Of a stretch of 64,000 nt of DNA, positions 1-64,000 are shown in pieces (positions within the stretch are counted from its first letter, which is position 1; each line of letters opens with the position of its first letter). This DNA is from an uncultured Clostridium sp. (GTDB taxonomy: Bacteria > Bacillota > Clostridia > TANB77 > CAG-508). Where the stretch lies: assembly GCA_964371215.1 (NCBI GenBank), contig CAYJKU010000001.1, positions 63,335-127,334 on the forward strand, read 5' to 3'. Under the pieces are notes generated by a model. That model searched no databases. It saw only the letters and a list, made by a program, of their open reading frames with translations, and had not been told where the DNA came from. The position numbers and the translations under genes were made by a program.

Positions 1-49
1 TAAGTAAATTTGTATTTTTTCTAGAGTTTTTTCTTTTCTTATGTGACAT
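1..49 (-). CDS. 5' end of a minus-strand gene that runs off the left edge of the window; the visible N-terminus is MSHKKRKNSRKNTNLL, which is strongly basic
   Basis: ATG at 47-49 on the minus strand, preceded by a GGAGG ribosome-binding site (reverse complement of cctcc at 54-58). The frame stays open to the window edge. Only 16 codons are visible. Confidence 0.3.
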   Translation of the reverse strand, partial: MSHKKRKNSRKNTNLL

Positions 50-195
50 AATTCCTCCGTAAATATTAATTAATTACAATTAATATATCATAAGGGAAAT
101 AAAATGACAAGATATATCAAGAATAGTAAAATAAATAAAAAATACTCTAGTGTGAAAAACTAGTACTTATTATAAATTTCGCTTTATTTTTAAGC

Positions 196-211
196 AAAAA
201 TGTGATATAAT
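196..211 (+). promoter_or_regulatory. candidate extended -10 promoter (TGtgATATAAT) for prfA
   Basis: The sequence aaaatgtgatataat lies about 35 nt upstream of the prfA RBS (agaggag) and start codon. No clear -35 element. Confidence 0.35.
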
Positions 212-243
212 CTATTAGTAAATTAACAAAGAGGAGAAAATGT

Positions 244-1302
244 ATGTTTGAAAAATTAGAATTGGTTGAAAAAAGGTATGAAGAATTAACAAAATTAATT
301 TCAGATCCAGAAGTAATATCAAACCAAACAGAATGGCAAAAATATATAAAAGAACATAGTAATATTGAAGAAATAGTATTGAAGTTTAAAGAATATAAAA
401 AGATGAAAGAATCTATGAAAGAAGCAGAAGAGCTACTAAAAGATCCTGAAATGAAAGAATTAGCTGAAATGGAATATTATGATGCTAAAGAACAATTACC
501 TAAATTAGAAGATGAATTAAAAGTTCTATTAATCCCAAAAGATCCAGATGATGATAAAAACATTATATGTGAAATAAGAGCTGGAGCTGGTGGAGATGAA
601 GCAGCACTTTTTGCAGGTACATTATTTAGAATGTATAATATGTTTGCAGAAAAAAATAGATGGAAAGTAGAAATTTTAAATGAAAACGAAACAGGTCTAG
701 GTGGATACAAAGAGATAACTTTTATGGTAACTGGAAAAGGAGCATATAGTAGACTTAAATTTGAAAGTGGTGTACATAGAGTTCAAAGAGTACCAGATAC
801 TGAAAGTAGTGGTAGAATTCATACTTCAACTGCAACAGTTGCAGTACTTCCAGTTGTAGAAGATGTTGAAATAGATATAAACCCAGCAGATGTAAAAATG
901 GAAGTATTCAGAGCATCAGGTGCTGGAGGGCAACATATTAATAAAACATCATCAGCTGTTAGATTAATACATGAACCATCAGGAATTGTTGTAGAATGTC
1001 AATCAGAAAGATCACAATTCCAAAACAAAGATAATGCAATGAAAATGCTTAGAACTAAATTATATGAAATAGAAAAAGAAAAACAAGATTCAGAAGTAGC
1101 AAATGCAAGAAAGACACAAGTAGGTTCTGGAGATAGAAGTGAAAAAATAAGAACATATAATTACCCACAAGGAAGAATAACAGACCATAGAATTGGAATG
1201 AGTGTTTTCCAAATGGAGAACTTCTTAGGTGGAGCTATTGACGAAATGATAGACAATTTAATTGCAGCAGATAGAGCAGAAAGATTAAAAGGTGAAGAAT
1301 AA
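244..1302 (+). CDS. prfA: peptide chain release factor 1
   Basis: 351-aa ORF with the GGQ motif ([29 protein letters not shown]), the conserved RF1 PxT region and a typical RF1 N-terminus. RBS agaggag sits upstream of ATG 244. Confidence 0.95.
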
Positions 1303-1307
1303 AATTA

Positions 1308-1331
1308 AAAGAGCAAAAGCTCTTTTTTTTC
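1308..1331 (+). terminator. rho-independent terminator of prfA
   Basis: Hairpin aaagagc-aaaa-gctcttt followed by a T8 run, immediately after the prfA stop codon. Confidence 0.75.
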
Positions 1332-1524
1332 ATATAGAAAGTAATTTTAAGATGAAAAATAAGTCTGGAAATTAAAACTTGAAAAATCTAATCAAAGTAT
1401 AGGGATATAAAGTATTGTGGATAAAAACGGTGAATTTTATGAAAAGTAGAAAAACCTTAAAATAAAGAAATAAATATTAATAAAAAATAAAACAATATTA
1501 AGTATGCGTAAAGAAAATTTAAGT

Positions 1525-1570
1525 AAGAAAAGTATCAAAATTTGATAAAAGTTTTGATATTTTTTTACAT
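1525..1570. promoter_or_regulatory. A/T-rich inverted repeat (TATCAAAATTTGATA ... TTTTGATAT), a candidate operator in the 450-bp intergenic region upstream of gene 1
   Basis: Palindromic half-sites atcaaa/tttgat are repeated twice within about 40 bp. This is read directly from the sequence; no binding factor is known. Confidence 0.25.
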
Positions 1571-1689
1571 TTAAAAATAAAAAATATCAAAATAAAAAAT
1601 AAAATGTCATAAAAATGTAATTATAATGTAAAAAAGTGTAAATAGTAAAAATCCGTATAGAACAGCCTAAAAATACAAAAATGTAAGGC

Positions 1690-1722
1690 TTGAAATAGAA
1701 AATAAAAAAATATATATATAAT
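1690..1722 (+). promoter_or_regulatory. candidate sigma-A-type promoter for gene 1 (TTGAAA, 17-bp spacer, TATATA/TATAAT)
   Basis: ttgaaa at 1690-1695, a 17-bp spacer and tatata at 1713-1718, about 35 nt upstream of ATG 1754. Confidence 0.45.
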
Positions 1723-1753
1723 GTAGAAAAAAGTGGAAAAGGAGGGAATAGTA

Positions 1754-3304
1754 ATGGAAAAGTACATTGGAAAAGTTAAATTTGTACTAATCACACTAGT
1801 AGTATGTATTTTTGCATTAATATTTCCGAAAACAGAGGTAAATGCAAATGTTATAGAGCCAACAACAGAGCAAAAAATAAAATTAGTAGCTACAGAGCTA
1901 AAAACAGGCACAAATGGAAAACAGCAATTAATAGTTGAAATGTGGCTTAAAGACCTAAACTTCCAAGGAATGGATATAGTATTACAATATGATTCTAATA
2001 TATTAAGCACATCAGATATGACAACAAATGAAATAATAGATGTAAATGAAGCAGCTTTTATTCCAACTTCATTCGAATATGCAAATGGATTTGAAAATTA
2101 TATGGATTTATTCTCAATGTCATTTGAAGCTGGTGAATTAAGAACAGTAATAAGCATAAATCCAAGTGATTGGTGGTTAGCAGATAGAAATGAATATATT
2201 ATAGAAGACTTAGTAAATGGAGATACAGTAAGTGCAAAAGGTGAAGTCCTCTTTGGAAAGTTAAGTTTTCAAGTAGGTGAAGGTCAAATAACAGAAGAAT
2301 CAATCAAATTAAAAAGTGGTTCGTCATCACCACAAACAGGAATTAAAGTATCGATAAATGGTACAGATTATTATGAAAATCCAAGTATGTTTGAATTTGT
2401 ACTTGCATTAGCATCAGAAAATGCTAACTTAAGTAATCTTCAAACAGATTTAAAAGAAATAACTTCATTTAATAAAGAAACATTGGAATATGAAATTATA
2501 TTAGAAGAAGATTCAGAAAAAATAGTAGTAACACCTACACCAGAAGATCCCACAGCTATAATTAAAATAGGAGAGGATGTGGTTGATCCAAGTTTAGGAT
2601 ATGATGTTATGCTAAATCCAGCAGGAGAGAATACAGTAATAACGATATTAGTTACAGCAGAAGATCTGGTGGCAACAAAAACATATGTAATAACCGTTAA
2701 AAAACCAGCAGGAACGATAACAGGTAATATAATAACATTTAATGGTCAAGGAATATATTCAGCACCAGTTAAAATATATTCAAAAGAACAAATAGCGAAT
2801 TTAACAGTTGTTGTAAATGAATCAACAGGAGAGACAGCATCATTTGATTGGAATACAATGAAAAACCATGATGCAATAGATAGCATAGAGCCATATAAAG
2901 AATTTGTAATAAATCAAGATGGAACGGTAAAACAAGATGGTGAGACAGATGAAGAATATAAAGCGAGAAACGGAACATATAATGAGAAAATAATGATAGG
3001 TACATATGACATAATAATAGATAAGCCAGGATATTTAGATTATATAATTACAAATGTAGTTATAACAGAAAACGGGATAATAGAAATTGGAGAAAAAGTC
3101 CTTGTGCCAGGAGATACAAATAAGGACGGAACAATAAACTTAGAAGATTTGGTCGAATTAAATAATCGATATGGTCAAAATGAGGAAACAGGAGATTTAT
3201 ATAGTATCAGATATGATATCACAGAAGATAAAGTAATAAACGTAACAGATTTAATAGAATTAAACAAAAATTACGGGCAAATTAAAGAAATTCTAAATCT
3301 ATGA
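1754..3304 (+). CDS. secreted cohesin-like / cadherin-like / prealbumin-like / type-I dockerin protein (adaptor-scaffoldin-like), 517 aa from the corrected start
   Basis: I chose the start at the second in-frame ATG (1754) because GGAGG lies 8 nt upstream. The signal peptide is MEKYIGKVKFVLITLVVCIFALIFPKTEVNA. The cohesin-like beta-sandwich pattern IKLVATELKTGTNGKQQLIVEMWLKDLNFQGMDIVLQYDSNIL matches the cohesin G..V.V.V...G....L.YD..L signature. A cadherin-like beta-sandwich follows (ANLSNLQ...YVITVKK). A CarboxypepD_reg/prealbumin-like segment contains the PGYL motif. The C-terminal dockerin is DTNKDGTINLEDL...DITEDKVINVTDL...NYGQ, with two Ca-binding loops. Confidence 0.8.
   Translation: MEKYIGKVKFVLITLVVCIFALIFPKTEVNANVIEPTTEQKIKLVATELKTGTNGKQQLIVEMWLKDLNFQGMDIVLQYDSNILSTSDMTTNEIIDVNEAAFIPTSFEYANGFENYMDLFSMSFEAGELRTVISINPSDWWLADRNEYIIEDLVNGDTVSAKGEVLFGKLSFQVGEGQITEESIKLKSGSSSPQTGIKVSINGTDYYENPSMFEFVLALASENANLSNLQTDLKEITSFNKETLEYEIILEEDSEKIVVTPTPEDPTAIIKIGEDVVDPSLGYDVMLNPAGENTVITILVTAEDLVATKTYVITVKKPAGTITGNIITFNGQGIYSAPVKIYSKEQIANLTVVVNESTGETASFDWNTMKNHDAIDSIEPYKEFVINQDGTVKQDGETDEEYKARNGTYNEKIMIGTYDIIIDKPGYLDYIITNVVITENGIIEIGEKVLVPGDTNKDGTINLEDLVELNNRYGQNEETGDLYSIRYDITEDKVINVTDLIELNKNYGQIKEILNL
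3103..3280 (+). other. type-I dockerin module of gene 1
   Basis: Duplicated DxNxDGxIxxxD-type calcium-binding loops, each followed by LxxxNxxYG. Confidence 0.7.
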
Positions 3305-3321
3305 GAGAAAGAGGTAGAATA

Positions 3322-6300
3322 ATGAGGGGAAATATTTTAAAAAAACAAGGGATAATTAGTGGAGTAATAATATTATTACTAATTGCAAATATGTTTGCGC
3401 CATATAGTGTGTTAATACCGAAAACATATGCTGCAACAGTTGTACCAGAAGTGCCAACAGTTGAAGTTAGAAAAAATTTAACATCACATCCATATTTTGG
3501 ACAATATTTAACACTAGATGTATATTTTAAAGGAGATATAATTGTATATGGAATGGATTTCTATATTAATTATGATTCTTCAAAAATAATACCAGCATAT
3601 ATAGATATGATGAGTTTTCAATTAAAACAAACGGATAGTTTAGCAAATTCAATTGGAACTACTGTAGTACAACCATATACAATGTTCTATGCTGCGAATC
3701 AATCATATTTAAATATAGCAGAAGAAACAATAAGGGTTGTAATGGCAGGAAATACATCAGCACCTAATCCGGCAGATAGTGGAGGAGAGTTAAAAGCATT
3801 TTCAATAATGTTTGTATTAGCAGATGGAGTTACAGATGAAGATTTAACAAAAGATATGTTTTCTTTTATTCCAATAGCTGGAGGAGTATTAGATACAGGA
3901 TTCCAATTAGGATATGATGGAGATAATGATGTAGGAACAATAACAGATACTACATATTTAAAAGATACTTCATATATGCAATTTACTGGATTTGCAGAAG
4001 GAGCTAAAACAGTTAGTTCAATAAATATAGTTGAGAATCCAACTAAAACAATATATGATCATGGAGATAATATAGACTTAACAGGTGGTAGATTAAGTAT
4101 TGAATACTCAGATGGTTCATCAGAAGAAGTAGATATGACATCATCAGATGTGTCTATCACAAGTGGAAATCCAGCAACAGTTGGAACAACTGTAGTTGAA
4201 TTGAAATATAAAGATGTAGCAACAAGTTTTAATATAACAGTAAATGATCCAGTTGATACAATTGAATTAACAACACCTATAACAAAAACAGAATATTCAC
4301 AAAATGAATCTGTAGATCTTACAGGTGGAGTTGTAACAGCAACAACTAAAAGTGGGGTTAAAACTACAATAAATTTACCAAATGCAAGTATAACTTCAAA
4401 TGTGACAACAGCAGATTTAACAGCTGGAAATGTCCAATTAACAGGAACAACAGGAGAAGGATTACCACGAGGTGTTCAAACAGGAACACTTACATATGAA
4501 GGTAAAACAGTAGATTTTGATATAGTAGTAAATGACACTATAGCAAGTATTGCAGCAAATGGAGCTAAAACAACATATAATTATGGAGATTCTTTAGATA
4601 AATCTCAAGGAAATATAACTGTAACAACAGGAAGTGGGGAGAATATAACTGTAAAATTATCACATGGTAGTGTGCAAATTACAGGATATAATCCAAATCA
4701 GTTAGGAAATCAAGAATTAACAGTTGAATACTTAGGAAAAACAAATACATATAATGTAACAGTTAATGACTATGTAACAGGGATATCAGTAACTAATCCA
4801 AGTAAAACAAACTATGATTTTGGTGAAGATATCAATCTAGCAGGTGGTAGTATAACTGAGACAATGGCATCAGGAGCGTCAGGAACAACTACAGCATTAA
4901 CTGAAAGTATGATATCTGGATATAATAAAAACAGTCCAGGGTCACAAACAATTAAAGTAACATATAATGGTTTTGAAAGTAATTTTTCAGTATCAGTAAC
5001 AGATACATTAGTAAGTATTGAAGTTACAGGAATGAAAACAGAATATACTTATGGAGAATCATTAGATTTCACAGGAGCTAAGTTGAAACAAAACCTGGCA
5101 AGTGGAACAAGTATATCATTATTAGATTTTACTCAAAGTATGATTACAAGTACATATAATCCAAACCAATTAGGAGAACAAACATTAAATATATCTCATG
5201 ATGGAGTAAATGGAACTTTTATAGTAAATGTAAAAGATGTATTAGATAGTATAGCAATAAATACTTCAAATGCACCGGTAAATAAATATGGATATGGTGA
5301 AACAGTAGCTAAATCGGGAGAGATAATAGCTAGTTATGTAAGTGGAGCAACTAAAAATATTGCATTAAGTTCAACAGGTATTTCTTTAGAAAATACAGAT
5401 AGTTCAGAATTTAATACTGAAAGTGTTACATTTACATCTGGAACAACAGTATCAAAAGATATGGTAATAAAATATGCCCAAGATTCAGTAGAAAAATCTG
5501 TAACATATCCAGTTACAATTGTAAATACATTAACTGGAATATCAATACAAGGAACTCCTCAATCTGCATATAATGTAAATGATAGTTTCCAAAATAATTT
5601 ATCTATACTAGTTTCAAGAATACAAGGAGCAGCAGAAGCTGTACTTGTAACTGAAGGTATGGTAACAGGGTTTAATACAGCAACAGAAGGTACGAGACAA
5701 GCAACAATTACGTACATTGAAAATGGAATAACAAAGACAGTAAATTTCAATTATACTGTAACAGATACAGTAACTAAGGTTGAAATGAATGCAAATCCAA
5801 GTAAAACAACATATAATTATGGAGAAGACTTAGATTTATCTGGAACAACTATCACAGTTACAAAAGGTAGTGGTTCAGAAACAGTAAATGTAGATGAATC
5901 AATGATAAGTGGATATAATCCAAATAAATTAGGTTCACAAACAGTAACAGTAGAATATGGAGGGCAAACTACAACATTTGATGTAACAGTAAATGATTAT
6001 GTAACAGGAATAACAGTAACTGCACCAACTAAGACAGAGTATAAATATAATGAAGATTTAGTATTAGATGGTGGTAAAGTAACAACAGTTATGGCATCAG
6101 GAGCAACTGGAACAGATATATTACTATCTGATTCAAGTGTAACATTATCTGGATATGATAAAACAGCAGTATCTTCACAAACAGTAACAGCAACATATGC
6201 TGGACATTCAGGAACATTTAATGTAAATGTAGTAGATGAAATATCTAATATAGTTGTAACAGTACCAACAAGTACTCAAGTATATAATCATGGAGATAAT

Positions 6301-9300
6301 ATAGATTTAACAGGTGCAACAATAACTGTAAATTATGTAAGTGGTGCAACGCCAAAGACAGTAACACCAACAAGTAGTATGGTATTTGAACAAGGTACAA
6401 CAACAGTAGTGGATATGACACCAGATACATATGACAATACAAATAAATTAACAAAAACAGTAACATTAAGTTATACAGAAGAAGGTAAAACAGGAAGTGA
6501 AAACTTTAGTATAAATATAATAAATAATGTTACAAAAATAGAAATGTATACAACACCAAAAACAGTATACAATGTAAATGATAGTTTAGAAGTAACAAAT
6601 GGTGAAATATTAGTTACAAGAGCTGTAGGAACACCAGAGGTAGTTACAATTACAGAAGCGATGGTAACAGGATTTGATTCAAGTGTTGAGGCATCAAATA
6701 AAGCATTAACAGTAACATATACTGAAAATGGAATAGAGAATACAACAACATATAATATTAATGTAGTAGATAGTGTAAATACAATATCTATAAAAGGAAC
6801 ACCAAAAACAGAATATAATTATGGTGAAAACTTAGAAGAATTAACAATTACAGCAGTAAGTGGAAGTGGTTCAAAAGATGTAACAGTAACTGAATCAATG
6901 ATATCTGGATATAATCCAAATCAATTAGGTTCACAAACAGTAACAGTAGAATATGGTGGACAAACTACAACATTTGATGTAACAGTAAATGATTATGTAA
7001 CAGGAATAACAGTAACTGCACCAACTAAAACAGAGTATAAATATAATGAAGATTTAGTATTAGATGGTGGTAAGGTAACAACAGTTATGGCAAGTGGAAG
7101 TACTGGAACAGATATTGAATTAACTGATTCAAGTGTAACATTATCTGGATATGATAAAACAGCAGTATCAGCTCAAACTATAACAGTAACATATCAAGGA
7201 CATAGTGGAACATTTAGTGTAAATGTTAAAGATGATATTGAATCAATAACATTAAAAGGAACACCAAAAACAGATTATGGATATAATGAAGATTTAGATG
7301 TAACTAATTTAAGTATAGAAGTAGTTAAACCAAGTGGAACAACTACTGTTCAAATGACAGATCCAAATGTCTCTATTACAGGATATGATAAAACAAAATT
7401 TGGAGAGCAAACAGTTGTTATAACATATAATGGTACAGAAGTTGGAAGATATAATGTAACAGTAACAGACCCAATAATAAATATTGAAATGGGTGTAACA
7501 CCTAAAACAGTATATATTAAAGGTGAAACATTAGATGTAACAAATGGTACAATAATTGTTAATAAAGAAAGTGGAGCAACTGAAACTGTAAATATTACAG
7601 ATGCTATGATATCAGGATTTGATACCACATCAACAACTGATTCACAAACATTAACAGTAACATATACAGTAGATTCAGTAGATTATACAACTACATATGA
7701 CATATCAGTTGTAAATCCAGTAAAATCTATAATTATAGATAATACACCAAAAACTTCATATAATTATGGAGAAGCATTAGATTTATCTAGTGGTACTTTA
7801 GAGGTAACTTTCGAAGATAATACAAAATTACCTGTTAATATTTTAAGTTCAATGGTAACTGAAATGGATGGATCACAATTTAATCCAAACCAATTAGGAA
7901 CAAGAAATTTAAAAGTAACTTATGGTGGAAAAGAAGTAACATATGAAATAACAGTTAGTGATTATATACAAGATATAGTATTTATACAACCTACAAAAAT
8001 AGAATATATTCTAGGTGAAAGTATAGATTTAACTGGAGGTTCTGTTCAAGAAATAATGGCAAGTGGTACAACAACTACTCCAATAGATTTAACAGACCCA
8101 AGAGTATCAGTAATATCTTTTGATAATACTATTAAAGGAACACAAACAGTTAAATTAGGATTTAATGGAGAAGAATTCACATATCAAATAGAAATTGAAG
8201 ATAGTATAACATCAATAACTTTAGATTCATCATTAGCTAAAAAGACATATAAATATGGGGAAGATATATCAGAATCTGATTTAGTATTAAATGTTGAAAA
8301 AGCAAGTGGTGTAACAGAAAAAGTTGATGTAACATTAAGTATGATTTCTGGATATAATTCAAATCAATTAGGATCTCAAACAATAACTGTAACATATAAT
8401 AGTCAAGAATTTACATATGATGTAATTGTTGAAGATTATATTACAGGATATGAACTTACAAAACCATCTAAATTAGTTTATGAATTAAATGAAGATTTAG
8501 ATTTAACTGGAGCTAGTTTAGTAGAAAAAATGGCCTCAGGAATAACTGGAAGTTCAATAGCAGTAGAAGAATCAATGATATCTGGATTTGATAGTACAAC
8601 AACAGGTGCTAAAACGTTAAAAGTTACATATAATGGAACTGAAATGGAATTTGGAATAGTTGTAAATGATGATATATCTGGAATCAAAATAGTAACACTT
8701 CCAAATAAAACTGAGTATAAATATGGTGAAAGCCTAGATTTATCAGGTGGTAAGTTAGAAATATCTAATGAAAGTGGAGCTACTGAAGAAGTAGACATGT
8801 CACAAGCATCAGTTAGTGGATATGATCCTAATAAATTAGGAAAACAAACAATAATATTAACATATAAAGGACAAACAGTAGAATTTACTGTAAATGTAAT
8901 AGACTATGTTGATAGAGTAGAATTTATGCAACCTACAAAAACAAATTATTCATTTGGTGAACAATTAGATTTAGCAGGTGGTAAAATACAAGAAGTAATG
9001 GCAAGTGGGGCTATAGGAGAAGTTAAATCAATTAATGCCGGAATGGTATCAGGATTTAATAATCAAGAAGTTGGTAAACAACAATTAAAAATAACAGATA
9101 ATGGTAATGAATTTACATATTCTGTAACAGTAATAGATAGTATTTTATCAATTACAATAAATAGATTACCAGATAAATTAAGTTATGAATATAATGAAGG
9201 ATTTGATAGTACAGGAGGATCACTTACAATAAGAAGACAAAGTGGAACAAGTGTTATATCAATGACAAATAATATGATAAGTGGATATGATGCTACTAAA

Positions 9301-9804
9301 TCAGGAAGTCAAGTTTTAACTGCAGCTTATGCAGGATATAAAGTTGAGTTTACGGTATCTGTTGGAGAACAACCAATCATACCAGTACCACCAATTGAAG
9401 ATGATGACGATGATGATGAAATAGTCGGAGGAGTTATAACAGATGGCTACGATGGATTTAATTTAGATTTAAGTAGTTGGATACCAGTTATAGCAGGAAT
9501 ATTATCTATATTAGGTGCAGGAATATTCTTTATAATATTAGCTAAATTTAAAAGAAATGTTAAGGTATATATTGAAGATGAGGAAGGAAGATTCCTTATT
9601 GGTAAAGAAAAACTATCGTCAACAGACAGAGTATTAGATTTAACTAAATATTATGATAGATATCATGAAGATGAATTCCAAATTACTTTATCAAAAGATA
9701 TTGTTAAGAAAATTAATAATAAGAAAGTACAAGTAATAGTTCATAACAAAGATAAAGATATATTAGTTAGTATGAAAAATCGTAGAAATACATATAAGGT
9801 TTAA
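3322..9804 (+). CDS. giant membrane-anchored surface protein: N-terminal cohesin-like domain, about 20 Big_3-type Ig-like domains, hexa-Asp tract, C-terminal TM helix and basic cytoplasmic tail (2160 aa from the corrected start)
   Basis: Start set at ATG 3322 (agaggt RBS); it overlaps the gene-1 stop, so the two are probably co-transcribed. The signal peptide ends at ...PKTYA. The cohesin-like stretch is VEVRKNLTSHPYFGQYLTLDVYFKGDIIVYGMDFYINYDSSKIIP. An approximately 83-aa unit repeats with the motif NYGE.LDL.GG...V...SG......SMISGYN.N.LG.Q..TV.Y (Big_3-like). EDDDDDDE sits at 9398-9421. The TM helix is WIPVIAGILSILGAGIFFIILA (about 9478-9545). A KR-rich tail of roughly 100 aa follows. Confidence 0.85.
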   Translation: MRGNILKKQGIISGVIILLLIANMFAPYSVLIPKTYAATVVPEVPTVEVRKNLTSHPYFGQYLTLDVYFKGDIIVYGMDFYINYDSSKIIPAYIDMMSFQLKQTDSLANSIGTTVVQPYTMFYAANQSYLNIAEETIRVVMAGNTSAPNPADSGGELKAFSIMFVLADGVTDEDLTKDMFSFIPIAGGVLDTGFQLGYDGDNDVGTITDTTYLKDTSYMQFTGFAEGAKTVSSINIVENPTKTIYDHGDNIDLTGGRLSIEYSDGSSEEVDMTSSDVSITSGNPATVGTTVVELKYKDVATSFNITVNDPVDTIELTTPITKTEYSQNESVDLTGGVVTATTKSGVKTTINLPNASITSNVTTADLTAGNVQLTGTTGEGLPRGVQTGTLTYEGKTVDFDIVVNDTIASIAANGAKTTYNYGDSLDKSQGNITVTTGSGENITVKLSHGSVQITGYNPNQLGNQELTVEYLGKTNTYNVTVNDYVTGISVTNPSKTNYDFGEDINLAGGSITETMASGASGTTTALTESMISGYNKNSPGSQTIKVTYNGFESNFSVSVTDTLVSIEVTGMKTEYTYGESLDFTGAKLKQNLASGTSISLLDFTQSMITSTYNPNQLGEQTLNISHDGVNGTFIVNVKDVLDSIAINTSNAPVNKYGYGETVAKSGEIIASYVSGATKNIALSSTGISLENTDSSEFNTESVTFTSGTTVSKDMVIKYAQDSVEKSVTYPVTIVNTLTGISIQGTPQSAYNVNDSFQNNLSILVSRIQGAAEAVLVTEGMVTGFNTATEGTRQATITYIENGITKTVNFNYTVTDTVTKVEMNANPSKTTYNYGEDLDLSGTTITVTKGSGSETVNVDESMISGYNPNKLGSQTVTVEYGGQTTTFDVTVNDYVTGITVTAPTKTEYKYNEDLVLDGGKVTTVMASGATGTDILLSDSSVTLSGYDKTAVSSQTVTATYAGHSGTFNVNVVDEISNIVVTVPTSTQVYNHGDNIDLTGATITVNYVSGATPKTVTPTSSMVFEQGTTTVVDMTPDTYDNTNKLTKTVTLSYTEEGKTGSENFSINIINNVTKIEMYTTPKTVYNVNDSLEVTNGEILVTRAVGTPEVVTITEAMVTGFDSSVEASNKALTVTYTENGIENTTTYNINVVDSVNTISIKGTPKTEYNYGENLEELTITAVSGSGSKDVTVTESMISGYNPNQLGSQTVTVEYGGQTTTFDVTVNDYVTGITVTAPTKTEYKYNEDLVLDGGKVTTVMASGSTGTDIELTDSSVTLSGYDKTAVSAQTITVTYQGHSGTFSVNVKDDIESITLKGTPKTDYGYNEDLDVTNLSIEVVKPSGTTTVQMTDPNVSITGYDKTKFGEQTVVITYNGTEVGRYNVTVTDPIINIEMGVTPKTVYIKGETLDVTNGTIIVNKESGATETVNITDAMISGFDTTSTTDSQTLTVTYTVDSVDYTTTYDISVVNPVKSIIIDNTPKTSYNYGEALDLSSGTLEVTFEDNTKLPVNILSSMVTEMDGSQFNPNQLGTRNLKVTYGGKEVTYEITVSDYIQDIVFIQPTKIEYILGESIDLTGGSVQEIMASGTTTTPIDLTDPRVSVISFDNTIKGTQTVKLGFNGEEFTYQIEIEDSITSITLDSSLAKKTYKYGEDISESDLVLNVEKASGVTEKVDVTLSMISGYNSNQLGSQTITVTYNSQEFTYDVIVEDYITGYELTKPSKLVYELNEDLDLTGASLVEKMASGITGSSIAVEESMISGFDSTTTGAKTLKVTYNGTEMEFGIVVNDDISGIKIVTLPNKTEYKYGESLDLSGGKLEISNESGATEEVDMSQASVSGYDPNKLGKQTIILTYKGQTVEFTVNVIDYVDRVEFMQPTKTNYSFGEQLDLAGGKIQEVMASGAIGEVKSINAGMVSGFNNQEVGKQQLKITDNGNEFTYSVTVIDSILSITINRLPDKLSYEYNEGFDSTGGSLTIRRQSGTSVISMTNNMISGYDATKSGSQVLTAAYAGYKVEFTVSVGEQPIIPVPPIEDDDDDDEIVGGVITDGYDGFNLDLSSWIPVIAGILSILGAGIFFIILAKFKRNVKVYIEDEEGRFLIGKEKLSSTDRVLDLTKYYDRYHEDEFQITLSKDIVKKINNKKVQVIVHNKDKDILVSMKNRRNTYKV
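5895..6240 (+). repeat. internal near-identical direct repeat, copy 1 of 2 (about 345 bp), inside gene 2
   Basis: The 5895-6240 segment (ESMISGYNPNKLGSQTVTVEYGGQTTTFDVTVNDYVTGITVTAPTKTEYKYNEDLVLDGGKVTTVMASGATGTD...) recurs at 6892-7237 with roughly 90% nucleotide identity, judged by eye. The offset is 997 bp, equal to four Big_3 domains. Confidence 0.8.
6892..7237 (+). repeat. internal near-identical direct repeat, copy 2 of 2, inside gene 2
   Basis: See copy 1. It reads SGYNPNQLGSQTVTVEYGGQTTTFDVTVNDYVTGITVTAPTKTEYKYNEDLVLDGGKVTTVMASGSTGTD... Confidence 0.8.
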
Positions 9805-9886
9805 TATGAGTAATATATATAATTAAAAAAATAAGATTAATATGAATAATAAGAAGAAAAGTAAAATTAATAATCTACTAAATAGT

Positions 9887-9920
9887 AAAGGTAGAAAAAA
9901 AGAGAGTTTTCTACCTTTAC
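9887..9920 (+). terminator. candidate intrinsic terminator downstream of gene 2
   Basis: Hairpin aaaggtagaaaa-aaagagag-ttttctaccttt, 12 bp, with a weak T tail. Confidence 0.5.
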
Positions 9921-10186
9921 TATAATAAATAATACATATAATTATTTAAAAAGATATTAAAGAAAAAGGATTATTAATAAATAATTTAAAAATAAAAGAA
10001 CAAAAAAAGAATTAATAAAATTATTAATTTTAAATTAAAGTTAAATATTTGAAAATATAATTATATTTTTTAAATAAAAAAGAAATAGAAAGAGAGAAAA
10101 CAAAAGTAAAAAAATAAAGAGTACAAAAGTAAAAAGTATAAAATAATAAAAGTAAAAAGAAAGTAAAAAGAAAGAAAAAACAAAAG

Positions 10187-10216
10187 ACAAAATAAAAAGC
10201 AAAGAAAATCTTTGCA
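10187..10216 (-). terminator. intrinsic terminator of the minus-strand small ORF
   Basis: On the minus strand: gcaaag-atttt-ctttgc followed by tttttatttt. Confidence 0.55.
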
Positions 10217-10217
10217 T

Positions 10218-10463
10218 TTATATATTATTTATTTTTTCAAGCTGATTTACATATGTCAAATATGTTTGTTGACCGAGTAATTCAGCATAATCATTCATCT
10301 TAGTATCTTCACAATATACATTTATATCTGTACCAGTAAGATTGATGGTAGCAGATCCTACATATTTTTTATCTGAAGTTTTATTAAATATTTTTGCTCG
10401 TATTGGTTGTAATAAGTAAATCTCATAATGATGTAAATCTAGAGGTTTTATTGAAAATTTCAT
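10218..10463 (-). CDS. hypothetical small protein (81 aa), divergent from gene 3 and lying between the two giant genes
   Basis: ORF with an aaagga RBS 6 nt before the internal ATG (MKFSIKPLDL...). It has its own terminator. I recognise no motif in it. Confidence 0.45.
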   Translation of the reverse strand: MKFSIKPLDLHHYEIYLLQPIRAKIFNKTSDKKYVGSATINLTGTDINVYCEDTKMNDYAELLGQQTYLTYVNQLEKINNI

Positions 10464-10703
10464 GGTTAATCCTTTCATATCATATTATTACACAATATTT
10501 ATATATTATACCACGATTTACATAAATATGCAAATGGTAAACTTTTTGAGAGATATACCTGAAATAAAAGTAGGAACAAAAGAAAAAATAATAGCTTAAA
10601 AAACGCCTTAAATTTAAGAAGAAGTGTTGATTCAAAAAAACACTACGCATTGGCGTTGTTTGAGCTGAAAAAAGTTGAAAAACAGTAAAAATTAATAAAA
10701 TTA

Positions 10704-10728
10704 GCCCCTTATTTTAAGGGCTTTTTTG
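10704..10728 (+). terminator. orphan intrinsic terminator-like hairpin with a T6 tail in the leader region upstream of gene 3
   Basis: agcccctt-attt-taagggct followed by tttttt. Two further stem-loops precede it (aacgcc...ggcgtt enclosing agtgtt-gattcaaaaaa-acact). There is no ORF upstream on this strand. Confidence 0.5.
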
Positions 10729-10855
10729 AGTTGTCTACATAAAATATTTTAGTAAATGTTTTAAAATTGTAATAAATAAGGAAAAAGTTAAAAAACTACA
10801 TCGGTATTTCCTGTTTCCCTAAAAAAAGTCAAAAATACAGTTTATATAACAAAAA

Positions 10856-10880
10856 TAAACAGATATTGTGTATAAAATAA
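10856..10880 (+). promoter_or_regulatory. candidate extended -10 promoter (TGtgTATAAAAT) for gene 3
   Basis: attgtgtataaaataat lies about 70 nt upstream of the aaaagggg RBS and ATG 10946. No clear -35 element. Confidence 0.3.
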
Positions 10881-10945
10881 TATATATATATACTTAAATC
10901 AACAAAAGATGAGAATGCAAAAGCTAAGTAAAAAGGGGTATATCT

Positions 10946-13900
10946 ATGAATAAATTAAAAAACGGGAAAGATAACTTTAAAATTACAAGAAAAGGATTAG
11001 CAGTTATAATCTTAATAGCTTTAATAACAGTAATTGCTGCAATATTAGGTATAAGTAAAACATATCAAAATGTTTTAGTATCAAATAAGCAATTAAATAG
11101 CATAAAAGGAAACGATGTTAATAAAGGTGCAGCACAGCTATTAGTTAATAATATAAGTGTTAAAACTACTGATGCTAAAGTAGTTACAGCCGAAAATCAT
11201 ACAGTATTACTTAAAGAAGATGGTACTGTATGGTCTTGGGGTGCAAACGAATCAGGGCAATTAGGTATGGGGCAAACAGGAACAGGGTATAACTCTATTA
11301 ATCCTATACAAGTTGTAGGTATTAATGGAGAAGGTTTTTTAACAGATGTTGTAGATATAGCTGCAAATAGACAGTATACTATAGCTTTAAAATCAGATGG
11401 TACAGTTGTAACATGGGGATTAGGTACATCAGGGCAATTAGGAAATTTTACTAATGTATCTAGTCCTTTTCCAGTTGTAGTAATAGATCAAAATCAAGAA
11501 CCTTTAACTGGGATAACACAAATTGCAGCAGGATATAATTCTGGATATGTAGTAAAAAATGATGGTACAGCATATTCATGGGGAGCAGACTCATATGGTT
11601 CACTTGGAAGTTCAAAAACAAGTACTAGAAATTATGCTATGAATGTTGAAGTAACAAATTCAGAAGGTGAAATAGTAAATTTAACAAATGTTCAAGATAT
11701 AACAGGTGGACAATATCATGGAATAGCTCTATTAAATGATGGAACAGTATGGTCATGGGGATGGAATAGATATGGAAAACTAGGTGATGGGACAAAGACA
11801 AATGCAGATATTGCAATTCAAACAAATATTACAGATGTTAAAAAAATAGTATCAGGAGAATATTTTGTAATAGCATTAAAAAATGATGGTACAATATGGA
11901 CATGGGGAAGAAATAGTTATGGACAAGTAGGACATGGAGCTGTAAGTACTAGTTCAACAGGAGGAATAGTAACACCAGGTCAACCATTAAAAACAGATGG
12001 GACTGCACTAGTTGATGTAAAAGATATAGGTGTAATTAGTGAAACAACATATGCAATTACAAATTCAGGAGAAGTATATGCATGGGGATTAAATACATCA
12101 GGACAAGTTGCAGATAAAACAGTAGCAAATAAAACAAGAGCAGTAGTAATGCAAGATAGATTTGGTAATTTAGCAGGGAATGTTACATTACCAGACTCTC
12201 CAAATGGGGAAACAGCACATATGTTAGATGGAGAAAAATTAATTGCAACAGGAAAAAATAATGCAAATCAATTACAAATACCTACTAGTGTTGCAAGTAT
12301 TAATTATATGACGATACTAGATCAATCTGAACAAGAATTAGTATTAAATAATAATCAAGAATATATAAAAATAGGTGAATCAATTCAATTAACAGCAAAA
12401 TATAATGAAACTATGAATATATATAGTACTAATTTGTTGGCTGGTAATTTGGAATATATTAGTAGTAATTCAAATATAGCAACTGTAAATAATAGTGGAC
12501 AAGTAAGAGGAGTAGGAGCTGGAGAAGTTACAATAATTTGTACAGATAAAACAAATGGAAATGAAGCAAGAATTCAGCTAAATATAATAGATAATAAAGA
12601 TGGTGTAATAACAAACTCAATGGTTGTAAGTAATCAATATGCTACAATTATGTTAAAAGAAGATGGAACAGTATTGAGTATGGGGAAAAATACAAATAAT
12701 GTATTAGGAATAGGTGCAACAGTAGCATATCAAACATATTTGCCTATTCAAGTTATTCAAGAAAATGGAGAGAAATTAACAAATGTAGTAAAAATATCTG
12801 CAGGAATTCATCATACTTTAGCATTAAAAGCAGATGGAACAGTATGGTCATGGGGATATAATAATTATGGACAATTAGGACTTGGTAATTCAACAACATA
12901 TGGAGTAGCAAAACAAGTAGTAAATGTAGACAACACAGGATATTTAACAGATATAGTAGATATATCTACATCAACATATACATCAGTAGCACTTACTAAA
13001 GAAGGAATTGGGTATAGTTGGGGATATGGCTCAGGTTATGGATTAGGTCTTACATCAGCATCTAATAGGACTTTACCAAGTCAAATAATTTCTTCAAAAG
13101 AAATAGTACAAATTGAGCTAGGTGAAAGCAAAATACACCTTCTATTAAGTGATGGAAGAATAAAATCAATGGGTACTAATACTTATGGGCAGTTAGGGAC
13201 AGGATTAGGTACTAGTACATATACATATTTTGAATATGCAGTAAATGAAGATAATACAAAATATTTAACAGATGTAGCAAGAATTTCTTCAGGGAAAATC
13301 CATACTATAGCATTAATGGAAAACCAAACTGCATATGGATGGGGATATAACAACTATTATGAATTAGGAAATGAAACTAGAACAAACCAATTATTACCGA
13401 AACAATTAACAGGTATATCTAATGAAGGAATAATGGAAAATATAAGAGAAGTTTCAGCTGCACCAAATAGTACAATAGTACTTTTAAATAATGGAACTGT
13501 ATATGCAGCAGGACTAAATACAACAGGGCAATTAGGAATAGGAACAAATTCAAATTCTCAAATGTTTACTCCAGTTGTGGAATATAAAGTTGTAGAAGAA
13601 GAAACAATAGTATCTCAAATAACAGATATAGTTAAATTAGGAGATAATAAATATTTGTCTCAAGGATATATCAAAAATGATGGAACAGTAAATATGACAG
13701 GTGAAAATGTTTCATTACAATTAGGAGATAATACAGCTTTAAATAGAAACATAACAGTTAAATCAGGAGTTGGTGTTGAAAAAATATATACACAAAGTGA
13801 AACTATTAAAATAGATATAAATGGAAAATATCAAATAGTAACAAAATATAGTGAAGGATTGAATTTAAGACTTATAGATGAAATAGTTAAAAATCCTAAT

Positions 13901-16900
13901 GAATTAACATATATATCAAAAAATGAAAGTGTAGCAACAGTGAGTGCAGCAGGTGAAATTACAGGAAAATCTAATGGTCAAACAGGAATTGAAATAATAG
14001 ATGAAACTAATAATTTAGAAACAACAGTATATGTACAAATTGGAGAGGTTCAAGAACAAGATATATTAGAAATTCAAACATCAACAAGATTTACTGTTGC
14101 CTTAAAAAATGATGGAACAGTTTGGACATGGGGACTTGGAACATATGGTGAATTAGGAAATGGTAAATTTGAAAATAGTATTGAGCCAGTTCAAGTTATA
14201 TCGCCAACAGGTCAAGGCTTCTTAACAGATATAGTAGATATAGCAATTGGAGATACATTTGTACTTGCATTAAATAAAAATGGAAATGTATATTCTTGGG
14301 GGCGTAATACATCAGGAGAATTGACTGCAGGTCCAGAAAGAAGAAGTGTACCAGGATTGGTATTACAATATGATGGAACACCATTAAATGGAGTAAAAGA
14401 AATAACAGCTAGAATAAGTAGTGCAGCAGCTGTAAAAATAGATGGAACTGTATTTGCATGGGGAGTAAATACTAGTGGTCAATTAGGGCAAGGAAATTCG
14501 ACTAATATATCATATGCAACACAAGTAAAAGATACTCAAGGGACAGGTGTTATTCAAAATATTAAATCAGCATCTATGGGAACAAGTCATTTAGTAATGT
14601 TAACAAATGAAGGAACTGTGTTTGCAGTTGGTGTTGGCTCAGCAGGGCAGTTAGGAAATGGAGTTAAAGGTAATACAACACTACCAGTACAAATGAAAGT
14701 TGATGCAACAACAGTTGTAACAGATGTAGTACAAATAGCGACAGGGAATATTGTAAGTTATGTGCTTAAAAATGATGGAACAATATTAGCAACTGGAGAT
14801 AGTAATGATGGTAAAACTGGTCAAGGAAATGAAACAGATATTATATATTTAATGCCAGTATTAAAAGCTGCAGGAGAACCACTTACAAATGTATCTGAAA
14901 TTACAGACTCATATTTTACTCAAATAGCAATAACTAAAGATAATAAAGTATACAGTTTTGGTCGTAATAATTATGGACAAGCTATTTCAACAGTTATTGC
15001 AAATAGACTATATGCAACTGAAATAACTGGTTCATATGGTGTTACAGACTATCCTAAGATAATAGAAACAAGCTCAGATAAAACAGCAAATTATACATAT
15101 TTAGTAAAAGAAGATGGATCTGTATTAGGAATGGGATTACAAGATAACTATAAATCTCAAACATCAGGAACAGGTACTCAAACAATACTAAGAGAAATAA
15201 ACCCAAGTTATATGGAAATAACAAACAGAAGAAACTACTTAAAAGTTGGAGAAAATGTAACTTTAGAAACAAATGTAGTTGAAAATTTCAACATGTTTGG
15301 AGAAGCACCAATAGTTGGAAATTTAACATGGGAAAGTTCTAATGAAGAAGTAGCAGTAGTAAATTCAAATGGAGTAGTGACAGCTATTTCTGAAGGTGAT
15401 ACAACAATAACTGTTATAGATAGTAAATATGGATATGTTGCAAGTAGTATAATACATGTAACTAAAAATATAGAAGGAAATATAACTGTGCCACAAGTAG
15501 AACAAGGTACATATTTTACTATAGCATTAAAAGCAGATGGAACTGTGTGGGCAACAGGGTATAATAATTATGGACAATTAGGTGATGGTACAACAACATT
15601 ATCACCAGATATGAAACAAGTTAAGATAAATGAAACTGAATATTTAGCAAATATAGTTAGAATAGAAGTTGCAGAATATCATGTTTTAGCATTAGACAAA
15701 AATGGAGAAGTATGGGCATGGGGAAGAAATTCTCATGGGCAATTAGGTCAAAATACAACAACAAATTCTTCATACCCTATAAAAGTTAAAAATTCAGTAG
15801 GTGATGGAAATATAACAAATGTTATAGATATTGCAGTAACAAATGAAACAAGTATATTTTTAAAAGCTGATGGAACAGTTGAAATGGTAGGAGATAATGG
15901 ACATGGGAAATTATCAACAGGGAATACAACAGCATCAAGATTGCCAATAAAAGCAACAGGAATAGATAATGTGTTAGATGTTTCAGGAAATAATGATTCT
16001 GTAATATTCTTACAAGGAACAGGAAAAGTATGGGCTGTAGGAAATAATTCAAGTGCTGAATTAGGAGACAAAACAGTAACAATTAGTTATTTACCAAGAG
16101 AAGTATCAAATAGTACAGGTGATGGTCAATTATCTGGAATTGTTCAAATAGCAACAGGATTACATCATACAGCAGCTTTAGCTAAAGATGGATCTGTATA
16201 TATTTGGGGAAGAGGAACAAATGGTCAATTAGGAAATAACCAAACAGTTGCAACAAATACAATTCCAGTTAAAGTAATTGATGGGTCAAATACATCATCA
16301 GCTATTAAAAATGTAAGTTATGTAGGAACATCACAATATACAACTAGTGTTGTAACAAAAGATGGGAAAATGTATAGTACAGGTGAAAATTCATCAAATC
16401 AACTAGGTACAGGAACAGGTGTAGATTCATTAGTATTTATTGAAGCAAAAGACACAACAAATTCTAATATATCAGACATATTATTTGTTACAAATTCTAT
16501 AGGAAATATATCTAATAATGCTGTAATTAAAGAAGATGGAACAATTTGGACAACAGGAACAAATGAGTATGGTCAATTAGGAAATGGAACATTTGAGACA
16601 AATACAGTATATGGATTAGTTGGAAAATATCAAATAGATGCAGAAAATGAGCAAACAATAAAAGAAAAAGAAACATATCAAATTACAGCAAAAAGAATAC
16701 CACCTTTTAATGTATTTAATCTGCAAGATACTAGAGAAAATAATATGACATATACATCATTAAATACAGAAATAGCAACAGTAAGTGCAACAGGGTTAGT
16801 AACAGCAGTAAGTATGGGACAAGTTAGAATAGATATATATGATCAATTAACAGAAGTAATAGAAAGCATAAATATAAAAGTTGTAGCAGAAGAAGGAGAT

Positions 16901-19900
16901 ATTGCAACACCACAAGTATTATCTACAACAAATGCAGTATTAAATCTAAAAACAGATGGTACAGTAACTTCATGGGGAAATAGTACAAATGGTATATTAG
17001 GAAATGGAACAACTTCAGGAATTCAAGCTACAGAAACAAATGTATTAGAAGTAGGAGGAGTTGGAAATTTATCTAATGTTGTACAAATAGAGGCAGCAGT
17101 AGAAACAGGTTATGCATTAAAAGCAGATGGGACAGTAGTTGGATGGGGACAAAACAATTATGGACAATTAGCAAATCATACAACATCTATTTCGACAACA
17201 CCTGTATATATATTAGATGTATCAAAAAATAAATTAACAGATATAGTTAAAATAAGTGCAACATATCAAGGAGGACTAGCTCTTAAATCAGATGGTACAG
17301 TATGGGCATGGGGATATAATAACTATAGTCAATTAGGTATAGGTAGCACAAGTCAAGTATATTATGCTATACAAGTAAAAGATTCTACAGGGAAAGCATT
17401 TTTAACAGATATAAAAGATATATCATCAGGACATGGAAGTAATTATGCAATTAAAAATAATGGAACAGTATTTGCATGGGGAAGAAATTCATATGGTGAA
17501 TTAGGAACAGGAAATACAACAGCAAGTGCACTTCCAGTAGAAACATTAAAAGGTTTAGATGTTAAAAAAATAGCTGCAAATATGCGTAGTTTGTATGTTT
17601 TAACAGAAAAAGGTGAATTATGGTCAGTTGGATATAATGGTCAAGGACAACTTGGAAATGGAACAACATCAACTTCAAGTGTATTAGTTAGGGTATTAGA
17701 TGAAAGTGGGAAAGCATTAACTAATATAGTAGATATTGGTGGACAAGAATATACTGGTTTTGCAAAAGATGCAAATGGAGTTATATATTCATGGGGTGAA
17801 AATACATCAGGACAAGCTGGACAAAACAGTTTAGTAAATGTAACAAGAGCAACACCAATTAAAGGTAAATATGGAGAATTACTTACAAATAAAATAAAAT
17901 TTTTACCAAATGGATACAATGGAAATATGCCAGCAATATTTTTAATAGGATATGATGGTTTAATATATTCAGCTGGTACAACAGCAAATTATGTTGCATT
18001 AGAAGGAAGATCATATAATAAAACAGGATTTGAAGAAATAACACCAGATTATATGCAAATAAATGAAAGAACTGTATATTTAAAAGAAACTCAAACACAA
18101 ATATTAACAACAAGTGTGGTTTCAAAGGTAAATGGTTTTGGAAAAGTTATAGAACCAGGTAAATTGACATGGAGTAGTAGTAATGGAGCAATTGCAACAG
18201 TTGATCAAAACGGTAAGGTAACAGCAATATCTGAAGGTAGAGTAAATATTAAAGTTGTAGATACAAATGGATATACAGCAAGTAGTAATATAATAGTTAC
18301 TAAAAATTCTGAAAATGTAGTAACAATACCACAAATAGGAGTAGGACTTAATTTTACAGTAATACTAAAAGCAGATGGAACAGTATGGACATCAGGAACA
18401 AACACATATGGACAATTAGGAAGTGGAAATACTTTAGAAAGAAATGTAGTAGGACAAGTAAAAATAAGTGAGAATAAAAATCTAGAAAATATAGTTAAAA
18501 TATCTGTTGGAGATAGTCATGTAATGGCATTAACAACAAATGGAGAAGTATATGTTTGGGGATATAATTCAGTAGGTCAATTAGGGCAAAACACTACAAC
18601 AAACTCTATATATGCTGTTAAAATGTTAAATGAAACAGGAACAGATGAAATTAGCAATATTATAGATATTTCAGCTACAGATGATACATCAGTATTATTA
18701 AATTCAGCTGGTAAAATATTAAGTGTTGGAAGTAACAGTTATGGAGAATTCGGAACAGGGAATACAACAGCTAGCAGATTACCAGTAATGATGACAGATA
18801 AAGAAAATATCATTCAAATATCTAGTACAGAAAGATCGTTATCATATTTAACTGGTGAAAGAGAAGTGTGGTCAATAGGATATAACAGTTATGGACAATT
18901 TGGAGATAAAACAACAACTGCAGGATACTATCCAGTACAAGCAATGGATGATGATTCTGTAGGAGTGTTATCTAATATAACTAAAATATCAACAGGGATA
19001 CATCATGTAGTTGCATTATCTGAAGATGGATATGCATATACATGGGGATATGGTTTACAAGGACAATTAGGAAACAATACTATGGTAAATAGTTCGGTGC
19101 CAACTAAAATATTAACAATTGATGGAACTAAAGCAATACAAGATATTATAGATATCGGTACATCAGAAAGAACTACTTCAGTATTAAGTACATCAGAAGG
19201 TCTATTAACAACAGGGCAAAACTCATATTATGAAATAGGAAATGGAAATAATACAAATACAAAGCTTTTAGTAAAACCACAAGTAGTTCAAGGAGCTAAT
19301 TTAGATAATATATTAACTTTATCTAATTCAAATCAATCAGCATATAATAATTCAGTGATTAAAAAAGATGGAAGTGTATATATAGTTGGAGCAAATACAT
19401 ATGGGCAAATTGGTAATGAAACATATACACTAAGTTCTAACTATACAGAAGTTGGTAATATTGGATTAGCTACAAAAAGTGCACATACAATGAAAGTAGA
19501 TTCTACATATCAGATACAAGTAGAAAGAACAGATTCATTAAATGTATATAATGATGTAATTCAAAGAAATAATAAATTAATATATTCAACATCAGATGAA
19601 GAAATAGCGACAATATCTGAAACAGGATTAGTAACAGGAAAAGCTACGGGGTTAGCTACAATTAATATTTTTGAAGAATCAACAGAAGTAACAACTCAAG
19701 TAATGATAAGGGTTGTAGAAACAGAAGGTGAAATAGCAATACCACAAATAGTTAGTTCGTCAACAGCAACATTTAGTTTAAAAGCAGATGGAACAGTAAC
19801 ATCATGGGGAACAAATTCATCAGGAGTATTAGGAAATGGTACAACAGCTGGAATTCAATATGAAGAAAAAAATGTACTAGGAGTTGGTGGAGAAGGAATT

Positions 19901-22900
19901 TTATCAGATGTAGTTCAAATCTCAGCAGCATATGATTCTGTATATGCATTAAAAGCAGATGGAACAGTAGTTTCTTGGGGGAATGATACATATGGTAAAT
20001 TAGGAGATAAAGTATCAGGTAATTCAAGTACACCAGTATATGTAGTAGATAGTAAAGGTGAAAGATTAACAAATGTTATTAAAATAGATAATACATATTA
20101 TGGAGCAATGGCATTAAAAGCAGATGGAACAGTATGGGCATGGGGATATAATGGTCAAAGTCAATTAGGACAAGGAAATAGTACAAACTATGATTATGCA
20201 GTTCAAGTTAAAGATACAACAGGAAGAGGATATTTAATTGGTATAAAAGATATAGCAGCTGGATATAGAACAGGATATGCAATAGATAATACAGATACAA
20301 TCTGGGCATGGGGATATAACAGTTATGGTGAACATGGTGTAGGAGCAACAGGTGCAACGACTTTACCAAGACAGTCAAATGTAGATTTAGATATCAAAAA
20401 AATGGTAGTAGGAACAAGTCAAGTATATATATTAACTGAGCAAGGAAGTATATATGCATGGGGAAGAAATAGTGAAGGACAATTAGGAATAGGAACTATA
20501 GCACACTCATATGTACCAGTTCAAGTATTAGGTGTAGATGGAAAACCATTAACTAATATGGTAGATATTGGAGCACAAGAATATACAGCATTTGCAAAAG
20601 ATGCAGATGGAGTTATATATTCATGGGGTGAAAATACATCAGGTCAAGCAGGGCAAAATAGTTTAGTAAATGTAACAAGAGCAACACCAATAAAAGGTCA
20701 ATATGGAGAAACATTTACAGAAGAAATTAAATATTTACCATCAGGATATATTGGTAATATGAATACACAATATTTAATAGGTGAAGATGGGACAGTATAT
20801 GCATCAGGTTATGGAGCAAGTAGAGGAATGTTGCAAACAACTTCATATAACTGGCTTGGATTTAAAGCAGTATTACCAGATTATTTACAAATAAATGAGA
20901 GAGTTTCATATATTAAAGAAGGAGAAACTAAAGAATTAACAACAAGTGTTGTTGGAAGATTAAATGCATATGGAAAACCAATTAGTATAGGAAACTTAGT
21001 TTGGAAAAGTTCTAATGAAGAAATAGCTACAGTTGATCAAAAAGGTGTAGTTACAGCAAAAACATCTGGAGAAGTTACAATAATAGCAGTAGATTCATCA
21101 AATGGAAACATTGCTTCTGCAACAATTAATGTAACAAAAAATACAAAAGGTACAGTTGCAATACCAATGACAGCAATGGGACAAGGGTATACAGCAATAT
21201 TAAAAGCAGATGGAACAGTATGGACAGTTGGAGATAATACATATGGACAATTAGGTGATGGGACAAATATTACTAAAACACAGCCAGTTCAAGTTAAAAT
21301 AAATAGTACAGAATTTTTAACAAATGTTGTTAGAATCGAAGTAGGATTTACACATACACTTGCACTTACAAAAAATGGAGAAGTATATGCATTTGGACAA
21401 AACCAATTTGGACAATTAGGGCAAGGAAATACAACAAGTTTAAATTATGCAACAAGAGTAAAAGATATTACTGGAACTAATTATTTAGAAAATATAGTAG
21501 ATATAGCAATAGCAGGAGGTTCAGCAAGTTATGTATCTTCATATGCACTTACAACAGATGGTTTTGTATATGGTTGGGGGAATAACTCATATTCTCAATT
21601 AGGAGACAAAACAACAACAAATAGATATTTACCAGTTAAAGTACAAGATGCATATAATGTTAAAGATATAGCAGGTTCATATGCAGCAATACATATGTTA
21701 AATCAAGACACAACAGTATCTGGAGTAGGATATAGTGCACATGGTCAATTAGGTTCAAATGTAACATTTAGTAACCATACTGCAGATATTCAAGATGTAA
21801 TAAATCCTACAAGAAATGGAGTTTTCAGAGGAATTGTTAAAATTGAAGGTGGAACACATCATGTTATGTATTTAACAGAAGATGAAAAAGCATATGCTGC
21901 AGGATATAATGCTTATGGTCAATTAGGTACAGGAAATACAACAAACTATATATATCCAATTCAATTAAAATCAGATATGAAGATAGTAGATATTTCTGCT
22001 TCATATCATTCAAGTATAATTAAAACAGAACAAGTAGTTGATGGAGAAAAAGTATATAAAGTATGGAATGCAGGATATAATCTTGGGGGACAATTTGGTA
22101 TAGGAAATACAACAAATAGCAGTATATTTGTTGAGTTAAAAGATAGTTCAAATCAAAATGTTAATTTAGATATAGATATGATAGGAGCATCAAAACCATC
22201 TACAAGTGGTAACTCATCATATATAGATATAAATGGTTATGTATGGACAGTTGGTGCTAACTCATATGGACAATTAGGTAATGATACTTTTAATACTAGT
22301 TATAATGTAATTAGAATAGGAAGTTTAATATTAATACCAAATGAATATACATATACAATGAATCCAAGTAATACAAAACAAATTAGCTTAACTCTTACAG
22401 ATACATTTAATGTATATAACAAAGAAACTACACTTGGAAGTATTGAATACAAAAGTTTAGATACAGATATAGCAACAGTTTCTGAAACTGGATTAGTAAC
22501 AGCAGTTACTAAAGGAAGCACAAGAATACAAATAACAGATAAAACAAATGATGTTAAAACAGTAATATTTGTAGATGTATTACCAGAAAATGAAGAAATA
22601 AAATATACAAGTATGGTTGATGGTGGTACATCACATTCGGTAGCTTTAAAATCTGATGGAACAGTATGGGCATGGGGATTAAATAGTAAAGGGCAATTAG
22701 GAAATAACACAACTATAACAACTGAAAACCCAACACAAGTAGTAGGTGTAAACATAGAAAAATTCTTAACAGATATTAAACAAATAGCTGTTGGATCAAA
22801 CCATACACTTGCATTAAAAGCTGATGGAACAGTATATTCATGGGGAGATAATACATATGGACAATTAGGAGATAATTCTAATTCTATTAAATATGCTCCA

Positions 22901-25900
22901 GTACAAGTATTAGGTGAAAATGGACAAGGTGTTTTATCTAATATCAAATATATTGAAGCAGGAGAAAGTGTCTCTATAGCTGTTGATGAAGAAGGAAAAG
23001 TATATGCTTGGGGACAAAATCAATATGGACAATTAGGTGATGGTACAAATATTGCAAGAAGTGTACCAGTAAAAACAAAAGCAGCTCTAACAGGAATTAT
23101 TCAAGTAGATACATATAATAGACATACTGTTGCTGTTAAAGCAGATGGAACAGTATGGGCATGGGGATATAATTCACATGGAGAGTTAGGTGATGGAACA
23201 ACAACAGCTAGAAATATACCAGTTCAAATGAAATTAACAGCAACTACATATATTGAAAATGCAATTGAAGTAGCAACACAAAGATATTCTACTAATATAT
23301 TATTAGATAATGGAACAGTTCTTAGTGTTGGATATAATGCTCAAGGACAATTAGGTGATGGAACTACAACACAAAGACTATTACCAGTAACAGTAAGAGG
23401 TGTTGGTAATAATGGAGTTCTTAGTAATATCGTTAGTATATCTGGAGGATATTATTCAGCATATGCTTTATCTAAAAATGGACAAGTATATTCATGGGGA
23501 TATAACAATTTAGGACAATTAGGTAATAATACTCAAACAGTATCATCACTACCAGTTAATGTAGTAAACAGTAGTATTGAAGGAAATTTAGAAAATATTA
23601 TTTCAATTGGTTCAGGAACATATCATGTATTAGCTATTGAAGATACAGGATTTGTACAAACTTGGGGATCAAATGCTTCTAAACAATTAGGAGATAGTAC
23701 ACTTCCACATGCATCTATACCAGTATATATTTCATCTAAAATTGAAATGATACCATCTGATGCTAAATTAGTAATAAATGAAACAGTTCAATTAGGAATA
23801 AAAATGAATTCATTTAACCTATTTGAAGATATAAATGAAGAAGGAAGAGAAGTTATATATAAATCTTTAAATGAAGAAATTGCAACTGTAAGTGAAACAG
23901 GTGTAGTAACTGCAAAATCATTTGGTGTTACTAGAATACTTGCAACAGATGTAGTATCTGGAAGAGTTGCAACAGCTGAAATAAGTGTACTTGAAAATAA
24001 TAAACAAGTATCACCTAAAATAGATAATGGATCAAATCACTTCATATCTTTAAAAGCAGATGGAACAGTATGGACATGGGGAGATAATACATATGGACAA
24101 TTAGGAAATGGTTCTAATATAGATAGTCAAGTTCCAACAGAAATTAAAATCGAAGATGTAATTGATGTTGCAGCAGGATTTAATCATTCAATAGTTCTTA
24201 AAAAAGATGGAACAGTATGGACATGGGGATATAATGGATATGGACAATTAGGACAAGGAAATACTACAACTTCATATACACCAGTACAAGTTAAAGGTGT
24301 AAATGGACAAGGATATTTAACAAATGTTAAAGCTGTATTTGGAAATGGATATACAACATTTGCCTTATTAAATACAGGAGAAGTAGTTGGTATGGGTAGA
24401 AATACTTATGCAGAATTAGGAGATAGAACAACATCAAATAGATATACACCAGTATATGTATTAGATCAATATGGAGTATCTCCAATGAAAGATATTATAG
24501 ATGTAATTCCATCTACAACATCAGTAGCAGCAATAAGAGCAGATGGAACAGTTTGGGCATGGGGATATAATCACTATGGACAATTAGGAATAAATACATT
24601 AATTAATAGTAAAATAACATTACCAATGCAAGTAAGAGATGTAACAGGTACTAATACATTACAAAATATTATTCAAGTTACAAGTCATTACAGTGGATTT
24701 ACAGCTTTAAAAGCAGATGGAACAGTATATAGTTGGGGATATGGAACACAAGGAAGACTTGGAATAGGAAGTAATTCAAGTTCATATATGCCAATACAAG
24801 TTAAGAGTCCAGATGGAACAGGATTCCTTACAGATATAGTTAGATTAGACGGTAAATTTAGTTCAATAGCAATATCTGCAGACGGAAAAGTATATAGTTG
24901 GGGATCAAATAGTTATGGACAATTAGGTGTAAAAACTAATTCATATAGAAATTTACCAACACAAGTATTTGCTGAAAATGGAACAGATTATTTAACAGAC
25001 ATTATGTTTGCAACTAGTGGTAATTCAACAGCATTTGTAGATTATGAAGGTAATGTGTATACAACTGGATATAATATAAATGGTGAACTTGGAAATGATA
25101 CAACAATAAATAGAAATATTGTAACAAATGTTAGTGAAGTAATTATTTCAAATAATGAAAATCCAATTAAATTAGGTAAATCAGGTGAAACACATCAATT
25201 AGAAGCAGTAGCTAAGAAAAGATTTAATTTATTAAAAGAAACAGTAGATAATGTGAATTTAAAATATACTTCTTTAGATGAAAGTATAGCTACAGTATCT
25301 GAAACAGGATTAGTAACAGCAGTAGGAACAGGTTATACATTTATAAAAATATCTGATGAAACATTAGGAACTTCTACATCTGTAAAAGTGGAAGTATTAG
25401 GAGATGGAATAACATTACCAAAAGTAATTGGTGGAGAAAACTTCTATATAGCTTTAAAAGCAGATGGAACAATATATACATGGGGAAGAAATAGTCAAGG
25501 ACAATTAGGACAAGGACATACAACAAATGTTTTAGAACCTACAAAAGTAGAAGGATTAGAAGGTATTATAGATATAGCAGCAGGTAGATATTCTGCATAT
25601 GTTGTTAAATCAGATGGAACAGTTTGGGGGACAGGATATAATAATTATGGGCAATTAGGAATAAACAATACAACTAGAAAAAATACATTTACACAAGTTT
25701 TAGCAGAAAATGGAATAGATTATTTATCTGGAATTATTGGAATAAGTGCAAATAATTATCATGTTGCAGCATTAAAACAAGATGGTTCTGTTGTAGCATG
25801 GGGATATAATGGATATGGACAATTAGCAAATAATTCTACAACTACAAAATACATACCTACTAAAATGCATGGAGTAAATAATGTTATACAAGTAGAAGCA

Positions 25901-28900
25901 GGATTACATTCTATGTATATGTTAAGTGGTGATGGAAGTATATATGCAGTTGGGTATAATAGTTATGGTAATTTAGGAAATGGAACAACTTCAGGAACTA
26001 TAACACCTATTAAAGTATTAAATCCAGAAGGTACTGCTGAAATGGAAAATGTAAGAGAAATTTCAGCTGGATCATATCATTTAGGTGTAATAACTTATGA
26101 TAACAAACTATATCAAACAGGATATAATTCACAAGGACAATTAGGTGATGGAACAACATCACATAAAAACAAATTGGTTTTAGTTCAAGAAAATGTAAAA
26201 ACAGTAAGTTCATATATGAATATTACAAACATTATTAAAGAAGATGGAACAGTATGGTCTACAGGTAGAAATGCATATGGTAATGCTGGTAATAATACAA
26301 CAGCAAATAATACTAGATTTGTACAAATGCTTGGAGAAAATGGTATTGGAATATTTGAAAACGCCTTATTCGTTACAAATTCAGAAGAAAGCACTCTTGT
26401 TGCAGATAAATCTGGTAAAGTATATACAACTGGATATAATGGATATGGAGAACTTGGAGATAGTACTACAGTGACAAAAAGAGTATTATCTGGAATAAGT
26501 CTTGAAAAAGTAACAGTAAAAGAATCAATTGTAACAATAAATTCAATTTCAGGAACTAAAGAAATAGAAAGTTCAATGAATTTAGGATTTAACATCTTAT
26601 ATAATGAATTAAAAAATGCAACATTTACATATAAATCGAGTAATGAAAAAGTTGCAACAGTTACAGCAAATGATACTAAAACAAAAGGTATAATTACAGC
26701 TGTAGATTATGGAACTACAACAATAGAAGTACAAAATGTGGAAACAGGTGGTACTGCAATTGTAATAGTCAGAGTACTTCGTGAAGGTGATGTTGCAAAT
26801 CCGAAAGTTGTAGCAGGATCAGATTTCTCTGTTGCATTAAAATCTGATGGAACAGTATGGACATGGGGAAGTAATAATTATGGACAACTTGGTTTAGGTG
26901 ATACAACATATAGAACAGAGCCTACAAAAGTAGAAAACCTAGAGGGGATTATAGATATAGCAGCTGGAAGAAGTCATGTTATAGCATTAAAATCTGATGG
27001 GACTATATATACATGGGGATTAAACAACTATGGACAAATTGGGGATAACACTAATGTAAATAAAAATACGCCTACAAAAATTGTAGGATTAGACAACTTA
27101 ATAGATATAACTGGTGGATATTACCATACATCAGTATTAAAATCTGATGGAACAGTATATTCATGGGGATATAATGGACATGGTCAATTAGGTGATGGAA
27201 CAACAGGAACAAAAAATAGTCCAACAACAGTTAAAGGTATAAGTAATGTAAAAGATATTAGTGCAGGACACTATACTACACTAGCAGTAACAATAGATGG
27301 AAATACATGGGCATGGGGATATAATGGATATGGATTTTTATCAACACCAGCTGGAACAAATGTATTACCAAAATTAGTTGGTTTAGACAATATAGCAAGT
27401 GTTGAAGTTGGAATAAATAGTTATGCAGCAATATCTAATGTTGGAGAACTATATACTTGGGGATTAGATTCTAATCAAGTACTTGGAAACGGAAACTTAG
27501 GAACTACATATGTTCCTACACTTGTAAGAGATATAGATGGTGAAAAATTAACAGGAATTACTAATGTAGATATTGGTTCATATACAACACTTGCAACAAC
27601 AAGTGAAGGAAAAGTATATGGTTGGGGAAATAATAATTATTCACAATTAGGAACTGGTAATACAGCAGTACAATCATTACCAATATTATTACAAAATAGT
27701 ATGGGAGAATTCACAAATGTAATTGAAATAGCTTCTGGTTATGACCATACAATTGTAGTTAGAAATGACGGTAGTGTTTGGACAACTGGATATAATGGTG
27801 CAGGAAGACTTGGAGACAAAACAACATTTAATAAAAATATGTATGGAAGCATTAGTGATATGAATATTAGTTTAGAAGAAAACAAAATAGTCTTAGCTAA
27901 AGAAGGAGATACATATGAATTAAAACCAACTATATCTGTAGGATTCAATTTGCTATATGATGAAATACCAGAAACATCATATACATATGAAAGTGCTAAC
28001 ATAGATATTGCAACAGTAAGTCAAACAGGTGTAATAACAGCAGTATCTAGAGGAAAAACTAGAATAAAATTAACAGAAGAAAAAACAAATAAAATTACTT
28101 ATCTTGAAGTAAGTGTACTTCAAGAAGGAGATATTACATTCCCTAAAGTAGAAACATCAAATTATACTACAATAGCATTAAAATCTGATGGAACAGTATG
28201 GGGATGGGGATATAATGATTATGGACAATTAGGACTTGGAAATAATCAAACAGTTATATCACCAACTAAATTACCAATAGATAATGTTATAGATATTAGT
28301 GTTGGATATAGACATTCTCTATTCTTAAAATCAGATGGAACAGTATGGGCAGTTGGTAATAATAGTTATGGACAATTAGGAAATGCTACAAAAACATCAT
28401 CATATGAAATACTTCAAGTAAGAGATATAGATGGTGGAGAATATTTAAGTAATATTAAATCAATAGATATTGGAAGATATCATAGTATGGCATTAGACAA
28501 ATCTGGAAATGTATATACTTGGGGATATAATGGACAAGGTCAATTAGGAAATGGAACATATACTTTAAGTACAATACCAGTAAAAGTATCAGGAATTTCA
28601 AATATTATTACAATAGAAGCAGGATATAGATCAGGTTATGGTTTATCAAATGATGGAACGGTATATTCATGGGGATATAATATATATGGACAATTAGGAG
28701 ATGGAAGTTCAACTACAAGAACATCACCAACTAGAGCCTTCATAACAAATGTTATAGAAATATCTGTATCACAATCAGATAATGTGCTTGCATTAAAAGA
28801 TGATGGAACAGTATGGGGATGGGGAAGAAACACATATAATGCTTTAACAGATGTTGGTGGAAGTGCACCTAAACAATTAAAAGGTTTAGATGGAAACAGA

Positions 28901-31900
28901 ATGTCTGGAATTAAAGATATTGAATCATCATATTATAGTGGTTTTGCAGTAACAGAAACCGGAGAAACAATTGCATGGGGATATAATACATATGGTCAAT
29001 TAGGAATTGGAAATAATTCAAGTACATCAGTACCAGTAATTGTTAAAGAAAGTGAAACTGAAAACTTTGCAAATACATTGTCAATATCTGGTGGTGTAAA
29101 TTATACATCATTTGCTAAAGAAGATGGGACTGTATGGACTGTTGGTGATTCAGCATATAATAAACTTGGAAATGGTGAAAAAGTTGATTTAAATATTCCT
29201 AAAAATATAGCAATACCATATATTTCAGTAGATAATGATGAATTAGCAATTGTAGAAAATACAAGTATGAATTTAAATGCGAAATTTGATACAGGATTTA
29301 ATTTATTTGAAGATACTAAAATAGATGTAGAATTAGCATATGAAATTAAAGATACTAATATTGCAACAATAGATAATACAGGTAATGTAACTGCAAAATC
29401 TGTTGGAAAAACGTATGTATATATTACATATCAAAATTATGTAAGAAGAGTAGAAATAAATGTTATAGCAAAAGAAGGTGAATCTGTAATAGATGTATCT
29501 GCTGGAGCAAGACATACATTATCTTTAAAATCTAATGGTACTTTATGGGTATTTGGTAATAATGTATATGGACAATTAGGAACAGGATTAGTAGATAATA
29601 CAAATATATTAGAACCAGAACAAATAGATACTGGAGATATTAGATTTTCACAAGTTGCAACAGGTAGATATCATAGTATGGCTTTAGATAAAGCAGGAAA
29701 TGTATATACATGGGGATATAATGCTCAAGGGCAATTAGGAAATGGAACATCAGCAACATCAGGAAAATTAACAAAAATTGAAACATTATCTAATATTAAA
29801 GAAATATATGCAGATGAATATAAATCAATGGCAATAGATATTAATGGAAACATATATGTATGGGGGTCTGGATTTGGTGCAACACCAATTAAATATCCAT
29901 ATTACACAGAAGTAATAGATATTTCAGAATCATATGTATTATTACAAGATGGAACAGTATGGTCAATTAGTTTAACACCAGTTAAAGTAGAAACACTTTC
30001 AAATATAGTTGAAATAGCTGAAGGAACAAGCCATTATTTAGCTTTATCAGCAGATGGAACTATATATGCATGGGGATCAAATTCATATGGACAATTAGGA
30101 CAAGGAAATACATCTAGTATAACTGTACCTACAGTTGTTAAAAATTCAGATAATACTGGAAACTTAACAGATATAGTACAAATAGAAACTTCAAGGTATA
30201 GCTCATATGCAATAACTGGAGATGGAAATATATATTCTTGGGGAAGAAATATATATAACTCATTAGGTGTAACAACAGCATCAGATAGAATAACATTACC
30301 AATTAGTGTAACTACTGAAGAAGCTATAGAAATTACTTCAGGAGACTACTTTGGAGCATATGTAGATAATGCAGGATTTGTGCATACATGGGGATATAAT
30401 GGATATGGTCAATTAGGTCATGGAGATACAACAATTCATGAAATACCTTCATTAATAGGTGAAATAGGAATTGAAAATTCTCTGAAAAATATAACTTTAA
30501 ATATAAATCAAACACAAGAATTAGATATTAAGTTAAGAAATAAATTTAATTTAAGAATTGATGAAATATCTTCTGGTGAATTTAATTTAGATATATTAAA
30601 TAATGACATAATTTCTATTGAAAACAATAATATAGTACCTAAAAAAGTAGGAACAACTGTAATAATTGTTAATGAAAATGTAACAGGACTTACAGATACA
30701 ATAAATGTAGAAGTTATAGAAAATGTAACAACTCCTAGAATTGAATCAGGAGAAGATTTTACAATAGCTGTTAAAGCAGATGGAACTATATGGTCATTTG
30801 GATTGAACGATAAATCTCAATTAGGAATTGGAAATAGTGAAAATCAAAATGAACCAGTTCAAATAATAATGCCAGATTCATCAAGAATTAAAGATATAGA
30901 AGTAGGAACGTCACATACTTTAATATTAACTGAAAATGGTAAAGTATATGGATTTGGATATAATGGAAATGGACAATTAGGATTAGGACATACATATAAT
31001 TCAAATAAACCAACTGCTTTCTTAGATGAAAGTGGAAGAACATTTACAAATATAATTGATGTATCAGCAGTAGGAAATAAATCATATGTACTTACAATTG
31101 ATGGAGATGTATATGTCACAGGTGAAGGATATAACAAACTTGCAACAGAAATATTAACAGATGAAAAAATAATCAGTATATATGGAAACTATGGTATTAC
31201 AATAGATAAAAAAGCTATAAATTTAGATACATTAGAAATAATTTCTAATGTAGAAAATGTAGAAAAGATATCTGTAAGTGATACACATGTAATATTACTT
31301 ACTCAAAATAATGTAGCATATGCATTAGGAGATAATGAATATGGACAATTAGGAAATGGTACAAAATTAGATTCAAATACAGCTATCCAAATAAAAGATA
31401 GTGTAGGTACAGGAGTATTAAGTAATATTTCAGAAATAAAAGCTGGAACAAACTATTCAGTAGCAATACTTGAAAATGGAGATACATATGTATGGGGATC
31501 TAATGAAAATGGTAAATTATCTAGAATATCTGAAACAGATTTAGTATTACCTAGAAAAGAAAATATTAAAGAAAATATCTTTATGATTGAAACAGGTACA
31601 AACCATACAGTTATTGCAACTGAAGAAGGTAGAGTATATGCATTTGGTAAAGGAACTGAAGGTCAATTAGGTAACTTAGCAAATGAAAATAGTATCGAGC
31701 CAGTTCAAGTTGGTAAAGAATCAATTGTAGTAGATGAATATAATATTACTTTAAATGAAAAAGAAACATTATATTTAAATGCTAGATTAAGAAACTTTAA
31801 TATATTAGCAAAAGATGTTGAAGGTAACTTCACATATAAAGCAAATGATACAAAAACTGTTACAGTAGACAATACTGGTAAATTAACAGCAATATCTTCT

Positions 31901-34900
31901 GGTACATCAAGTGTTGTAGTAACAGAAGGTGAAAAACAATTAATTGTTCAAATTACTGTAATTCCAGAAAATACAGATGTAAAATCTTCTGTAGAAACAA
32001 CAGATTCACATACAGCTATCTTAAAAGCTGATGGAACTGTATGGACATATGGACAAAATAATTATGGACAATTAGGAATTGGAAATACAAGTAATGTAGA
32101 TGATTTAACACAAGTAATATTTAGTGAAAATGTTAAAATTATAAGTATTAAAACAGGAGAAAACCATACAATTGCACTTGATGAAAATGGAAATGTATGG
32201 ACTTGGGGAAGAAACACAAGTTACCAATTAGGTGTAACAGGTGGAACTAGAACAAGACCAATTAAATTAGATTTAGGTGTCAAAATAGAAAAAATCGAAG
32301 CAGGATATAATCAATCTTTTGCAATAACAGAAAATAGAGAATTAATATCATGGGGAGATAATTCTAATGGTGAACTTGGTGTTAACAAATATACATATAC
32401 TACATTACCTACAAAAGCATATGAAATAGAAGATGTATTAGATGTACAAGCAGGAAGATCACATACTTTAATATTAAAAACAAATGGTGATGTGTATGGA
32501 ACAGGGCACAACGGATTTGGTACTCTTGCAATAGAAGAATATAGAATAAATTCATTTAGGAAAATAGAAGAATTATCTAATATTGAATATATATATGCTG
32601 GAGAATATCAATCAGCTGCATTAGCTATGGATAACAATATGTATGTATGGGGATATAATATCTATGGTAACTTCGGATTAGGAAATAAAGATACAATTAA
32701 AGTACCAACTATATTAGAAGGAATAAATAATATAGAAGAAATTAGTTTAGGAAAAACATATTCAAGTATAATTACTGAAGATGGAAAAATGTACATGTCA
32801 GGTTCAAATGTTCAAGGACAGTTTGGTAATGATACAGATGAATCGACAGAAATATTTGTAGAAGTAACTAATATTAATGAAGTTATAGATATATCAGTTG
32901 GAAATACATATAGTGCAGCAATTAAAGCAGATGGTACAGTTTGGGCATGGGGAGACTATTATCACGGAATAACAGATACAAGAACAATAACTAATAGTTT
33001 AGTGCCAATACAAGTTGGAATAGATAAATTTGCTTTAAAAGAAAATGAAATCACAGTAAATGTAAGTAGAAATAAACAAATTGAAGTAATACCTAATGAA
33101 GATTTCAATGTATATGTTACAAAAGAAGAAACAATTAATGAATATAACTATATTTCATTAAATCCAGAAGTTGTAACAGTAAATGAACAAGGAGTATTAA
33201 CAGGTATTAAAGTAGGTACAACATGGGTTAAAGTACAAGATAGAGTAACAGGAGAAGAACAAGTTGCAATAATAAGAGTAATTGGAAATACAAATACAGT
33301 TGCTCCACAAATAGCAGCAGGGAATAATTTTGTTAATATCTTAAAAGCAGATGGTACAATATGGTCTGCAGGATATAACTCACAAGGACAATTAGGTAAT
33401 GGAACATATACACCATCAAATACATTAAACCAAATAAATAATGTAAAAACATATACACAAATATTAGCTGGAAATGATTTTGTAATAGCTCTTAAAAATG
33501 ACGGAACAGTATATGCATGGGGAGAAAATTCACTTGGACAATTAGGACAAGGAAACAGAGTAAATATGACAGCACCGACACAAATTCCAGGATTACAAGA
33601 TATTGTTAAAATATCTGCTGGAGATAATCATGTAGTTGCATTAAATAAATATGGAGAAGTATATTCTTGGGGATCAAATTCTAATTATCAATTAGGATTA
33701 GGAAATAATAAAAACCAAGATATTCCTCAAAAAATGGTATTACCACAAATTAAAGTAATAGATGTTGAAACAGGAGAAAATGGAACTGTAATAATAGATT
33801 CATTAGGAGATATGTATACAGTTGGATTATCTAATGAACAATATAATACAATTACTAAAATAGAAAATGTTTCTAATGTAGTAAAAGCTGAAATAAGTGG
33901 AAATAGCATAATTGCTTTACTTGAAAATGGGAATGTAATAAATATTGCAGATAGTGTAACAGATATATATACAGCAGGGAATGCTACAGATATATCAGCA
34001 GTTGCAGATGAAAATATGATACAAACAAATTCAGGGGAAGTATATACATTTGGATTAAATGCAAGTGGTGAATTAGGAAATAATAGTACTAATGAAATAA
34101 CAGTACCTACAAAAATAGAAAGAGAAAACACAATTATAGGAATAGGATCTGGAGAACATAATACATATATTATTGAAGATACAGGTAGAGTATATGCAGC
34201 TGGAAATAATGATTATGGACAAATAGGAAATAATACAAATGAAGGAAACATGGAATATGTACTTGTAGATTCAAATAAAGTAGAGTTATCACCAGAAAAT
34301 GAAGTAATTGTGGAAAATGAAACCTTAACATTTGAAATGATTTCAAATAGATTCAATGTTTTAAAAGAAGATTCAAGAATAATTACAGATTTTACATGGT
34401 CTGTAACTGATGAAACTATATTAGAAAATATAGAAGATGGAACTGTAAAAGGTTTAATTCCTGGAAAAGCAGATGTTGTATTAACAGAAAAAGAAACAGG
34501 AGCAGTTATAAACAGTGTAGTAATTGTTGAAGAAGCAGATAAAGCTAGAATCGAAAGAATAACAGTAGGAAATACTTTAGCTAAAATAACAGATTCAATG
34601 ACATATGAAGTAACAATAGCAGAAAGTAATTCAGAAGAATTAAAAATTACAACTAAAGATAAATCAGATAAAATCAGTATAGATAATGGTACTACTTGGT
34701 TTGAAAATGGAATATTGACATTAAATAAAGAAATATTATCTAATCCAGAAGTAGTTGAAATCTTAGTAGAAAGTGAATTTGGAATACAATATGAATTTAC
34801 CTTAAACATAATTAGTAAATCTAATAATGTAGATTTAGAATATATTAAAGTAAATGATATAACTGCAACAGCTATTAATGGAAATAATTATCAAGTAATT

Positions 34901-37900
34901 GTTCCAGAAAATACAGAAATCCTAAACTTAGAAGCAAAAACAGTAGATTCTGCTGCAAGTGTAAGTATAGAAGGACAAGAAGCAAGTAAACAAATTCAAA
35001 CTAAAGAAATAGCTATGGAAGAATATACTGTAAGAACAATTCCAGTAAAAGCTATATCTGAATTTGGTAATGAAGTAGAATATATATTAACTATATATGA
35101 AGAAACTGCATTAACAGAATTAGAAAGCTTAACTGTAAATGGAAAACAGGCAATTAAAAATAATATTTCAGAATATAGTATAGTTGTATCAAAAGAAACT
35201 GAAAGTGTAGAAATAGTTGCTAAATCTGTATATGAATTAGCAGATGTTAATATAAATCACTTAGGTGAAGAAGTACAAATTTCTACAAGAACAATAGAAA
35301 TAAATTCAGATGAAACAGTAGTTAGAATTACAGTTTCAGCAAATGGAAAAGATAAAGAATATACACTTAAAATTGAAAAAGAAAAAGATGCAACAAGTTT
35401 ATCTTCTGTATATGTAAATGGAGCTATAGTTGCAAATGTAAATAATACATTTGAAGCAACAGTAAACTCATCTGCAATTAACGCAGAAATAACAGCAATT
35501 GCATCAGTTGAAACAAGTTTAGTCAAAATTGCTGAAAATGAATCTGAAATCAAAATGTCAACTAAAACTGTTGAAATATCAGGAAATGAAACAATATATG
35601 AAATAATAGTAACTGATGGAAGTAATAGCGAAAACTTTGAAGTATACACTTTAATACTTAAGAAACCATCTACAGATAATTCATTAAAAGAAGTATCAGT
35701 AAGTAATGGTCTAAGTGTTATAAAAGCTGAAAAATCATCAGAAGGAAATATATATAATGTAAAAGTAAATGATACAGATACAGTATTAGATGTAAAAGCA
35801 GTAGCAAATTATGCATTAGCAGAAGTTGCAATACAAAATGATATATATACTATTGGGACAAATGAAAGTGAAATCACTTTAAATGAGGATACTACAAGTA
35901 TATTAATTAAAGTTAAAGCACAAGATGGAACAATAGCAGAATATACACTAAATATTGAAAGATTATCTTCAAATACAAATATATTAAATATAACTGTAAA
36001 TAATAATGAAACAACATTAAGCAAGACAGAAGAAAATGTATATGAATATACATTAACTGAAAGTTTAGCAAATGTAGATGTAAAAGTTACAATGGAAGAT
36101 AATTTAACAGATGTAGCGATAAATAATAAATTATTTGAAAAAGCTACAATTACAAAAACAGTAGATATAACAGGTAGATCAGTTGATGTAGTAATTAACA
36201 CTAAAGCTGAAAATGGTGATGAAAAAACATATAAATTAATCATAAAAGGATTACCAGATACTACTAATTTATCTAAAATAACTGTAAATAATATTGAAGC
36301 TATATATGTAGATAGTGGAGATAAATATCAAGTTAAATTAAATAAAAATGTAACAGAATTTACAGTAACAGCTGTTGCTGAAGATATATTATCTAAAATA
36401 GGAATAAATGAATTTGAAAATGAGGTAGCAACAACTACAAAAGTTATTTCAAAAACAGGTAATATAACAACTGTTAAGATAATTGTTACAGCACAAAATG
36501 GTATCGCAACAGGAGAATATATTTTAGAAATACTAGAACAATCTAGTGAAACAGGAATTAAAACTTTATCAGTAGATAATAATCTTGTGGATATAGATGA
36601 AAATGGTAAATATAGTACAAGTGTTGTAAACAAAGATACTGTTCAAATAGGAATTGTTTTAGTAGATGAAAATGCTACAGTTAAAATTGGAGAAATTGAT
36701 GGATTAACATCTACTCAAGATATCCAAGATGGAACAACAACAATTCCAGTAATAGTAACTGCAGAAGATGGAACTACAAAATCATATGAAGTAGTTATAT
36801 ACAAAATGTCTAATAATACAAATGTAACATCAATAGTTGTAAATGGAGAGTTAGCAATACTTGACGAAAATAATAATTATGTTGCAAATGTAGGAAATGC
36901 TAGTGAAGCTCAAATAGTTGTAACAGCAGAAGATGTTAAAGCTAGTGTTGAAATAGATGGTAATTTACCTCAAATGTCAACAAGTACAGCTACAATAGAA
37001 ATATTAGAAGATCAAGAATTGGTAGTTACAAATTTAACTGCTGAAGATGGAACATCAGAAGCTAAACAATTAATTATTAATACATATTCTAAAGATACAT
37101 CAATACTTAGTTTAACAGCTGAAAATATAGATAGTGAAAAAATTAGTCAAACAGGTGAATCTACTTATGAAATTGAAGTAAGTAATTTAACTACAAACAT
37201 TAATTTAACAGCTATAACTACATTTAATAAAGCTAAAGTTAAAATAGAAGATGGTGTGTATTCAGAAAATACAGTTACACAAGATGTAAATATTTCTGGT
37301 AAAGAAGAAATTAATATAACTGTTCAAGCTGAAAATGGAGATGAAAAAACATATATAGTATCAATTGTTAGAGTATATGATTTATCTATTAAATCTTTAT
37401 CAGTAGATAATACTATTATAGAAGAAGTAGATGGACAATATACAGCATGGGTAAACAGTAGTGTGACATCATCAGCATTAAAAATAGATACATTAAGTCC
37501 AGAAGCAATAATTAAAATTGGTGAAGAAACATATACTAACACAGTTACATTAAATGTAAATGTACCAGATAATACAAATACTATAAAAGTAAGTATATTA
37601 TCTCCAGATGGAAAAAATGAAACTTCATATAATGTGTATATAAATAAAAAATCTGGAGATACAGATTTAGAATATGTACAAGTAGATTCAAGTTTTGGTA
37701 GTTATGAAGAAGATAAATATGTAGTAACAGTTCCAATAAAAGATGATACATATTTATTAAAAGCTAAACCTAATAATGAATATGCTAAAATCAAAATAGG
37801 AAATAGTGAATTCTCATTAGGAGAAGTATCTTCTGAAATAGACTTATCTGGTAAAACAGAAGAAACAGTTCAAATAACTGTTGAAGCACAAGATGGAACT

Positions 37901-40900
37901 ACAAAAGTATATGATTTACTTATTAAAAAAGTTTCTTCAGATAATACTTTAAAAGTTGTTAAAGTAAATAATGTTGAATTAACTGAAGAAAACGGAGTAT
38001 ATAGGACATATATTAAAAATAATGTAACATCAGCACCAATATATATTGAAACTAATCATTCAAATGCAAAAATTATTGTAAAAGAAACTGAATATACAAA
38101 TATTGCAACATTTACTGAAAATACAGAAACAGGATCAAATTTAGAAATAACAGTAATTGCTGAAAATGGAACAACAGTTAAATATAATTTAATTATTGAA
38201 CATGAATCAAATGATGCAAGTGAACAAAGTGTAATAGTAGATGGTCAAGAAGCTGTTAAAATTGGAGACAATACATATAGAGCAACAGTTAAAAAAGATC
38301 AAGAAACTGCAAACATTTATGTTAAAGCAGCAAATGAAAAAGCAACAGTTAAAATAAATAATAATCCTCAAATAGCAATATATGAAAATACTATTCCAGT
38401 ACAAATTACAGATAGTAAATCAATTATAGTGCCAGTAACAATTACTGCACAAGATGGAACAACAACTAATACATTTAACATTGAAATTGAGCAAATATCT
38501 AATAATGTAAATATTGAAACAATTACAGTTAATGGATCAAGTGTTACAAGTTATGATGAATCATCAAAAACATATAATATAACACTTACAGATAATTCAT
38601 TAGAAGAATCTACTGTATATATTAAAACTGAAGATGTATTATCTAAAGTTAAAATAGAACCAGGAGAGTTATCTACACATGAATTAACAAATGTTGTTGG
38701 TATACCAGATGATATTACTACTTTAATAATTACAGTAATAGCAGAAGATGGTTCAGAAGGTAAATATAATTTAATTATTAAAAAATTATCTAAAGATGCA
38801 GAAATATTAGAATTTTCATTAAATGGAAATATAATTGAGATAAGTGCAGATGGTAAATATTTAATAAATACTGTAGAAAGTGTAACATCAGGTAATATAA
38901 GAGTAGTACCAAGTAATGAATTTGCAAAAGTTACTATTGAAGGAGTTCAAAGTTCAAATGTAGGTATATTTGAAAGAACAATCAATTTACCAGATCAAAG
39001 AACTTATGAAACAAAAGTAGTGGTAACTGCAGAAGATGGAACAGTTAAAGAATATCCAGTTATTGTTACTAAGATTTCAGATGATGTAAATGTTGGTAAA
39101 TTAACAGTAAATGGAGTAACTGTAACAGATTATTATGAAGATACAAAAACATTTGAAGCATTTATAACTGCTGAAAGTACAACTGCAAGTATTGTAGTTA
39201 CACCAGGAAGTAGTTATGCTAAAGCGGGATATGCTGAATTAGAACCAGCTACAAGTATATCGTATTCAGTAAATACACCAGGGGATATTACTTCATCAGA
39301 ATTCTATATAATGGCAGAAGATGGAACAATTCAAAAATATACTATTAAAATGCAAAAAATGTCGACAGATGATTCTTTAAAAGAAGTATTTGTTGATGGT
39401 AAATTAGTATTACCAGATGAAACAGGAAATTACTATATAAATGTTGCAGAAGATTTAGAAAAATCACTTGTAAAAGTAGTTTCAATGAGTGAATATGCTA
39501 CAATTAGTATTAATTACGAAGTAGCAGAACAATCTCAAAGTATAAGAGAAACTATGTTACAAACAAAATCTACAACAGTAAATATAGTAGTAGCACCTCA
39601 ACAAGGGGCAAGTAAAACATATACATTAGTAATATATAAAGGTTCTACAAATAATAATTTAGCAAGTGTTAAAGTAGATGGAGAAAATGTAATAACATAT
39701 AATCCAGAAACTAGAACATATGAAGCATTTATTACAAATGGAGCTACAAGTTCAGCAATTGAAATATTAGCTGAAAACGAATATGCAACAATAACAGTTG
39801 GAGAAAATACTGCAAAAGGAAAATTAACATATAGTCAAGTAGTAGAAGATGCTGTAACAACAATTGGAATTGATGTAACATCAGAAGTTGGGGAAACTCA
39901 AAAATATACATTAAAATTAAAATATATTTCAATAGATAATACAATTAAATCAGTAATGGTTGATGATGTATTAATTGAAGAAGATAGATTTGATGGATAT
40001 GTAACATATGTAGTAGATACAAATGAAATTGCTAATATTAAAATAGAAGCGAATAATCAATATGCAACAATTAATATTAATGATTTAATAGAATCAGAAC
40101 AATTAGCAGAATTAGAAGTTACTTTATCAGAAGATAAAGAATTAAATGTACCATTTACAATAATTGCTCAAGATGGAACTGAAAGTGTACATACATTAAA
40201 AATAGTAAAAATATCAGATAATAATTCAATCCAAAGTGTTAAAGTAAACAATGAAGAAATAACATCTTATGATGAAGAAACTAAAACATATACAGCATAC
40301 ATAAATGAAGATATAGTAGAAGCTGAATTAGCAATAGTTGCAGCAAATAGTATGGCGAGTATAGAAATAGGAGTAAACAGCAATGTTGGAAATATAACAG
40401 AAGTTATAGAAATAACAGAAGATATGACAACTATAAATGTAAAAGTAACAGCAGAAACATCAAGAGAAGAAAATTATGTGGTAAATATAATTAGAAAATC
40501 AGGAAATGCAAATATTAGTTTAGTAGAGGTAAATGATATAGGTATAAATTCACCATATACTACTACTATCAAAAAATTAGATGAAACAGCTAAAATAAAA
40601 ATCGTAACAGAAAACGAAAATGCAAGTATTAAAGTAGGAGAAAATGAACCAGTAATAGGAACATTTGAATTAGTTGTAGACTTAGAATTAAGTCAAGAAC
40701 AAATAGTAATTCCAGTAGTAATAACTTCACAAGATGGAGTAAATGTAACAAACCATAATATAACATTAAATAGATTAAATAATGAAACAAGTATTAAGAT
40801 ATTAAATGTAGATGGAACTGAGATTACAGGAATAGATGGAGAATATGAAGCATTAGTAGTAGGAAAAGATACAGCTGAAATATATATTGAATTAACAGAT

Positions 40901-42001
40901 AGTAATGCAAAAGTAAAAGTAGATAGTGGAGAATTCAGTACAGGAACATTAACAGCTACAGTTGATACAAAAACAACAACAATAAGAACAATAACAGTGG
41001 AATCAGCAGATGGAACTGTAAAAGAATATGTATTAACATTAACTAAAAAAATAGCAATTGAAGGTAAAGTAATAACTCAAGGAATAACAAATCATATTGC
41101 GACTGTAACAGCATATAGAACAGATGATACAAGAGTAATAGGAGATGAAGAAAATCCAAGAGAAGAAATGGCTAAAGTGGAAACAAGAGAAGATGGAACA
41201 TATCAATTAATATTAGAACCAGGAATGTATGATATAGTAATAACAAAACCAGGATATTTAAGTCATACAGTAACACATATTAGTTTAGAAGAAGGTTCAA
41301 ATGCAGTCATAGAAGATAAGTCAATTTATGGTGGTGACGTTATAGAGACAGGTGAAATAGAAATAGATGACTTAGTAAATATGAATAAAATGTATGGAAG
41401 ACCAATAACAGATGTAAATAGAAAATATGATTTAAATGATGATGGAAAAATAGATATTTTAGATAGAAATATGTTAAGAGCAAATTATACTAAAAAATCT
41501 ATAGTTGAAAAATGGGTAAATCCTAATCCAGTAATTCCAGAAACAATAAATGAAGTTCAAAAAGAACAAGTTAAATTCATAATTCCATTAGAAGGAAACT
41601 ATGAAGTAACAAGTGAATATGGACAAAGAATCCACCCAGTAACAGGTGAAGAATCTAAACATACAGGTATAGATATAGCAGGAGCTCATAGAGCAAATAT
41701 ATTATCTATAGCAGATGGTGAAGTAGTATTTGCAGGAGAAGCTGGAGGATTTGGAAATGCAATAGAAATAAGACATGAAGTAGATGGAGAAGTGGTATAT
41801 AGTTTCTATTCACATTTATCACAAATAGATGTAGAAGTAGGAGATAAAGTAACACAAGGACAAGTTATAGGATTAGAAGGTGGAGATCCAGAATTAGACC
41901 AAAATGTTGGATTAAGTACAGGACATCATTTACATTTTGAAATAAGAGTAAAACAAGGATATGGAAATGATGTAGACCCTAGACAATATATTAATTTCTA
42001 A
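10946..42001 (+). CDS. giant (10,351-aa) multidomain surface protein: signal-anchor, RCC1 beta-propeller/Big_2 array, 23 cadherin-like domains, prealbumin-like domain, dockerin-like module, C-terminal M23 metallopeptidase
   Basis: A single uninterrupted 31,056-bp ORF with a good RBS. The N-terminus is MNKLKNGKDNFKITRKGLAVIILIALITVIAAILGI (basic n-region plus a 20-aa hydrophobic helix). There are well over 100 RCC1 blades of the form DGTVWxWGxNxYGQLGxG. Big_2 domains recur as Y(T/K)SL..(E)IATVSETGLVTAV..G...I and W.SSN.E.ATVD..G.VTA.S.G. A cadherin-like array spans 34545-41040. The M23 domain has HTGIDIA (HxxxD) and HHLHFEIRV (HxH) motifs. Confidence 0.9.
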   Translation: MNKLKNGKDNFKITRKGLAVIILIALITVIAAILGISKTYQNVLVSNKQLNSIKGNDVNKGAAQLLVNNISVKTTDAKVVTAENHTVLLKEDGTVWSWGANESGQLGMGQTGTGYNSINPIQVVGINGEGFLTDVVDIAANRQYTIALKSDGTVVTWGLGTSGQLGNFTNVSSPFPVVVIDQNQEPLTGITQIAAGYNSGYVVKNDGTAYSWGADSYGSLGSSKTSTRNYAMNVEVTNSEGEIVNLTNVQDITGGQYHGIALLNDGTVWSWGWNRYGKLGDGTKTNADIAIQTNITDVKKIVSGEYFVIALKNDGTIWTWGRNSYGQVGHGAVSTSSTGGIVTPGQPLKTDGTALVDVKDIGVISETTYAITNSGEVYAWGLNTSGQVADKTVANKTRAVVMQDRFGNLAGNVTLPDSPNGETAHMLDGEKLIATGKNNANQLQIPTSVASINYMTILDQSEQELVLNNNQEYIKIGESIQLTAKYNETMNIYSTNLLAGNLEYISSNSNIATVNNSGQVRGVGAGEVTIICTDKTNGNEARIQLNIIDNKDGVITNSMVVSNQYATIMLKEDGTVLSMGKNTNNVLGIGATVAYQTYLPIQVIQENGEKLTNVVKISAGIHHTLALKADGTVWSWGYNNYGQLGLGNSTTYGVAKQVVNVDNTGYLTDIVDISTSTYTSVALTKEGIGYSWGYGSGYGLGLTSASNRTLPSQIISSKEIVQIELGESKIHLLLSDGRIKSMGTNTYGQLGTGLGTSTYTYFEYAVNEDNTKYLTDVARISSGKIHTIALMENQTAYGWGYNNYYELGNETRTNQLLPKQLTGISNEGIMENIREVSAAPNSTIVLLNNGTVYAAGLNTTGQLGIGTNSNSQMFTPVVEYKVVEEETIVSQITDIVKLGDNKYLSQGYIKNDGTVNMTGENVSLQLGDNTALNRNITVKSGVGVEKIYTQSETIKIDINGKYQIVTKYSEGLNLRLIDEIVKNPNELTYISKNESVATVSAAGEITGKSNGQTGIEIIDETNNLETTVYVQIGEVQEQDILEIQTSTRFTVALKNDGTVWTWGLGTYGELGNGKFENSIEPVQVISPTGQGFLTDIVDIAIGDTFVLALNKNGNVYSWGRNTSGELTAGPERRSVPGLVLQYDGTPLNGVKEITARISSAAAVKIDGTVFAWGVNTSGQLGQGNSTNISYATQVKDTQGTGVIQNIKSASMGTSHLVMLTNEGTVFAVGVGSAGQLGNGVKGNTTLPVQMKVDATTVVTDVVQIATGNIVSYVLKNDGTILATGDSNDGKTGQGNETDIIYLMPVLKAAGEPLTNVSEITDSYFTQIAITKDNKVYSFGRNNYGQAISTVIANRLYATEITGSYGVTDYPKIIETSSDKTANYTYLVKEDGSVLGMGLQDNYKSQTSGTGTQTILREINPSYMEITNRRNYLKVGENVTLETNVVENFNMFGEAPIVGNLTWESSNEEVAVVNSNGVVTAISEGDTTITVIDSKYGYVASSIIHVTKNIEGNITVPQVEQGTYFTIALKADGTVWATGYNNYGQLGDGTTTLSPDMKQVKINETEYLANIVRIEVAEYHVLALDKNGEVWAWGRNSHGQLGQNTTTNSSYPIKVKNSVGDGNITNVIDIAVTNETSIFLKADGTVEMVGDNGHGKLSTGNTTASRLPIKATGIDNVLDVSGNNDSVIFLQGTGKVWAVGNNSSAELGDKTVTISYLPREVSNSTGDGQLSGIVQIATGLHHTAALAKDGSVYIWGRGTNGQLGNNQTVATNTIPVKVIDGSNTSSAIKNVSYVGTSQYTTSVVTKDGKMYSTGENSSNQLGTGTGVDSLVFIEAKDTTNSNISDILFVTNSIGNISNNAVIKEDGTIWTTGTNEYGQLGNGTFETNTVYGLVGKYQIDAENEQTIKEKETYQITAKRIPPFNVFNLQDTRENNMTYTSLNTEIATVSATGLVTAVSMGQVRIDIYDQLTEVIESINIKVVAEEGDIATPQVLSTTNAVLNLKTDGTVTSWGNSTNGILGNGTTSGIQATETNVLEVGGVGNLSNVVQIEAAVETGYALKADGTVVGWGQNNYGQLANHTTSISTTPVYILDVSKNKLTDIVKISATYQGGLALKSDGTVWAWGYNNYSQLGIGSTSQVYYAIQVKDSTGKAFLTDIKDISSGHGSNYAIKNNGTVFAWGRNSYGELGTGNTTASALPVETLKGLDVKKIAANMRSLYVLTEKGELWSVGYNGQGQLGNGTTSTSSVLVRVLDESGKALTNIVDIGGQEYTGFAKDANGVIYSWGENTSGQAGQNSLVNVTRATPIKGKYGELLTNKIKFLPNGYNGNMPAIFLIGYDGLIYSAGTTANYVALEGRSYNKTGFEEITPDYMQINERTVYLKETQTQILTTSVVSKVNGFGKVIEPGKLTWSSSNGAIATVDQNGKVTAISEGRVNIKVVDTNGYTASSNIIVTKNSENVVTIPQIGVGLNFTVILKADGTVWTSGTNTYGQLGSGNTLERNVVGQVKISENKNLENIVKISVGDSHVMALTTNGEVYVWGYNSVGQLGQNTTTNSIYAVKMLNETGTDEISNIIDISATDDTSVLLNSAGKILSVGSNSYGEFGTGNTTASRLPVMMTDKENIIQISSTERSLSYLTGEREVWSIGYNSYGQFGDKTTTAGYYPVQAMDDDSVGVLSNITKISTGIHHVVALSEDGYAYTWGYGLQGQLGNNTMVNSSVPTKILTIDGTKAIQDIIDIGTSERTTSVLSTSEGLLTTGQNSYYEIGNGNNTNTKLLVKPQVVQGANLDNILTLSNSNQSAYNNSVIKKDGSVYIVGANTYGQIGNETYTLSSNYTEVGNIGLATKSAHTMKVDSTYQIQVERTDSLNVYNDVIQRNNKLIYSTSDEEIATISETGLVTGKATGLATINIFEESTEVTTQVMIRVVETEGEIAIPQIVSSSTATFSLKADGTVTSWGTNSSGVLGNGTTAGIQYEEKNVLGVGGEGILSDVVQISAAYDSVYALKADGTVVSWGNDTYGKLGDKVSGNSSTPVYVVDSKGERLTNVIKIDNTYYGAMALKADGTVWAWGYNGQSQLGQGNSTNYDYAVQVKDTTGRGYLIGIKDIAAGYRTGYAIDNTDTIWAWGYNSYGEHGVGATGATTLPRQSNVDLDIKKMVVGTSQVYILTEQGSIYAWGRNSEGQLGIGTIAHSYVPVQVLGVDGKPLTNMVDIGAQEYTAFAKDADGVIYSWGENTSGQAGQNSLVNVTRATPIKGQYGETFTEEIKYLPSGYIGNMNTQYLIGEDGTVYASGYGASRGMLQTTSYNWLGFKAVLPDYLQINERVSYIKEGETKELTTSVVGRLNAYGKPISIGNLVWKSSNEEIATVDQKGVVTAKTSGEVTIIAVDSSNGNIASATINVTKNTKGTVAIPMTAMGQGYTAILKADGTVWTVGDNTYGQLGDGTNITKTQPVQVKINSTEFLTNVVRIEVGFTHTLALTKNGEVYAFGQNQFGQLGQGNTTSLNYATRVKDITGTNYLENIVDIAIAGGSASYVSSYALTTDGFVYGWGNNSYSQLGDKTTTNRYLPVKVQDAYNVKDIAGSYAAIHMLNQDTTVSGVGYSAHGQLGSNVTFSNHTADIQDVINPTRNGVFRGIVKIEGGTHHVMYLTEDEKAYAAGYNAYGQLGTGNTTNYIYPIQLKSDMKIVDISASYHSSIIKTEQVVDGEKVYKVWNAGYNLGGQFGIGNTTNSSIFVELKDSSNQNVNLDIDMIGASKPSTSGNSSYIDINGYVWTVGANSYGQLGNDTFNTSYNVIRIGSLILIPNEYTYTMNPSNTKQISLTLTDTFNVYNKETTLGSIEYKSLDTDIATVSETGLVTAVTKGSTRIQITDKTNDVKTVIFVDVLPENEEIKYTSMVDGGTSHSVALKSDGTVWAWGLNSKGQLGNNTTITTENPTQVVGVNIEKFLTDIKQIAVGSNHTLALKADGTVYSWGDNTYGQLGDNSNSIKYAPVQVLGENGQGVLSNIKYIEAGESVSIAVDEEGKVYAWGQNQYGQLGDGTNIARSVPVKTKAALTGIIQVDTYNRHTVAVKADGTVWAWGYNSHGELGDGTTTARNIPVQMKLTATTYIENAIEVATQRYSTNILLDNGTVLSVGYNAQGQLGDGTTTQRLLPVTVRGVGNNGVLSNIVSISGGYYSAYALSKNGQVYSWGYNNLGQLGNNTQTVSSLPVNVVNSSIEGNLENIISIGSGTYHVLAIEDTGFVQTWGSNASKQLGDSTLPHASIPVYISSKIEMIPSDAKLVINETVQLGIKMNSFNLFEDINEEGREVIYKSLNEEIATVSETGVVTAKSFGVTRILATDVVSGRVATAEISVLENNKQVSPKIDNGSNHFISLKADGTVWTWGDNTYGQLGNGSNIDSQVPTEIKIEDVIDVAAGFNHSIVLKKDGTVWTWGYNGYGQLGQGNTTTSYTPVQVKGVNGQGYLTNVKAVFGNGYTTFALLNTGEVVGMGRNTYAELGDRTTSNRYTPVYVLDQYGVSPMKDIIDVIPSTTSVAAIRADGTVWAWGYNHYGQLGINTLINSKITLPMQVRDVTGTNTLQNIIQVTSHYSGFTALKADGTVYSWGYGTQGRLGIGSNSSSYMPIQVKSPDGTGFLTDIVRLDGKFSSIAISADGKVYSWGSNSYGQLGVKTNSYRNLPTQVFAENGTDYLTDIMFATSGNSTAFVDYEGNVYTTGYNINGELGNDTTINRNIVTNVSEVIISNNENPIKLGKSGETHQLEAVAKKRFNLLKETVDNVNLKYTSLDESIATVSETGLVTAVGTGYTFIKISDETLGTSTSVKVEVLGDGITLPKVIGGENFYIALKADGTIYTWGRNSQGQLGQGHTTNVLEPTKVEGLEGIIDIAAGRYSAYVVKSDGTVWGTGYNNYGQLGINNTTRKNTFTQVLAENGIDYLSGIIGISANNYHVAALKQDGSVVAWGYNGYGQLANNSTTTKYIPTKMHGVNNVIQVEAGLHSMYMLSGDGSIYAVGYNSYGNLGNGTTSGTITPIKVLNPEGTAEMENVREISAGSYHLGVITYDNKLYQTGYNSQGQLGDGTTSHKNKLVLVQENVKTVSSYMNITNIIKEDGTVWSTGRNAYGNAGNNTTANNTRFVQMLGENGIGIFENALFVTNSEESTLVADKSGKVYTTGYNGYGELGDSTTVTKRVLSGISLEKVTVKESIVTINSISGTKEIESSMNLGFNILYNELKNATFTYKSSNEKVATVTANDTKTKGIITAVDYGTTTIEVQNVETGGTAIVIVRVLREGDVANPKVVAGSDFSVALKSDGTVWTWGSNNYGQLGLGDTTYRTEPTKVENLEGIIDIAAGRSHVIALKSDGTIYTWGLNNYGQIGDNTNVNKNTPTKIVGLDNLIDITGGYYHTSVLKSDGTVYSWGYNGHGQLGDGTTGTKNSPTTVKGISNVKDISAGHYTTLAVTIDGNTWAWGYNGYGFLSTPAGTNVLPKLVGLDNIASVEVGINSYAAISNVGELYTWGLDSNQVLGNGNLGTTYVPTLVRDIDGEKLTGITNVDIGSYTTLATTSEGKVYGWGNNNYSQLGTGNTAVQSLPILLQNSMGEFTNVIEIASGYDHTIVVRNDGSVWTTGYNGAGRLGDKTTFNKNMYGSISDMNISLEENKIVLAKEGDTYELKPTISVGFNLLYDEIPETSYTYESANIDIATVSQTGVITAVSRGKTRIKLTEEKTNKITYLEVSVLQEGDITFPKVETSNYTTIALKSDGTVWGWGYNDYGQLGLGNNQTVISPTKLPIDNVIDISVGYRHSLFLKSDGTVWAVGNNSYGQLGNATKTSSYEILQVRDIDGGEYLSNIKSIDIGRYHSMALDKSGNVYTWGYNGQGQLGNGTYTLSTIPVKVSGISNIITIEAGYRSGYGLSNDGTVYSWGYNIYGQLGDGSSTTRTSPTRAFITNVIEISVSQSDNVLALKDDGTVWGWGRNTYNALTDVGGSAPKQLKGLDGNRMSGIKDIESSYYSGFAVTETGETIAWGYNTYGQLGIGNNSSTSVPVIVKESETENFANTLSISGGVNYTSFAKEDGTVWTVGDSAYNKLGNGEKVDLNIPKNIAIPYISVDNDELAIVENTSMNLNAKFDTGFNLFEDTKIDVELAYEIKDTNIATIDNTGNVTAKSVGKTYVYITYQNYVRRVEINVIAKEGESVIDVSAGARHTLSLKSNGTLWVFGNNVYGQLGTGLVDNTNILEPEQIDTGDIRFSQVATGRYHSMALDKAGNVYTWGYNAQGQLGNGTSATSGKLTKIETLSNIKEIYADEYKSMAIDINGNIYVWGSGFGATPIKYPYYTEVIDISESYVLLQDGTVWSISLTPVKVETLSNIVEIAEGTSHYLALSADGTIYAWGSNSYGQLGQGNTSSITVPTVVKNSDNTGNLTDIVQIETSRYSSYAITGDGNIYSWGRNIYNSLGVTTASDRITLPISVTTEEAIEITSGDYFGAYVDNAGFVHTWGYNGYGQLGHGDTTIHEIPSLIGEIGIENSLKNITLNINQTQELDIKLRNKFNLRIDEISSGEFNLDILNNDIISIENNNIVPKKVGTTVIIVNENVTGLTDTINVEVIENVTTPRIESGEDFTIAVKADGTIWSFGLNDKSQLGIGNSENQNEPVQIIMPDSSRIKDIEVGTSHTLILTENGKVYGFGYNGNGQLGLGHTYNSNKPTAFLDESGRTFTNIIDVSAVGNKSYVLTIDGDVYVTGEGYNKLATEILTDEKIISIYGNYGITIDKKAINLDTLEIISNVENVEKISVSDTHVILLTQNNVAYALGDNEYGQLGNGTKLDSNTAIQIKDSVGTGVLSNISEIKAGTNYSVAILENGDTYVWGSNENGKLSRISETDLVLPRKENIKENIFMIETGTNHTVIATEEGRVYAFGKGTEGQLGNLANENSIEPVQVGKESIVVDEYNITLNEKETLYLNARLRNFNILAKDVEGNFTYKANDTKTVTVDNTGKLTAISSGTSSVVVTEGEKQLIVQITVIPENTDVKSSVETTDSHTAILKADGTVWTYGQNNYGQLGIGNTSNVDDLTQVIFSENVKIISIKTGENHTIALDENGNVWTWGRNTSYQLGVTGGTRTRPIKLDLGVKIEKIEAGYNQSFAITENRELISWGDNSNGELGVNKYTYTTLPTKAYEIEDVLDVQAGRSHTLILKTNGDVYGTGHNGFGTLAIEEYRINSFRKIEELSNIEYIYAGEYQSAALAMDNNMYVWGYNIYGNFGLGNKDTIKVPTILEGINNIEEISLGKTYSSIITEDGKMYMSGSNVQGQFGNDTDESTEIFVEVTNINEVIDISVGNTYSAAIKADGTVWAWGDYYHGITDTRTITNSLVPIQVGIDKFALKENEITVNVSRNKQIEVIPNEDFNVYVTKEETINEYNYISLNPEVVTVNEQGVLTGIKVGTTWVKVQDRVTGEEQVAIIRVIGNTNTVAPQIAAGNNFVNILKADGTIWSAGYNSQGQLGNGTYTPSNTLNQINNVKTYTQILAGNDFVIALKNDGTVYAWGENSLGQLGQGNRVNMTAPTQIPGLQDIVKISAGDNHVVALNKYGEVYSWGSNSNYQLGLGNNKNQDIPQKMVLPQIKVIDVETGENGTVIIDSLGDMYTVGLSNEQYNTITKIENVSNVVKAEISGNSIIALLENGNVINIADSVTDIYTAGNATDISAVADENMIQTNSGEVYTFGLNASGELGNNSTNEITVPTKIERENTIIGIGSGEHNTYIIEDTGRVYAAGNNDYGQIGNNTNEGNMEYVLVDSNKVELSPENEVIVENETLTFEMISNRFNVLKEDSRIITDFTWSVTDETILENIEDGTVKGLIPGKADVVLTEKETGAVINSVVIVEEADKARIERITVGNTLAKITDSMTYEVTIAESNSEELKITTKDKSDKISIDNGTTWFENGILTLNKEILSNPEVVEILVESEFGIQYEFTLNIISKSNNVDLEYIKVNDITATAINGNNYQVIVPENTEILNLEAKTVDSAASVSIEGQEASKQIQTKEIAMEEYTVRTIPVKAISEFGNEVEYILTIYEETALTELESLTVNGKQAIKNNISEYSIVVSKETESVEIVAKSVYELADVNINHLGEEVQISTRTIEINSDETVVRITVSANGKDKEYTLKIEKEKDATSLSSVYVNGAIVANVNNTFEATVNSSAINAEITAIASVETSLVKIAENESEIKMSTKTVEISGNETIYEIIVTDGSNSENFEVYTLILKKPSTDNSLKEVSVSNGLSVIKAEKSSEGNIYNVKVNDTDTVLDVKAVANYALAEVAIQNDIYTIGTNESEITLNEDTTSILIKVKAQDGTIAEYTLNIERLSSNTNILNITVNNNETTLSKTEENVYEYTLTESLANVDVKVTMEDNLTDVAINNKLFEKATITKTVDITGRSVDVVINTKAENGDEKTYKLIIKGLPDTTNLSKITVNNIEAIYVDSGDKYQVKLNKNVTEFTVTAVAEDILSKIGINEFENEVATTTKVISKTGNITTVKIIVTAQNGIATGEYILEILEQSSETGIKTLSVDNNLVDIDENGKYSTSVVNKDTVQIGIVLVDENATVKIGEIDGLTSTQDIQDGTTTIPVIVTAEDGTTKSYEVVIYKMSNNTNVTSIVVNGELAILDENNNYVANVGNASEAQIVVTAEDVKASVEIDGNLPQMSTSTATIEILEDQELVVTNLTAEDGTSEAKQLIINTYSKDTSILSLTAENIDSEKISQTGESTYEIEVSNLTTNINLTAITTFNKAKVKIEDGVYSENTVTQDVNISGKEEINITVQAENGDEKTYIVSIVRVYDLSIKSLSVDNTIIEEVDGQYTAWVNSSVTSSALKIDTLSPEAIIKIGEETYTNTVTLNVNVPDNTNTIKVSILSPDGKNETSYNVYINKKSGDTDLEYVQVDSSFGSYEEDKYVVTVPIKDDTYLLKAKPNNEYAKIKIGNSEFSLGEVSSEIDLSGKTEETVQITVEAQDGTTKVYDLLIKKVSSDNTLKVVKVNNVELTEENGVYRTYIKNNVTSAPIYIETNHSNAKIIVKETEYTNIATFTENTETGSNLEITVIAENGTTVKYNLIIEHESNDASEQSVIVDGQEAVKIGDNTYRATVKKDQETANIYVKAANEKATVKINNNPQIAIYENTIPVQITDSKSIIVPVTITAQDGTTTNTFNIEIEQISNNVNIETITVNGSSVTSYDESSKTYNITLTDNSLEESTVYIKTEDVLSKVKIEPGELSTHELTNVVGIPDDITTLIITVIAEDGSEGKYNLIIKKLSKDAEILEFSLNGNIIEISADGKYLINTVESVTSGNIRVVPSNEFAKVTIEGVQSSNVGIFERTINLPDQRTYETKVVVTAEDGTVKEYPVIVTKISDDVNVGKLTVNGVTVTDYYEDTKTFEAFITAESTTASIVVTPGSSYAKAGYAELEPATSISYSVNTPGDITSSEFYIMAEDGTIQKYTIKMQKMSTDDSLKEVFVDGKLVLPDETGNYYINVAEDLEKSLVKVVSMSEYATISINYEVAEQSQSIRETMLQTKSTTVNIVVAPQQGASKTYTLVIYKGSTNNNLASVKVDGENVITYNPETRTYEAFITNGATSSAIEILAENEYATITVGENTAKGKLTYSQVVEDAVTTIGIDVTSEVGETQKYTLKLKYISIDNTIKSVMVDDVLIEEDRFDGYVTYVVDTNEIANIKIEANNQYATININDLIESEQLAELEVTLSEDKELNVPFTIIAQDGTESVHTLKIVKISDNNSIQSVKVNNEEITSYDEETKTYTAYINEDIVEAELAIVAANSMASIEIGVNSNVGNITEVIEITEDMTTINVKVTAETSREENYVVNIIRKSGNANISLVEVNDIGINSPYTTTIKKLDETAKIKIVTENENASIKVGENEPVIGTFELVVDLELSQEQIVIPVVITSQDGVNVTNHNITLNRLNNETSIKILNVDGTEITGIDGEYEALVVGKDTAEIYIELTDSNAKVKVDSGEFSTGTLTATVDTKTTTIRTITVESADGTVKEYVLTLTKKIAIEGKVITQGITNHIATVTAYRTDDTRVIGDEENPREEMAKVETREDGTYQLILEPGMYDIVITKPGYLSHTVTHISLEEGSNAVIEDKSIYGGDVIETGEIEIDDLVNMNKMYGRPITDVNRKYDLNDDGKIDILDRNMLRANYTKKSIVEKWVNPNPVIPETINEVQKEQVKFIIPLEGNYEVTSEYGQRIHPVTGEESKHTGIDIAGAHRANILSIADGEVVFAGEAGGFGNAIEIRHEVDGEVVYSFYSHLSQIDVEVGDKVTQGQVIGLEGGDPELDQNVGLSTGHHLHFEIRVKQGYGNDVDPRQYINF
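12550..23950 (+). repeat. four tandem super-repeats of about 2.83-2.85 kb within gene 3; each is a double RCC1 propeller plus two Big_2 domains
   Basis: Unit starts are recognisable at about 12.57, 15.47, 18.30 and 21.13 kb (VTKN...GT.IP...G..FT.ILKADGTVW...). There are near-identical DNA tracts, for example 17716-17877 versus 20546-20710 (FAKDANGVIYSWGENTSGQAGQNSLVNVTRATPIKGKYGE), offset 2830 bp. Confidence 0.75.
23950..34540 (+). repeat. eight tandem units of about 1.3-1.4 kb within gene 3; each is a single RCC1 propeller plus a Big_2 domain
   Basis: Unit starts with the motif (V/I)xVLxEGD(I/V)..PKV..G..F..ALKADGTVWTWG are at about 23.99, 25.39, 26.77, 28.12, 29.46, 30.71, 31.96 and 33.29 kb. 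Confidence 0.75.
34545..41040 (+). repeat. array of 23 cadherin-like beta-sandwich domains within gene 3; period about 282 bp (94 aa)
   Basis: The recurrent unit is ...L..L.VNG..(I/V).....Y...V......V.I.A.......V.I..........I.V.AEDG...(E/K)Y.L.I.K. I counted 23 domain ends of the type Y.L.I.K between 34.8 and 41.04 kb. Confidence 0.75.
41055..41290 (+). other. CarboxypepD_reg/prealbumin-like domain at the giant-protein C-terminus
   Basis: IEGKVITQGITNHIATVTAYRTDD...REDGTYQLILEPGMYDIVITKPGYLSHTV. Gene 1 shows the same architecture (GTYDIIIDKPGYLDYIITNV). Confidence 0.55.
41326..41495 (+). other. dockerin-like module of the giant protein
   Basis: GGDVIETGEIEIDDLVNMNKMYG...DLNDDGKIDILDRNMLRANY. 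The second loop is a canonical DxNxDGxIDxxD; the first loop is degenerate. Confidence 0.55.
41600..41960 (+). other. M23 family (lysostaphin/LytM-type) metallopeptidase domain, C-terminal in the giant protein
   Basis: YGQRIHPVTGEESKHTGIDIAGA...GGFGNAIEIRHE...YSHLSQIDVEVGDKVTQGQVIG...GHHLHFEIRV. Both zinc-ligand motifs, HxxxD and HxH, are present. Confidence 0.8.
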
Positions 42002-42031
42002 GCATACAATGTAAACAAAATATTAATAAAT

Positions 42032-42077
42032 AAACCGTATATAGAAGTAGAAATACTTCTGTATATGGTTTATTTTA
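42032..42077 (+). terminator. strong rho-independent terminator of the giant gene
   Basis: 18-bp stem aaaccgtatatagaagta-gaaa-tacttctgtatatggttt with two G-U pairs and a GAAA tetraloop, followed by aTTTT. Confidence 0.7.
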
Positions 42078-42117
42078 ATTATTATTAAAATGGCTTGTAG
42101 CAATAAATTGTGATAAC

Positions 42118-42444
42118 TTGAAGGAAGTTGAGGATGTTATGAATAAAAACATAAAAATAAAATCAGCGTTGAAAGAAATTGAAAAATTATCAAGTGATGA
42201 TGAAATAGTAGAAATAATAAGTAGAGAAGAAGATGATATGAGAAAAGCAAATGACATGAAAAATAGAGCATATCGGTTTAGGAGTAGAAGAAGGAATTGA
42301 ACAAGGACGAATAAAGGAAAGAAATGACCTTAGAATGGAAATTGTTAAAAACTTACTTAATTTAAAAAAATCGACACAGGAAATTTCGGATATAATAGGT
42401 ATAACTGTTAAAGAAGTAGAAGAATTAATAAAAAATATAAAATA
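42118..42444 (+). pseudogene. frameshifted C-terminal remnant of an Rpn/YhgA-family (PD-(D/E)XK, Transposase_31-like) recombination-promoting nuclease / putative transposase
   Basis: One frame reads MKEVEDVMNKNIKIKSALKEIEKLSSDDEIVEIISREEDDMRKANDMKNRA. After a frame switch it reads ...HIGLGVEEGIEQGRIKERNDLRMEIVKNLLNLKKSTQEISDIIGITVKEVEELIKNIK*. This is the characteristic Rpn C-terminal (E/Q)GI(E/Q)(E/Q)G repeats plus tail. There is no nuclease N-terminal domain and no RBS. Confidence 0.5.
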
Positions 42445-42630
42445 GAAAAATATAATAGTTAATTAAATTTAATTTCAAAGAATATATAATATGCCATAAA
42501 AAGAAAGCACTTTTTATTTAATTGTTTACATTTTGTAAGCAGTTTATAATAGTGTTTTTATATTATAGAATTTTTAATAAAATAGAGTTTATTTATATAT
42601 AAATATATTAAAATTAAGTATATAAAATAG

Positions 42631-42659
42631 TTTACATTAAAAATATCGTTTGATATAAT
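42631..42659 (+). promoter_or_regulatory. near-consensus sigma-A promoter (TTTACA, 17-bp spacer, TATAAT) for the 42681 gene
   Basis: tttaca at 42631-36, exactly 17 bp of spacer, tataat at 42654-59, about 20 nt upstream of the aaggag RBS. Confidence 0.6.
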
Positions 42660-42680
42660 TGACACAGATAAAAAGGAGAT

Positions 42681-43133
42681 ATGAAAATGGAAGAACAAAT
42701 GAAAAATGTTGATGTTTTAGAAAATGAAGTAAGTAAAGAAAATGTTGAAGGTAGACAAAGAAGAAGGAAAGAAAGAACCAGAAAAAGAAGTAAAAGAAGA
42801 AGATTTATTGGAATAGCAATTATTATTTGTATTTGTTTAGGCATAGGAGCAGTAATTGTAGTACCAATGTTACAAGAAAAATCAAATCAAGTAGCAGAAA
42901 AAGACGATAAACAAGAAGTAAAAGAAATTTCAAAAGAAGAAGAAATAGCTAGAAATGTTGCAGTTACAAAATTTTCTGAATTAGGTGAATCAATTAGTTC
43001 AACTGAATTAGAAGTACAGGAAATACAAAGACAAGGTGATATTTATTATTATATATCTTCTAAAGAAAATACTGTTGAAGTTAGAAAAGAAGATAATGAA
43101 ATAGTAAGGGTAAATAGTATTTTAGTTAAATAA
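42681..43133 (+). CDS. hypothetical single-pass membrane protein (150 aa) with a highly basic N-terminal region (RQRRRKERTRKRSKRRR)
   Basis: ORF with an aaggag RBS, one TM helix (IGIAIIICICLGIGAVIVV) and an extracytoplasmic C-terminal domain. No recognisable family. Confidence 0.55.
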   Translation: MKMEEQMKNVDVLENEVSKENVEGRQRRRKERTRKRSKRRRFIGIAIIICICLGIGAVIVVPMLQEKSNQVAEKDDKQEVKEISKEEEIARNVAVTKFSELGESISSTELEVQEIQRQGDIYYYISSKENTVEVRKEDNEIVRVNSILVK

Positions 43134-43186
43134 TATGTTTGATAAAATTAACTATGAATATGATAGAAAAGGAAGGAGGGATTAGC

Positions 43187-43678
43187 ATGAAAAAACCAGT
43201 AATTATTTTATTAGTTGTAATAGCAATAATAGTTATTATAGGTATAGTTGGAGTAATAAGTCTTATAGTTACTTTGTTTATGCCAAAAGATGTAATTACA
43301 GCTGAAGAATTTAAGTCTGTTATGTTAGAAGAAAATTTTGAAGTCACAGATTCTATGGATCAAGCAACTACAAATAATATTGAAGAAATGTACATAGCAA
43401 CAAATCCAACTAATGATTATCAAATTGAATTTTATGATTTAATAAGTGAAGATTATGCTGTAACTAGTTTTGAAAATATTCAATATGAATTAGAAATGGC
43501 AAAAGAATCAAATATGTTTGAATCTTCTGTAAATCTTCCGAATAATTCAAAATATACATTATCAGGTAATAATGAGTACTCTGTTGTATCACGTATTGGA
43601 GATACAATAATATTTGTAAGTGTATACGAAGAAAATAAAGCTGAAGTATCTGAAATATTAGAAAAATTAGGGTATTAA
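43187..43678 (+). CDS. hypothetical membrane-anchored protein (163 aa from the corrected start)
   Basis: GGAAGGAGGG RBS before the internal ATG (MKKPVIILLVVIAIIVIIGIVGVISLIVTLF...). Signal-anchor plus a roughly 120-aa extracellular domain. Confidence 0.55.
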   Translation: MKKPVIILLVVIAIIVIIGIVGVISLIVTLFMPKDVITAEEFKSVMLEENFEVTDSMDQATTNNIEEMYIATNPTNDYQIEFYDLISEDYAVTSFENIQYELEMAKESNMFESSVNLPNNSKYTLSGNNEYSVVSRIGDTIIFVSVYEENKAEVSEILEKLGY

Positions 43679-43685
43679 TATAAAT

Positions 43686-43730
43686 AAAAAAACCATATAA
43701 CACTTGTTTTTAAGTGGCATATGGTTTTTT
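43686..43730. terminator. bidirectional terminator between convergent genes
   Basis: aaaaaaccatat...atatggtttttt; the A-run/T-run flanked stem serves both strands. Confidence 0.5.
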
Positions 43731-43759
43731 ATTTGTATCATGTAATAAAATATTGGTTT

Positions 43760-45694
43760 TTAGTAATCCCAAAGGGGCATAAAATCATTAGGATCATATA
43801 ATTCTATATCTAAACTAGAATTTAAAGTGAAATTACTCATATCTGTAGATTTTATCATATTTTCAGAAAGAGTATAAAAAGCGTTATTTGCATATATAAT
43901 TCTTTCTATTTCATTTTCATAATCATAATATTTTGTATCTTCTCCAAAATGTGTAATAGATGATTGTTTGGTAAATCCAGTTTCTGGATTTATATTATAT
44001 ATTACTACACCTTGATATGATGAATAATAATTATTTTCAATATTTATAGGAAATGCTAATAAGTTTTTTTCTTTAGAAAAGAGCAATGCTTTATGGTTAT
44101 TTAGTAATTCAGAAGATGTTCCTTTTTCACCTATCTTTTCAACGAATAGTTCTTTAGGATTAGTTGGATCAGTTACATTAAATAAAGCCATTTTAAAAGA
44201 GGTATTTACAACACTACCATAACTAGTAATTTCAGTATCATATCCAAATCCTATTAAATGGTTTTCATCATATGGATGTAGATATGAGCTGTATCCTGGT
44301 ATTTTTAATTCACCAAGTACTTTTGGATTAGTTGGATCTTTTAAATCTAATACAAATAATGGATCAACTTCCACAAAAGTAACCATATATGCTTTATCAC
44401 CCATAAATCTAGCAGAATATATTGATTCACCAGGTGCTAGATTTTTAATTGACCCTATTTCATTTAAATTAGAATCTAAAATATATAGGTTATTTGTATC
44501 TGTTTCATTATAATCTGTTATAGCTATTCTAAGATTACCGTTATATTCATCTAGTGAAAATTGATTTAAAATTTTACCAGATAATTCAGTTTCAGTATCA
44601 AAACTTGCAATACCATCATTTAATGAAAATTTGAATATATGAGTCTTATAAGTTGTAGAAATAGGGGCAATGTCTATACCAATTTCAGGCAAAATTGAAA
44701 AATCATCATAACCACTTATGTATTCAGTTCCAACAATATATAGATTATTTTCAGACATATATACTGTTTCACCAGTTCCAATATATGTAGCTATATTTGC
44801 TTTATTACTATTTTCTATATTAAAACTAGCAATTGTTAAGTATGAAGTACTAGAAATATATGGAAGAGGATATATACAGTTATATGGTATTGTAGAATCT
44901 TTTGAACTAATAGCAGAATCCATATAATTAGGAATATAGTGTTTTTCTTCATAGATTGAAGGTGTTTTATTAGGTAAATTATTTGAATATATATTTTGTG
45001 TTGCAAGTATATATATATCATTTTCAATCATTCTAGAATTTAGATAATCACCTTCAATTGAAACTTCTCTTTTTAATCTTGGTGAATAAGGATTAGATAT
45101 ATCATATGTTTTAGTAATAGTTGATGATGAATATTCATAGTAAGAGCCATCATAAATTGTGTAAATGATAACTAATGTATCATCATTTAAGAATAGTTCA
45201 CTAGTAGATGTATCTTCTCCAAGTTCTATTTCAGATGCTATTTTAATATTAGTATTATCTTGTATATCAGCAATAATTACTCTATTTGGTATAGCATAAA
45301 AAATATAATTACCATTTGTTTTAACTATATCAGCTTCATCAACACCTTGTACTTGTATATTAGTTGTAGAAAAATCTGACGAAGTACTAGAATTTGAAGA
45401 AGTATCTGATGGAGCAAAACTATCAGGTGATAGCTCTCCTACAGAATCTTCATAGATAATATTAGTATTCTTAGGTGAATCTTGTAATATCGAGTATAAA
45501 TTTTCAAAATTATCAACAGACTGTAAATTAGATGTCTGAAATGTGGGAGAGTCAGTTATTTCATTTGGAATAAATAAAAGTGTTAAAAAAAGCAGTGCAA
45601 ATAAAATGAATATTAGAACTGCTCGTAAAATATTGTTGTTTTTTTGTGAAGTATCAATAGTTTCATTAGTATTTTTAGATTTTTTTTCGTTCAT
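43760..45694 (-). CDS. secreted/membrane-anchored beta-propeller domain protein (COG4880 / Beta_propel family)
   Basis: Start corrected to MNEKKSKN... (GGAGG RBS). N-terminal TM helix. The family-typical motif NIQVQGVDEADIVKTNGNYIFY and a long beta-propeller-like region are present. Confidence 0.75.
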   Translation of the reverse strand: MNEKKSKNTNETIDTSQKNNNILRAVLIFILFALLFLTLLFIPNEITDSPTFQTSNLQSVDNFENLYSILQDSPKNTNIIYEDSVGELSPDSFAPSDTSSNSSTSSDFSTTNIQVQGVDEADIVKTNGNYIFYAIPNRVIIADIQDNTNIKIASEIELGEDTSTSELFLNDDTLVIIYTIYDGSYYEYSSSTITKTYDISNPYSPRLKREVSIEGDYLNSRMIENDIYILATQNIYSNNLPNKTPSIYEEKHYIPNYMDSAISSKDSTIPYNCIYPLPYISSTSYLTIASFNIENSNKANIATYIGTGETVYMSENNLYIVGTEYISGYDDFSILPEIGIDIAPISTTYKTHIFKFSLNDGIASFDTETELSGKILNQFSLDEYNGNLRIAITDYNETDTNNLYILDSNLNEIGSIKNLAPGESIYSARFMGDKAYMVTFVEVDPLFVLDLKDPTNPKVLGELKIPGYSSYLHPYDENHLIGFGYDTEITSYGSVVNTSFKMALFNVTDPTNPKELFVEKIGEKGTSSELLNNHKALLFSKEKNLLAFPINIENNYYSSYQGVVIYNINPETGFTKQSSITHFGEDTKYYDYENEIERIIYANNAFYTLSENMIKSTDMSNFTLNSSLDIELYDPNDFMPLWDY

Positions 45695-45787
45695 AAAAAC
45701 CTCCATTAATTTATTTTCAAAAATAGTGTATAATTAAAAAATTTAATTGTAAATACAAATGTTAGAAAAGATATAGAAGAATATATG

Positions 45788-46393
45788 TTAAATATTAAAA
45801 AAAGAGTTATATATATTCATATAAAGATTAATAAATTTATTTTGTGATATAGAAGAGTAAGCATTATTAGATGCATGGAAATAATCCATTAGTTTGCCTG
45901 AGTAGATAGGTTTAAGATTATATATTGCTTTGAAATCTTCGGGTTTTACAGTAGCTGGTAAATTAACATTTAGGTTGGCACTATCTAAAAGGTATTTAAC
46001 AAATTCAGCACAATAAAAAGTATTATTACTTGTAATATATTTATCAAATCCAGCTAAAAACAATCCTTTAGTATTAAAGGAATATGCAGATTTGTTATTT
46101 TCAAAATGAATTATTAGAGAATTGATAGTATTAAACTCTAAATCAGTAATTGTTAATGAATATATTTGCGTATATGTATTTGAAAATCTCTTGAATGTAC
46201 CCCATGAGATACCTTCATGTACAAATCCACCTTTAAAAGGGTTATATGGATTAAGTCTTCCAAAACTATACATTTTTTCTAAATTAACATCTAAAGAAAT
46301 TGAAGAGTGTGTAAATTCATTTTTGGTATAAAATTTAATTATTCTAGATAAAATTGTTCCTGTATGTGTTAGTACAATATATATTTCTTTCAT
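45788..46393 (-). CDS. putative permuted papain-like (NlpC/P60 superfamily, YiiX-like) protein
   Basis: 201-aa ORF with a conserved His early (EFTHSSISL) and Cys late (NTFYCAEFVKYL), consistent with the circularly permuted papain fold. The family assignment is tentative. Confidence 0.55.
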   Translation of the reverse strand: MKEIYIVLTHTGTILSRIIKFYTKNEFTHSSISLDVNLEKMYSFGRLNPYNPFKGGFVHEGISWGTFKRFSNTYTQIYSLTITDLEFNTINSLIIHFENNKSAYSFNTKGLFLAGFDKYITSNNTFYCAEFVKYLLDSANLNVNLPATVKPEDFKAIYNLKPIYSGKLMDYFHASNNAYSSISQNKFINLYMNIYNSFFNI

Positions 46394-46527
46394 ATATTTC
46401 TCGTTTCATATTTTATTAATAAAGTTATTATATATCTAAAATATTTTTTTGTAAATGGAATATAAATATTAATTAATAATATAAATTATATAGTAATATA
46501 ATAAATTTTAGAAAATGGTGAATAGTT

Positions 46528-47271
46528 ATGAATATATTTCAAGCTACATTAATAGGACTGTTCTTCGGTACTTTTGGTACGACATTAGGTGGTATAATAG
46601 GAATACTCAGTAAAAGAGAGTCAAATAGATTTTTAAGTTTTATCTTATCACTAGCATCTGGTCTTATGATGTCAATAATATGTTTTGATTTAATACCAGA
46701 AGCATTAGAGTTAAGTAATATATTTATAGTTGTAGTTGGAATATTATTTGGAATAATTTTAATGTTTATTTGTGATGATATAATTAGTAAAAGATTTAAG
46801 AAACAAGGATTGGATAAAAATAAGGATAATAACAGTTTATTAAAAACAGGAATAATAGTTTCAATAGGTTTGGCAATACATAATTTTCCAGAAGGGTTAG
46901 CAATAGGTTCAGGATATGAAGTTTCAATATCTCTTGGATTAGGTCTTGCAATTGCAATATGTTTACATGACATACCAGAAGGAATATCAATGGCAATACC
47001 TATGAAAAAAGGTGGATTGAAAAAAATAAAGATAATTAAATATGTAATTATGTCAGGTATTACAACAGGAATAGGTGCTTTTTGTGGTGCAATAATAGGG
47101 CAAATATCTCAAGAGATAATAGCTATATGCCTTGGTTTTGCAGCAGGTGCAATGCTATATATTGTTTCTGGGGAGTTAATTCCAGAATCTAATAAATTAT
47201 ATAGAGGAAGATCGATTATACTCGGTAATATATTAGGTATGTTATTAGGGATTGTTATAGCTGTTATTTGA
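46528..47271 (+). CDS. zupT: ZIP family metal (zinc) transporter
   Basis: Multi-pass membrane protein with the metal-binding motifs HNFPEGLAIG and HDIPEGISMA, characteristic of ZupT/ZIP. Confidence 0.85.
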   Translation: MNIFQATLIGLFFGTFGTTLGGIIGILSKRESNRFLSFILSLASGLMMSIICFDLIPEALELSNIFIVVVGILFGIILMFICDDIISKRFKKQGLDKNKDNNSLLKTGIIVSIGLAIHNFPEGLAIGSGYEVSISLGLGLAIAICLHDIPEGISMAIPMKKGGLKKIKIIKYVIMSGITTGIGAFCGAIIGQISQEIIAICLGFAAGAMLYIVSGELIPESNKLYRGRSIILGNILGMLLGIVIAVI

Positions 47272-47359
47272 AATTTGTCTTAAAAGTATATTTATGGTAT
47301 AATAGAGAAATGGGATATATGTGTATCTCAAATAATATATAACAAAGGAGCATAAATTT

Positions 47360-47746
47360 ATGCACACAAGTGGTAACTGTAATCCGTCGATGTTTTTGAT
47401 ACCAATAACAAAGTGGGAGACTAGTAGAATGGAAAAAATCCATGGAGTAGTCTTTTACCTATCTTCAAAAGATGGGAAAAGGATCCATATTGGAAATCCG
47501 GACATCCAAAAATATGATGCTAAAGTCGGAAATATGGATAAAGTAAGTAAATATGAAATGAGACCATTCAGAATGTTTTCTATGTTTACAGAGAATCCAA
47601 AAGAGACGAATCGTCCAGTATATGTTATTCATATGACAGACAATAGTATGATAGAAGAATATCACATTGAAAATTCAATTAATATTCCATTAGAAGAAAT
47701 ATTAAAATTGGGATTAGAAGAATCCTTAAAACAGTATCACAATTAA
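47360..47746 (+). CDS. hypothetical protein (128 aa)
   Basis: aaggag RBS 8 nt upstream, followed by a terminator. No recognisable motif. Confidence 0.5.
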   Translation: MHTSGNCNPSMFLIPITKWETSRMEKIHGVVFYLSSKDGKRIHIGNPDIQKYDAKVGNMDKVSKYEMRPFRMFSMFTENPKETNRPVYVIHMTDNSMIEEYHIENSINIPLEEILKLGLEESLKQYHN

Positions 47747-47750
47747 AAAT

Positions 47751-47788
47751 AAATGTAGAGTTCGTAAAGTTCTCTACATTTATTTTTT
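47751..47788 (+). terminator. rho-independent terminator
   Basis: aaatgtagag-ttcgtaaagtt-ctctacattt followed by attttttg. Confidence 0.65.
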
Positions 47789-47865
47789 GTATGAGGTTAA
47801 AATGCTCTTGTAAAAATATGTGTAATGATATAAAATTAATTTGTAAATAAAGGAGGAAAATATAA

Positions 47866-49536
47866 ATGGAAATACATAGTATTATAATGTGTGTATCAAT
47901 AATCCTTGTGTTATTAATATATTTTATATTAATATTTAAGAAAGAAAAAAATAATAAAGATAAAAGTGAGAATGATAAAGAAAAAATAATAGATAGTGCA
48001 GAAGTAAAAGGTATATGGAAATATAAGAATATTATAATTATACTAATATTTGTAATAGCAATATTAATTAGAGTAATTAATATTGAAACGCTACCAAATG
48101 ATATGAATGTTGATGAAACAGGGATAGCATATGATGCATATAGTATATCTGAATATGGAGTAGACAGGTATTTAAATAAATTTCCAGTATATTTTATAAA
48201 TTTTGGCGGTGGACAAAGTGTATTATATACATATATTTTAGCAGCATTTATGAGTTTTTTTGGAAATAGTTTAGTAGTCGTCAGATTACCATCAATAATA
48301 TTGTCATTAATATCTTTAGTTGTTATTTATAAATTAGTAAAACAATTTCATGGAGAAAAATCAGCTATACTAATGATGTTCATATATTCAATAATGCCAT
48401 GGCATATAATGCAATCACGATGGGGATTAGATTGTAATTTATTATCATCTATGATATTGATAAGTACATATATGTTAGTAACTGCTAAATCTAATTTAAA
48501 GTATATATTAGCAGGAATATTATTTGGAATCACATTATATTCATATATACTTTCATTAATAATTGTACCAATAATGTTAACAATTATTTCAATATATTTA
48601 ATATATATTAAAAAAGCTAAAGTCAAAAATATAATAGCAGTAGCAATACCAGTAGTAATATTAGTAATACCAATACTTTTAATGTTACTTGTAAATAATG
48701 GTGTAATTAATGAAATTAAAACAGATTATTTTACAATACCTACTCTTAATTCATTTAGAGGTGGAGAGGTAAGTTTAAATAATGTATTTGAAAATATATT
48801 AAGTATAGATGAAATATTTATATCTGATGGATTAGCATATAACGCTATTCCGGAATTTGGAACACTATATATTTTTTCAATACCAATAGTTATATTTGGA
48901 ATAATAATATTGTGTATAAATACAGCTAGAAGTATTAAGAATAAAGAATTTTCAGTAGATGTAATAATGTTAAGTATATTAATTGCAAATATAGTTTGTT
49001 TTTTAGTAATAAAAGATCCAAATATTAATAAATTAAATTCAATATTTATACCTTTAATATATTCAATATATCTAACATTAAAATATACATATAAATCTAA
49101 TAAGATATTCCTATATGTGTTAATAGCAATATATATAATTAACTTTATATCTTTCACAACATATTATTTTACAAAATATAATGAAGAATATTCAGAACAT
49201 ATATTTTGGAGTTCGAATATGATGGATTTAACAAAATATATTGAAAAATATGAAGTAGAAGAAATATATTTAGATGTAAACACAAGACAACCTTGGATAT
49301 ATACATTATATACAAATGAAATATCACCATATAATTTTAATGAAAGTATAACAAAAGAAAGTAAAACTAATTATATAAATATGTATTCATATGGGAAATA
49401 TAATTTTAATATGATAAGTGAAATAAAAGAAAACAGTATATATATTTTTGAAAATATGAATGAATTTGAAAATGTCTTAATACAAAATGGATATGAAAAA
49501 GAAGAATATTTAGTATATAGAATTTATTATAAATAA
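47866..49536 (+). CDS. polytopic membrane glycosyltransferase-like protein (GT39/GT83 ArnT/PMT-like fold, tentative)
   Basis: 556-aa ORF with aaggagg RBS and about 12 predicted TM helices. The early extracytoplasmic loop carries DE...D motifs (NDMNVDETGIAYDAYSISEYGVDRY) typical of GT-C mannosyl/arabinosyltransferases. There is a large C-terminal soluble domain. Confidence 0.6.
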   Translation: MEIHSIIMCVSIILVLLIYFILIFKKEKNNKDKSENDKEKIIDSAEVKGIWKYKNIIIILIFVIAILIRVINIETLPNDMNVDETGIAYDAYSISEYGVDRYLNKFPVYFINFGGGQSVLYTYILAAFMSFFGNSLVVVRLPSIILSLISLVVIYKLVKQFHGEKSAILMMFIYSIMPWHIMQSRWGLDCNLLSSMILISTYMLVTAKSNLKYILAGILFGITLYSYILSLIIVPIMLTIISIYLIYIKKAKVKNIIAVAIPVVILVIPILLMLLVNNGVINEIKTDYFTIPTLNSFRGGEVSLNNVFENILSIDEIFISDGLAYNAIPEFGTLYIFSIPIVIFGIIILCINTARSIKNKEFSVDVIMLSILIANIVCFLVIKDPNINKLNSIFIPLIYSIYLTLKYTYKSNKIFLYVLIAIYIINFISFTTYYFTKYNEEYSEHIFWSSNMMDLTKYIEKYEVEEIYLDVNTRQPWIYTLYTNEISPYNFNESITKESKTNYINMYSYGKYNFNMISEIKENSIYIFENMNEFENVLIQNGYEKEEYLVYRIYYK

Positions 49537-49553
49537 AATTGAAGGAGTAGGTT

Positions 49554-50018
49554 ATGAAAATAATGTATATATGTACAGGAAATATATGTAGGAGTGCAAT
49601 GGCACATCATTTAACATTAAAAAAATTGAAAGATTTAAAAATAGAAAATATCGAAATATATTCATGTGGGATACATGCATATGACGGAGATGTACCTACA
49701 TATGAAGCTAAATCAGTTATCAAAGATGAATTTGACGTAGATATGAATACTCACAAGGCTACTAATATAAGGAATTCAAATATAGAAGAAATGGATATTA
49801 TATTATGTGCTACAGTAAAACATAAAATCGCAGTTTTAGATATATATCCAGAACTGGAAAATAAAGTATATACAATGAAAGAATACATAGATTATGAAAG
49901 ACAATATCATGACAAAATAGACATAAAAGATCCATGGGGGTATGATGTGGAAACATATAGATATTGTTTATCTGAAATTGATGAATGTGTAAATAAGTTA
50001 ATAGAGAAAATAAAGTAA
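49554..50018 (+). CDS. low-molecular-weight protein tyrosine/arginine phosphatase
   Basis: N-terminal CX5R P-loop MYICTGNICRSAMAHH and the conserved DPWG...D near the C-terminus. Confidence 0.85.
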   Translation: MKIMYICTGNICRSAMAHHLTLKKLKDLKIENIEIYSCGIHAYDGDVPTYEAKSVIKDEFDVDMNTHKATNIRNSNIEEMDIILCATVKHKIAVLDIYPELENKVYTMKEYIDYERQYHDKIDIKDPWGYDVETYRYCLSEIDECVNKLIEKIK

Positions 50019-50072
50019 ATTAAAAAGATATAATATATAAGAATAATCTTATATATTATATCTTTTTTGTAT

Positions 50073-50507
50073 CTATATTACAAAATGTAAAATCAAAGCA
50101 ATTGTGAACATTAATATGAATCCTAAGATCATACTAAATAGTGTTTTTGAATAACCTTTTGGAGTTATTCTATCTTTTTCATCTAATTTTCTCATAATAG
50201 GATGTAGTTTCCAAAAATATGTAGCAATAGATAAGATCATAACACCAACACCATATATTTTAGTTGTTTCACTACCAGTTAAAAGAATAACTAATAATAA
50301 AACTATAAAGATAAGTTTAGTACCAGCAACCCAAAATGTCATATATTTAGCAAATAAATGCATATTGTCATCTTCTTTAGATTTGTGCCAGTCTTTAAAA
50401 ACTGCAACACCGTTTCCATGTTTGAAATCTTGTGCAAAATATAGTATTAAAACATTTGCAGATTCCATAATAATAAATAAGATTATAGATATATCTAATA
50501 AATTCAT
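50073..50507 (-). CDS. hypothetical small membrane protein (4 TM)
   Basis: ORF with an agaggtg RBS before MNLLDISIIL...; hydrophobic helices. Confidence 0.5.
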   Translation of the reverse strand: MNLLDISIILFIIMESANVLILYFAQDFKHGNGVAVFKDWHKSKEDDNMHLFAKYMTFWVAGTKLIFIVLLLVILLTGSETTKIYGVGVMILSIATYFWKLHPIMRKLDEKDRITPKGYSKTLFSMILGFILMFTIALILHFVI

Positions 50508-50790
50508 AAACACCTCTTAATTATAAAATAAAATGAACTAGATTGCTTTTGAAGAAATCTAGCTCTAGTAAACAAAATAAAACATATAAATATATGATTT
50601 ATTAACCGAATTGTAGCAAAAAAATGTACTAAAGTCAATAAAAAAATGTTAAAATAATTAAAAAAGATTGATAAACAAGGCGTTTAAAAGATAAATAAGA
50701 TTATATATATATATTTAGAATAAAATATAAAAAAACTGGAAAAATAAAAATGGTAATGATATAATATTAAAAAATAACAAGGAGGAAGAA

Positions 50791-52188
50791 ATGGGAGAGG
50801 AATTAAAAGAAAAATTATTCAACCAAAAGAAAAACGGATGGGAAAATATATCTGACGAAGAAAAACAAGAAGTGTTTAATTTATCTGAAAAATATATTGA
50901 ATTTTTAAATAAAACAAAAACAGAAAGAGAGTTTATTAAAGAAGCTAGAAAACTAGCTGAATCTAATGGATTCAGAGATATAATAGAATTTGAAACATTA
51001 AAAACAGGTGATAAGGTGTTTTTTATAAACAGAGAAAAAAGTATGTATCTAGCAATAATTGGACAAGAACCAATTGAAAATGGACTTCATATGATAGGAT
51101 CACATGTTGATTCACCTCGATTAGATTTAAAACCAAACCCATTATATGAAGATGGTGGATTTGCATATTTTAAAACACATTATTATGGTGGAATTAAAAA
51201 ATATCAATGGACAGCTATCCCACTTAGTATGCATGGAATAATAGTTAAACCAAATGGAGAAAAAATAGAAATAAATATTGGAGAAGAAGAAAATGACCCA
51301 ATATTTACAATTACAGATTTATTACCACATTTAGCACAAGATCAAATGGAAAAAAAATTAAGAACAGCGATAAATGGAGAAGATTTAAATGTATTAATTG
51401 GAAGTATTCCATATGATGATTCAAAAGTTTCTGAAAAAGTTAAATTAAATATATTAAATTTATTAAATGAAAAATATGGAATAACAGAAGTAGACTTCAA
51501 TAGTTCAGAAATTGAATTAGTACCAGCATTTAAAGCTAAAAGCTTAGGATTTGATAGAAGTATGGTTGCGGGATATGGTCAAGATGATAGTGTATGTGCA
51601 TATACTTCACTTGCGGCTATGATGGAATTAAAAGATGTTAAAAATACAGCAGTATGTATATTATCTGATAAAGAAGAAGTAGGAAGTATGGGAAATACAG
51701 GAATGGAATCTCATATGTTTGATTTCTTTGTGTCTGAAATATTAAATAAATTAAATATAAATAGACCAAATTTATTAGACAGAATTTTCTGTTTTTCAAA
51801 AATGTTATCATCAGATGTTGATGCAGGATATGATCCAATATATGCAAGTGTTTCTGAAAAAAATAATGCGGGATTTTTAGGTTGTGGAATGGCACTTGTT
51901 AAATATACAGGTGCAAGAGGAAAATCTGGTGCATCAGATGCAAATGCTGAATATGTAGCATGGGTAAGAAATGTTTTTGAAAAAAATAATATTAGATACC
52001 AATTATCTGAATTAGGAAAAGTAGATATTGGTGGAGGAGGAACAATTGCGTATATATTAGCAAATAAAGGTGCTGATGTAATCGATTGTGGTGTTCCAGT
52101 ACTTTCAATGCATGCTCCTTATGAAGTAACAAGTAAATATGATATATATCAAGCTTTTAAAATGTATCAAGCTTTTTGGAATGAATAG
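50791..52188 (+). CDS. M18 family aminopeptidase (aminopeptidase I/aspartyl aminopeptidase-like)
   Basis: 465 aa with IGSHVDSPRLDLKPNPL and EEVGSMG metal-binding motifs and the C-terminal HAPYE motif. aaggagg RBS. Confidence 0.85.
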   Translation: MGEELKEKLFNQKKNGWENISDEEKQEVFNLSEKYIEFLNKTKTEREFIKEARKLAESNGFRDIIEFETLKTGDKVFFINREKSMYLAIIGQEPIENGLHMIGSHVDSPRLDLKPNPLYEDGGFAYFKTHYYGGIKKYQWTAIPLSMHGIIVKPNGEKIEINIGEEENDPIFTITDLLPHLAQDQMEKKLRTAINGEDLNVLIGSIPYDDSKVSEKVKLNILNLLNEKYGITEVDFNSSEIELVPAFKAKSLGFDRSMVAGYGQDDSVCAYTSLAAMMELKDVKNTAVCILSDKEEVGSMGNTGMESHMFDFFVSEILNKLNINRPNLLDRIFCFSKMLSSDVDAGYDPIYASVSEKNNAGFLGCGMALVKYTGARGKSGASDANAEYVAWVRNVFEKNNIRYQLSELGKVDIGGGGTIAYILANKGADVIDCGVPVLSMHAPYEVTSKYDIYQAFKMYQAFWNE

Positions 52189-52197
52189 ACAATAAAA

Positions 52198-52222
52198 TAA
52201 AAAGTGGCATTGCCACTTTTTA
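52198..52222. terminator. bidirectional rho-independent terminator between convergent genes
   Basis: aaagtggc-att-gccacttt flanked by A and T runs on both sides. Confidence 0.7.
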
Positions 52223-52241
52223 TCTATTAAGTATATTGATG

Positions 52242-52580
52242 TTAAACATTATCTAATAAATCTATAAAAGATTTAACGAATTCTTTTTTTGATTCTGGTA
52301 ATTTTGCAACTTTTTGCGAAATTTCAATATCTAAACGTAAATCTTCACTAGTAATTAAATTTTTAAATAATTCATTAGGTGTAACACCTAAAAGATTCAT
52401 ATAATTTATTAATGTTTGAGTTTTAATACCATTATTCCCAGTTTCAATCCTAGATATATATTTTAAAGAAATACCTAATTGTTCAGATAATTGTTCTTGA
52501 GTTAAGTTTTTATTAAGGCGAAAAGTTTTTAGAATAAAACCAATATTCCTATAAATTTCGTTACTTGTAATAGAACTCAT
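52242..52580 (-). CDS. XRE-family helix-turn-helix transcriptional regulator
   Basis: HTH_3 signature LTQEQLSEQLGISLKYISRIETGNNGIKTQTLINYMNLLGV. Confidence 0.8.
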   Translation of the reverse strand: MSSITSNEIYRNIGFILKTFRLNKNLTQEQLSEQLGISLKYISRIETGNNGIKTQTLINYMNLLGVTPNELFKNLITSEDLRLDIEISQKVAKLPESKKEFVKSFIDLLDNV

Positions 52581-52819
52581 AGAGCACCTCCTATTTTAAA
52601 TTTAGTACAGTAATAGTATAACAATATTAGAAATGGGCTTGAACACACTAAAAATATGATGGATTAGAATATTAAAGATAATGGATAAAGATAAAAGTAT
52701 TGATAAATAAGTAAATAATATGTTATTATTCAAAAAGGAAAATCTAATTAAAAGTTAGAATTAAATAATATATTATATGAAGAAAAAATAAAAATATGTA
52801 TGAAGAAGGTGTATATATA

Positions 52820-52966
52820 TGGAGACAAAAGAAGAAATAAAATCTATTTTAGAAGAAATAAGGAATTGTATAAGTTATGGAGATTATTATACTGTTAAAG
52901 AATTAGTTAATTTAGAATTGGAAAAATTTGAAGATGAAGAAGAGAAAAGAAAGAGGAATAAATGAT
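52820..52966 (+). CDS. possible small protein (48 aa), METKEEIKSILEEIRNCISYGDYYTVKELVNLELEKFEDEEEKRKRNK
   Basis: Short ORF below the 60-aa track threshold, with a gaaggtg RBS. Its stop overlaps the GNAT start (ATGA). It could equally be leader sequence. Confidence 0.3.
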
Positions 52967-53387
52967 TAGAAAATTTAAAGCTGAAGATGAAACTAAAATA
53001 CTCACAATGTGGGTAAAAGCTAACTTTAGAGTAAATGATTTTATTGAAAGAGATTTTTGGATAGAAAATTTTAATGAAATGAAAGATAAAATTATTAATA
53101 ACGAGACATATATTTATGAGTATGATGGTGAAATACAAGGTTTTGTAAATATAATAAACAATTGTGAAATAACAGCAATTGTTACAAAAGAAGACAGCTT
53201 GAAGCAAGGAATAGGAAGAAAATTAATAAATTATTGTAAAGAAAAAAAAGAAAATTTAAATATCAAAGTATATGAAAATAATGTTGCAGGGGTTGTTTTT
53301 ATATTAAGGATGGAATTTAAAAATATTGGTGTACATATTGATGAAAAAACAGCTGAAAAAGAATATATTTTAGAGTGGAGAAGATAA
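52962..53387 (+). CDS. GNAT family N-acetyltransferase
   Basis: 141 aa with the acetyl-CoA-binding motif QGIGRKLINYC and the overall GNAT pattern. Confidence 0.75.
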   Translation: MIRKFKAEDETKILTMWVKANFRVNDFIERDFWIENFNEMKDKIINNETYIYEYDGEIQGFVNIINNCEITAIVTKEDSLKQGIGRKLINYCKEKKENLNIKVYENNVAGVVFILRMEFKNIGVHIDEKTAEKEYILEWRR

Positions 53388-53471
53388 TAAAAGAAAAATA
53401 TTAAAAATGTATTGACAATATGATTACTTTATGTTATTATTACTATTGTCATTTTCCTACGGGAAACAAAT

Positions 53472-53548
<77 letters not shown>

Positions 53549-53556
53549 TGATTTAA

Positions 53557-53596
53557 AACACACATTTCGTATTAAACGGGTGTGTGCTTTTGTTTT
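53557..53596 (+). terminator. terminator after the tRNA
   Basis: acacaca...tgtgtgt stem followed by cttttgtttt. Confidence 0.5.
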
Positions 53597-53722
53597 AACA
53601 CAAAAAATAAAATATCAAAGTAGTTTGACATTTTAAGTAATTAGCTATATAATATATTTAGAAGATGAGACATCATATAAAGTGATGTGTCGCTAAATTG
53701 TTATTGTATTAAAAATACATCT

Positions 53723-53881
53723 CTAACGACCAAGCAGAGATGTGTTTTTCTTTTTGTATTTATCAAAATTTTTGCTTACATTAACAAGTAGTGCAAACAA
53801 GACGATAACTACAATAGTTATATTTATAAGAATAAATAATAAAATAAATATTAAAAATATGTATATTTCTTCATATAACAT
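53723..53881 (-). CDS. possible small hydrophobic peptide (52 aa, MLYEEIYIFLIFILLFILINITIVVIVLFALLVNVSKNFDKYKKKNTSLLGR)
   Basis: aaggagg RBS 6 nt upstream of the internal ATG. A single TM helix with a KR-rich tail. Confidence 0.3.
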   Translation of the reverse strand: MLYEEIYIFLIFILLFILINITIVVIVLFALLVNVSKNFDKYKKKNTSLLGR

Positions 53882-54046
53882 AGCATCGCCTCCTTTCATT
53901 AAAGGATTGCGACATACCACATTTCTTGTTCTCTCATTTTAGTTAAAGTATACTACTGGATTAAGGTGAAAGCAATTAAAATTAAAAAGTTTTATTATAT
54001 TTTAATTAAATAAAAAAAATCGACTCTCTCAAAATCGACTTTAAAA

Positions 54047-54283
54047 TTATTTGTAGTGTCTCAGGAACACCTGAAACGCTTTGTTTAATGCTTTCTCATC
54101 TCTATTTTGGGGATTTAATACCCAAAAATAAAGGGGTAGTACATATTCATAAGAAGATTGAAATTCTTCTAATATATCTAACATTTTTAGTGGTGTTACA
54201 TCTTTAGTATTAAAGATATAACATTTGTTTGTACTAACGATTGCAATATATTTGCAGTCATTAGATGTTTTGATGTTAATCAA
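54047..54283 (-). CDS. hypothetical protein (78 aa)
   Basis: ORF only. No convincing RBS and no recognisable motif. Confidence 0.35.
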   Translation of the reverse strand: MINIKTSNDCKYIAIVSTNKCYIFNTKDVTPLKMLDILEEFQSSYEYVLPLYFWVLNPQNRDEKALNKAFQVFLRHYK

Positions 54284-54427
54284 TTGGTTTGAAAACCGAT
54301 TATTTACCCTACAGGGTATAAAAATATTGTTAAAAATCTTAAATTAATATTTAGAATATAAGTAATTTATAAAATAGTATGATATAATGAATTTAAATAA
54401 ATTATTATATGTAAAGGAATTGATAAT

Positions 54428-54943
54428 ATGGTAATATTGGAAGAAAATAAAAGTGAAAATGAGAAAATGAAATATCAGAAGTACAAAAAATATGTGAAGA
54501 TGATGCATGGAACTCAAAAACGAAAACAAGGAACTCCATATTATGAACATCCAATAGCTGTTAGTAAAATATTAAGAGAAAAAGGATTTGGAATGACATA
54601 CCAAATTTGTGCATTATTTCATGATTTATTAGAAGATACAGAAGCTATCTATGAAGATATTGAAGAAATGGCAAATTCTGAAATTGCAGATATAATAATA
54701 TTACTTACAAAAGAACCAGGGTATGTAATGAAAAAATATATAGGAAGAATTAAGAAAAATAAAATTGCTAAAATGGTTAAATTAGCAGATAGAATTCACA
54801 ATTTGTCTGAAATAGAAGGAACAGAAAGAAAATTTATAGAAAAATATATTGATGAAACAGAAAAATGGTATATAGATTTAGCAAGAGGAACTGTATTTGA
54901 AGAAGATTTGAAGAAAGTTTTAGATAAAGCTAAAACAGTATAA
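54428..54943 (+). CDS. HD domain phosphohydrolase (YfbR / (p)ppGpp-hydrolase-like small HD protein)
   Basis: YYEHPIAVSKIL...ALFHDLLEDT carries the H..HD metal-binding signature. aaagga RBS. Confidence 0.75.
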   Translation: MVILEENKSENEKMKYQKYKKYVKMMHGTQKRKQGTPYYEHPIAVSKILREKGFGMTYQICALFHDLLEDTEAIYEDIEEMANSEIADIIILLTKEPGYVMKKYIGRIKKNKIAKMVKLADRIHNLSEIEGTERKFIEKYIDETEKWYIDLARGTVFEEDLKKVLDKAKTV

Positions 54944-54945
54944 AA

Positions 54946-54987
54946 TAAAGACTTACATTTTAATAAATGTGAGTCTTTGTTTTATAT
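54946..54987. terminator. bidirectional terminator between convergent genes
   Basis: agacttacatt-ttaataa-aatgtgagtct, 11 bp, followed by ttgtttt. Confidence 0.6.
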
Positions 54988-54988
54988 A

Positions 54989-56194
54989 TTATATTACATT
55001 ATTTGTAGTGTTATTAGAAGTACTAGTATTATCTGTAACAGAATTATCTGTAGCGTTGTTTAAAGTAGTATTATTCGCAACAGAATTATCAGTAGTGTTA
55101 TTTGAAGTAGTATTATTCGTAACAGAATTATCTGTAGTGTTATTTGAAGTAGTATTATTCGTAACAGAATTATCAGTAGTGTTATTTGAAGTAGAATTAT
55201 CTGTAACAGAATTATCTGTAGTGTTATTTGAAGTAGTATTATCTGTAATAGAATTATTAGTAGTATTATTGTTTGTACTAGAATTATTATTATCTGTAAC
55301 ATCATCAGGTATAGTTGGTTCTTGTGGTGGCTCTGGAGTAGAAGGTGTTTGATTATGCCATGGATTATCTGGATGAGGGTCTGTAGGATCCCAATTTTTC
55401 AGATGATCTGAGGCAGAAGAGATATTTATTGATGATGGCTTTCCTAAAGGCCCAGGATTTGAACTACTATAAAATTCAACTTTTGTTCCATTTCCACAAT
55501 TATAATAAATCCACATAGCATCAGCTATATTTAACCTAATACAACCAGCTGATGCAGCTGTACCTAATTTATCATATTCATAATATTTAAGACTTCCAGG
55601 ATTATAATTTTGTAAATATGGTACTGAATGGAACCAAATATAATCAACAATATGAGTTGTATATTGTCCATAGACATTGCCAAATAATGCAAGCCATCTG
55701 CTTCTTGTATTAATTGTATACGTTTTCCCACCATATCTTGGAGTTGCAGTTCCAGTAGAACAAACCATAGCTTTAACAGGCACAGTATAATCATTATTAG
55801 AATCTTTACCATATATTGTAACAACTTGAGCGCCATAATTTATTTTAATATAATATGGCTCTTTATTAGAAGTACTTGTTGTAGTTGTGGAACTATTACT
55901 ATTTATAGCTATATCAGTTACTTTAGGAATATCTGTTTCTTGTTCTAATAATTCATCAACTAAAAATTCTTCCTCTGTTGTTAACGGAATCTCTAAATTT
56001 ACATCATGACTTGGTGTATATACATCTGAAGAATTTGCGGTTAAAGTAGGGGAAGAATCTTGAGACAAGATAAAATTAAGTGTGATTACACTTAAAAAGA
56101 AAATAAAAAGTATGGCTGTAAAAATTAGAAATAAACCATAACCTAGAGAATACTTTTTTAAAAACAAATTACGAACTATATTTAAAAACTTCAT
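54989..56194 (-). CDS. L,D-transpeptidase (YkuD) domain protein with an N-terminal membrane anchor and a low-complexity Asn/Thr/Ser/Asp-rich C-terminal tandem repeat
   Basis: The catalytic region is HSVPYLQ...GTAASAGCIRLNIADAMWIY (His ... Ser/Thr-x-Gly-Cys). N-terminal TM helix. The C-terminus is (TTDNSVTNNTTSNN)n. Confidence 0.8.
   Translation of the reverse strand: MKFLNIVRNLFLKKYSLGYGLFLIFTAILFIFFLSVITLNFILSQDSSPTLTANSSDVYTPSHDVNLEIPLTTEEEFLVDELLEQETDIPKVTDIAINSNSSTTTTSTSNKEPYYIKINYGAQVVTIYGKDSNNDYTVPVKAMVCSTGTATPRYGGKTYTINTRSRWLALFGNVYGQYTTHIVDYIWFHSVPYLQNYNPGSLKYYEYDKLGTAASAGCIRLNIADAMWIYYNCGNGTKVEFYSSSNPGPLGKPSSINISSASDHLKNWDPTDPHPDNPWHNQTPSTPEPPQEPTIPDDVTDNNNSSTNNNTTNNSITDNTTSNNTTDNSVTDNSTSNNTTDNSVTNNTTSNNTTDNSVTNNTTSNNTTDNSVANNTTLNNATDNSVTDNTSTSNNTTNNVI
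55020..55300. repeat. tandem 42-bp repeat, about 6 copies, encoding the 14-aa low-complexity repeat of the L,D-transpeptidase
   Basis: On the plus strand, gtaacagaattatc(t/a)gtagtgttatttgaagtagtattattc is repeated head-to-tail with point differences. Confidence 0.8.
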
Positions 56195-56401
56195 ATATTT
56201 TTCCTATACTATTAAAATTAATATCTTTGATTAGATAATATCATAGTGAAATAATAATTACAAGTAATTGAATTAGGAATTAACAAATAATTTATCAAAT
56301 AAATGTTCGCCAAAGCTTGACTTTTATTTTGGATATTTATATAATGTGAAACATGAAATAAGAAAATATAAGAATGATAAACAATAGTGAAAGAGGTAAA
56401 T

Positions 56402-56956
56402 ATGAAAGAACAATTTTTAGGGTTATTAAAACAAGTAAATAGAGAAGGTATAGATGAATTGATTGCATTTTTAGAAAAATCAGATTTCTTTACAGCACCA
56501 GCTAGTACTAGATTTCATGGGGATTTTGAAGGTGGACTTGCAGCACATAGTATAAAAGTATATGAAATATTAAAACATAAAGTTGAAACAAATATAGAAA
56601 AATTAGATATACCAGAAGAATCTATAATATTAATAGGATTATTACATGATATATGTAAAACAAATTTCTATAAAACAGATTTTAGAAATGCGAAAAATGC
56701 ATTAGGAGTATGGGAAAAAGTACCTTATTACACAATTGAAGATACAATTCCATATGGGCATGGGGAAAAATCTGTAATGATGATAACAGAATATATAAAA
56801 TTAACACCAGATGAGAAATATTCAATTCGTTGGCATATGGGATATACAGAACCAAAAGAATTATATAATGCGATTGGAGCAAGTTATAAGAAATATCCAG
56901 TAGCATTACTTACTCATGAAGCAGACTTAGAAGCAACATATTTTTATGATATATAA
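56402..56956 (+). CDS. HD superfamily metal-dependent phosphohydrolase
   Basis: Start corrected to the ATG after the aagagg RBS. TRFHGDFEGGLAAHSIKV...IGLLHDICK carries H...HD motifs. Confidence 0.7.
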   Translation: MKEQFLGLLKQVNREGIDELIAFLEKSDFFTAPASTRFHGDFEGGLAAHSIKVYEILKHKVETNIEKLDIPEESIILIGLLHDICKTNFYKTDFRNAKNALGVWEKVPYYTIEDTIPYGHGEKSVMMITEYIKLTPDEKYSIRWHMGYTEPKELYNAIGASYKKYPVALLTHEADLEATYFYDI

Positions 56957-56973
56957 TAGATAAGGGGAATAAA

Positions 56974-57597
56974 ATGTTAGCATATGTAAAAGGAATATTA
57001 GAAACGAAAATGACAGGATATATTGTAATTGATGTAGGTGGATTAGGATATAAAATATATATGTCAGATATAAATATAGATAATGTAGGAAATATTGGGC
57101 AAACTGTAAAAGTCCATACACATTATAAAGTAAAAGAAGATGATATAAGTATATTTGGATTTAATACTTTAGAAGAATTAAAAATGTTTGAATTATTAAT
57201 AAGTGTAAGTGGTGTTGGAGCAAAAACAGCCTTAGCAATGTTAGCAGTAGTTGCACCTTCAGATTTTGCACTTGCAGTTGTAGCTGAAGATGTAAATACA
57301 TTAACTACAATACCTGGTATTGGGCCAAAATCAGCTAAAAGAATAATATTAGAATTAAAAGATAAGATTAAGAAAGAAGAACAAATCCAAGAATTATCTA
57401 AAGCAAATAGTGGAATTAGTAGTAAACTTACTAAAGCTATTGCAGATGATAAAAAAGTAAAAGAAGCTGTTGAAGCACTTCAAGTATTAGGATATAATAA
57501 AAAGCAAATTGAAAAAGAATTTGAAAAAATTGAAAATAAAACTGAATTATCTACAGAAGATTTAATTAAAAAAGGATTAAGCTTATTAGGTATGTAA
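56974..57597 (+). CDS. ruvA: Holliday junction branch-migration complex subunit RuvA
   Basis: MLAYVKGIL...GLGYKIY...LISVSGVGAKTALAMLA...IPGIGPKSAKRIILELKDK: OB fold plus two helix-hairpin-helix motifs and the C-terminal RuvB-interaction domain. Confidence 0.9.
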   Translation: MLAYVKGILETKMTGYIVIDVGGLGYKIYMSDINIDNVGNIGQTVKVHTHYKVKEDDISIFGFNTLEELKMFELLISVSGVGAKTALAMLAVVAPSDFALAVVAEDVNTLTTIPGIGPKSAKRIILELKDKIKKEEQIQELSKANSGISSKLTKAIADDKKVKEAVEALQVLGYNKKQIEKEFEKIENKTELSTEDLIKKGLSLLGM

Positions 57598-57617
57598 TTA
57601 GACATTAAGAAAATGAG

Positions 57618-58868
57618 GTGATGTATTTGAATCAAAAAGAACCATTAGCATATAGAATAAGACCAAAATCATTAGAAGAATATGTAGGACAAGAACATGT
57701 TATAGGAAAAAGTAAAATATTATATAGAACAATTAAAGCAGATAGATTATCAAGCATTATCTTATTTGGACCTCCAGGGTGTGGGAAAACATCACTTGCA
57801 AGAGTTATTAGTGAAACAACTAAATATAAGTTTTATAAAATTAATGCTGTAACATCAGGTGTTGCAGATATAAAAAGAGTAATTGAAGAAACTAGGAATT
57901 TTATGCTTAATCCAACAGGGAAAAGTATACTATTTATAGATGAGATTCATAGATTTAATAAATTACAACAAGATGCATTACTTCCATTTGTAGAAAATGG
58001 TACAATTATATTAATTGGAGCAACAACAGAAAATCCATATTTTGAAGTAAATAAAGCCTTAATATCTAGGTCGATGGTTATAAAATTAGAACCATTAACA
58101 GAAGAAAATATTTATCAAGTTTTAAAAAATGCACTAGAAAGAGAAGATGGGCTTGGTGAATATAATGTTAAAATTGAAGATAGCACATTAAAAAAAATTG
58201 CAACAATAAGTAATGGTGATGTAAGAACAGCATTAAATGGATTAGAAATAGCAGTACTTACAACAAATATGGATAAAGATGGATATATACATATAACAGA
58301 TGAAGTTATTAAAAATAGTATTCAAAATAAAAAAGCTATTTTTGATAAAAATGGTGAAGTTCATTATGATAATATTAGTGCATTCATAAAATCTATGAGA
58401 GGTACTGATCCAGATGCTACATTATTTTATTTAGCAAGAGCTATACAAGGTGGAGAAGATCCAATGTTTTTAGCAAGAAGAATTGTAATATCAGCAGCTG
58501 AAGATGTAGGAATGGCAAATCCAAATGCTTTAGTAGTAGCAAATGCGGCAATGCAAGCAGTACATACTGTTGGGATGCCAGAAGGTAGAATAATATTAGC
58601 ACAAGCAGCTGTATATGTTGCTACATCTAAAAAATCTAATGCAACATATTTAGGGATAAATAGAGCTCTGCAAGATGTAGAAACAAAAAACACAGGTGAA
58701 ATACCAATGCAAATAAGAAATGCTCCAATAGAAAAAATGAGAGAACTTGGATATAACGAAGGATACTTATATCCACATGATTTTCCAAACCATTATGTAG
58801 AGCAACAATATATGCCAGATGAAATGGTAGGTACAAAATATTATATAAAAGATGATACAGTTGATTAA
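57618..58868 (+). CDS. rarA: replication-associated recombination protein A (AAA+ ATPase RarA/MgsA)
   Basis: LAYRIRPKSLEEYVGQEHV, Walker A LFGPPGCGKTSLARV, Walker B ILFIDEIHRFNK, and the C-terminal MgsA-specific domains. The start could be ATG 57618/57621 or TTG 57627. Confidence 0.9.
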   Translation: MMYLNQKEPLAYRIRPKSLEEYVGQEHVIGKSKILYRTIKADRLSSIILFGPPGCGKTSLARVISETTKYKFYKINAVTSGVADIKRVIEETRNFMLNPTGKSILFIDEIHRFNKLQQDALLPFVENGTIILIGATTENPYFEVNKALISRSMVIKLEPLTEENIYQVLKNALEREDGLGEYNVKIEDSTLKKIATISNGDVRTALNGLEIAVLTTNMDKDGYIHITDEVIKNSIQNKKAIFDKNGEVHYDNISAFIKSMRGTDPDATLFYLARAIQGGEDPMFLARRIVISAAEDVGMANPNALVVANAAMQAVHTVGMPEGRIILAQAAVYVATSKKSNATYLGINRALQDVETKNTGEIPMQIRNAPIEKMRELGYNEGYLYPHDFPNHYVEQQYMPDEMVGTKYYIKDDTVD

Positions 58869-58898
58869 AATATTTTAGTGAATAAAATGATAAAATAT

Positions 58899-58926
58899 GG
58901 AAAACCTATTAAAAAGTAGGTTTTTT
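58899..58926 (+). terminator. rho-independent terminator of rarA
   Basis: gaaaaccta-ttaaaaag-taggtttttt followed by att. It lies inside the N-terminal extension of the track ORF 58897..59301, which argues for the downstream ATG 58930 as the true start of that gene. Confidence 0.6.
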
Positions 58927-58929
58927 ATT

Positions 58930-59301
58930 ATGGGAAAAATAAATAAAAAAGAAATTATAAAAATTGGACTAATTGGAATTATATCAGGTCTAATAAATGG
59001 AATGTTTTCAACTGGTGCAGGTATGTTATTAGTTCCATCATTTATATATTTATTAAAAATAGAAGATAAAAAGGCAAGAGGGACATCAGTTTTTTGTATA
59101 TTAATAATGGTTATAACCACAAGTTTTTTTTATTCAAAAGAAAACTATATTGATATGAATTTATCTATATTAGTTGCAATTGGGGGAATAGTTGGAGGAA
59201 TTATTGGAGCGAAAGTATTAAAAAAAATAAATGTAAAATATTTAAAAATATTATTTACAATTTTTTTAATATATATGTCATATACTCTAATTTTCAATTA
59301 G
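58930..59301 (+). CDS. TauE/SafE (DUF81) family half-size membrane protein (4 TM), first of an adjacent pair
   Basis: GMFSTGAGMLLVPSFIYLL matches the G.G.G....VP..L repeat motif of TauE. Four predicted TM helices, about 124 aa. Confidence 0.55.
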   Translation: MGKINKKEIIKIGLIGIISGLINGMFSTGAGMLLVPSFIYLLKIEDKKARGTSVFCILIMVITTSFFYSKENYIDMNLSILVAIGGIVGGIIGAKVLKKINVKYLKILFTIFLIYMSYTLIFN

Positions 59302-59321
59302 ATAATTAAGGAAGTGAAAAT

Positions 59322-59693
59322 GTGGAAATACTATTTGGAGTTTTTTCAGGAATAATTAGTGGTACAGGAATGGGTGGAGGAACTTTTTTAATATTTTTGT
59401 TAACACATATATTAGAAGTAGAATACCATGTGGCTCAGGGTACCAATCTAATATTCTTTATTCCAACATCTATTGTTGCAATAATTATTAATATTAGAAA
59501 TAAGAATATAGATATGAAAATAGCTATTTTAATATCTATATTTGGAGTAATTGGTGCAATAATTGGTGCAAATATATCTATATATTTAAATATTGAATTA
59601 GTAAAAAAAATATTTGGAATATTTTTAATAATTGTAGCAATTCATGAAATATATACCATATATAATTTGTATAAAAATGAAGGTAAAATGTAA
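59322..59693 (+). CDS. TauE/SafE (DUF81) family half-size membrane protein (4 TM), second of the pair; GTG start
   Basis: GTGMGGGTFLIFLLTHIL...AQGTNL motif. It is 20 nt downstream of the first half and in a different frame. Confidence 0.55.
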   Translation: MEILFGVFSGIISGTGMGGGTFLIFLLTHILEVEYHVAQGTNLIFFIPTSIVAIIINIRNKNIDMKIAILISIFGVIGAIIGANISIYLNIELVKKIFGIFLIIVAIHEIYTIYNLYKNEGKM

Positions 59694-59727
59694 TAATAAA
59701 AATAGAATATAATTTGGAGGTATATAT

Positions 59728-59868
59728 ATGAAATTTATTAAAGGTGCCTTAATAGGTGGAGCATTAGCAACTGGTGTTGTTATGATGATGATTGAAACAG
59801 ATATGATTAATAAGAAAAAAATAATGAAAAAAGGTAAAAAAATAGTAAGACAAATGGGGATAATGTAA
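59728..59868 (+). CDS. possible small membrane protein (46 aa, MKFIKGALIGGALATGVVMMMIETDMINKKKIMKKGKKIVRQMGIM)
   Basis: Strong RBS (tttggagg) 8 nt upstream. Followed by a terminator. Below the ORF-track size cutoff. Confidence 0.45.
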   Translation: MKFIKGALIGGALATGVVMMMIETDMINKKKIMKKGKKIVRQMGIM

Positions 59869-59871
59869 CAA

Positions 59872-59908
59872 AGAAGAGAGTTTAATGCTCTCTTTTCTTG
59901 TTATTTTA
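59872..59908 (+). terminator. rho-independent terminator
   Basis: aagagag-tttaatg-ctctctt followed by ttcttgttatttt. Confidence 0.6.
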
Positions 59909-60036
59909 CATAATGTGTAGTATAATATTAAACAAGTACTAAGTGTACAATATTTTTTTCACTTAAAAGTATTAGCAAAAACTCCAGATACTTTTAATTT
60001 TAAATATAAATATTAAAATAAAGAAGGAGTGTTTTT

Positions 60037-60474
60037 ATGACACGGAAGATTGAAGTGGAAATTTTAATCACATCAATTGTGATTGGAGCAAGTTTGGGAA
60101 TTATATATAGCTTGCAAAATGGTAGTATTATGGATGTAGTAATATATACCATGTTAAATATTATTTTATATTTAGTTGCTGTTGCAATTTTTGCAAGTAG
60201 ATATAAAATTATAAAAGTTACTATAGGAGTTATGGTAATAATATTTTTTGTATTAACATTATTAGATGGACTTAGTAACTCAAGTAATAATATTGGTATT
60301 TCTACTATTATCTCTATAGTAGAAGGATTACTTATAGTTTTTCAAGCGAGTAGATTGAAAAGTCAAAAAGATTTGGAAAGCGATATTGAAAGAATTAGTG
60401 ATGTACAGGAATTGTTTTTAAAATTTAGTACAATTGTTCAAGAAGAATCTAATAATAATACCGATAATACCTAA
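60037..60474 (+). CDS. hypothetical membrane protein (4 TM, 145 aa)
   Basis: aaggag RBS, hydrophobic helices, terminator downstream. Confidence 0.55.
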   Translation: MTRKIEVEILITSIVIGASLGIIYSLQNGSIMDVVIYTMLNIILYLVAVAIFASRYKIIKVTIGVMVIIFFVLTLLDGLSNSSNNIGISTIISIVEGLLIVFQASRLKSQKDLESDIERISDVQELFLKFSTIVQEESNNNTDNT

Positions 60475-60478
60475 ATGA

Positions 60479-60511
60479 AAGAACAACCAATATTCTTGGT
60501 TGTTCTTTTTA
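60479..60511. terminator. bidirectional terminator between convergent genes
   Basis: Perfect 10-bp stem aagaacaacc-aatattctt-ggttgttctt followed by ttt. Confidence 0.75.
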
Positions 60512-60525
60512 ATGTAAAATAAAAA

Positions 60526-60990
60526 TTAATCTTTGCAATCACAATCACAATCATAATCACATTTTTTACAATCTTTACATGGTTCATTGCAATTGATATA
60601 ACAATCACATTTATCGTTTTTATCACCTTTTAAGCATTTACCTTCATGATGACATTTAGCACATATTTTAATTTTTTTAGTATCATTTACCCATAATTGT
60701 AAAGCATATTCTTTACCAGGACAAAGTGGACCAAATACGAATTCTCCTTCTTTATCAGTAAATGTATGTCCTATAGGTCTTCTATCTTCTTTACCTTGTT
60801 CATAAACTACTTCAACTAATTTTACAACAGCATCACATATTGGTTCTTTAAAACAGTTTCTTACAACTCCATATATGACATCACGATTGTCTTCTGGTAA
60901 AGTTATATCAAGATCAAATTGCTTACCTCCAGATATTACTCCATCAACATCTAATACAGGACAATGATGTTTTTTTTCTTCAAATTCCAT
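60526..60990 (-). CDS. cysteine-rich protein: N-terminal prealbumin/CarboxypepD_reg-like beta-sandwich plus a C-terminal Cys-rich tail (candidate spore coat/exosporium-type structural protein, speculative)
   Basis: aaggaggg RBS. GVVRNCFKEPICDAVVKLVEVVY...TDKEGEFVFGPLCPGKEYALQL resembles the regulatory carboxypeptidase fold. The C-terminus is CAKCHHEGKCLKGDKNDKCDCYINCNEPCKDCKKCDYDCDCDCKD, that is about 18 Cys in 50 aa. Confidence 0.65.
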   Translation of the reverse strand: MEFEEKKHHCPVLDVDGVISGGKQFDLDITLPEDNRDVIYGVVRNCFKEPICDAVVKLVEVVYEQGKEDRRPIGHTFTDKEGEFVFGPLCPGKEYALQLWVNDTKKIKICAKCHHEGKCLKGDKNDKCDCYINCNEPCKDCKKCDYDCDCDCKD

Positions 60991-61399
60991 AAATTATTCC
61001 CTCCTTATATTAACAACAAATGTTGTTTGTATATAATATGACAAAATTATATAAAAGTTGAGAAAGTATTCTAATAAAATAAAGAATTAGCTTTATAATT
61101 TAGTATTTAAGTAGAAAAATGTTTATAAATTGAAAGTATATGTGTATTGTACCAGCAGGTTAGATAAAACATATACTATTATATTAGTATAAATTAATGA
61201 TAGAATGTATTGATATATAGATTATTTAATGATAAAATAAAAATAAATACAAAAGAAAAGGGGGAGAATAAATGATTACAAATTAAAATTTATATTGTAT
61301 AAAAGAAAACAATGTATTTTTTAAAATTTAATAAAGGAAAAAGTTGGAAAATTTATCAAAAATTAAAATGAAAAAACATTAAAGAAAGGGAAAGAGAAT

Positions 61400-62347
61400 A
61401 TGAAAAATATTAATAAGTTAAAAGATTCAAAGGGAGTAACAATACTTAACTTTGTGTTGATTTTAGTTATAGTAATAGCATTTATAATTATAGGGATATT
61501 AGCATATAATCATATGTCATTAAGTGAGCAAAATGACAAGTTAGAAGCTGCAAAATTAGAAAATAATATGACTAATGATGTGGCAAATAATAATATAACT
61601 GGAGAAGTACCAAACAATGTAGACAAAAAAGAATTGAGTAAAGATGATGAAATAGTGATGGAATTAAATGAAAAAATTAGTTTTGAACCATATATATTAG
61701 ATGAATTAACTTCAAGCAAAGAGCTTAATTTTGTTGATAAAAATAATGAAAACTATGTGAAAAATGATACAATACTAAGGATGGCTTTTTCAAAAGTAGA
61801 TCCACAAAAATTTGTAAATAAAAATCCAGAAGATGTTACAGCAATTGTGTCATATGGAGTAAAAGAAACTATAGTAAGTGATGCCATAAAAAATATATTT
61901 AATAATCAAATAGATTATATAAAGAAAGATTTTATACATACAAGCTCAAGCGAATTTAATTCATATGAACATTATAGCTTTATTAGATATAATGAGACTG
62001 AGGATGAATATAATTTTACACAAACAATGGGAGGTGGAGGATTAACTCCATTTATAGAACAAACTTTATATAAAGCATATAAAATAGATGAAAATACTAT
62101 AGAGTTAGAAATGAAAATAGCATTTATTGATATTGGTGATAATGATACATATGACATATATAAAGAATATAATGATGGGAAATATGAAGAATTGGTAGAT
62201 CAGAAAGCAGGTAATTATGTTCTTAAAGAAGATAGAGAAAAATTACAAAGTGATTTACTTGAATTAGATTTAAATACAGCTGTATATACATTTAAATTAG
62301 ATAATACAACAAATGAATATTATTTAGCAGAATATAAGTTTAATTAA
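61400..62347 (+). CDS. hypothetical signal-anchored extracytoplasmic protein (315 aa)
   Basis: N-terminal TM helix VTILNFVLILVIVIAFIIIGILAY, then a soluble domain. No family recognised. Confidence 0.55.
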   Translation: MKNINKLKDSKGVTILNFVLILVIVIAFIIIGILAYNHMSLSEQNDKLEAAKLENNMTNDVANNNITGEVPNNVDKKELSKDDEIVMELNEKISFEPYILDELTSSKELNFVDKNNENYVKNDTILRMAFSKVDPQKFVNKNPEDVTAIVSYGVKETIVSDAIKNIFNNQIDYIKKDFIHTSSSEFNSYEHYSFIRYNETEDEYNFTQTMGGGGLTPFIEQTLYKAYKIDENTIELEMKIAFIDIGDNDTYDIYKEYNDGKYEELVDQKAGNYVLKEDREKLQSDLLELDLNTAVYTFKLDNTTNEYYLAEYKFN

Positions 62348-62551
62348 ATGAAAATTCTAAATAATGTAATTGATATTAGATTTTTTTCACTTGAATTTGA
62401 GGATTAAAATATTAAAGAGAAGAATAGATAAATTAATAAAAGTTTATAGATTAACGGGTTATTAAAAGATATTATAATAAAATAAATAAATAAGGGTATA
62501 AACTTCCAAATCAAAGCATAAATTTAATTAGCTTTAGTTTGGAGGTTTTTT

Positions 62552-63325
62552 ATGTTTTTAGTATTTAGTAGAGAAAGAATCAGTACATATATAGTATCAG
62601 TTGTTACAGTGGTATTGCTATTTGTAATAGCAAATATGGTAACAGAAAATAATTCAGTTGAAACAATATCATATTCAAATAAGTTAGTACCAATATATAA
62701 TGTCCAAACTGATGAGAAAAAAATTGCATTTACAATGAATTGTGCATGGAATGCAGATGATATTGACCTGATTTTAAATGTATTAGAGAGAAATGATGTC
62801 AAAATTACTTTCTTTTTAGTTGGAGATTGGATAGATAAATATCCAGAAGCAGCTAAAAAAATATATGAAGCAGGTCATGAATTAGCAAGTCATAGTGATA
62901 CACATCCACATGTAAATAATTTAACATATGATGAGAATATATCTGAAATTGAAAAATCAAATGACAAGATAGAAGAAATAACAGGTAAAAGAACAAATAT
63001 ATATAGGGCACCATATGGAGAATATAATGATACAGTTATAAAAGCAGCAAATGATTCTGGATATTATACTATACAATGGAGTTTAGATACATTAGATTAT
63101 ACAGGACTAACTGGTGAAGAAATGTGGAAAAGGTTAGATGGTAATTTAGAAAATGGAGATATAATATTAAGCCATAATGGAACTAAATATACTGCAGAAA
63201 GTTTAGATATGTTAATTAAAAATATTTTAAATCAAGGATTTGAAATAGTACCTATATCTAAATTAATATATTTTGAAGAATATAGTATAAATGCAAATGG
63301 AACACAAATTAAGAATAATGTATAA
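62552..63325 (+). CDS. polysaccharide deacetylase (NodB homology domain; PdaA/PdaB-like sporulation-type peptidoglycan deacetylase)
   Basis: NodB motifs are present: TMNCAW (TFDDG-position variant), HELASHSDTHPH, RAPYGEYN and LSHNGT. N-terminal TM anchor. Confidence 0.85.
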   Translation: MFLVFSRERISTYIVSVVTVVLLFVIANMVTENNSVETISYSNKLVPIYNVQTDEKKIAFTMNCAWNADDIDLILNVLERNDVKITFFLVGDWIDKYPEAAKKIYEAGHELASHSDTHPHVNNLTYDENISEIEKSNDKIEEITGKRTNIYRAPYGEYNDTVIKAANDSGYYTIQWSLDTLDYTGLTGEEMWKRLDGNLENGDIILSHNGTKYTAESLDMLIKNILNQGFEIVPISKLIYFEEYSINANGTQIKNNV

Positions 63326-63368
63326 AATTACCATTTAAAAGAATACTAAAAATATTAAGGGGATAAAT

Positions 63369-63881
63369 ATGATTTGTATTGGTATCATTTCAGAGAAAAA
63401 GTTTTTTAATAATGTAAAAGAAGAAGTTTATCTTAAAAATGCAGAAAATGATATAGAGATTCTTAAAGTAGACTATAAGAAAATTAATATGGAAAAAATT
63501 AAATATGAGATGATTATTATTGAAGAAAATATATTAATAAATATATCTGATGAAGAAATAAAAGAGATTATAGATGAATTAAATAAATATACAAAATTTA
63601 TTTTACTAAATATAGATAATAATATCAGTTATATGTTAAAACATCCTAAAGTAATAACATATGGACTAAATACACAAGCAGATATAACAGTTTCAAGTAT
63701 AACAGAAACTAATATATTAATATATTGGCAAAAAAATATAAGAATAAGAGAAAAAGAATTAACAGAAATTGAAGAAATAAAAGTTACAAGTAATAGTTTG
63801 CATAGATTAAAGATATATGAAATAATTAGTATTTTTAATGTGTTTAGACTCGGAAAGTGTATTAAAATAGCGGAAATATGA
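63369..63881 (+). CDS. hypothetical protein (170 aa)
   Basis: aaggggat RBS. Probably co-transcribed with the deacetylase. No motif recognised. Confidence 0.45.
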   Translation: MICIGIISEKKFFNNVKEEVYLKNAENDIEILKVDYKKINMEKIKYEMIIIEENILINISDEEIKEIIDELNKYTKFILLNIDNNISYMLKHPKVITYGLNTQADITVSSITETNILIYWQKNIRIREKELTEIEEIKVTSNSLHRLKIYEIISIFNVFRLGKCIKIAEI

Positions 63882-64000
63882 TGTAATTTACATTTTTTAA
63901 ACAAATTCAACCTTTTATGTAGACAAAGTGCTAGAAATGTTGTATAATATGATTTAAAGGTTATAAGACAGACAGTAAAGTATACAATTGATAAAATTAA

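Follow-up and report, generated by a model that had tools for sequence, protein, structure and literature searches.

The pairing of cohesins with dockerins is the textbook glue of cellulosomes. Noncellulosomal pairs are widespread and, to our knowledge, few of them have a defined architecture or purpose. Two groups of solved structures bear on the locus described here: PDB entries 4wi0, 2b59, and 3l8q for type II cohesin/X-dockerin systems (Acetivibrio cellulolyticus ScaA–ScaB and Clostridium thermocellum CipA–SdbA), and entries 2jh2, 2o4e, 2vo8, and 2ozn for the Clostridium perfringens glycoside-hydrolase toxins NagH, NagJ, and NanJ. In the amylosome of the human-gut Firmicute Ruminococcus bromii, cohesins and dockerins are reused for a purpose other than cellulose, with GH13 amylases carrying CBMs (PMC4611034). 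From a different direction, RCC1-repeat proteins exceeding 10,000 aa have been described from gut metagenomes of humans, mice, and rabbits and attributed to Oscillospiraceae (West-Roberts et al., bioRxiv 10.1101/2023.11.21.568195). The same study characterizes its giants as consisting "entirely" of one repeat type without transmembrane (TM) anchors and notes that certain giant proteins of Clostridia bear dockerin repeats; it reports neither cohesin partners nor an M23 domain or a conserved cassette (bioRxiv 10.1101/2023.11.21.568195).

We analyzed a 64-kb stretch of DNA, referred to as the window, in which the initial annotation had proposed a cohesin–dockerin locus of an undescribed configuration. 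Literature searches on this configuration returned nothing specific; giant RCC1 proteins of gut Clostridia as such had already been noted, outside any cohesin–dockerin context. The ORFs of genes 1, 2, and 3 are present as first described, and the scaffoldin-type parts list is real: a membrane-anchored stalk with a single cohesin, an adaptor that combines both module types, and a cargo with a dockerin.

Domain Architecture of the Three Genes

Gene 1, the putative adaptor (1754–3304, forward strand; 516 aa, ATG at 1754), was delineated from the ORF list and Pfam and encodes, in order, a signal peptide, a cohesin, a cadherin-like domain, a CarboxypepD_reg-like domain, and a dockerin. Its stop codon and the start codon of gene 2 share the ATGA at 3301–3304, an overlap that suggests coproduction of the two proteins. 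The family is small, with 14 members only among 5.8 billion proteins. The N-terminal domain of ~190 aa has no Pfam match, and the Cohesin family PF00963 is absent even at E ≤ 10. Its AF2 model (pLDDT 90.6, pTM 0.88), however, identifies it as a cohesin module, Coh1 (1850–2425, forward strand; aa 33–224): the top 45 Foldseek matches in the PDB are cohesins without exception, type II cohesins matching best and 4wi0_A giving the highest similarity (E 1.4e-7, TM 0.60/0.67). Coh1 is followed by a cadherin-like β-sandwich (2432–2701, forward; PF12733, E 8.7e-13) and by a CarboxypepD_reg-like β-sandwich (2705–3088, forward) that abuts the dockerin; the latter matches PF13620 weakly (E 0.005), carries a precomputed PF13620 annotation in homologues, and is a possible analogue of the X-module. 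The dockerin, Doc1 (3095–3283, forward), exceeds the PF00404 cutoff of 22.9 bits (23.6 bits, E 6e-5), and dockerins 4wi0_B and 2y3n_B are the closest PDB sequences. It consists of a duplicated segment of ~22 residues, each copy with an EF-hand-like Ca2+ loop and a helix. The loops, DTNKDGTINLED and DITEDKVINVTD, are both canonical Ca2+ loops with ligand residues at positions 1, 3, 5, 9, and 12, and the two helices are near-identical, making Doc1 internally symmetric. The proposed pairing of a cohesin-like N terminus with a canonical dockerin in gene 1 is borne out by the fold match and the Pfam score.

Gene 2, the putative anchoring scaffoldin (3301–9804, forward; 2167 aa; ORF list and Pfam), encodes a signal peptide, a cohesin, 22 Big_3 domains, a TM helix, and a cytoplasmic tail, in agreement with the cohesin-like domain, long Ig-like stalk, and C-terminal membrane anchor first attributed to it. 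The cohesin module Coh2 (3436–4041, forward) has the cohesin fold in its predicted structure. The stalk of 22 Ig-like Big_3 domains (4042–9366, forward; PF07523, E 1.7e-136) was counted with an HMM iterated on the gene 2 protein itself. A hydrophobic stretch, WIPVIAGILSILGAGIFFIILA, forms the predicted C-terminal TM helix (9478–9543, forward; aa 2060–2081) and is followed by a putatively cytoplasmic tail of 86 aa (9544–9801, forward), whose conservation was seen with tblastn at the C termini of homologues in seven loci (L001, L002, L006, L007, L010, L013, and L014). SLH gave no match in gene 2, and no LPXTG motif was noticed when the protein was read. An exhaustive representative search placed the family at ~60 representatives among 1.84 billion; an ordinary homologue search with the gene 2 N terminus gave no match and missed the query itself too.

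Gene 3 encodes the giant cargo protein of 10,351 aa in one uninterrupted ORF (10946–42001, forward; Pfam). A hydrophobic segment, GLAVIILIALITVIAAILGI, follows a basic N-region (10994–11053, forward; aa 17–36) and is a putative signal anchor or uncleaved signal peptide; the giants of L001 and L002 carry a similar one. The bulk of the protein consists of 17 tandem units of an RCC1-like β-propeller and a Big_2 domain (11168–34501, forward; PF25390, PF00415, PF13540, and PF02368) with a period of ~450–480 aa, the RCC1 region also matching WD40_RLD and the 17 Big_2 positions having been located by an iterated HMM. With this length, its 17 propeller units, and its gut relatives, gene 3 belongs with the RCC1 giants. 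The propellers are succeeded by 23 cadherin-like β-sandwich domains (34583–41056, forward; PF12733) spanning aa 7880 to 10037, a CarboxypepD_reg domain (41063–41320, forward; PF13620, E 9e-8) that abuts a dockerin, the dockerin itself, and an M23 metallopeptidase domain (41588–41998, forward; PF01551, E 3.2e-24; 85.4 bits, cutoff 28.7). Both zinc-binding/catalytic motifs of M23 are intact, HTGID (HxxxD) at 41660–41674 (aa 10239) and HLH (HxH) at 41927–41935 (aa 10328). An intrinsic-terminator-like hairpin with a 20-bp stem and a T-run (42028–42075, forward), of which 0.0 were expected in shuffled sequence, closes the transcript.

While the M23 peptidase at the end of gene 3 was correctly recognized from the start, the "dockerin-like" module before it is better described as a conserved atypical dockerin. 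As a single sequence, this module, Doc2 (41306–41524, forward), matches PF00404 with E 0.006–0.07 and 13.8–17.2 bits, under the Pfam cutoff. At the level of its family, all seven members match Pfam Dockerin_1 (best 2.5e-6), the seven-member profile (A5) finds 2y3n_B at 7.6e-7 and 4wi0_B at 3.9e-5 in the PDB, and the signature is kept in 16 metagenome loci. Loop 2, DLNDDGKIDILD, is canonical; loop 1, DVIETGEIEIDD, has an Ile at liganding position 3 (Ala in relatives) and lacks the position-3 ligand, leaving its putative Ca2+ binding uncertain. The two helices of Doc2 are dissimilar. Judged by these sequence features, Doc2 is a dockerin homologue of a conserved atypical variant. The module boundaries proposed initially agree with those given here for Coh1, Coh2, Doc1, and Doc2 to within ~30–100 nt.

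Cohesin Assignment

The predicted structures of Coh1 and Coh2, compared with solved cohesins, both have the cohesin fold, a flattened nine-stranded β-sandwich (jelly roll), the outcome on which the initial proposal depended. The top 18–45 structural matches of the two modules are exclusively cohesins, the C. perfringens toxin cohesins appearing among them at E ~1e-4, although identity to solved cohesins is just 10–17% and TM scores are moderate at 0.5–0.67. It was by structure prediction alone that the modules were recognized: neither matches PF00963 at E ≤ 10, and phmmer against PDB sequences yields no cohesin. The two are homologous to each other, as the Coh1 profile aligns to a 22-sequence Coh2 alignment with an hhalign probability of 97.3%; against a small Coh2 alignment of 3 sequences only, the probability was 25%. 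By predicted fold, both cohesins are type II-like, and sequence profiles do not detect them.

These numbers leave some room for a different view, which we regard as unlikely, namely that the proteins are independent fibrillar adhesins. The cohesin-fold tips would then bind host, dietary, or bacterial ligands, the dockerins would be Ca2+-stabilized structural modules or bind partners encoded elsewhere, and the genes would cluster through coregulation without forming an assembly. The lack of a Pfam Cohesin match, the low identities, and the middling TM scores are compatible with this, and gene 2, with its N-terminal tip, long Ig-like stalk, and membrane anchor, is laid out like a fibrillar adhesin. 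Against it, the top structural matches contain nothing but cohesins, and the start–stop overlap of genes 1 and 2 suggests that their products are made together. Moreover, the window holds two cohesin-fold modules and two dockerins, distributed over genes 1, 2, and 3, and this 2:2 stoichiometry is restricted to the cassette: HMMs built from the four module families found no further cohesin or dockerin in the 64 kb. The persistence of the gene pair across lineages, described below, also speaks for a joint function.

Other Genes of the Locus

Two small ORFs accompany the three large genes. The interval that separates gene 2 from the giant gene contains a conserved ORF of 86 aa on the reverse strand (10218–10478), with a promoter-like site at 10534–10505 and a bidirectional terminator-like hairpin at 10199–10215. 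Its position and orientation are the same in L001 and L005 (82% identity) and in L006 (54%); it has no Pfam match and no signal peptide. Downstream of the giant gene, a single-pass membrane protein of 150 aa (42681–43133, forward) has its own promoter-like site at 42631–42659 and a conserved extracytoplasmic domain of ~70 aa that weakly resembles PepSY/Inhibitor_I69, PepSY matching just 2 of the 8 family members at E ~0.005; the family has no PDB match. Homologues with 45–59% identity (E 1e-12 to 1e-18) adjoin the cassette in L007, L010 (two copies), L013/L017, and L014–16 (two copies), and one directly follows the giant gene in L023–L026. The locus was first described as comprising three genes; these are all present, but at least one more conserved member belongs with them, this membrane protein being the probable fourth.

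The claim that carbohydrate-active enzymes are lacking holds for glycoside hydrolases (GHs) and CBMs, none of which were found in the three genes, in the 20 flanking ORFs scanned (~eight small ORFs being left out), or in the family members examined. It does not hold strictly, as the window contains a CE4 polysaccharide deacetylase (62552–63325) and a PMT_2-type glycosyltransferase (47866–49536). Both are housekeeping-type genes without a dockerin and are unlinked to the cassette. With one cohesin per protein and without GHs or CBMs in these sets, the cassette does not have the makeup of a cellulosome. Considering c-di-GMP control of adhesins, we searched upstream of gene 1 and of the giant gene and found no Rfam element or riboswitch.

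Conservation and Linkage across Lineages

All relatives of the cassette come from gut MAGs or gut metagenomes. Gene 1 directly precedes gene 2 in 11 of the 11 independent lineages recovered. The two genes overlap or leave a gap of at most 20 nt in the window, L001, L002, L006–L013, and L017. An RCC1-dockerin gene is linked in 5 of the 11: it is located downstream in three of them (the window, L001, and L002) and upstream in L010, and in L014 a small version adjoins the gene 2-type anchor. The upstream position in L010 indicates that the linkage outlasts rearrangement. In L013/L017, the pair of genes 1 and 2 occurs without a giant gene within ~2.6 kb after it. The C-terminal order of cadherin-like domains, dockerin, and M23 is found in 15 of 16 metagenome loci, many from the human gut; the sixteenth, L035, is a 2.3-kb contig with cadherin-like domains and dockerin only, on which M23 was not seen. 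L010 and P0081 likewise have M23.

A Doc1-type gene stands immediately 5′ of a Coh2 anchor even where both proteins otherwise differ. In L037, for example, a gene with an unrelated N-terminal region, a CarboxypepD_reg domain, and a Doc1-type dockerin is followed by one for a stalk-less protein of Coh2, TM helix, and tail. That Doc1-type and Coh2 genes remain neighbors despite domain shuffling and changes of gene order is difficult to reconcile with independent adhesins.

Other observations could point to a polymerizing adaptor, with Doc2 binding Coh2 directly and gene 1 or P0048-like proteins associating with themselves head to tail into a filament or sheath instead of serving as a 1:1 adaptor. 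In P0048, Coh2-type cohesin and Doc1-type dockerin belong to the same chain, which is awkward for a cognate Coh2–Doc1 pair unless the protein self-polymerizes. In L014, the RCC1-dockerin gene comes after the gene 2-type anchor without an intervening gene 1, and Coh1 is broken by frameshifts in several lineages whose remaining cassette is intact, hinting that Coh1 may be dispensable or regulated. However, the usual place of gene 1, upstream of gene 2, falls outside the L014 sequence examined, and known adaptor scaffoldins of cellulosomes, such as ScaA/ScaB, avoid self-cognate pairs. We consider polymerization improbable.

The surroundings of the cassette vary by lineage: L002 has tRNA synthetases there, L001 an integrase region, the window a release factor gene, and L017 mreBCD, a PBP2-type gene, and minC beside the gene 1–gene 2 pair. 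As the neighbors differ in every lineage, the mre context of L017 is probably coincidental.

Proposed Assembly

With moderate confidence, we interpret the cassette as a noncellulosomal surface assembly of anchor, adaptor, and cargo that is conserved in uncultured low-GC gut Clostridia. The gene 2 product would be a type I membrane protein with its single cohesin at the far end of the 22-Big_3 stalk, ~80–100 nm when extended, its membrane end held by the TM helix and the conserved tail. The gene 1 product would be secreted, its synthesis translationally coupled to gene 2. The repeats of Doc1 are near-identical and those of Doc2 are not, which implies two different specificities. A pairing of Doc1 with Coh2 is also favored by the Doc1-type genes that stay next to Coh2 anchors, as in L037, and by the gene 1–gene 2 pair of L017, which has no giant beside it. 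We infer that the symmetric Doc1 plugs into Coh2, leaving the paralogous Coh1 free, and that Doc2 and the adjoining CarboxypepD_reg domain plug into Coh1. Such docking would mount on the stalk a fiber some hundreds of nanometers in length, made up of 17 RCC1 propellers and 23 cadherin-like domains, and place the M23 peptidoglycan peptidase, predicted to be catalytically competent, beside the docking point. If the N-terminal segment of the giant is uncleaved, the protein would already be membrane-tethered and the geometry of cargo on stalk would change.

The most likely role of this assembly would be long-range adhesion, within the gut, to other cells or to particles, combined with local cleavage of the peptidoglycan of a neighboring bacterium, not of the producer, as a means of antagonism or scavenging. 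The small membrane protein at 42681–43133 may control or neutralize the peptidase. A far bolder extension, to which we give little credence, is a "tether-and-cut" apparatus: stalk and adaptor would present an RCC1 fiber that captures neighbors, the M23 domain held at the joint would lyse them, the PepSY-like protein would serve as immunity protein or inhibitor, and in some lineages a programmed +1 frameshift of the prfB kind (ATT TGA T) within the cohesin would gate production of the adaptor. The apparatus, sub-micrometer in size, would then be a new type of contact-dependent weapon or of predation/scavenging device in human-gut Clostridia.

More doubtful than any of these is a self-directed function. 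The assembly might tether sister cells, the giant having its N terminus anchored in one and its dockerin on the stalk of the other, or M23 might remodel the producer's own peptidoglycan so that proteins of this size can pass or cells can separate. M23 peptidases (the LytM/EnvC-type family) commonly act in autolysis and division, the hydrophobic segment of the giant is conserved, and the L017 pair adjoins mreBCD, the PBP2-type gene, and minC, but this neighborhood is probably coincidental and a peptidase beside a dockerin at the tip of an ~80–100-nm stalk would be far from the producer's wall. A polymorphic toxin system was rejected since the C-terminal domain is M23 wherever the C terminus is visible, and the polymorphic-toxin survey of Aravind held nothing on RCC1, M23, or PepSY in that sense.

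The cassette conserves a complete three-tier set of anchor, adaptor, and cargo in uncultured gut Clostridia, human-gut samples included, and its cargo is among the largest bacterial proteins, with a peptidoglycan hydrolase at its end. Should the predicted pairings prove correct, a concrete, testable function would emerge for the enigmatic RCC1 giants of gut Clostridia, the scaffoldin principle would extend to adhesion or interbacterial attack, and two new, probably orthogonal cohesin–dockerin pairs, invisible to sequence profiles, would be available for protein engineering. Censuses of cohesins based on profiles miss whole families.

Comparison with Known Systems

The locus shares three tiers with the cellulosomal scaffoldin hierarchy: a cell-bound cohesin protein, an adaptor that has both module types, and an end component bearing a dockerin. 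Both cohesins match cellulosomal type II systems best in structure, and both dockerins match them best in sequence; the CarboxypepD_reg β-sandwich abutting each dockerin of the cassette may be an analogue of the cellulosomal X-module. In contrast to cellulosomal scaffoldins, the cassette has single cohesins rather than arrays and no GH, CBM, or SLH, its anchor is a C-terminal TM helix with a cytoplasmic tail rather than SLH or sortase, its cargo is one giant nonenzymatic repeat protein with a peptidase, and its cohesins escape Pfam Cohesin. The C. perfringens toxins, likewise from a gut-associated low-GC Clostridium, use cohesin and dockerin to join large secreted proteins outside a cellulosome, but the proteins joined are soluble glycoside hydrolases, whereas here a giant RCC1–M23 protein would be joined to a dedicated membrane stalk through an adaptor, with no glycoside hydrolase involved. 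The amylosome of R. bromii similarly differs by its GH13 enzymes and CBMs, the cassette being without carbohydrate-degrading enzymes.

Compared with the giants of West-Roberts et al., gene 3 adds cadherin-like domains, a dockerin, M23, an N-terminal hydrophobic segment, and two linked cohesin genes. Gene 2 resembles Gram-positive fibrillar adhesins in its N-terminal tip, stalk of 22 Big_3 domains, and C-terminal anchor, but its tip is a cohesin, with a presumed ligand encoded by a neighboring gene, and the anchor is a TM helix with a tail, not LPXTG/sortase. Finally, the M23 domain has the HxxxD and HxH motifs of lysostaphin, zoocin A, and LytM-type autolysins; those are small enzymes targeted through SH3b-like domains that bind the wall, whereas here M23 ends a protein of 10,351 aa and comes straight after a dockerin.

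Divergent Cohesin-Fold Modules and Two Kinds of Dockerin

The low-G+C window (22 to 32%) carries three consecutive plus-strand ORFs: gene 1 (1754–3304; 516 aa from ATG), gene 2 (3301–9804; 2,167 aa), and gene 3, the giant (10946–42001; 10,351 aa). Pfam assigned a Cadherin-like domain (E 9e-13), a weak CarboxypepD_reg match, and Dockerin_1 at 23.6 bits, slightly over the curated cutoff of 22.9, to gene 1 and Big_3 alone (E 1.7e-136) to gene 2. In the giant, it found RCC1/WD40_RLD, Big_2, and Cadherin-like repeats, CarboxypepD_reg (E 9e-8), Peptidase_M23 (E 3e-24), and, from the single sequence, a subthreshold Dockerin_1 (E 0.07). Using HMMs iterated on each protein's own sequence, we counted 22 Big_3 domains in gene 2 and 17 RCC1 propeller–Big_2 units in the giant, with a period of 450 to 480 aa and 23 cadherin-like domains C-terminal to the array. 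The giant begins with a basic N-region followed by a 20-residue hydrophobic segment, and its M23 domain keeps both the HxxxD (HTGID) and the HxH (HLH) motif. Gene 2 ends in a transmembrane helix and an 86-aa tail.

The N-terminal domains of genes 1 and 2 gave no match to Pfam Cohesin, even at E ≤ 10, and phmmer searches with them found no solved cohesins. Sequence methods were thus uninformative, and we therefore collected homologs and predicted structures. The gene 1 family is tiny, with 14 proteins among 5.8 billion; for the gene 2 N terminus, a word-indexed protein search found no relatives, and an exhaustive search of 1.84 billion representatives recovered 60, nearly all positioned N-terminally in long proteins. 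The AF2 model of the gene 1 domain (Coh1), built from an 11-sequence alignment, reached a pLDDT of 90.6 and a pTM of 0.88, and its first 45 Foldseek matches in the PDB were all cohesins. Type II cohesins ranked highest (4wi0_A, E 1.4e-7, TM 0.60/0.67; also SdbA 2bm3 and 2b59_A), followed by Clostridium perfringens cohesin-like modules and type I cohesins. The corresponding gene 2 domain (Coh2; 22-sequence alignment, pLDDT 86.7, pTM 0.82) again had type II cohesins as its top matches (1tyj, E 5.5e-8), and a profile–profile comparison shows the two domains to be homologs (97.3% probability, E 2.3e-11, 150 columns). The initial annotation had called both domains cohesin-like and had named failure to adopt the cohesin fold in structure prediction as one of the outcomes that would speak against it; the predicted structures of both adopt that fold. 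As the models match cohesins, the profiles are silent, and the domains are homologous, we consider Coh1 and Coh2, on their predicted structures, to be modules with the cohesin fold, from a divergent family beyond the reach of present sequence profiles, their membership being visible in the fold and not in the profile.

Both Ca2+ loops of the gene 1 dockerin (Doc1) are canonical and its two helices, DLVELNNRYG and DLIELNKNYG, are almost the same; its best PDB sequence matches are the dockerins 4wi0_B and 2y3n_B. The giant's dockerin is weaker when searched alone (best PDB match 2y3n_B, E 0.0095). Its family shares a strongly conserved signature, aGDVaEsGEIEIDDLV ... DLNEDGKIDILDR ... NYGK ... 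KWV; a profile of seven sequences matched solved dockerins at 7.6e-7, 3.9e-5, and 9.3e-5, and all seven members match Pfam Dockerin_1 (best 2.5e-6). Its first loop has Ile or Ala in place of the position-3 ligand, and its two helices are dissimilar. In cellulosomal dockerins, dual binding accompanies symmetric repeats, and a single binding mode accompanies asymmetric ones. By this analogy, the symmetric Doc1 and the asymmetric giant dockerin look like modules of two different specificities. HMMs of the four module families, scanned across the 64 kb, identified exactly two cohesins and two dockerins. Coh1 spans aa 33–224 of gene 1, Coh2 spans aa 44–247 of gene 2, and the M23 domain spans aa 10215–10351 of the giant; each dockerin together with its CarboxypepD_reg neighbor occupies aa 318–516 in gene 1 and aa 10040–10200 in the giant. 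Both the canonical dockerin first read in gene 1 and the dockerin-like module with M23 peptidase at the end of gene 3 are upheld, and the ORFs, Pfam matches, module HMMs, and predicted folds confirm the three-gene cohesin–dockerin locus as a whole.

A Conserved Cassette in Gut Clostridia

We gathered relatives by exact-protein look-ups and by scanning one genome per species. The gene 1 family was recovered only in gut MAGs and metagenomes labeled uncultured Clostridium or Clostridia, from human (including Hadza), rabbit, and goat sources. In all 11 distinct lineages, a long gene 2-type ORF begins within 20 nt after the gene 1 homolog. This ORF carries the gene 2-type cohesin and Big_3 repeats, and every copy with a visible end also has the same transmembrane helix and cytoplasmic tail. 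A giant RCC1 gene lies downstream in loci L001 (9,747 aa) and L002 (14,679 aa). In L010, the giant, ending in cadherin-like, CarboxypepD_reg, dockerin, and M23 domains, is instead directly upstream of gene 1; linkage thus persists even where the order of the genes has changed. A small RCC1–CarboxypepD_reg–dockerin gene comes after the gene 2-type anchor of L014. A metagenome scan for the giant-type dockerin gave 16 loci, several of them of stated human-gut origin, with the order cadherin-like, dockerin, M23 in 15 of them; the remaining one, L035 on a 2.3-kb contig, shows cadherin-like and dockerin domains only. The neighboring genes vary between a release factor (in the window), tRNA synthetases, an integrase region, and mreBCD, and because the flanks differ everywhere, the cassette itself is the conserved unit. 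Glycoside hydrolases and CBMs, reported missing by the initial annotation, were indeed found neither in the scanned window ORFs nor in any gene-family member examined.

The gene 2 cytoplasmic tail (9544–9801, plus strand; 86 aa) is kept in every homolog with a visible end, including P0030, a protein that lacks the stalk. This conservation suggests an intracellular partner or a signaling role for the anchor. In L002, a 272-aa ORF (19866–20684) with a transmembrane segment and a glycine-rich (ALK_LTK_GRD) region overlaps the start of the giant (20623 onward) and is probably its true N terminus, which either a frameshift or faulty assembly has split off.

While gene 1 is intact in the window, some homologs are interrupted (L010:9796–10020; L011:9748–10008; L013/L017/L018 at ~9900–10010; L012:10046–10649). 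In L010 and L011, representing two species, the cohesin is broken at the identical codon: translation in the zero frame stops at a TGA after ...FQRI or ...FKRI, and a +1 shift at 'CGG ATT TGA TGT' leads into D-V-R-F, perfectly aligned with the rest of the family. The programmed +1 frameshift site of prfB, CUU UGA C, is alike in shape. At the corresponding position, a third species, represented by three independent assemblies, reads 'ATT AGA A' and has a second shift ~40 nt upstream; the L012 homolog is split at another place. Judged from these reading frames, the interrupted copies are candidates for either programmed frameshifting or a decaying adaptor gene.

Small Genes and Transcription Units

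A small single-pass membrane protein (42681–43133, plus strand; 150 aa) has a conserved ectodomain of ~70 aa, and homologs of the protein, frequently two per locus, adjoin the cassette in no fewer than seven further lineages. They are 45 to 59% identical and border the cassette in L007, L010 (two copies), L013/L017, and L014–L016 (two copies); in L023–L026, they come directly after the giant gene. The ectodomain resembles PepSY/Inhibitor_I69 only weakly. The protein might serve the M23 domain as an inhibitor or immunity partner. An 86-aa minus-strand ORF (10218–10478), located between gene 2 and the giant, keeps its position in L001 (82% identity) and L006 (54%) and is better conserved than gene 1 (63% to L001); it has no signal peptide or Pfam match, and a promoter-like site and a terminator-like hairpin of its own accompany it.

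Predicted promoter and terminator signals suggest that the cassette is transcribed as three units: genes 1 and 2, overlapping at stop and start and ending at a hairpin (10199–10215); the giant gene, closed by a strong predicted terminator (42028–42075); and, behind a separate promoter-like site, the gene of the small membrane protein. The cassette locus gave no Rfam match, the sole one in the window at the gathering threshold being a single tRNA gene (53472–53545, plus strand).

Other features surround the giant's 3′ end. Between its terminator and the small membrane-protein gene, a short ORF with its flanks (42100–42480, plus strand) may resemble the C-terminal part of an Rpn/YhgA-like PD-(D/E)XK transposase-family protein and is probably a gene remnant. 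About 1.7 kb downstream and convergent to the giant, a 648-aa protein (43760–45706, minus strand) consists nearly entirely of a Beta_propel domain (PF09826, E 6e-161). In one human-gut clade, a separate second M23 ORF of 223 to 331 aa follows the giant in place of the small membrane protein (L020:7209–8087; L021:11120–11788; L022:10839–11831).

A Model of the Assembly and Its Relation to Known Systems

With predicted folds, domain order, intact catalytic motifs, and conserved linkage established, the reading of the cassette as an anchor–adaptor–cargo cohesin–dockerin assembly is supported as far as computation allows. Gene 2 would be a membrane-anchored scaffoldin presenting its single cohesin at the tip of a Big_3 stalk of ~80 to 100 nm; gene 1 would be the adaptor, its Doc1 binding Coh2, and the giant's dockerin would bind Coh1. 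We infer this pairing on three grounds. A Doc1-type gene always directly precedes the Coh2 anchor, L037 included, in which the upstream protein has the CarboxypepD_reg and Doc1-type dockerin end and otherwise differs, and the anchor is a stalk-less Coh2–transmembrane–tail protein; the gene 1–gene 2 pair is also found without an adjoining giant; and the two dockerin types are clearly distinct. Against it stands P0048, a protein in which one chain combines a Coh2-type cohesin with a Doc1-type dockerin, as might be expected if the giant docked directly on gene 2 and gene 1 polymerized, an alternative that we regard as less likely. In the proposed assembly, the dockerin–M23 end would sit at the stalk tip, far from the producer's own wall, and for this reason we favor adhesion to and local peptidoglycan cleavage of neighboring cells over self-remodeling, although this is the least supported step of the model.

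The functional hierarchy is similar to that of complex cellulosomes, with their anchoring scaffoldin, adaptor, and dockerin-bearing subunit, and it is among their type II Coh/X-Doc complexes that the cassette modules have their closest matches in both structure and sequence. On the other hand, the cassette has one cohesin per protein, no CAZymes or CBMs, and a transmembrane-helix anchor, and by these features is not a cellulosome. Noncellulosomal use of cohesin–dockerin pairs is known from C. perfringens toxins, and widespread modules of this kind have reportedly long been recognized, one frequently cited review being entitled 'Noncellulosomal cohesin- and dockerin-like modules in the three domains of life'. 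Another such use is the R. bromii amylosome (PMC4611034). Giant RCC1 proteins of gut Clostridia were described by West-Roberts et al. (bioRxiv 10.1101/2023.11.21.568195) as single-repeat and anchor-less, with no mention of cohesin partners or M23. Outside subscription journals, we found no published description of the present cassette, and we rate it as a putative noncellulosomal cohesin–dockerin assembly with a distinctive, conserved architecture.

Follow-up and report, generated by a model that had tools for sequence, protein, structure and literature searches.

A 31-kb gene of a gut Clostridium probably encodes a sequence-diverged stalk built by old tandem duplications

The window, a 64,000-nucleotide stretch of DNA from an uncultured Clostridium sp., contains a single open frame of 31 kb without internal stop or in-frame TGA, whose product carries, from N- to C-terminus, 17 propeller + Big_2 modules, 23 cadherin-like domains, a CarboxypepD_reg-like domain, a dockerin-like segment and a Peptidase_M23 domain (Table 1). 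Does this repetition make the gene a source of fibres that differ in length between strains, as originally predicted, or is it what remains of old duplications in a stalk that is now stable? The gene shares a ~42.4-kb block with two other surface-protein genes (1733-3304 and 3301-9804) and two small genes, the products of which have a hydrophobic segment.

Table 1. Features of the giant gene and its surroundings (positions in the window).
Feature	Position	Strand	Remarks
Block of ~42.4 kb	1303-43760		three surface-protein genes and two small genes
Giant ORF	10946-42001	+	10,351 aa; ATG start, GGGG ribosome-binding site upstream, TAA stop
N-terminal hydrophobic segment GLAVIILIALITVIAAILGIS	10997-11059	+	aa 18-38, after a basic stretch; read from sequence
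Modules M1-M9	10946-23950	+	seven-bladed RCC1-like propeller + Big_2 each; ends at 12547, 14002, 15421, 16843, 18262, 19675, 21094, 22540, 23950
Double modules M4M5 (15422-18262) and M6M7 (18263-21094)	15422-21094	+	probably the youngest duplication
Tract, copy A	17680-17918	+	M5, blades 5-6; 239 bp at 85%, 162-bp core at 90%
Tract, copy B	20512-20750	+	M7; offset 2,832 bp = 944 codons, in frame
Modules M10-M17	23951-34489	+	propeller + Big_2 each, 415-469 aa (1.25-1.41 kb); ends at 25357, 26740, 28078, 29431, 30676, 31927, 33241, 34489
23 cadherin-like beta-sandwich domains	34601-41035	+	aa 7886-10030, period ~95 aa (285 bp)
CarboxypepD_reg-like domain	41099-41308	+	aa 10052-10121; 32.8 bits vs. 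cut-off 32.3
Dockerin-like EF-hand loop pair, e.g. YDLNDDGKIDILDRNMLRANY	41333-41479	+	aa ~10130-10178; under Pfam threshold
Peptidase_M23 domain	41657-41968	+	aa 10238-10341; HxxxD (HTGID), YSHL and HxH (HLH) intact
Terminator-like hairpin	42028-42075	+	20 pairs, then T-rich tail; 27 nt past the stop codon

Repeat tiers of the giant gene

The 17 Big_2 domains mark off 17 modules (M1 to M17) of 415-534 aa, each made of one seven-bladed RCC1-like propeller and one Big_2 domain and together spanning aa 1-7848, or 76% of the protein. Pfam WD40_RLD and RCC1 scores lie far over their cut-offs, and the module consensus contains the seven blade motifs of an RCC1-like propeller. A structure model of M5 (pLDDT 90.2) consists of a seven-bladed RCC1-like propeller and an Ig-like domain; its best PDB matches were UVR8, the HERC2 RLD and RCC1 (E down to 1e-29), with target-normalised TM-scores of 0.83-0.88 for the top UVR8 matches and 0.66-0.82 for HERC2 RLD and RCC1.

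Ungapped autocorrelation against shuffles revealed a blade period of 50-56 aa (z 9-11), in the first tier a strong period of 944 aa, or 2,832 nt (z 17.6), with a further peak at 1,891 aa (z 10.4), and in the third tier, the cadherin-like array, a period of 95 aa, or 285 nt (z 6.3). The 2,832-bp period is that of a double module, resulting from the alternation of two module types in M1-M10, where modules of the same parity are 37.7% identical vs. 33.7% for those of opposite parity (permutation p = 0.0034). No such two-module alternation was seen in M10-M17, which share 28-41% aa identity. The cadherin-like repeats are 20-39% identical in pairwise comparisons, neighbours averaging 26% with a maximum of 34%, and signals of a higher-order period in this array (period 2, period 8) are weak (z 5.2, permutation p = 0.02).

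Module pairs are usually 28-40% identical at the protein and 50-57% at the DNA level (full range 28-57% aa and 49-69% nt), adjacent modules of the whole set being 31-41% identical. The closest pair is M5/M7 (57% aa, 69% nt). Within M4-M8, neighbours are 31-34% identical vs. 40-57% for next-but-one modules, M4 and M6 sharing 44% of their amino acids and 62% of their nucleotides, and a blastn self-match aligns 15317-18602 with 18158-21437 at 67% identity.

The three repeat tiers of the original prediction, and their counts, were correct. Its start at 12550 coincides with the M1/M2 boundary (12547/12548), its four units of about 2.85 kb correspond to M2-M9, its eight units of about 1.35 kb to M10-M17 and its 23 units of about 0.28 kb to the cadherin-like domains. 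The tiers had been called nested, which is true of blades within modules within double modules; the cadherin-like array, however, is separate and serial, and built from a different domain. The relative ages that had been suggested also agree with our data, M4-M8 being the units most alike, and M14-M17 and the cadherin-like repeats the most diverged.

We propose that the repeats preserve, like a fossil record, a series of old tandem duplications in what would now be a stable, sequence-diverged stalk. An RCC1 blade of ~50-56 aa would have given rise to the seven-bladed propeller, and propeller plus Big_2 to a module of ~450 aa that was copied to 17. The 5′ modules M1-M10 may have been copied as pairs, with M4M5/M6M7 as the latest event, while a separate cadherin-like domain would have been copied to 23. 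The copies would since have diverged to 20-57% protein identity, with synonymous sites near saturation. Codon sharing at conserved residues lies near the level predicted by codon bias, with 128 of 203 in M4/M6 (130.5 expected) and 143 of 200 in M5/M7 outside the high-identity tract (130 expected). At such divergence, RecA-type unequal crossing-over would be negligible, so that copy number would change rarely, over deep time. Long tandem-domain proteins usually have neighbouring domains that differ, as has been argued in work on misfolding.

The M5/M7 tract

We compared the gene with itself, at both DNA and protein levels, in chunked and ungapped scans. Only one pair of segments in the whole gene, in M5 and M7, reaches at least 85% identity over at least 120 bp. 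It contains exact matches of 37 bp and 32 bp, the former being the longest exact repeat in the gene, and Tandem Repeats Finder reported no array within the giant gene. Shorter pairs (at least 85% over 60 bp) number 55; nearly all lie on the motif LKADGTVWxWGxNxYGQLG, and the cadherin region has none. Through these 55 short tracts, homeologous or illegitimate events might still occur, if rarely. No match to an exact 35-mer taken from the conserved tract turned up in metagenome contigs.

The tract is most likely the record of a short gene-conversion patch, as suggested by a synonymous-site signal that is modest. Its amino acid identity is 78% over 79 codons (88-90% in core windows) vs. 53% in the rest of M5/M7, a pattern also consistent with purifying selection on a functional surface, such as a ligand-binding blade pair, having kept the two copies alike without recombination; strong codon bias alone would account for 67% codon sharing at conserved residues. 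Within the tract, however, the same codon is used at 51 of 61 conserved degenerate residues (84% vs. 67%, or 40.7, expected; p = 0.003), compared to 143 of 200 (71.5%, 130 expected) elsewhere in M5/M7 (Fisher p = 0.04), and a comparable conservation of this segment is found in no other module pair. Selection in place of recombination is a doubtful explanation on these data.

Strong selection on this blade pair could account for part of the same-codon excess. The M5/M7 tract would be the sole plausible recombination substrate remaining in the gene, and a crossover within it would lead to the gain or loss of exactly 944 codons. A 2,832-bp in-frame deletion or duplication would thus be the one concrete exception to the stability of the stalk.

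Repeat number in relatives

Relatives carry the label uncultured Clostridia, and their samples are of human gut (Hadza or other) or animal gut origin. The alignments with relatives cover the 3′ 10-11 kb of the gene, the third that lies downstream of M4-M7 and the other 5′ modules. Over 11,015 bp of this part, L026 and L027 are 94% identical with two gap openings, and over 10.5 kb L002 and L023 are 75% identical with no unit-sized indel. The last 3,285 aa of a further relative, L001, are collinear with aa 6593-9772 of the giant protein at 34% identity. This alignment scores 1,556 bits vs. 505 bits for the best off-register alignment, and the units therefore predate the split from L001. Between distant lineages, on the other hand, the counts differ, with cadherin-like domains numbering 19, 20, about 22, 23, about 23 and about 24, modules about 6, 17 and about 22, and total lengths being 7,188, 10,351 and at least 12,033 aa among the giant genes, the present one included. 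The comparison of copy number with relatives, advised in the original prediction, thus turned up differences between distant lineages and no change at 6% or 25% DNA divergence over the 3′ 10-11 kb. The sequences suggest that repeat number changes only between distant lineages, over deep divergence.

In six independent genes, a single open frame runs from stalk to M23 domain. The frame is interrupted in some relatives: L001 has an N-gap, L002 an in-frame TGA, and L005-L007 have frameshifts. We considered whether M23 'proteins' of ~500 aa might be encoded by a separate gene beside the giant gene and rejected this idea; those examined prove to be the downstream parts of giant genes whose frame is interrupted. 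Recoding of TGA in L002 was likewise rejected as unsupported, its near relative L023 having a sense codon and the giant gene itself no in-frame TGA. A scan of genome contigs with the last 5,000 aa yielded one real relative, L008 (27% identity), the other eight loci being generic RCC1 or M23. Queried with the N-terminal 534 aa, a protein search yielded generic RCC1 proteins of <1,000 aa and nothing else, hence no length distribution of giant homologues. Globally, these genes form a modular family of gut Clostridia, in which a conserved CarboxypepD_reg / dockerin-like / M23 end is carried on stalks of 1,680, 7,188, 10,351 and at least 12,033 aa.

We conclude that the giant protein is probably a diverged, titin-like tandem-domain stalk and not a variable-length protein of the Periscope type. 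In the latter case, high-identity repeats would recombine often, and fibre length would differ between strains or subpopulations. The M5/M7 tract, with its in-frame offset of 2,832 bp, its 90% core and its two exact blocks, would suit such a mechanism, as would the differing repeat numbers of distant relatives; a gene-conversion-like patch would also mean that copies have interacted at least once. However, the repeats of Periscope Proteins (SasG, Rib, Sgo_0707 SHIRT arrays) are 82-100% identical between neighbours and vary in number between similar strains (Whelan et al. 2021, PMC8201768), far from the 31-41% of neighbouring modules and the 26% average of neighbouring cadherin-like repeats seen here, and the relatives at 6% and 25% divergence have kept their repeat number over the 3′ 10-11 kb. 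We consider a Periscope-type stalk improbable. It is more improbable still that the repeat region was collapsed, expanded or chimeric in assembly, such that 17 and 23 are not the true counts. Metagenome assemblies do often fragment repetitive giant genes, and the interruptions in L001, L002 and L005-L007 could be viewed in this light. Yet exact repeats do not exceed 37 bp and a single tract reaches 85% over 120 bp, and the usual k-mers and reads should therefore resolve every copy. In addition, the 31-kb ORF is uninterrupted, its 3′ 9.5 kb are unit-for-unit collinear with an independent assembly, and a 100%-identical RF-1, presumably that of the source genome, sits on a 291,516-bp contig.

The consequences originally drawn from the repeats thus need revision. 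The pair 17716-17877 and 20546-20710, put forward as about 90% identical, is indeed 90.3% identical over 165 aligned columns. In contrast, 15470-15600, 18290-18420 and 21120-21250 are only 55-66% identical, with a core of ~60 bp at 82-83% over the blade signature, and an abundance of recombination substrates is not supported, typical DNA identity between copies being 50-57%. Since the longest exact repeat is 37 bp, both assembly collapse and frequent recombination are unlikely; the proposed sites of short-read collapse lie in an intact ORF whose 3′ third is collinear with independent assemblies, and the length variation expected between strains did not appear in the relatives L026/L027 or L002/L023 over the 3′ 10-11 kb. 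The ORF can be trusted as assembled, and fast length-switching is not to be expected. A different kind of variation is seen at the prfA-zip locus, where three relatives whose RF-1 is 89-95% identical lack the cluster. In the one that was aligned (L017), the 42.4-kb block is missing and 123 bp separate the RF-1 gene from the Beta_propel gene. Ecologically, the variation that matters would therefore lie in whether the cluster is there at all, rather than in repeat number.

Ends of the protein and known systems

The hydrophobic segment at aa 18-38 is predicted to serve as an anchor in the membrane or as a signal that is not cleaved, in which case the protein would be tethered in the membrane at the cell surface. 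At the other end, the M23 domain scores 85.4 bits with Pfam (cut-off 28.7), matches solved M23 enzymes at E = 1e-16, and has residues H209, D213, H260, H298 and H300 invariant across 17 homologous C-termini, consistent with a catalytically competent peptidoglycan endopeptidase, which would be held with the dockerin-like segment at the far end of the stalk. The Dockerin_1 score of this segment, 13.8 bits (E = 0.07), falls short of the cut-off of 22.9, and we therefore call it dockerin-like only; homologues strongly conserve the D-x-N-x-D-G loop residues, and some of them have a precomputed PF00404 match. From typical domain sizes, the stalk would be ~0.2 micrometres long.

A rather unlikely reading of these elements is that a membrane-tethered stalk of this length, with an active M23 endopeptidase and a dockerin-like docking element at its tip, is used by a gut Clostridium to cut the walls of neighbouring bacteria on contact (antagonism or predation), the diverged propellers and cadherin-like domains serving as target-binding surfaces and the cluster forming an accessory island beside prfA. 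A link of giant proteins with cell-wall degradation has been proposed for Omnitrophota, and would, if this reading were true, extend to Gram-positive gut bacteria. The family would merit experimental work if the M23 tip turned out to be a wall anchor or an extracellular weapon. The domain resembles M23 (LytM / lysostaphin-type) endopeptidases in its Pfam match, its HxxxD and HxH motifs and its conserved central His. The M23 enzymes known so far either are small proteins, secreted or in the membrane, or belong to phage tail proteins, whereas this domain terminates a 10,000-aa stalk.

As in Periscope Proteins, a long array of folded tandem domains would form a stalk projecting a terminal functional domain, and the idea that repeat number sets the projection distance could apply here too. 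Another shared feature is an anchor placed opposite a functional domain, the predicted ones here being aa 18-38 and the C-terminal M23 domain. The polarity, however, is reversed, Periscope Proteins binding their ligand through an N-terminal domain and being anchored to the wall at the C-terminus, and their highly identical stalk domains contrast with modules of 28-57% and cadherin-like repeats of 20-39% aa identity. The divergence of adjacent modules in M4-M8, compared to next-but-one modules, is closer to titin-like arrays, in which neighbouring homologous domains are kept dissimilar (Borgia et al. 2015, PMC4660218). Unlike those arrays, the present protein is bacterial and predicted to be extracellular, with propeller + Ig modules instead of single Ig domains.

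Gut Oscillospiraceae have RCC1-type giant proteins of >30,000 aa, with one repeating domain throughout and without membrane anchors; other proteins of 10,000-30,000 aa occur in gut Clostridia, and dockerin-type elements are mentioned for large Clostridia proteins (West-Roberts et al. 2023, bioRxiv 10.1101/2023.11.21.568195). At 10,351 aa and with an N-terminal hydrophobic segment, our protein differs from the former, and its RCC1 modules are followed by cadherin-like, CarboxypepD_reg-like, dockerin-like and M23 parts rather than extending along the entire length. It is, like them, giant, rich in RCC1 propellers and, by prediction, extracellular, probably from low-GC gut Clostridia, with relatives in gut metagenomes. 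We regard the protein as probably a new member among the RCC1-rich giant surface proteins of these Clostridia. What sets it apart is the Big_2 spacer behind each propeller, together with the array of 23 cadherin-like units and the M23 domain at the C-terminus.

Repeat architecture of the giant gene

Pfam matches to RCC1 or RCC1-like and Big_2 domains cover the first three quarters of the giant protein, followed by Cadherin-like beta-sandwich domains, a CarboxypepD_reg-like domain and, at the extreme C-terminus, Peptidase_M23. Every unit was mapped with HMMs made from the gene's own repeats (see table). Each of the 17 modules (M1-M17, numbered from the 5' end; 415-534 aa) consists of a propeller followed by a Big_2 domain, and their alignment shows seven blade motifs (LKxDGTVWxWGxNxYGQLG) ahead of the Big_2 signature. 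An AlphaFold model of M5, built on an alignment of all 17 modules (pLDDT 90.2, pTM 0.85), had UVR8 as its top PDB matches (TM-score 0.83-0.88, normalised to target), with HERC2 RCC1-like domains and RCC1 itself next (target-normalised TM-score 0.66-0.82).

The protein begins with a basic stretch and about 20 hydrophobic residues (aa 18-38), from which we infer a membrane anchor. Its C-terminal 320 aa comprise the CarboxypepD_reg-like domain, a dockerin-like pair of Ca-loop motifs that scores under threshold (13.8 bits vs. a Pfam cut-off of 22.9), and the M23 domain, with HTGID, YSHL and HLH motifs; M23 residues H209, D213, H260, H298 and H300 are invariant across 17 homologous C-termini. A terminator-like hairpin lies 3' of the stop codon. 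From typical domain sizes, we estimate a stalk of 17 propeller and Ig modules plus 23 cadherin-like domains at roughly 0.2 micrometres.

By ungapped BLOSUM autocorrelation against shuffles, the periodicities of the protein are far beyond chance: offsets of 944 aa (2,832 nt; z 17.6) and 1,891 aa (z 10.4) in M2-M9, a blade period of 50-56 aa in the propeller region (z 9-11), and 95 aa (285 nt; z 6.3) in the cadherin-like array. Two module types alternate through M1-M10 (37.7% identity for same-parity vs. 33.7% for opposite-parity pairs, permutation p = 0.0034), the seventh blade going undetected in odd modules; this alternation was not seen in M10-M17. The cadherin-like array also gives weak higher-order signals, even offsets scoring above odd, with an 8-repeat offset (760 aa) at z 5.2 (permutation p = 0.02). 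These data confirm the repeat architecture of the original prediction, whose 4 x 2.85 kb, 8 x 1.35 kb and 23 x 0.28 kb tiers correspond to M2-M9, M10-M17 and the cadherin-like array (ending at nt 41035), with 12550 as the M1/M2 boundary. Its term nested applies strictly to blades within modules within double modules; the cadherin-like repeats form a separate serial array.

Coordinates of the giant gene, its repeat units and neighbouring genes
Feature	Position	Strand	Description
Upstream surface-protein gene	1733-3304		523 aa, Cadherin-like + Dockerin_1 domains
Upstream surface-protein gene	3301-9804		2,167 aa, at least 15 Big_3 repeats
Giant ORF	10946-42001	+	uninterrupted, 10,351 aa
Big_2 domain ends, M1-M9	aa 534, 1019, 1492, 1966, 2439, 2910, 3383, 3865, 4335	+	17 in all
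Big_2 domain ends, M10-M17	aa 4804, 5265, 5711, 6162, 6577, 6994, 7432, 7848	+	
Cadherin-like domains	aa 7886-10030 (nt 34601-41035)	+	23, period about 95 aa, gene-derived HMMs
Small ORF 3' of giant gene	42681-43133	+	150 aa
Small ORF 3' of giant gene	43139-43678	+	179 aa

Divergence between repeat copies

Near-identical tracts had also been predicted, and this held for one of them: 17716-17877 and 20546-20710 are 90.3% identical. Elsewhere in the gene it failed, including a second example (15470-15600, 18290-18420 and 21120-21250), where identity was 55-66% and reached 82-83% only in a core of about 60 bp. Gene-wide, exactly one pair showed at least 85% identity over at least 120 bp (17680-17918 vs. 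20512-20750; 239 bp, 85%), while 85% was reached over 90 bp by three pairs and over 60 bp by 55, nearly all on the blade signature. None of the 85% pairs in this whole-gene DNA self-comparison fell in the cadherin-like region, whose repeats are 20-39% identical, and Tandem Repeats Finder detected no array inside the giant gene. Exact repeats reach at most 37 bp; exact matches of 24-37 bp on the blade signature occur because conserved residues are combined with AT-biased codons. Module pairs generally share 28-40% protein and 49-57% DNA identity, the exceptions being M11/M12 (41 and 57%, respectively), M10/M14 (38 and 59%) and some pairs among M4-M8, where values were 57 and 69% for M5/M7, 44 and 62% for M4/M6, 41 and 56% for M4/M8, and 40 and 56% for M6/M8.

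The single high-identity tract spans blades 5-6 in M5 and again in M7, the two copies lying 944 codons apart and in frame. Amino-acid identity is 78% over its 79 codons and 88-90% in core windows, compared to 53% in the rest of the pair. The same codon is used at 51 of 61 conserved degenerate residues in the tract (40.7 expected, binomial p = 0.003) and at 143 of 200 in the rest (tract vs. rest, Fisher p = 0.04). We read the tract as a probable short gene-conversion patch, for which selection on this part of the surface would be a partial alternative. It is the sole plausible site for unequal crossover in the giant gene, and an exchange there would remove or duplicate exactly 2,832 bp.

Age and stability of the repeats in relatives

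At conserved residues of M4 and M6, the same codon was used in 128 of 203 cases vs. 130.5 expected from codon bias alone, and synonymous sites are therefore near saturation. In L001, a metagenome scaffold whose giant gene is called at 12,033 aa, the last 3,285 aa are collinear with aa 6593-9772 of the window protein (34% identity, 1,556 bits), against 505 bits for the best off-register alignment. The units thus have positional counterparts, and the duplications are older than that split. The relative dating originally proposed was borne out, with the propeller double module as the most recent unit and the cadherin-like repeats and 3' modules as the most ancient.

Stability was assessed in two pairs of relatives over the 3' 10-11 kb, covering three modules, the cadherin-like array and M23. 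L026 and L027 are 94% identical in an alignment of 11,015 bp that opens two gaps, and L002 and L023 are 75% identical across 10.5 kb, an alignment containing no unit-sized indel. Repeat numbers differ only between more distant lineages: cadherin-like repeats number about 19 in L022, 20 in L026 and L027, about 22 in L024, 23 in the window, about 23 in L023 and about 24 in L001, and module counts from propeller-region size are about 6 in L008 (7,188 aa), 17 in the window and about 21-22 in L001 (from length). These age and stability results, in which the comparisons with relatives cover the 3' tiers of the gene, speak against both frequent recombination and short-read assembly collapse; the two proposals, and that of repeat-number variation, are left largely unsupported by the evidence obtained.

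A single frame runs from stalk into M23 in L008, L022, L023, L024, L026 and L027, making the fusion the norm. The database homologues include M23 proteins of about 500 aa; the cases examined proved to be downstream pieces of interrupted giant genes. The L001 gene is broken by a 10-N scaffold gap at about 9830, and that of L002 by a single in-frame TGA (9682-9684) within a cadherin-like repeat; a sense codon stands there in L023, its near relative. Three assemblies (L005-L007) share frameshifts at about 3043-3071 and 10001-10044, one a 1-nt insertion in an RCC1 motif, checked base by base in L006 and L007 and by identical gene calls in L005. These interrupted orthologues of the giant gene could be pseudogenes or sequencing errors.

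L004, an animal-gut contig (42-1571, 1812-2357, 3152-11571), has a CAP-domain gene after the M23 end of one giant gene and, beyond it, another giant RCC1/Big_2 gene with a called length of 5,879 aa; tandem paralogous giant genes thus occur in some genomes. Smaller family members carry the same M23 end on other stalks: 14 cadherin-like repeats without propeller in L021 (3349-8391; 1,680-aa open frame, locus GC 0.38), RCC1/Big_2 modules running straight into M23 without cadherin-like array in L028 (1-3720), and few recognisable repeats in L033 (2304-10247; 2,647-aa open frame).

An accessory block and comparison with known systems

Flanking sequence resembles ordinary bacterial chromosome (RF-1, ZIP transporter, M18 aminopeptidase, YkuD, RuvA, MgsA-type ATPase and polysaccharide deacetylase genes; window GC about 0.22-0.32). 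The closest RF-1 homologues are 100%, 95%, 95% and 89% identical. In L017 (RF-1 95% identical), window 1303-43760 corresponds to 123 bp separating the RF-1 gene from the Beta_propel gene, and gene calls give the same order and spacing in L018; zip directly follows prfA, the RF-1 gene, in L019, and a metallophosphoesterase gene lies between them in L020. The giant cluster is thus missing from this locus in the relatives examined (L017-L020) and the block is accessory; its presence or absence is the variation actually documented between relatives at prfA.

The block holds three surface-protein genes, the upstream two overlapping by 4 bp, and two small genes whose products have one hydrophobic segment each and match no Pfam family significantly. 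Genes for integrases, transposases or tRNAs were not seen within 1303-43760. The Big_3 and giant genes are separated by an unusually long, AT-rich, non-coding gap of 1.1 kb (9805-10945), which contains a 23-bp repeat (10099-10161) and two terminator-like hairpins (10199-10215 and 10706-10720). The window's one strong tandem array, a 42-bp repeat (54998-55270, 6.4 copies, 88% matches), lies in a minus-strand YkuD-domain gene (54989-56194). A 499-aa database protein, P0015, has M23 and PCRF (RF-1) Pfam matches together, which suggests that a giant gene's M23 end directly adjoins prfA in another relative; the prfA neighbourhood may thus be a recurrent site for giant genes. Of more interest as leads are the C-terminal M23 domain borne by a giant stalk and the setting in an accessory island.

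The original prediction amounts to the Periscope Proteins scheme, in which adjacent stalk domains share 82-100% identity and domain numbers change between similar strains (PMC8201768). The giant protein lacks that defining identity and instead follows the opposite, titin-like rule of divergence between neighbouring homologous domains (PMC4660218); in M4-M8, next-but-one modules are more alike than adjacent ones. A full-text literature search returned no paper with its domain combination, which is weak evidence of absence. The nearest described group comprises RCC1-type giant genes in gut Oscillospiraceae and other Clostridia gut proteins of 10,000-30,000 aa (bioRxiv 10.1101/2023.11.21.568195); relative to that description, the putative N-terminal anchor, Big_2 spacers, cadherin-like array and M23 end are its own. 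We file it as a further member of the giant surface proteins that gut Clostridia build from diverged repeats.

What the first reader, a model, noticed from the sequence alone, without database searches (positions are those of the whole stretch)
41055..41998. Catalytically intact M23 endopeptidase at the distal end of the giant protein, preceded by dockerin and a prealbumin-like domain
The final roughly 130 aa carry both zinc-ligand motifs of lysostaphin-type peptidases, HTGID (HxxxD) and HHLHFEI (HxH), plus the conserved Gly-rich strand, so the domain is likely an active peptidoglycan hydrolase rather than a degenerate LytM-like module. Placing it at the tip of a protein several hundred nanometres long suggests peptidoglycan cleavage at a distance from the producing cell. 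Possible targets are neighbouring-cell septa (filament separation), competitor cells, or the producer's own outer layers during morphogenesis.
Basis: partly seen in the sequence, partly recalled or inferred. Interest (0 to 1): 0.7.

Follow-up and report, generated by a model that had tools for sequence, protein, structure and literature searches.

The report
Wall-cutting enzyme on docked giant fibre
The last 140 residues of a 10,351-residue surface protein from an uncultured gut Clostridium are an intact M23 peptidoglycan-cutting enzyme. It sits next to a cellulosome-style docking module whose likely partners are encoded just upstream, so this end is probably plugged into another surface protein rather than being a free tip.

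Summary
ORF 10946-42001 (10,351 aa, 1.1 MDa, no cysteine) ends in a Peptidase_M23 domain (Pfam E 1.8e-23). All five catalytic or zinc residues are present (H10239, D10243, H10290, H10328, H10330) and invariant in 28 homologues. They align with those of lysostaphin and NMB0315, and the AlphaFold model matches M23 structures.

The "prealbumin-like + dockerin" pair matches cellulosomal type II X-module-dockerin (XDoc) dyads. The two genes upstream carry cohesin modules. The 523-aa adaptor has a type II cohesin by fold (pLDDT 94.6; top 25 PDB hits). The 2,167-aa Ig stalk with a C-terminal membrane anchor has a module related to it (hhalign 98%).

The Cadherin-like/XDoc/M23 cassette ends large surface proteins in at least 78 loci of uncultured gut Clostridia. 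Heads vary, several copies occur per genome, and no conserved immunity gene follows.

So the enzyme is very probably active, but "free distal tip acting at a distance" is doubtful. The C-terminus looks like the docked end. I favour local cutting of the producer's own wall to let the fibre pass and dock (about 0.4). Lysis of neighbouring cells is the main rival (about 0.3).

It is a new variant of known parts. Interest is moderate to high.
The parts
10946..42001 (+). Giant surface-protein gene: 10,351 aa, 1,116 kDa, pI 4.6, no Cys
   Evidence: ORF list; composition and mass; Pfam RCC1-like, Big_2, Cadherin-like, M23
10994..11053 (+). N-terminal Lys-rich and hydrophobic segment (aa 17-36): Sec signal peptide or signal anchor
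   Evidence: Translation. The same feature occurs in shorter complete relatives. Whether it is cleaved was not determinable.
11207..34255 (+). About 17 seven-bladed RCC1-like beta-propellers (111 blades detected), separated by Big_2/Ig-like spacers
   Evidence: Pfam; self-built blade HMM
34598..41044 (+). 23 tandem Cadherin-like beta-sandwich domains (aa 7885-10033)
   Evidence: Pfam; self-built HMM
41042..41299 (+). X-module-like beta-sandwich (the 'prealbumin/CarboxypepD_reg-like' domain)
   Evidence: Pfam PF13620 E 3e-7; AF2 strands 19-96; Foldseek XDoc chains 4u3s_B and 5g5d_B, TM 0.68-0.70
41309..41515 (+). Dockerin-like module. Loop 1 (GDVIETGEIEIDD) is divergent; loop 2 (DLNDDGKIDILD) is canonical.
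   Evidence: Pfam Dockerin_1 E 0.053 here and positive in homologues; two helices in the AF2 model; loop conservation; XDoc fold hits
41516..41584 (+). Flexible linker, poorly conserved (25% identity), low pLDDT
41585..41998 (+). M23 zinc endopeptidase domain. Codons: H10239 (41660-41662), D10243 (41672-41674), H10290 (41813-41815), H10328 (41927-41929), H10330 (41933-41935).
   Evidence: Pfam E 1.8e-23; PDB sequence hits; invariant columns; lysostaphin alignment; Foldseek 6muk/3slu/ShyA/LytM/lysostaphin; codons checked
42028..42075 (+). Terminator-like hairpin directly after the stop codon
   Evidence: 3 found, 0.0 expected
1733..3304 (+). Adaptor, 523 aa: signal peptide, type II cohesin (nt 1844-2419), Cadherin-like domain, X-like module and dockerin (from nt 2969)
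   Evidence: Pfam Cadherin-like and Dockerin_1; XDoc 35% identical to the giant's; AF2 pLDDT 94.6; top 25 Foldseek hits are type II cohesins
3301..9804 (+). Anchor, 2,167 aa: signal peptide, cohesin-like module (nt 3433-4047), at least 15 Big_3 Ig domains, C-terminal transmembrane helix (nt 9478-9549) and an ~84-aa tail
   Evidence: Pfam Big_3 x15; translation; hhalign to the adaptor cohesin family 98%, E 1.8e-13; TM coordinates

Best explanation
The C-terminal 138 residues are a catalytically competent M23 (LytM/lysostaphin-fold, MepM/ShyA-like) zinc endopeptidase that cuts peptide cross-links of peptidoglycan. This domain is the last element of a conserved cassette: a Cadherin-like stalk, an X-module, a dockerin, a flexible linker and M23. 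The cassette terminates many large surface proteins of uncultured low-GC gut Clostridia, here a 1.1-MDa fibre of about 17 RCC1-like propellers.

The X-module and dockerin form a type II XDoc dyad. Its likely receptors are the cohesin modules of two proteins encoded just upstream: a soluble adaptor (a type II cohesin by predicted fold, plus its own XDoc) and a long Ig-domain stalk with a related cohesin-like module and a C-terminal membrane anchor. The M23 end is therefore most likely the docked, cell-attached end of the fibre, and the variable N-terminal part is the exposed end.

Inferred mechanism: the giant protein is exported N to C through Sec, so the M23 domain emerges last, at the membrane-wall interface. 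There it locally opens the producer's own peptidoglycan mesh, so the bulky folded chain and its XDoc can pass the wall and dock onto the cohesin.

Shown: intact active-site residues, the folds, the gene linkage and the conservation. Inferred: cohesin-XDoc pairing, topology, and the own wall as substrate.
For: M23 identity and intact catalytic set:
- Pfam E 1.8e-23 and PDB sequence hits.
- H221, D225, H272, H310 and H312 of the 333-aa fragment are invariant in 29 sequences.
- All three motifs are kept in every complete relative among the 78 loci.
- The alignment with verified lysostaphin matches HxxxD, the middle His and HxH.
- The AF2 model (pLDDT 86.9) matches 6muk, 3slu, ShyA, LytM and lysostaphin at rmsd about 2-2.6 A.

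XDoc: the same model matches the type II XDoc chains 4u3s_B and 5g5d_B at TM 0.68-0.70.

Cohesins:
- The adaptor N-terminal model (pLDDT 94.6) has type II cohesins as its top 25 PDB hits, including the cohesin chains of 4u3s and 5g5d.
- The anchor module is homologous to it (hhalign 98%) and its protein carries a C-terminal TM helix.

Linkage:
- The adaptor-anchor pair lies next to M23-ending proteins in the window and in L015, L033 and L056.
- The pair is itself conserved in L081-L084.

The cassette is the constant part:
- RCC1, ALK_LTK glycine-rich and GLUG heads all carry it.
- There are several paralogues per genome.
- M23 is the most conserved segment, 61% against 44-48% for X and dockerin.

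Indications of own-wall action:
- The closest stand-alone relatives (52-60% identity) are short membrane-anchored M23 proteins in housekeeping neighbourhoods.
- No conserved immunity or FemABX-like gene follows the giant genes.
- Phage tail and tape-measure proteins with terminal M23 domains are a precedent for local wall opening by a long structural protein.
Against: - Nothing here measures activity, zinc binding or cohesin-dockerin binding.
- The first dockerin loop is non-canonical, and Pfam Dockerin_1 is below threshold in this protein.
- The anchor holds its cohesin at the tip of at least 15 Ig domains, possibly tens of nanometres from the membrane. Once docked there, M23 on a roughly 25-residue linker might be beyond the producer's own wall, which favours a foreign target.
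- The adaptor-anchor pair was adjacent in only 4 of the contexts that could be inspected.
- Whether the N-terminal hydrophobic segment is cleaved is unknown.
- A domain exported last cannot help the earlier parts of the same molecule cross the wall, unless it acts for the C-terminal end only or for neighbouring molecules.
Confidence: 0.4

Rival explanations
1. Trans-acting tethered lysin. The fibre-cohesin assembly is an adhesive, cellulosome-like surface complex that presents an active M23 endopeptidase to the walls of other cells. Those could be competitors or prey (contact-dependent lysis), or sister cells of the same species (cell separation). This is.
For: - The catalytic set is intact.
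- Docking on a cohesin at the end of a long Ig stalk would place M23 outside the producer's wall.
- RCC1 and Cadherin-like arrays look like binding surfaces.
- Secreted M23 bacteriocins such as lysostaphin and zoocin A share the fold.
- A preprint links giant proteins to cell-wall degradation in predatory bacteria and notes RCC1-type giant genes in gut Clostridia (doi 10.1101/2023.11.21.568195).
- The host genomes are low-GC uncultured lineages.
Against: - No conserved adjacent immunity gene or cross-bridge-modifying (FemABX/Lif-like) gene.
- The lytic domain is the constant, most conserved part rather than a diversifying warhead.
- There is no SH3b or other wall-targeting domain next to M23.
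- The nearest stand-alone relatives look like housekeeping genes.
Confidence: 0.3
2. Wall-anchoring or turnover module. The M23 domain mainly binds, and occasionally trims, the producer's peptidoglycan. It serves as a second attachment point for the fibre's C-terminus alongside the cohesin-dockerin link.
For: - It sits next to an attachment module.
- LytM-fold domains that bind wall or partner proteins without catalysis exist, such as EnvC, NlpD, DipM and SpoIIQ, and they appear among the hits.
Against: All five catalytic residues are invariant across the family. Binding-only LytM domains usually lose them (established knowledge of EnvC, NlpD and SpoIIQ).
Confidence: 0.12
3. Non-peptidoglycan protease. 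The M23 domain cleaves a protein substrate, for example Gly-rich host or matrix proteins as LasA and beta-lytic proteases do, or it processes the fibre or its partners.
For: The M23 family includes enzymes that cleave Gly-Gly bonds in proteins (established knowledge). The habitat of the relatives is the animal gut.
Against: The best sequence and fold matches are peptidoglycan endopeptidases: MepM, ShyA, NMB0315, Csd/Pgp, StM23. The N-terminal Y-G-x-R-x-H-P motif typical of these enzymes is conserved.
Confidence: 0.08

Closest known systems
M23 peptidoglycan endopeptidases of the MepM / ShyA / NMB0315 / Csd-Pgp type, and more distantly lysostaphin and LytM
   Same: Same fold and the same HxxxD, His and HxH catalytic constellation. 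Sequence E-values are 1e-16 to 1e-8 and rmsd is 2-2.6 A.
   Different: - No NCBIfam equivalog threshold is reached.
- A family-specific 7-residue insertion (GGDPELDQNVG) lies before HxH relative to lysostaphin.
- The domain is fused to the end of a 1.1-MDa protein behind an XDoc, instead of LysM, SH3b or coiled-coil partners.
Type II cohesin-XDoc attachment of cellulosomal scaffoldins (C. thermocellum CipA-SdbA; A. cellulolyticus ScaA-ScaB; PDB 2b59, 4u3s, 5g5d)
   Same: An X-module plus dockerin dyad lies near the C-terminus of a very large modular protein. The co-encoded adaptor carries a type II cohesin by predicted fold, and an anchoring protein carries a related cohesin-like module.
   Different: - No CAZymes or type I system were seen in the window.
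- The anchor uses a C-terminal transmembrane helix rather than SLH domains or sortase.
- The first Ca loop is non-canonical.
- An enzyme follows the dockerin.
- Sequence similarity to known cohesins is near zero: Pfam E 0.05-0.08, and PDB profile searches found no cohesin.
RCC1-type giant genes of gut Clostridia (West-Roberts et al., bioRxiv 10.1101/2023.11.21.568195)
   Same: Giant ORFs dominated by RCC1 repeats, in Clostridia from human, mouse and rabbit gut metagenomes.
   Different: That text describes them as made entirely of repeats and lacking membrane anchors, and it has no occurrence of 'M23'. Here there is an N-terminal signal or anchor, a Cadherin-like stalk, an XDoc and an M23 enzyme, plus cohesin partners.
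Phage tail, tape-measure and baseplate proteins with terminal M23 domains; peptidoglycan hydrolases dedicated to large envelope-spanning machines
   Same: An M23 domain is appended to a long structural protein, presumably to open the wall locally (PDB 9m7n and 9k2v).
   Different: The context here is chromosomal housekeeping (release factor, RuvA, ZIP, M18 aminopeptidase). No phage or conjugation genes are present.

Membership tests
Peptidase family M23 (active, LytM/lysostaphin-type) | HxxxD motif supplying two zinc ligands | tested here: met
   H10239-T-G-I-D10243; invariant in 29 sequences; aligned to lysostaphin MHYGVD
Peptidase family M23 (active, LytM/lysostaphin-type) | HxH motif (third zinc ligand plus a catalytic His) and the middle catalytic His | tested here: met
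   H10328-L-H10330 and H10290, all invariant; aligned to lysostaphin PHLHF and YMHLS; kept in all complete relatives
Peptidase family M23 (active, LytM/lysostaphin-type) | M23 beta-sheet fold | tested here: met
   AF2 pLDDT about 90 over residues 196-333; Foldseek 6muk, 3slu, 6ue4, 4qpb, 2b13 at E 1e-10 to 1e-8, rmsd 2.1-2.6 A
Peptidase family M23 (active, LytM/lysostaphin-type) | Zinc binding and hydrolysis of peptidoglycan peptides | not testable with these tools
   Needs recombinant protein, metal analysis and muropeptide assays
Type II X-module-dockerin (XDoc) | Ig-like X module packed directly N-terminal to a two-helix dockerin | tested here: met
   AF2 model; Foldseek 4u3s_B (169 columns, TM 0.68) and 5g5d_B (TM 0.70)
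Type II X-module-dockerin (XDoc) | Two canonical Ca-binding loops (DxNxDGxxxxxD) | tested here: inconclusive
   Loop 2 (DLNDDGKIDILD) is canonical. Loop 1 (GDVIETGEIEIDD) lacks the position 3 and 5 ligands, and this variant is conserved family-wide. Pfam Dockerin_1 is E 0.053 here and positive in homologues.
Type II X-module-dockerin (XDoc) | Binds a type II cohesin | not testable with these tools
   Candidate partners identified by fold and by homology; binding untested
Type II cohesin (adaptor ORF 1733-3304) | Cohesin jelly-roll fold of the type II kind | tested here: met
   pLDDT 94.6, pTM 0.90. The top 25 Foldseek hits are all type II cohesins, E 5e-8 to 1e-5, TM 0.5-0.67. Sequence models fail.
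Polymorphic toxin system | Variable C-terminal toxin domains with an adjacent cognate immunity gene | tested here: not met
   The C-terminal cassette is constant while the N-terminal heads vary. No downstream gene is conserved across loci except a CAP-domain protein in 12 loci and a small TM protein in 4.
Lysostaphin-type class III bacteriocin | Small secreted pre-pro-enzyme with an SH3b wall-targeting domain and a linked FemABX-like immunity factor | tested here: not met
   No SH3b was reported by Pfam in the C-terminal region. No such immunity gene is present in the window.
RCC1-type giant genes of Clostridia | Giant ORF dominated by RCC1 propeller repeats, in gut Clostridia | tested here: met
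   111 blades, about 17 propellers. Relatives occur in gut MAGs.

The most novel reading that the evidence does not exclude
Uncultured low-GC gut Clostridia build a non-cellulosomal, cellulosome-like surface machine. Megadalton fibres with variable heads are plugged through type II cohesin-XDoc links onto membrane-anchored stalks. Each fibre carries an active peptidoglycan endopeptidase, which is used for contact-dependent lysis of neighbouring bacteria, a 'bacteriolytic cellulosome'.
Probability: 0.2. Interest if true: 0.85.

Novelty: new variant of a known kind. Interest (0 to 1): 0.58.

Why it matters
M23 enzymes, dockerins, cohesins and RCC1 giants are each known. Their combination has not been described in the literature I could search. 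That combination is an intact wall-cutting enzyme placed directly behind a type II XDoc at the end of megadalton fibres, with divergent cohesin partners encoded beside it.

It recurs in dozens of uncultured gut Clostridia from humans, mice, rabbits and ruminants, often several times per genome. These genes therefore take up a sizeable share of the sequenced contigs.

If the docking model is right, cohesin-dockerin assembly extends beyond polysaccharide degradation to cell-envelope architecture or bacterial antagonism. It would also give a testable answer to how a Gram-positive cell gets a 1-MDa folded fibre through its wall, or how it uses such a fibre to attack neighbours.

Tried and rejected
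Ideas rejected:
- Assembly artefact or chance ORF. The ORF is open for 31 kb in AT-rich DNA and its internal repeats are only 60-80% identical.
- Phage or conjugative origin. The neighbours are housekeeping genes.
- Polymorphic-toxin logic. The cassette is constant and there is no immunity gene.
- Degenerate LytM. All catalytic residues are invariant.
- A separate small M23 gene after a giant gene in L001. The "gap" is a run of N in a scaffold, so it is one gene of about 12.6k aa.

Dead ends:
- Word-index homologue searches with either cohesin-like module found nothing.
- PDB profile searches with the cohesin alignments found no cohesin.
- Pfam gave only E 0.05-0.08 for Cohesin. The fold was settled only by the exhaustive HMMER search plus AlphaFold and Foldseek.
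- The window's own contig could not be retrieved, so the source organism is known only through relatives.
- The afdb50 library was unavailable.
- The whole giant protein was too long for the cluster look-up.
- No cohesin, SLH or sortase-type anchor was found elsewhere in the window.

Full report
**What is at the coordinates**

The window contains one uninterrupted ORF, 10946-42001 on the + strand, encoding 10,351 aa.
- The protein is 1,116 kDa, pI 4.6, and has no cysteine. The window is 27.6% GC, so a 31-kb ORF cannot arise by chance.
- Its internal DNA repeats are only 60-80% identical, which argues against a collapsed or chimeric assembly.
- A terminator-like hairpin follows the stop codon at 42028-42075.

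Otherwise the interval 41055-41998 covers three real domains.

**The M23 domain**

Sequence evidence:
- Pfam Peptidase_M23 scores E 1.8e-23, 83 bits against a cut-off of 28.7.
- A sequence search of the PDB returns 34 M23/LytM chains. The best are StM23 (9gy1), Csd1/TagE (5j1l), NMB0315 (3slu, 6muk) and ShyA at E 1e-16 to 3e-11. Lysostaphin and LytM follow at about 8e-9.

Conservation of the catalytic set:
- In an alignment with 28 homologues, H221, D225, H272, H310 and H312 of the 333-aa fragment are invariant.
- These correspond to H10239, D10243, H10290, H10328 and H10330 of the protein, and I checked the codons.
- My recalled lysostaphin catalytic-domain sequence is 100% identical to PDB 4lxc_A. 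It aligns with the window domain at 34% identity (E 3e-14). MHYGVD, YMHLS and PHLHF fall on KHTGID, YSHLS and HHLHF.
- From established work on LytM and lysostaphin, these positions are the three zinc ligands and the two catalytic histidines.
- Among 78 related genomic loci, every complete copy keeps all three motifs.

Structure and naming:
- An AlphaFold model built from the alignment has mean pLDDT 86.9. Its last 138 residues superpose on NMB0315, ShyA, lysostaphin and LytM at rmsd 2.1-2.6 A.
- NCBIfam gives no equivalog. It ranks MepM, Pgp3, Pgp6 and ShyA first.
- The domain is therefore closer to DD-endopeptidase-type M23 enzymes than to glycyl-glycine enzymes.
- A family-specific 7-residue insertion precedes HxH.

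The claim "catalytically intact M23" is as well supported as sequence and a predicted fold allow.

**The two preceding domains are an XDoc dyad**

- Pfam sees a CarboxypepD_reg-like beta-sandwich (E 3e-7, just below threshold). It gives only a weak Dockerin_1 signal (E 0.053) in this protein, but many homologues are Dockerin_1-positive.
- The model shows a beta-sandwich (residues 19-96), two helices (122-131 and 153-161), a disordered linker (177-191), and then M23.
- Besides M23 structures, Foldseek matches the first half of the model to the X-module-dockerin chains of type II cohesin-XDoc complexes: 4u3s_B (169 columns, TM 0.68) and 5g5d_B (TM 0.70).
- The second calcium loop (DLNDDGKIDILD) is canonical. 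The first (GDVIETGEIEIDD) is a non-canonical variant conserved across the family.

In cellulosomes this dyad is what fastens the scaffoldin to the cell surface (established knowledge of CipA-SdbA).

**Cohesin partners next door**

The two genes upstream belong to the same system.

ORF 1733-3304 (523 aa, the adaptor):
- It has a signal peptide, a Cadherin-like domain, and a C-terminal X-like module plus dockerin that is 35% identical to the giant protein's.
- Its N-terminal 190 residues contain a cohesin-like "GMDIVLQYDSNIL" motif.
- Sequence methods do not confirm it: Pfam Cohesin gives E 0.05-0.08, PDB profile searches find no cohesin, and two word-index homologue searches returned nothing.
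- An exhaustive HMMER search found 58 relatives. With their alignment, AlphaFold gave pLDDT 94.6 and pTM 0.90.
- The top 25 Foldseek hits in the PDB are all type II cohesins (4wi0_A, 5k39_A, 3fnk, SdbA 2bm3, 2b59_A). They include the cohesin chains of 4u3s and 5g5d, the two complexes whose XDoc chains matched the giant protein.

ORF 3301-9804 (2,167 aa, the anchor):
- It has a signal peptide and an N-terminal module homologous to that cohesin (hhalign probability 98%, E 1.8e-13).
- It then has at least 15 Big_3 Ig domains, a C-terminal transmembrane helix and a short tail.

Linkage:
- The adaptor-anchor pair lies immediately downstream of M23-ending proteins in three other genomes: L015, L033 and L056.
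- The pair is also conserved in four further contigs.

**Architecture and distribution**

From N- to C-terminus the giant protein has:
- a Lys-rich and hydrophobic N-terminus (signal peptide or signal anchor);
- about 17 seven-bladed RCC1-like propellers (111 blades) separated by Big_2/Ig spacers;
- 23 Cadherin-like beta-sandwiches;
- the X-module, dockerin, linker and M23.

If fully extended it would be roughly 200-250 nm long. This is my own rough estimate from typical domain sizes.

A scan of one genome per species found 361 relatives of the cassette. All 78 retrieved loci are uncultured Clostridia or Bacillota MAGs. Where the record names a source it is an animal gut: human including Hadza, mouse, rabbit, goat and water deer. 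They include "Clostridium sp." CAG:343 and CAG:440.
- In about 50 of the loci, the ORF ending in M23 runs more than 3,650 aa up to the edge of the fetched DNA and carries RCC1 motifs.
- One metagenome scaffold holds a copy of about 12,600 aa.
- Several genomes have three to five or more copies.
- The same Cadherin-like/XDoc/M23 cassette also ends proteins with other heads: ALK/LTK-type glycine-rich domains, GLUG motifs, or Cadherin-like domains only.
- M23 is the most conserved segment, with 61% mean identity to homologues against 48% for the dockerin, 44% for the X-module and 25% for the linker.
- The nearest stand-alone relatives (52-60% identity) are 220-250-aa proteins with an N-terminal membrane helix. 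They sit in housekeeping neighbourhoods (AdhE, NUDIX, RibD_C) and are followed by a pentapeptide-repeat gene.
- No immunity-like gene is conserved downstream. Twelve loci have a secreted CAP/SCP-domain protein and four (including the window) have a small membrane protein.

**How it most likely works**

Shown:
- The catalytic set is intact and under strong conservation.
- An XDoc fold lies directly upstream of M23.
- Two cohesin-bearing proteins are encoded in linkage (the adaptor's type II fold is modelled; the anchor's module is related by profile), and one of them is membrane-anchored.
- The C-terminal cassette is constant while the N-terminal heads vary.

Inferred:
- The XDoc docks on one of these cohesins, so the M23 end is the attached end and the variable N-terminal array is the exposed one, as in CipA.
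- I favour (about 0.4) a cis role. The protein is exported N to C, so the M23 domain emerges last at the membrane-wall interface. It cuts cross-links locally so the bulky chain's C-terminal end can traverse the wall and dock. Phage tail and tape-measure proteins with terminal M23 domains are the structural precedent.

The main rival (about 0.3) is a trans role. If the enzyme is docked at the tip of a long Ig stalk, it may lie outside the producer's wall and act on neighbouring cells. This is in line with the preprint that links giant proteins to wall degradation. The constant, non-polymorphic nature of the enzyme and the lack of immunity genes weigh against a weapon, but they do not exclude it or a cell-separation role.

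Two rivals are less likely. A binding-only role is unlikely because the catalytic residues are invariant. A non-peptidoglycan protease role is unlikely because the best matches are wall endopeptidases.

**Comparison with what is known, and novelty**

- PGAP already names fragments of these proteins "peptidoglycan DD-metalloendopeptidase family protein".
- RCC1-type giant genes of gut Clostridia have been noted in a preprint. That text describes them as repeats only, without anchors, and it has no occurrence of "M23".
- A full-text search for dockerin plus cohesin plus peptidase M23 returned one paper, a Caldicellulosiruptor genome study.
- A rumen survey reports dockerin-bearing peptidases, but not M23 and not type II cohesins.

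The M23 domain is an ordinary family member. The fusion behind a type II XDoc on megadalton fibres, together with highly divergent cohesin partners, is an undescribed variant assembled from known parts.

**Verdict**

Interest 0.58.

Noticed in passing
window 42681-43133 (+): A small protein (150 aa) with an Arg/Lys-rich N-terminus, a TM helix and a conserved C-terminal motif 'YYYISSKENTVEVR..RVNS'. Homologues lie just downstream of M23-ending giants in L005, L019 and L054. No Pfam family matched, and NCBIfam gave only weak sub-threshold matches. It could be a partner or regulator of the cassette.
   Followed up: partly
L002 1065-1604; L006 11687-12244; L015 11376-11909; L022, L023, L029 and others: A secreted CAP/SCP-domain protein of about 180 aa directly follows the M23-ending giant gene in 12 related loci, but not in the window.
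   Followed up: partly
window 42139-42447 (+): Short broken reading frames end in '...GIEQGRIKERNDLRMEIVKNLLNLKKSTQEISDITGITVKEVEELIKNIK'. By eye this looks like the C-terminal remnant of a transposase-like (Rpn/YhgA-type) gene. Not tested.
   Followed up: no
L072 9779-11080; L079 9680-11093: Stand-alone membrane-anchored M23 proteins, closest to the giant's M23, are each followed by a pentapeptide-repeat protein in two different Bacillota MAGs. This looks like a conserved gene pair of unknown meaning.
   Followed up: partly
protein P0171 (1,284 aa): One relative of the adaptor cohesin module matches it in 8 separate stretches. It may be a multi-cohesin scaffoldin of this non-cellulosomal system.
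   Followed up: no
window 10946-41998: The 10,351-residue protein contains no cysteine at all and is rich in Thr, Gly, Val, Asn and Ile.
   Followed up: no
window 9805-10945: The 1.1-kb spacer between the anchor and the giant gene has long A-rich low-complexity runs (about 9960-10200). It also holds a small reverse-strand ORF (about 10230-10465) and two hairpins (10199-10215 and 10703-10722). The giant gene therefore probably has its own promoter.
   Followed up: no
window 58897-59301 and 59322-59693 (+): Two adjacent ORFs each match half of the TauE/SafE sulfite-exporter profile, positions 122-235 and then 2-105. It is either a split gene or a two-gene arrangement.
   Followed up: no
window 43760-45706 (-): A 648-aa protein with a PF09826 beta-propeller domain (E 6e-161) is encoded convergently, 1.8 kb downstream of the giant gene. 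This is another secreted propeller protein of unknown role.
   Followed up: no
window 54989-56194 (-) and 62552-63325 (+): A YkuD L,D-transpeptidase and a polysaccharide deacetylase are encoded in the same window. The organism therefore makes and modifies peptidoglycan, possibly with 3-3 cross-links, which bears on the M23 substrate question.
   Followed up: no
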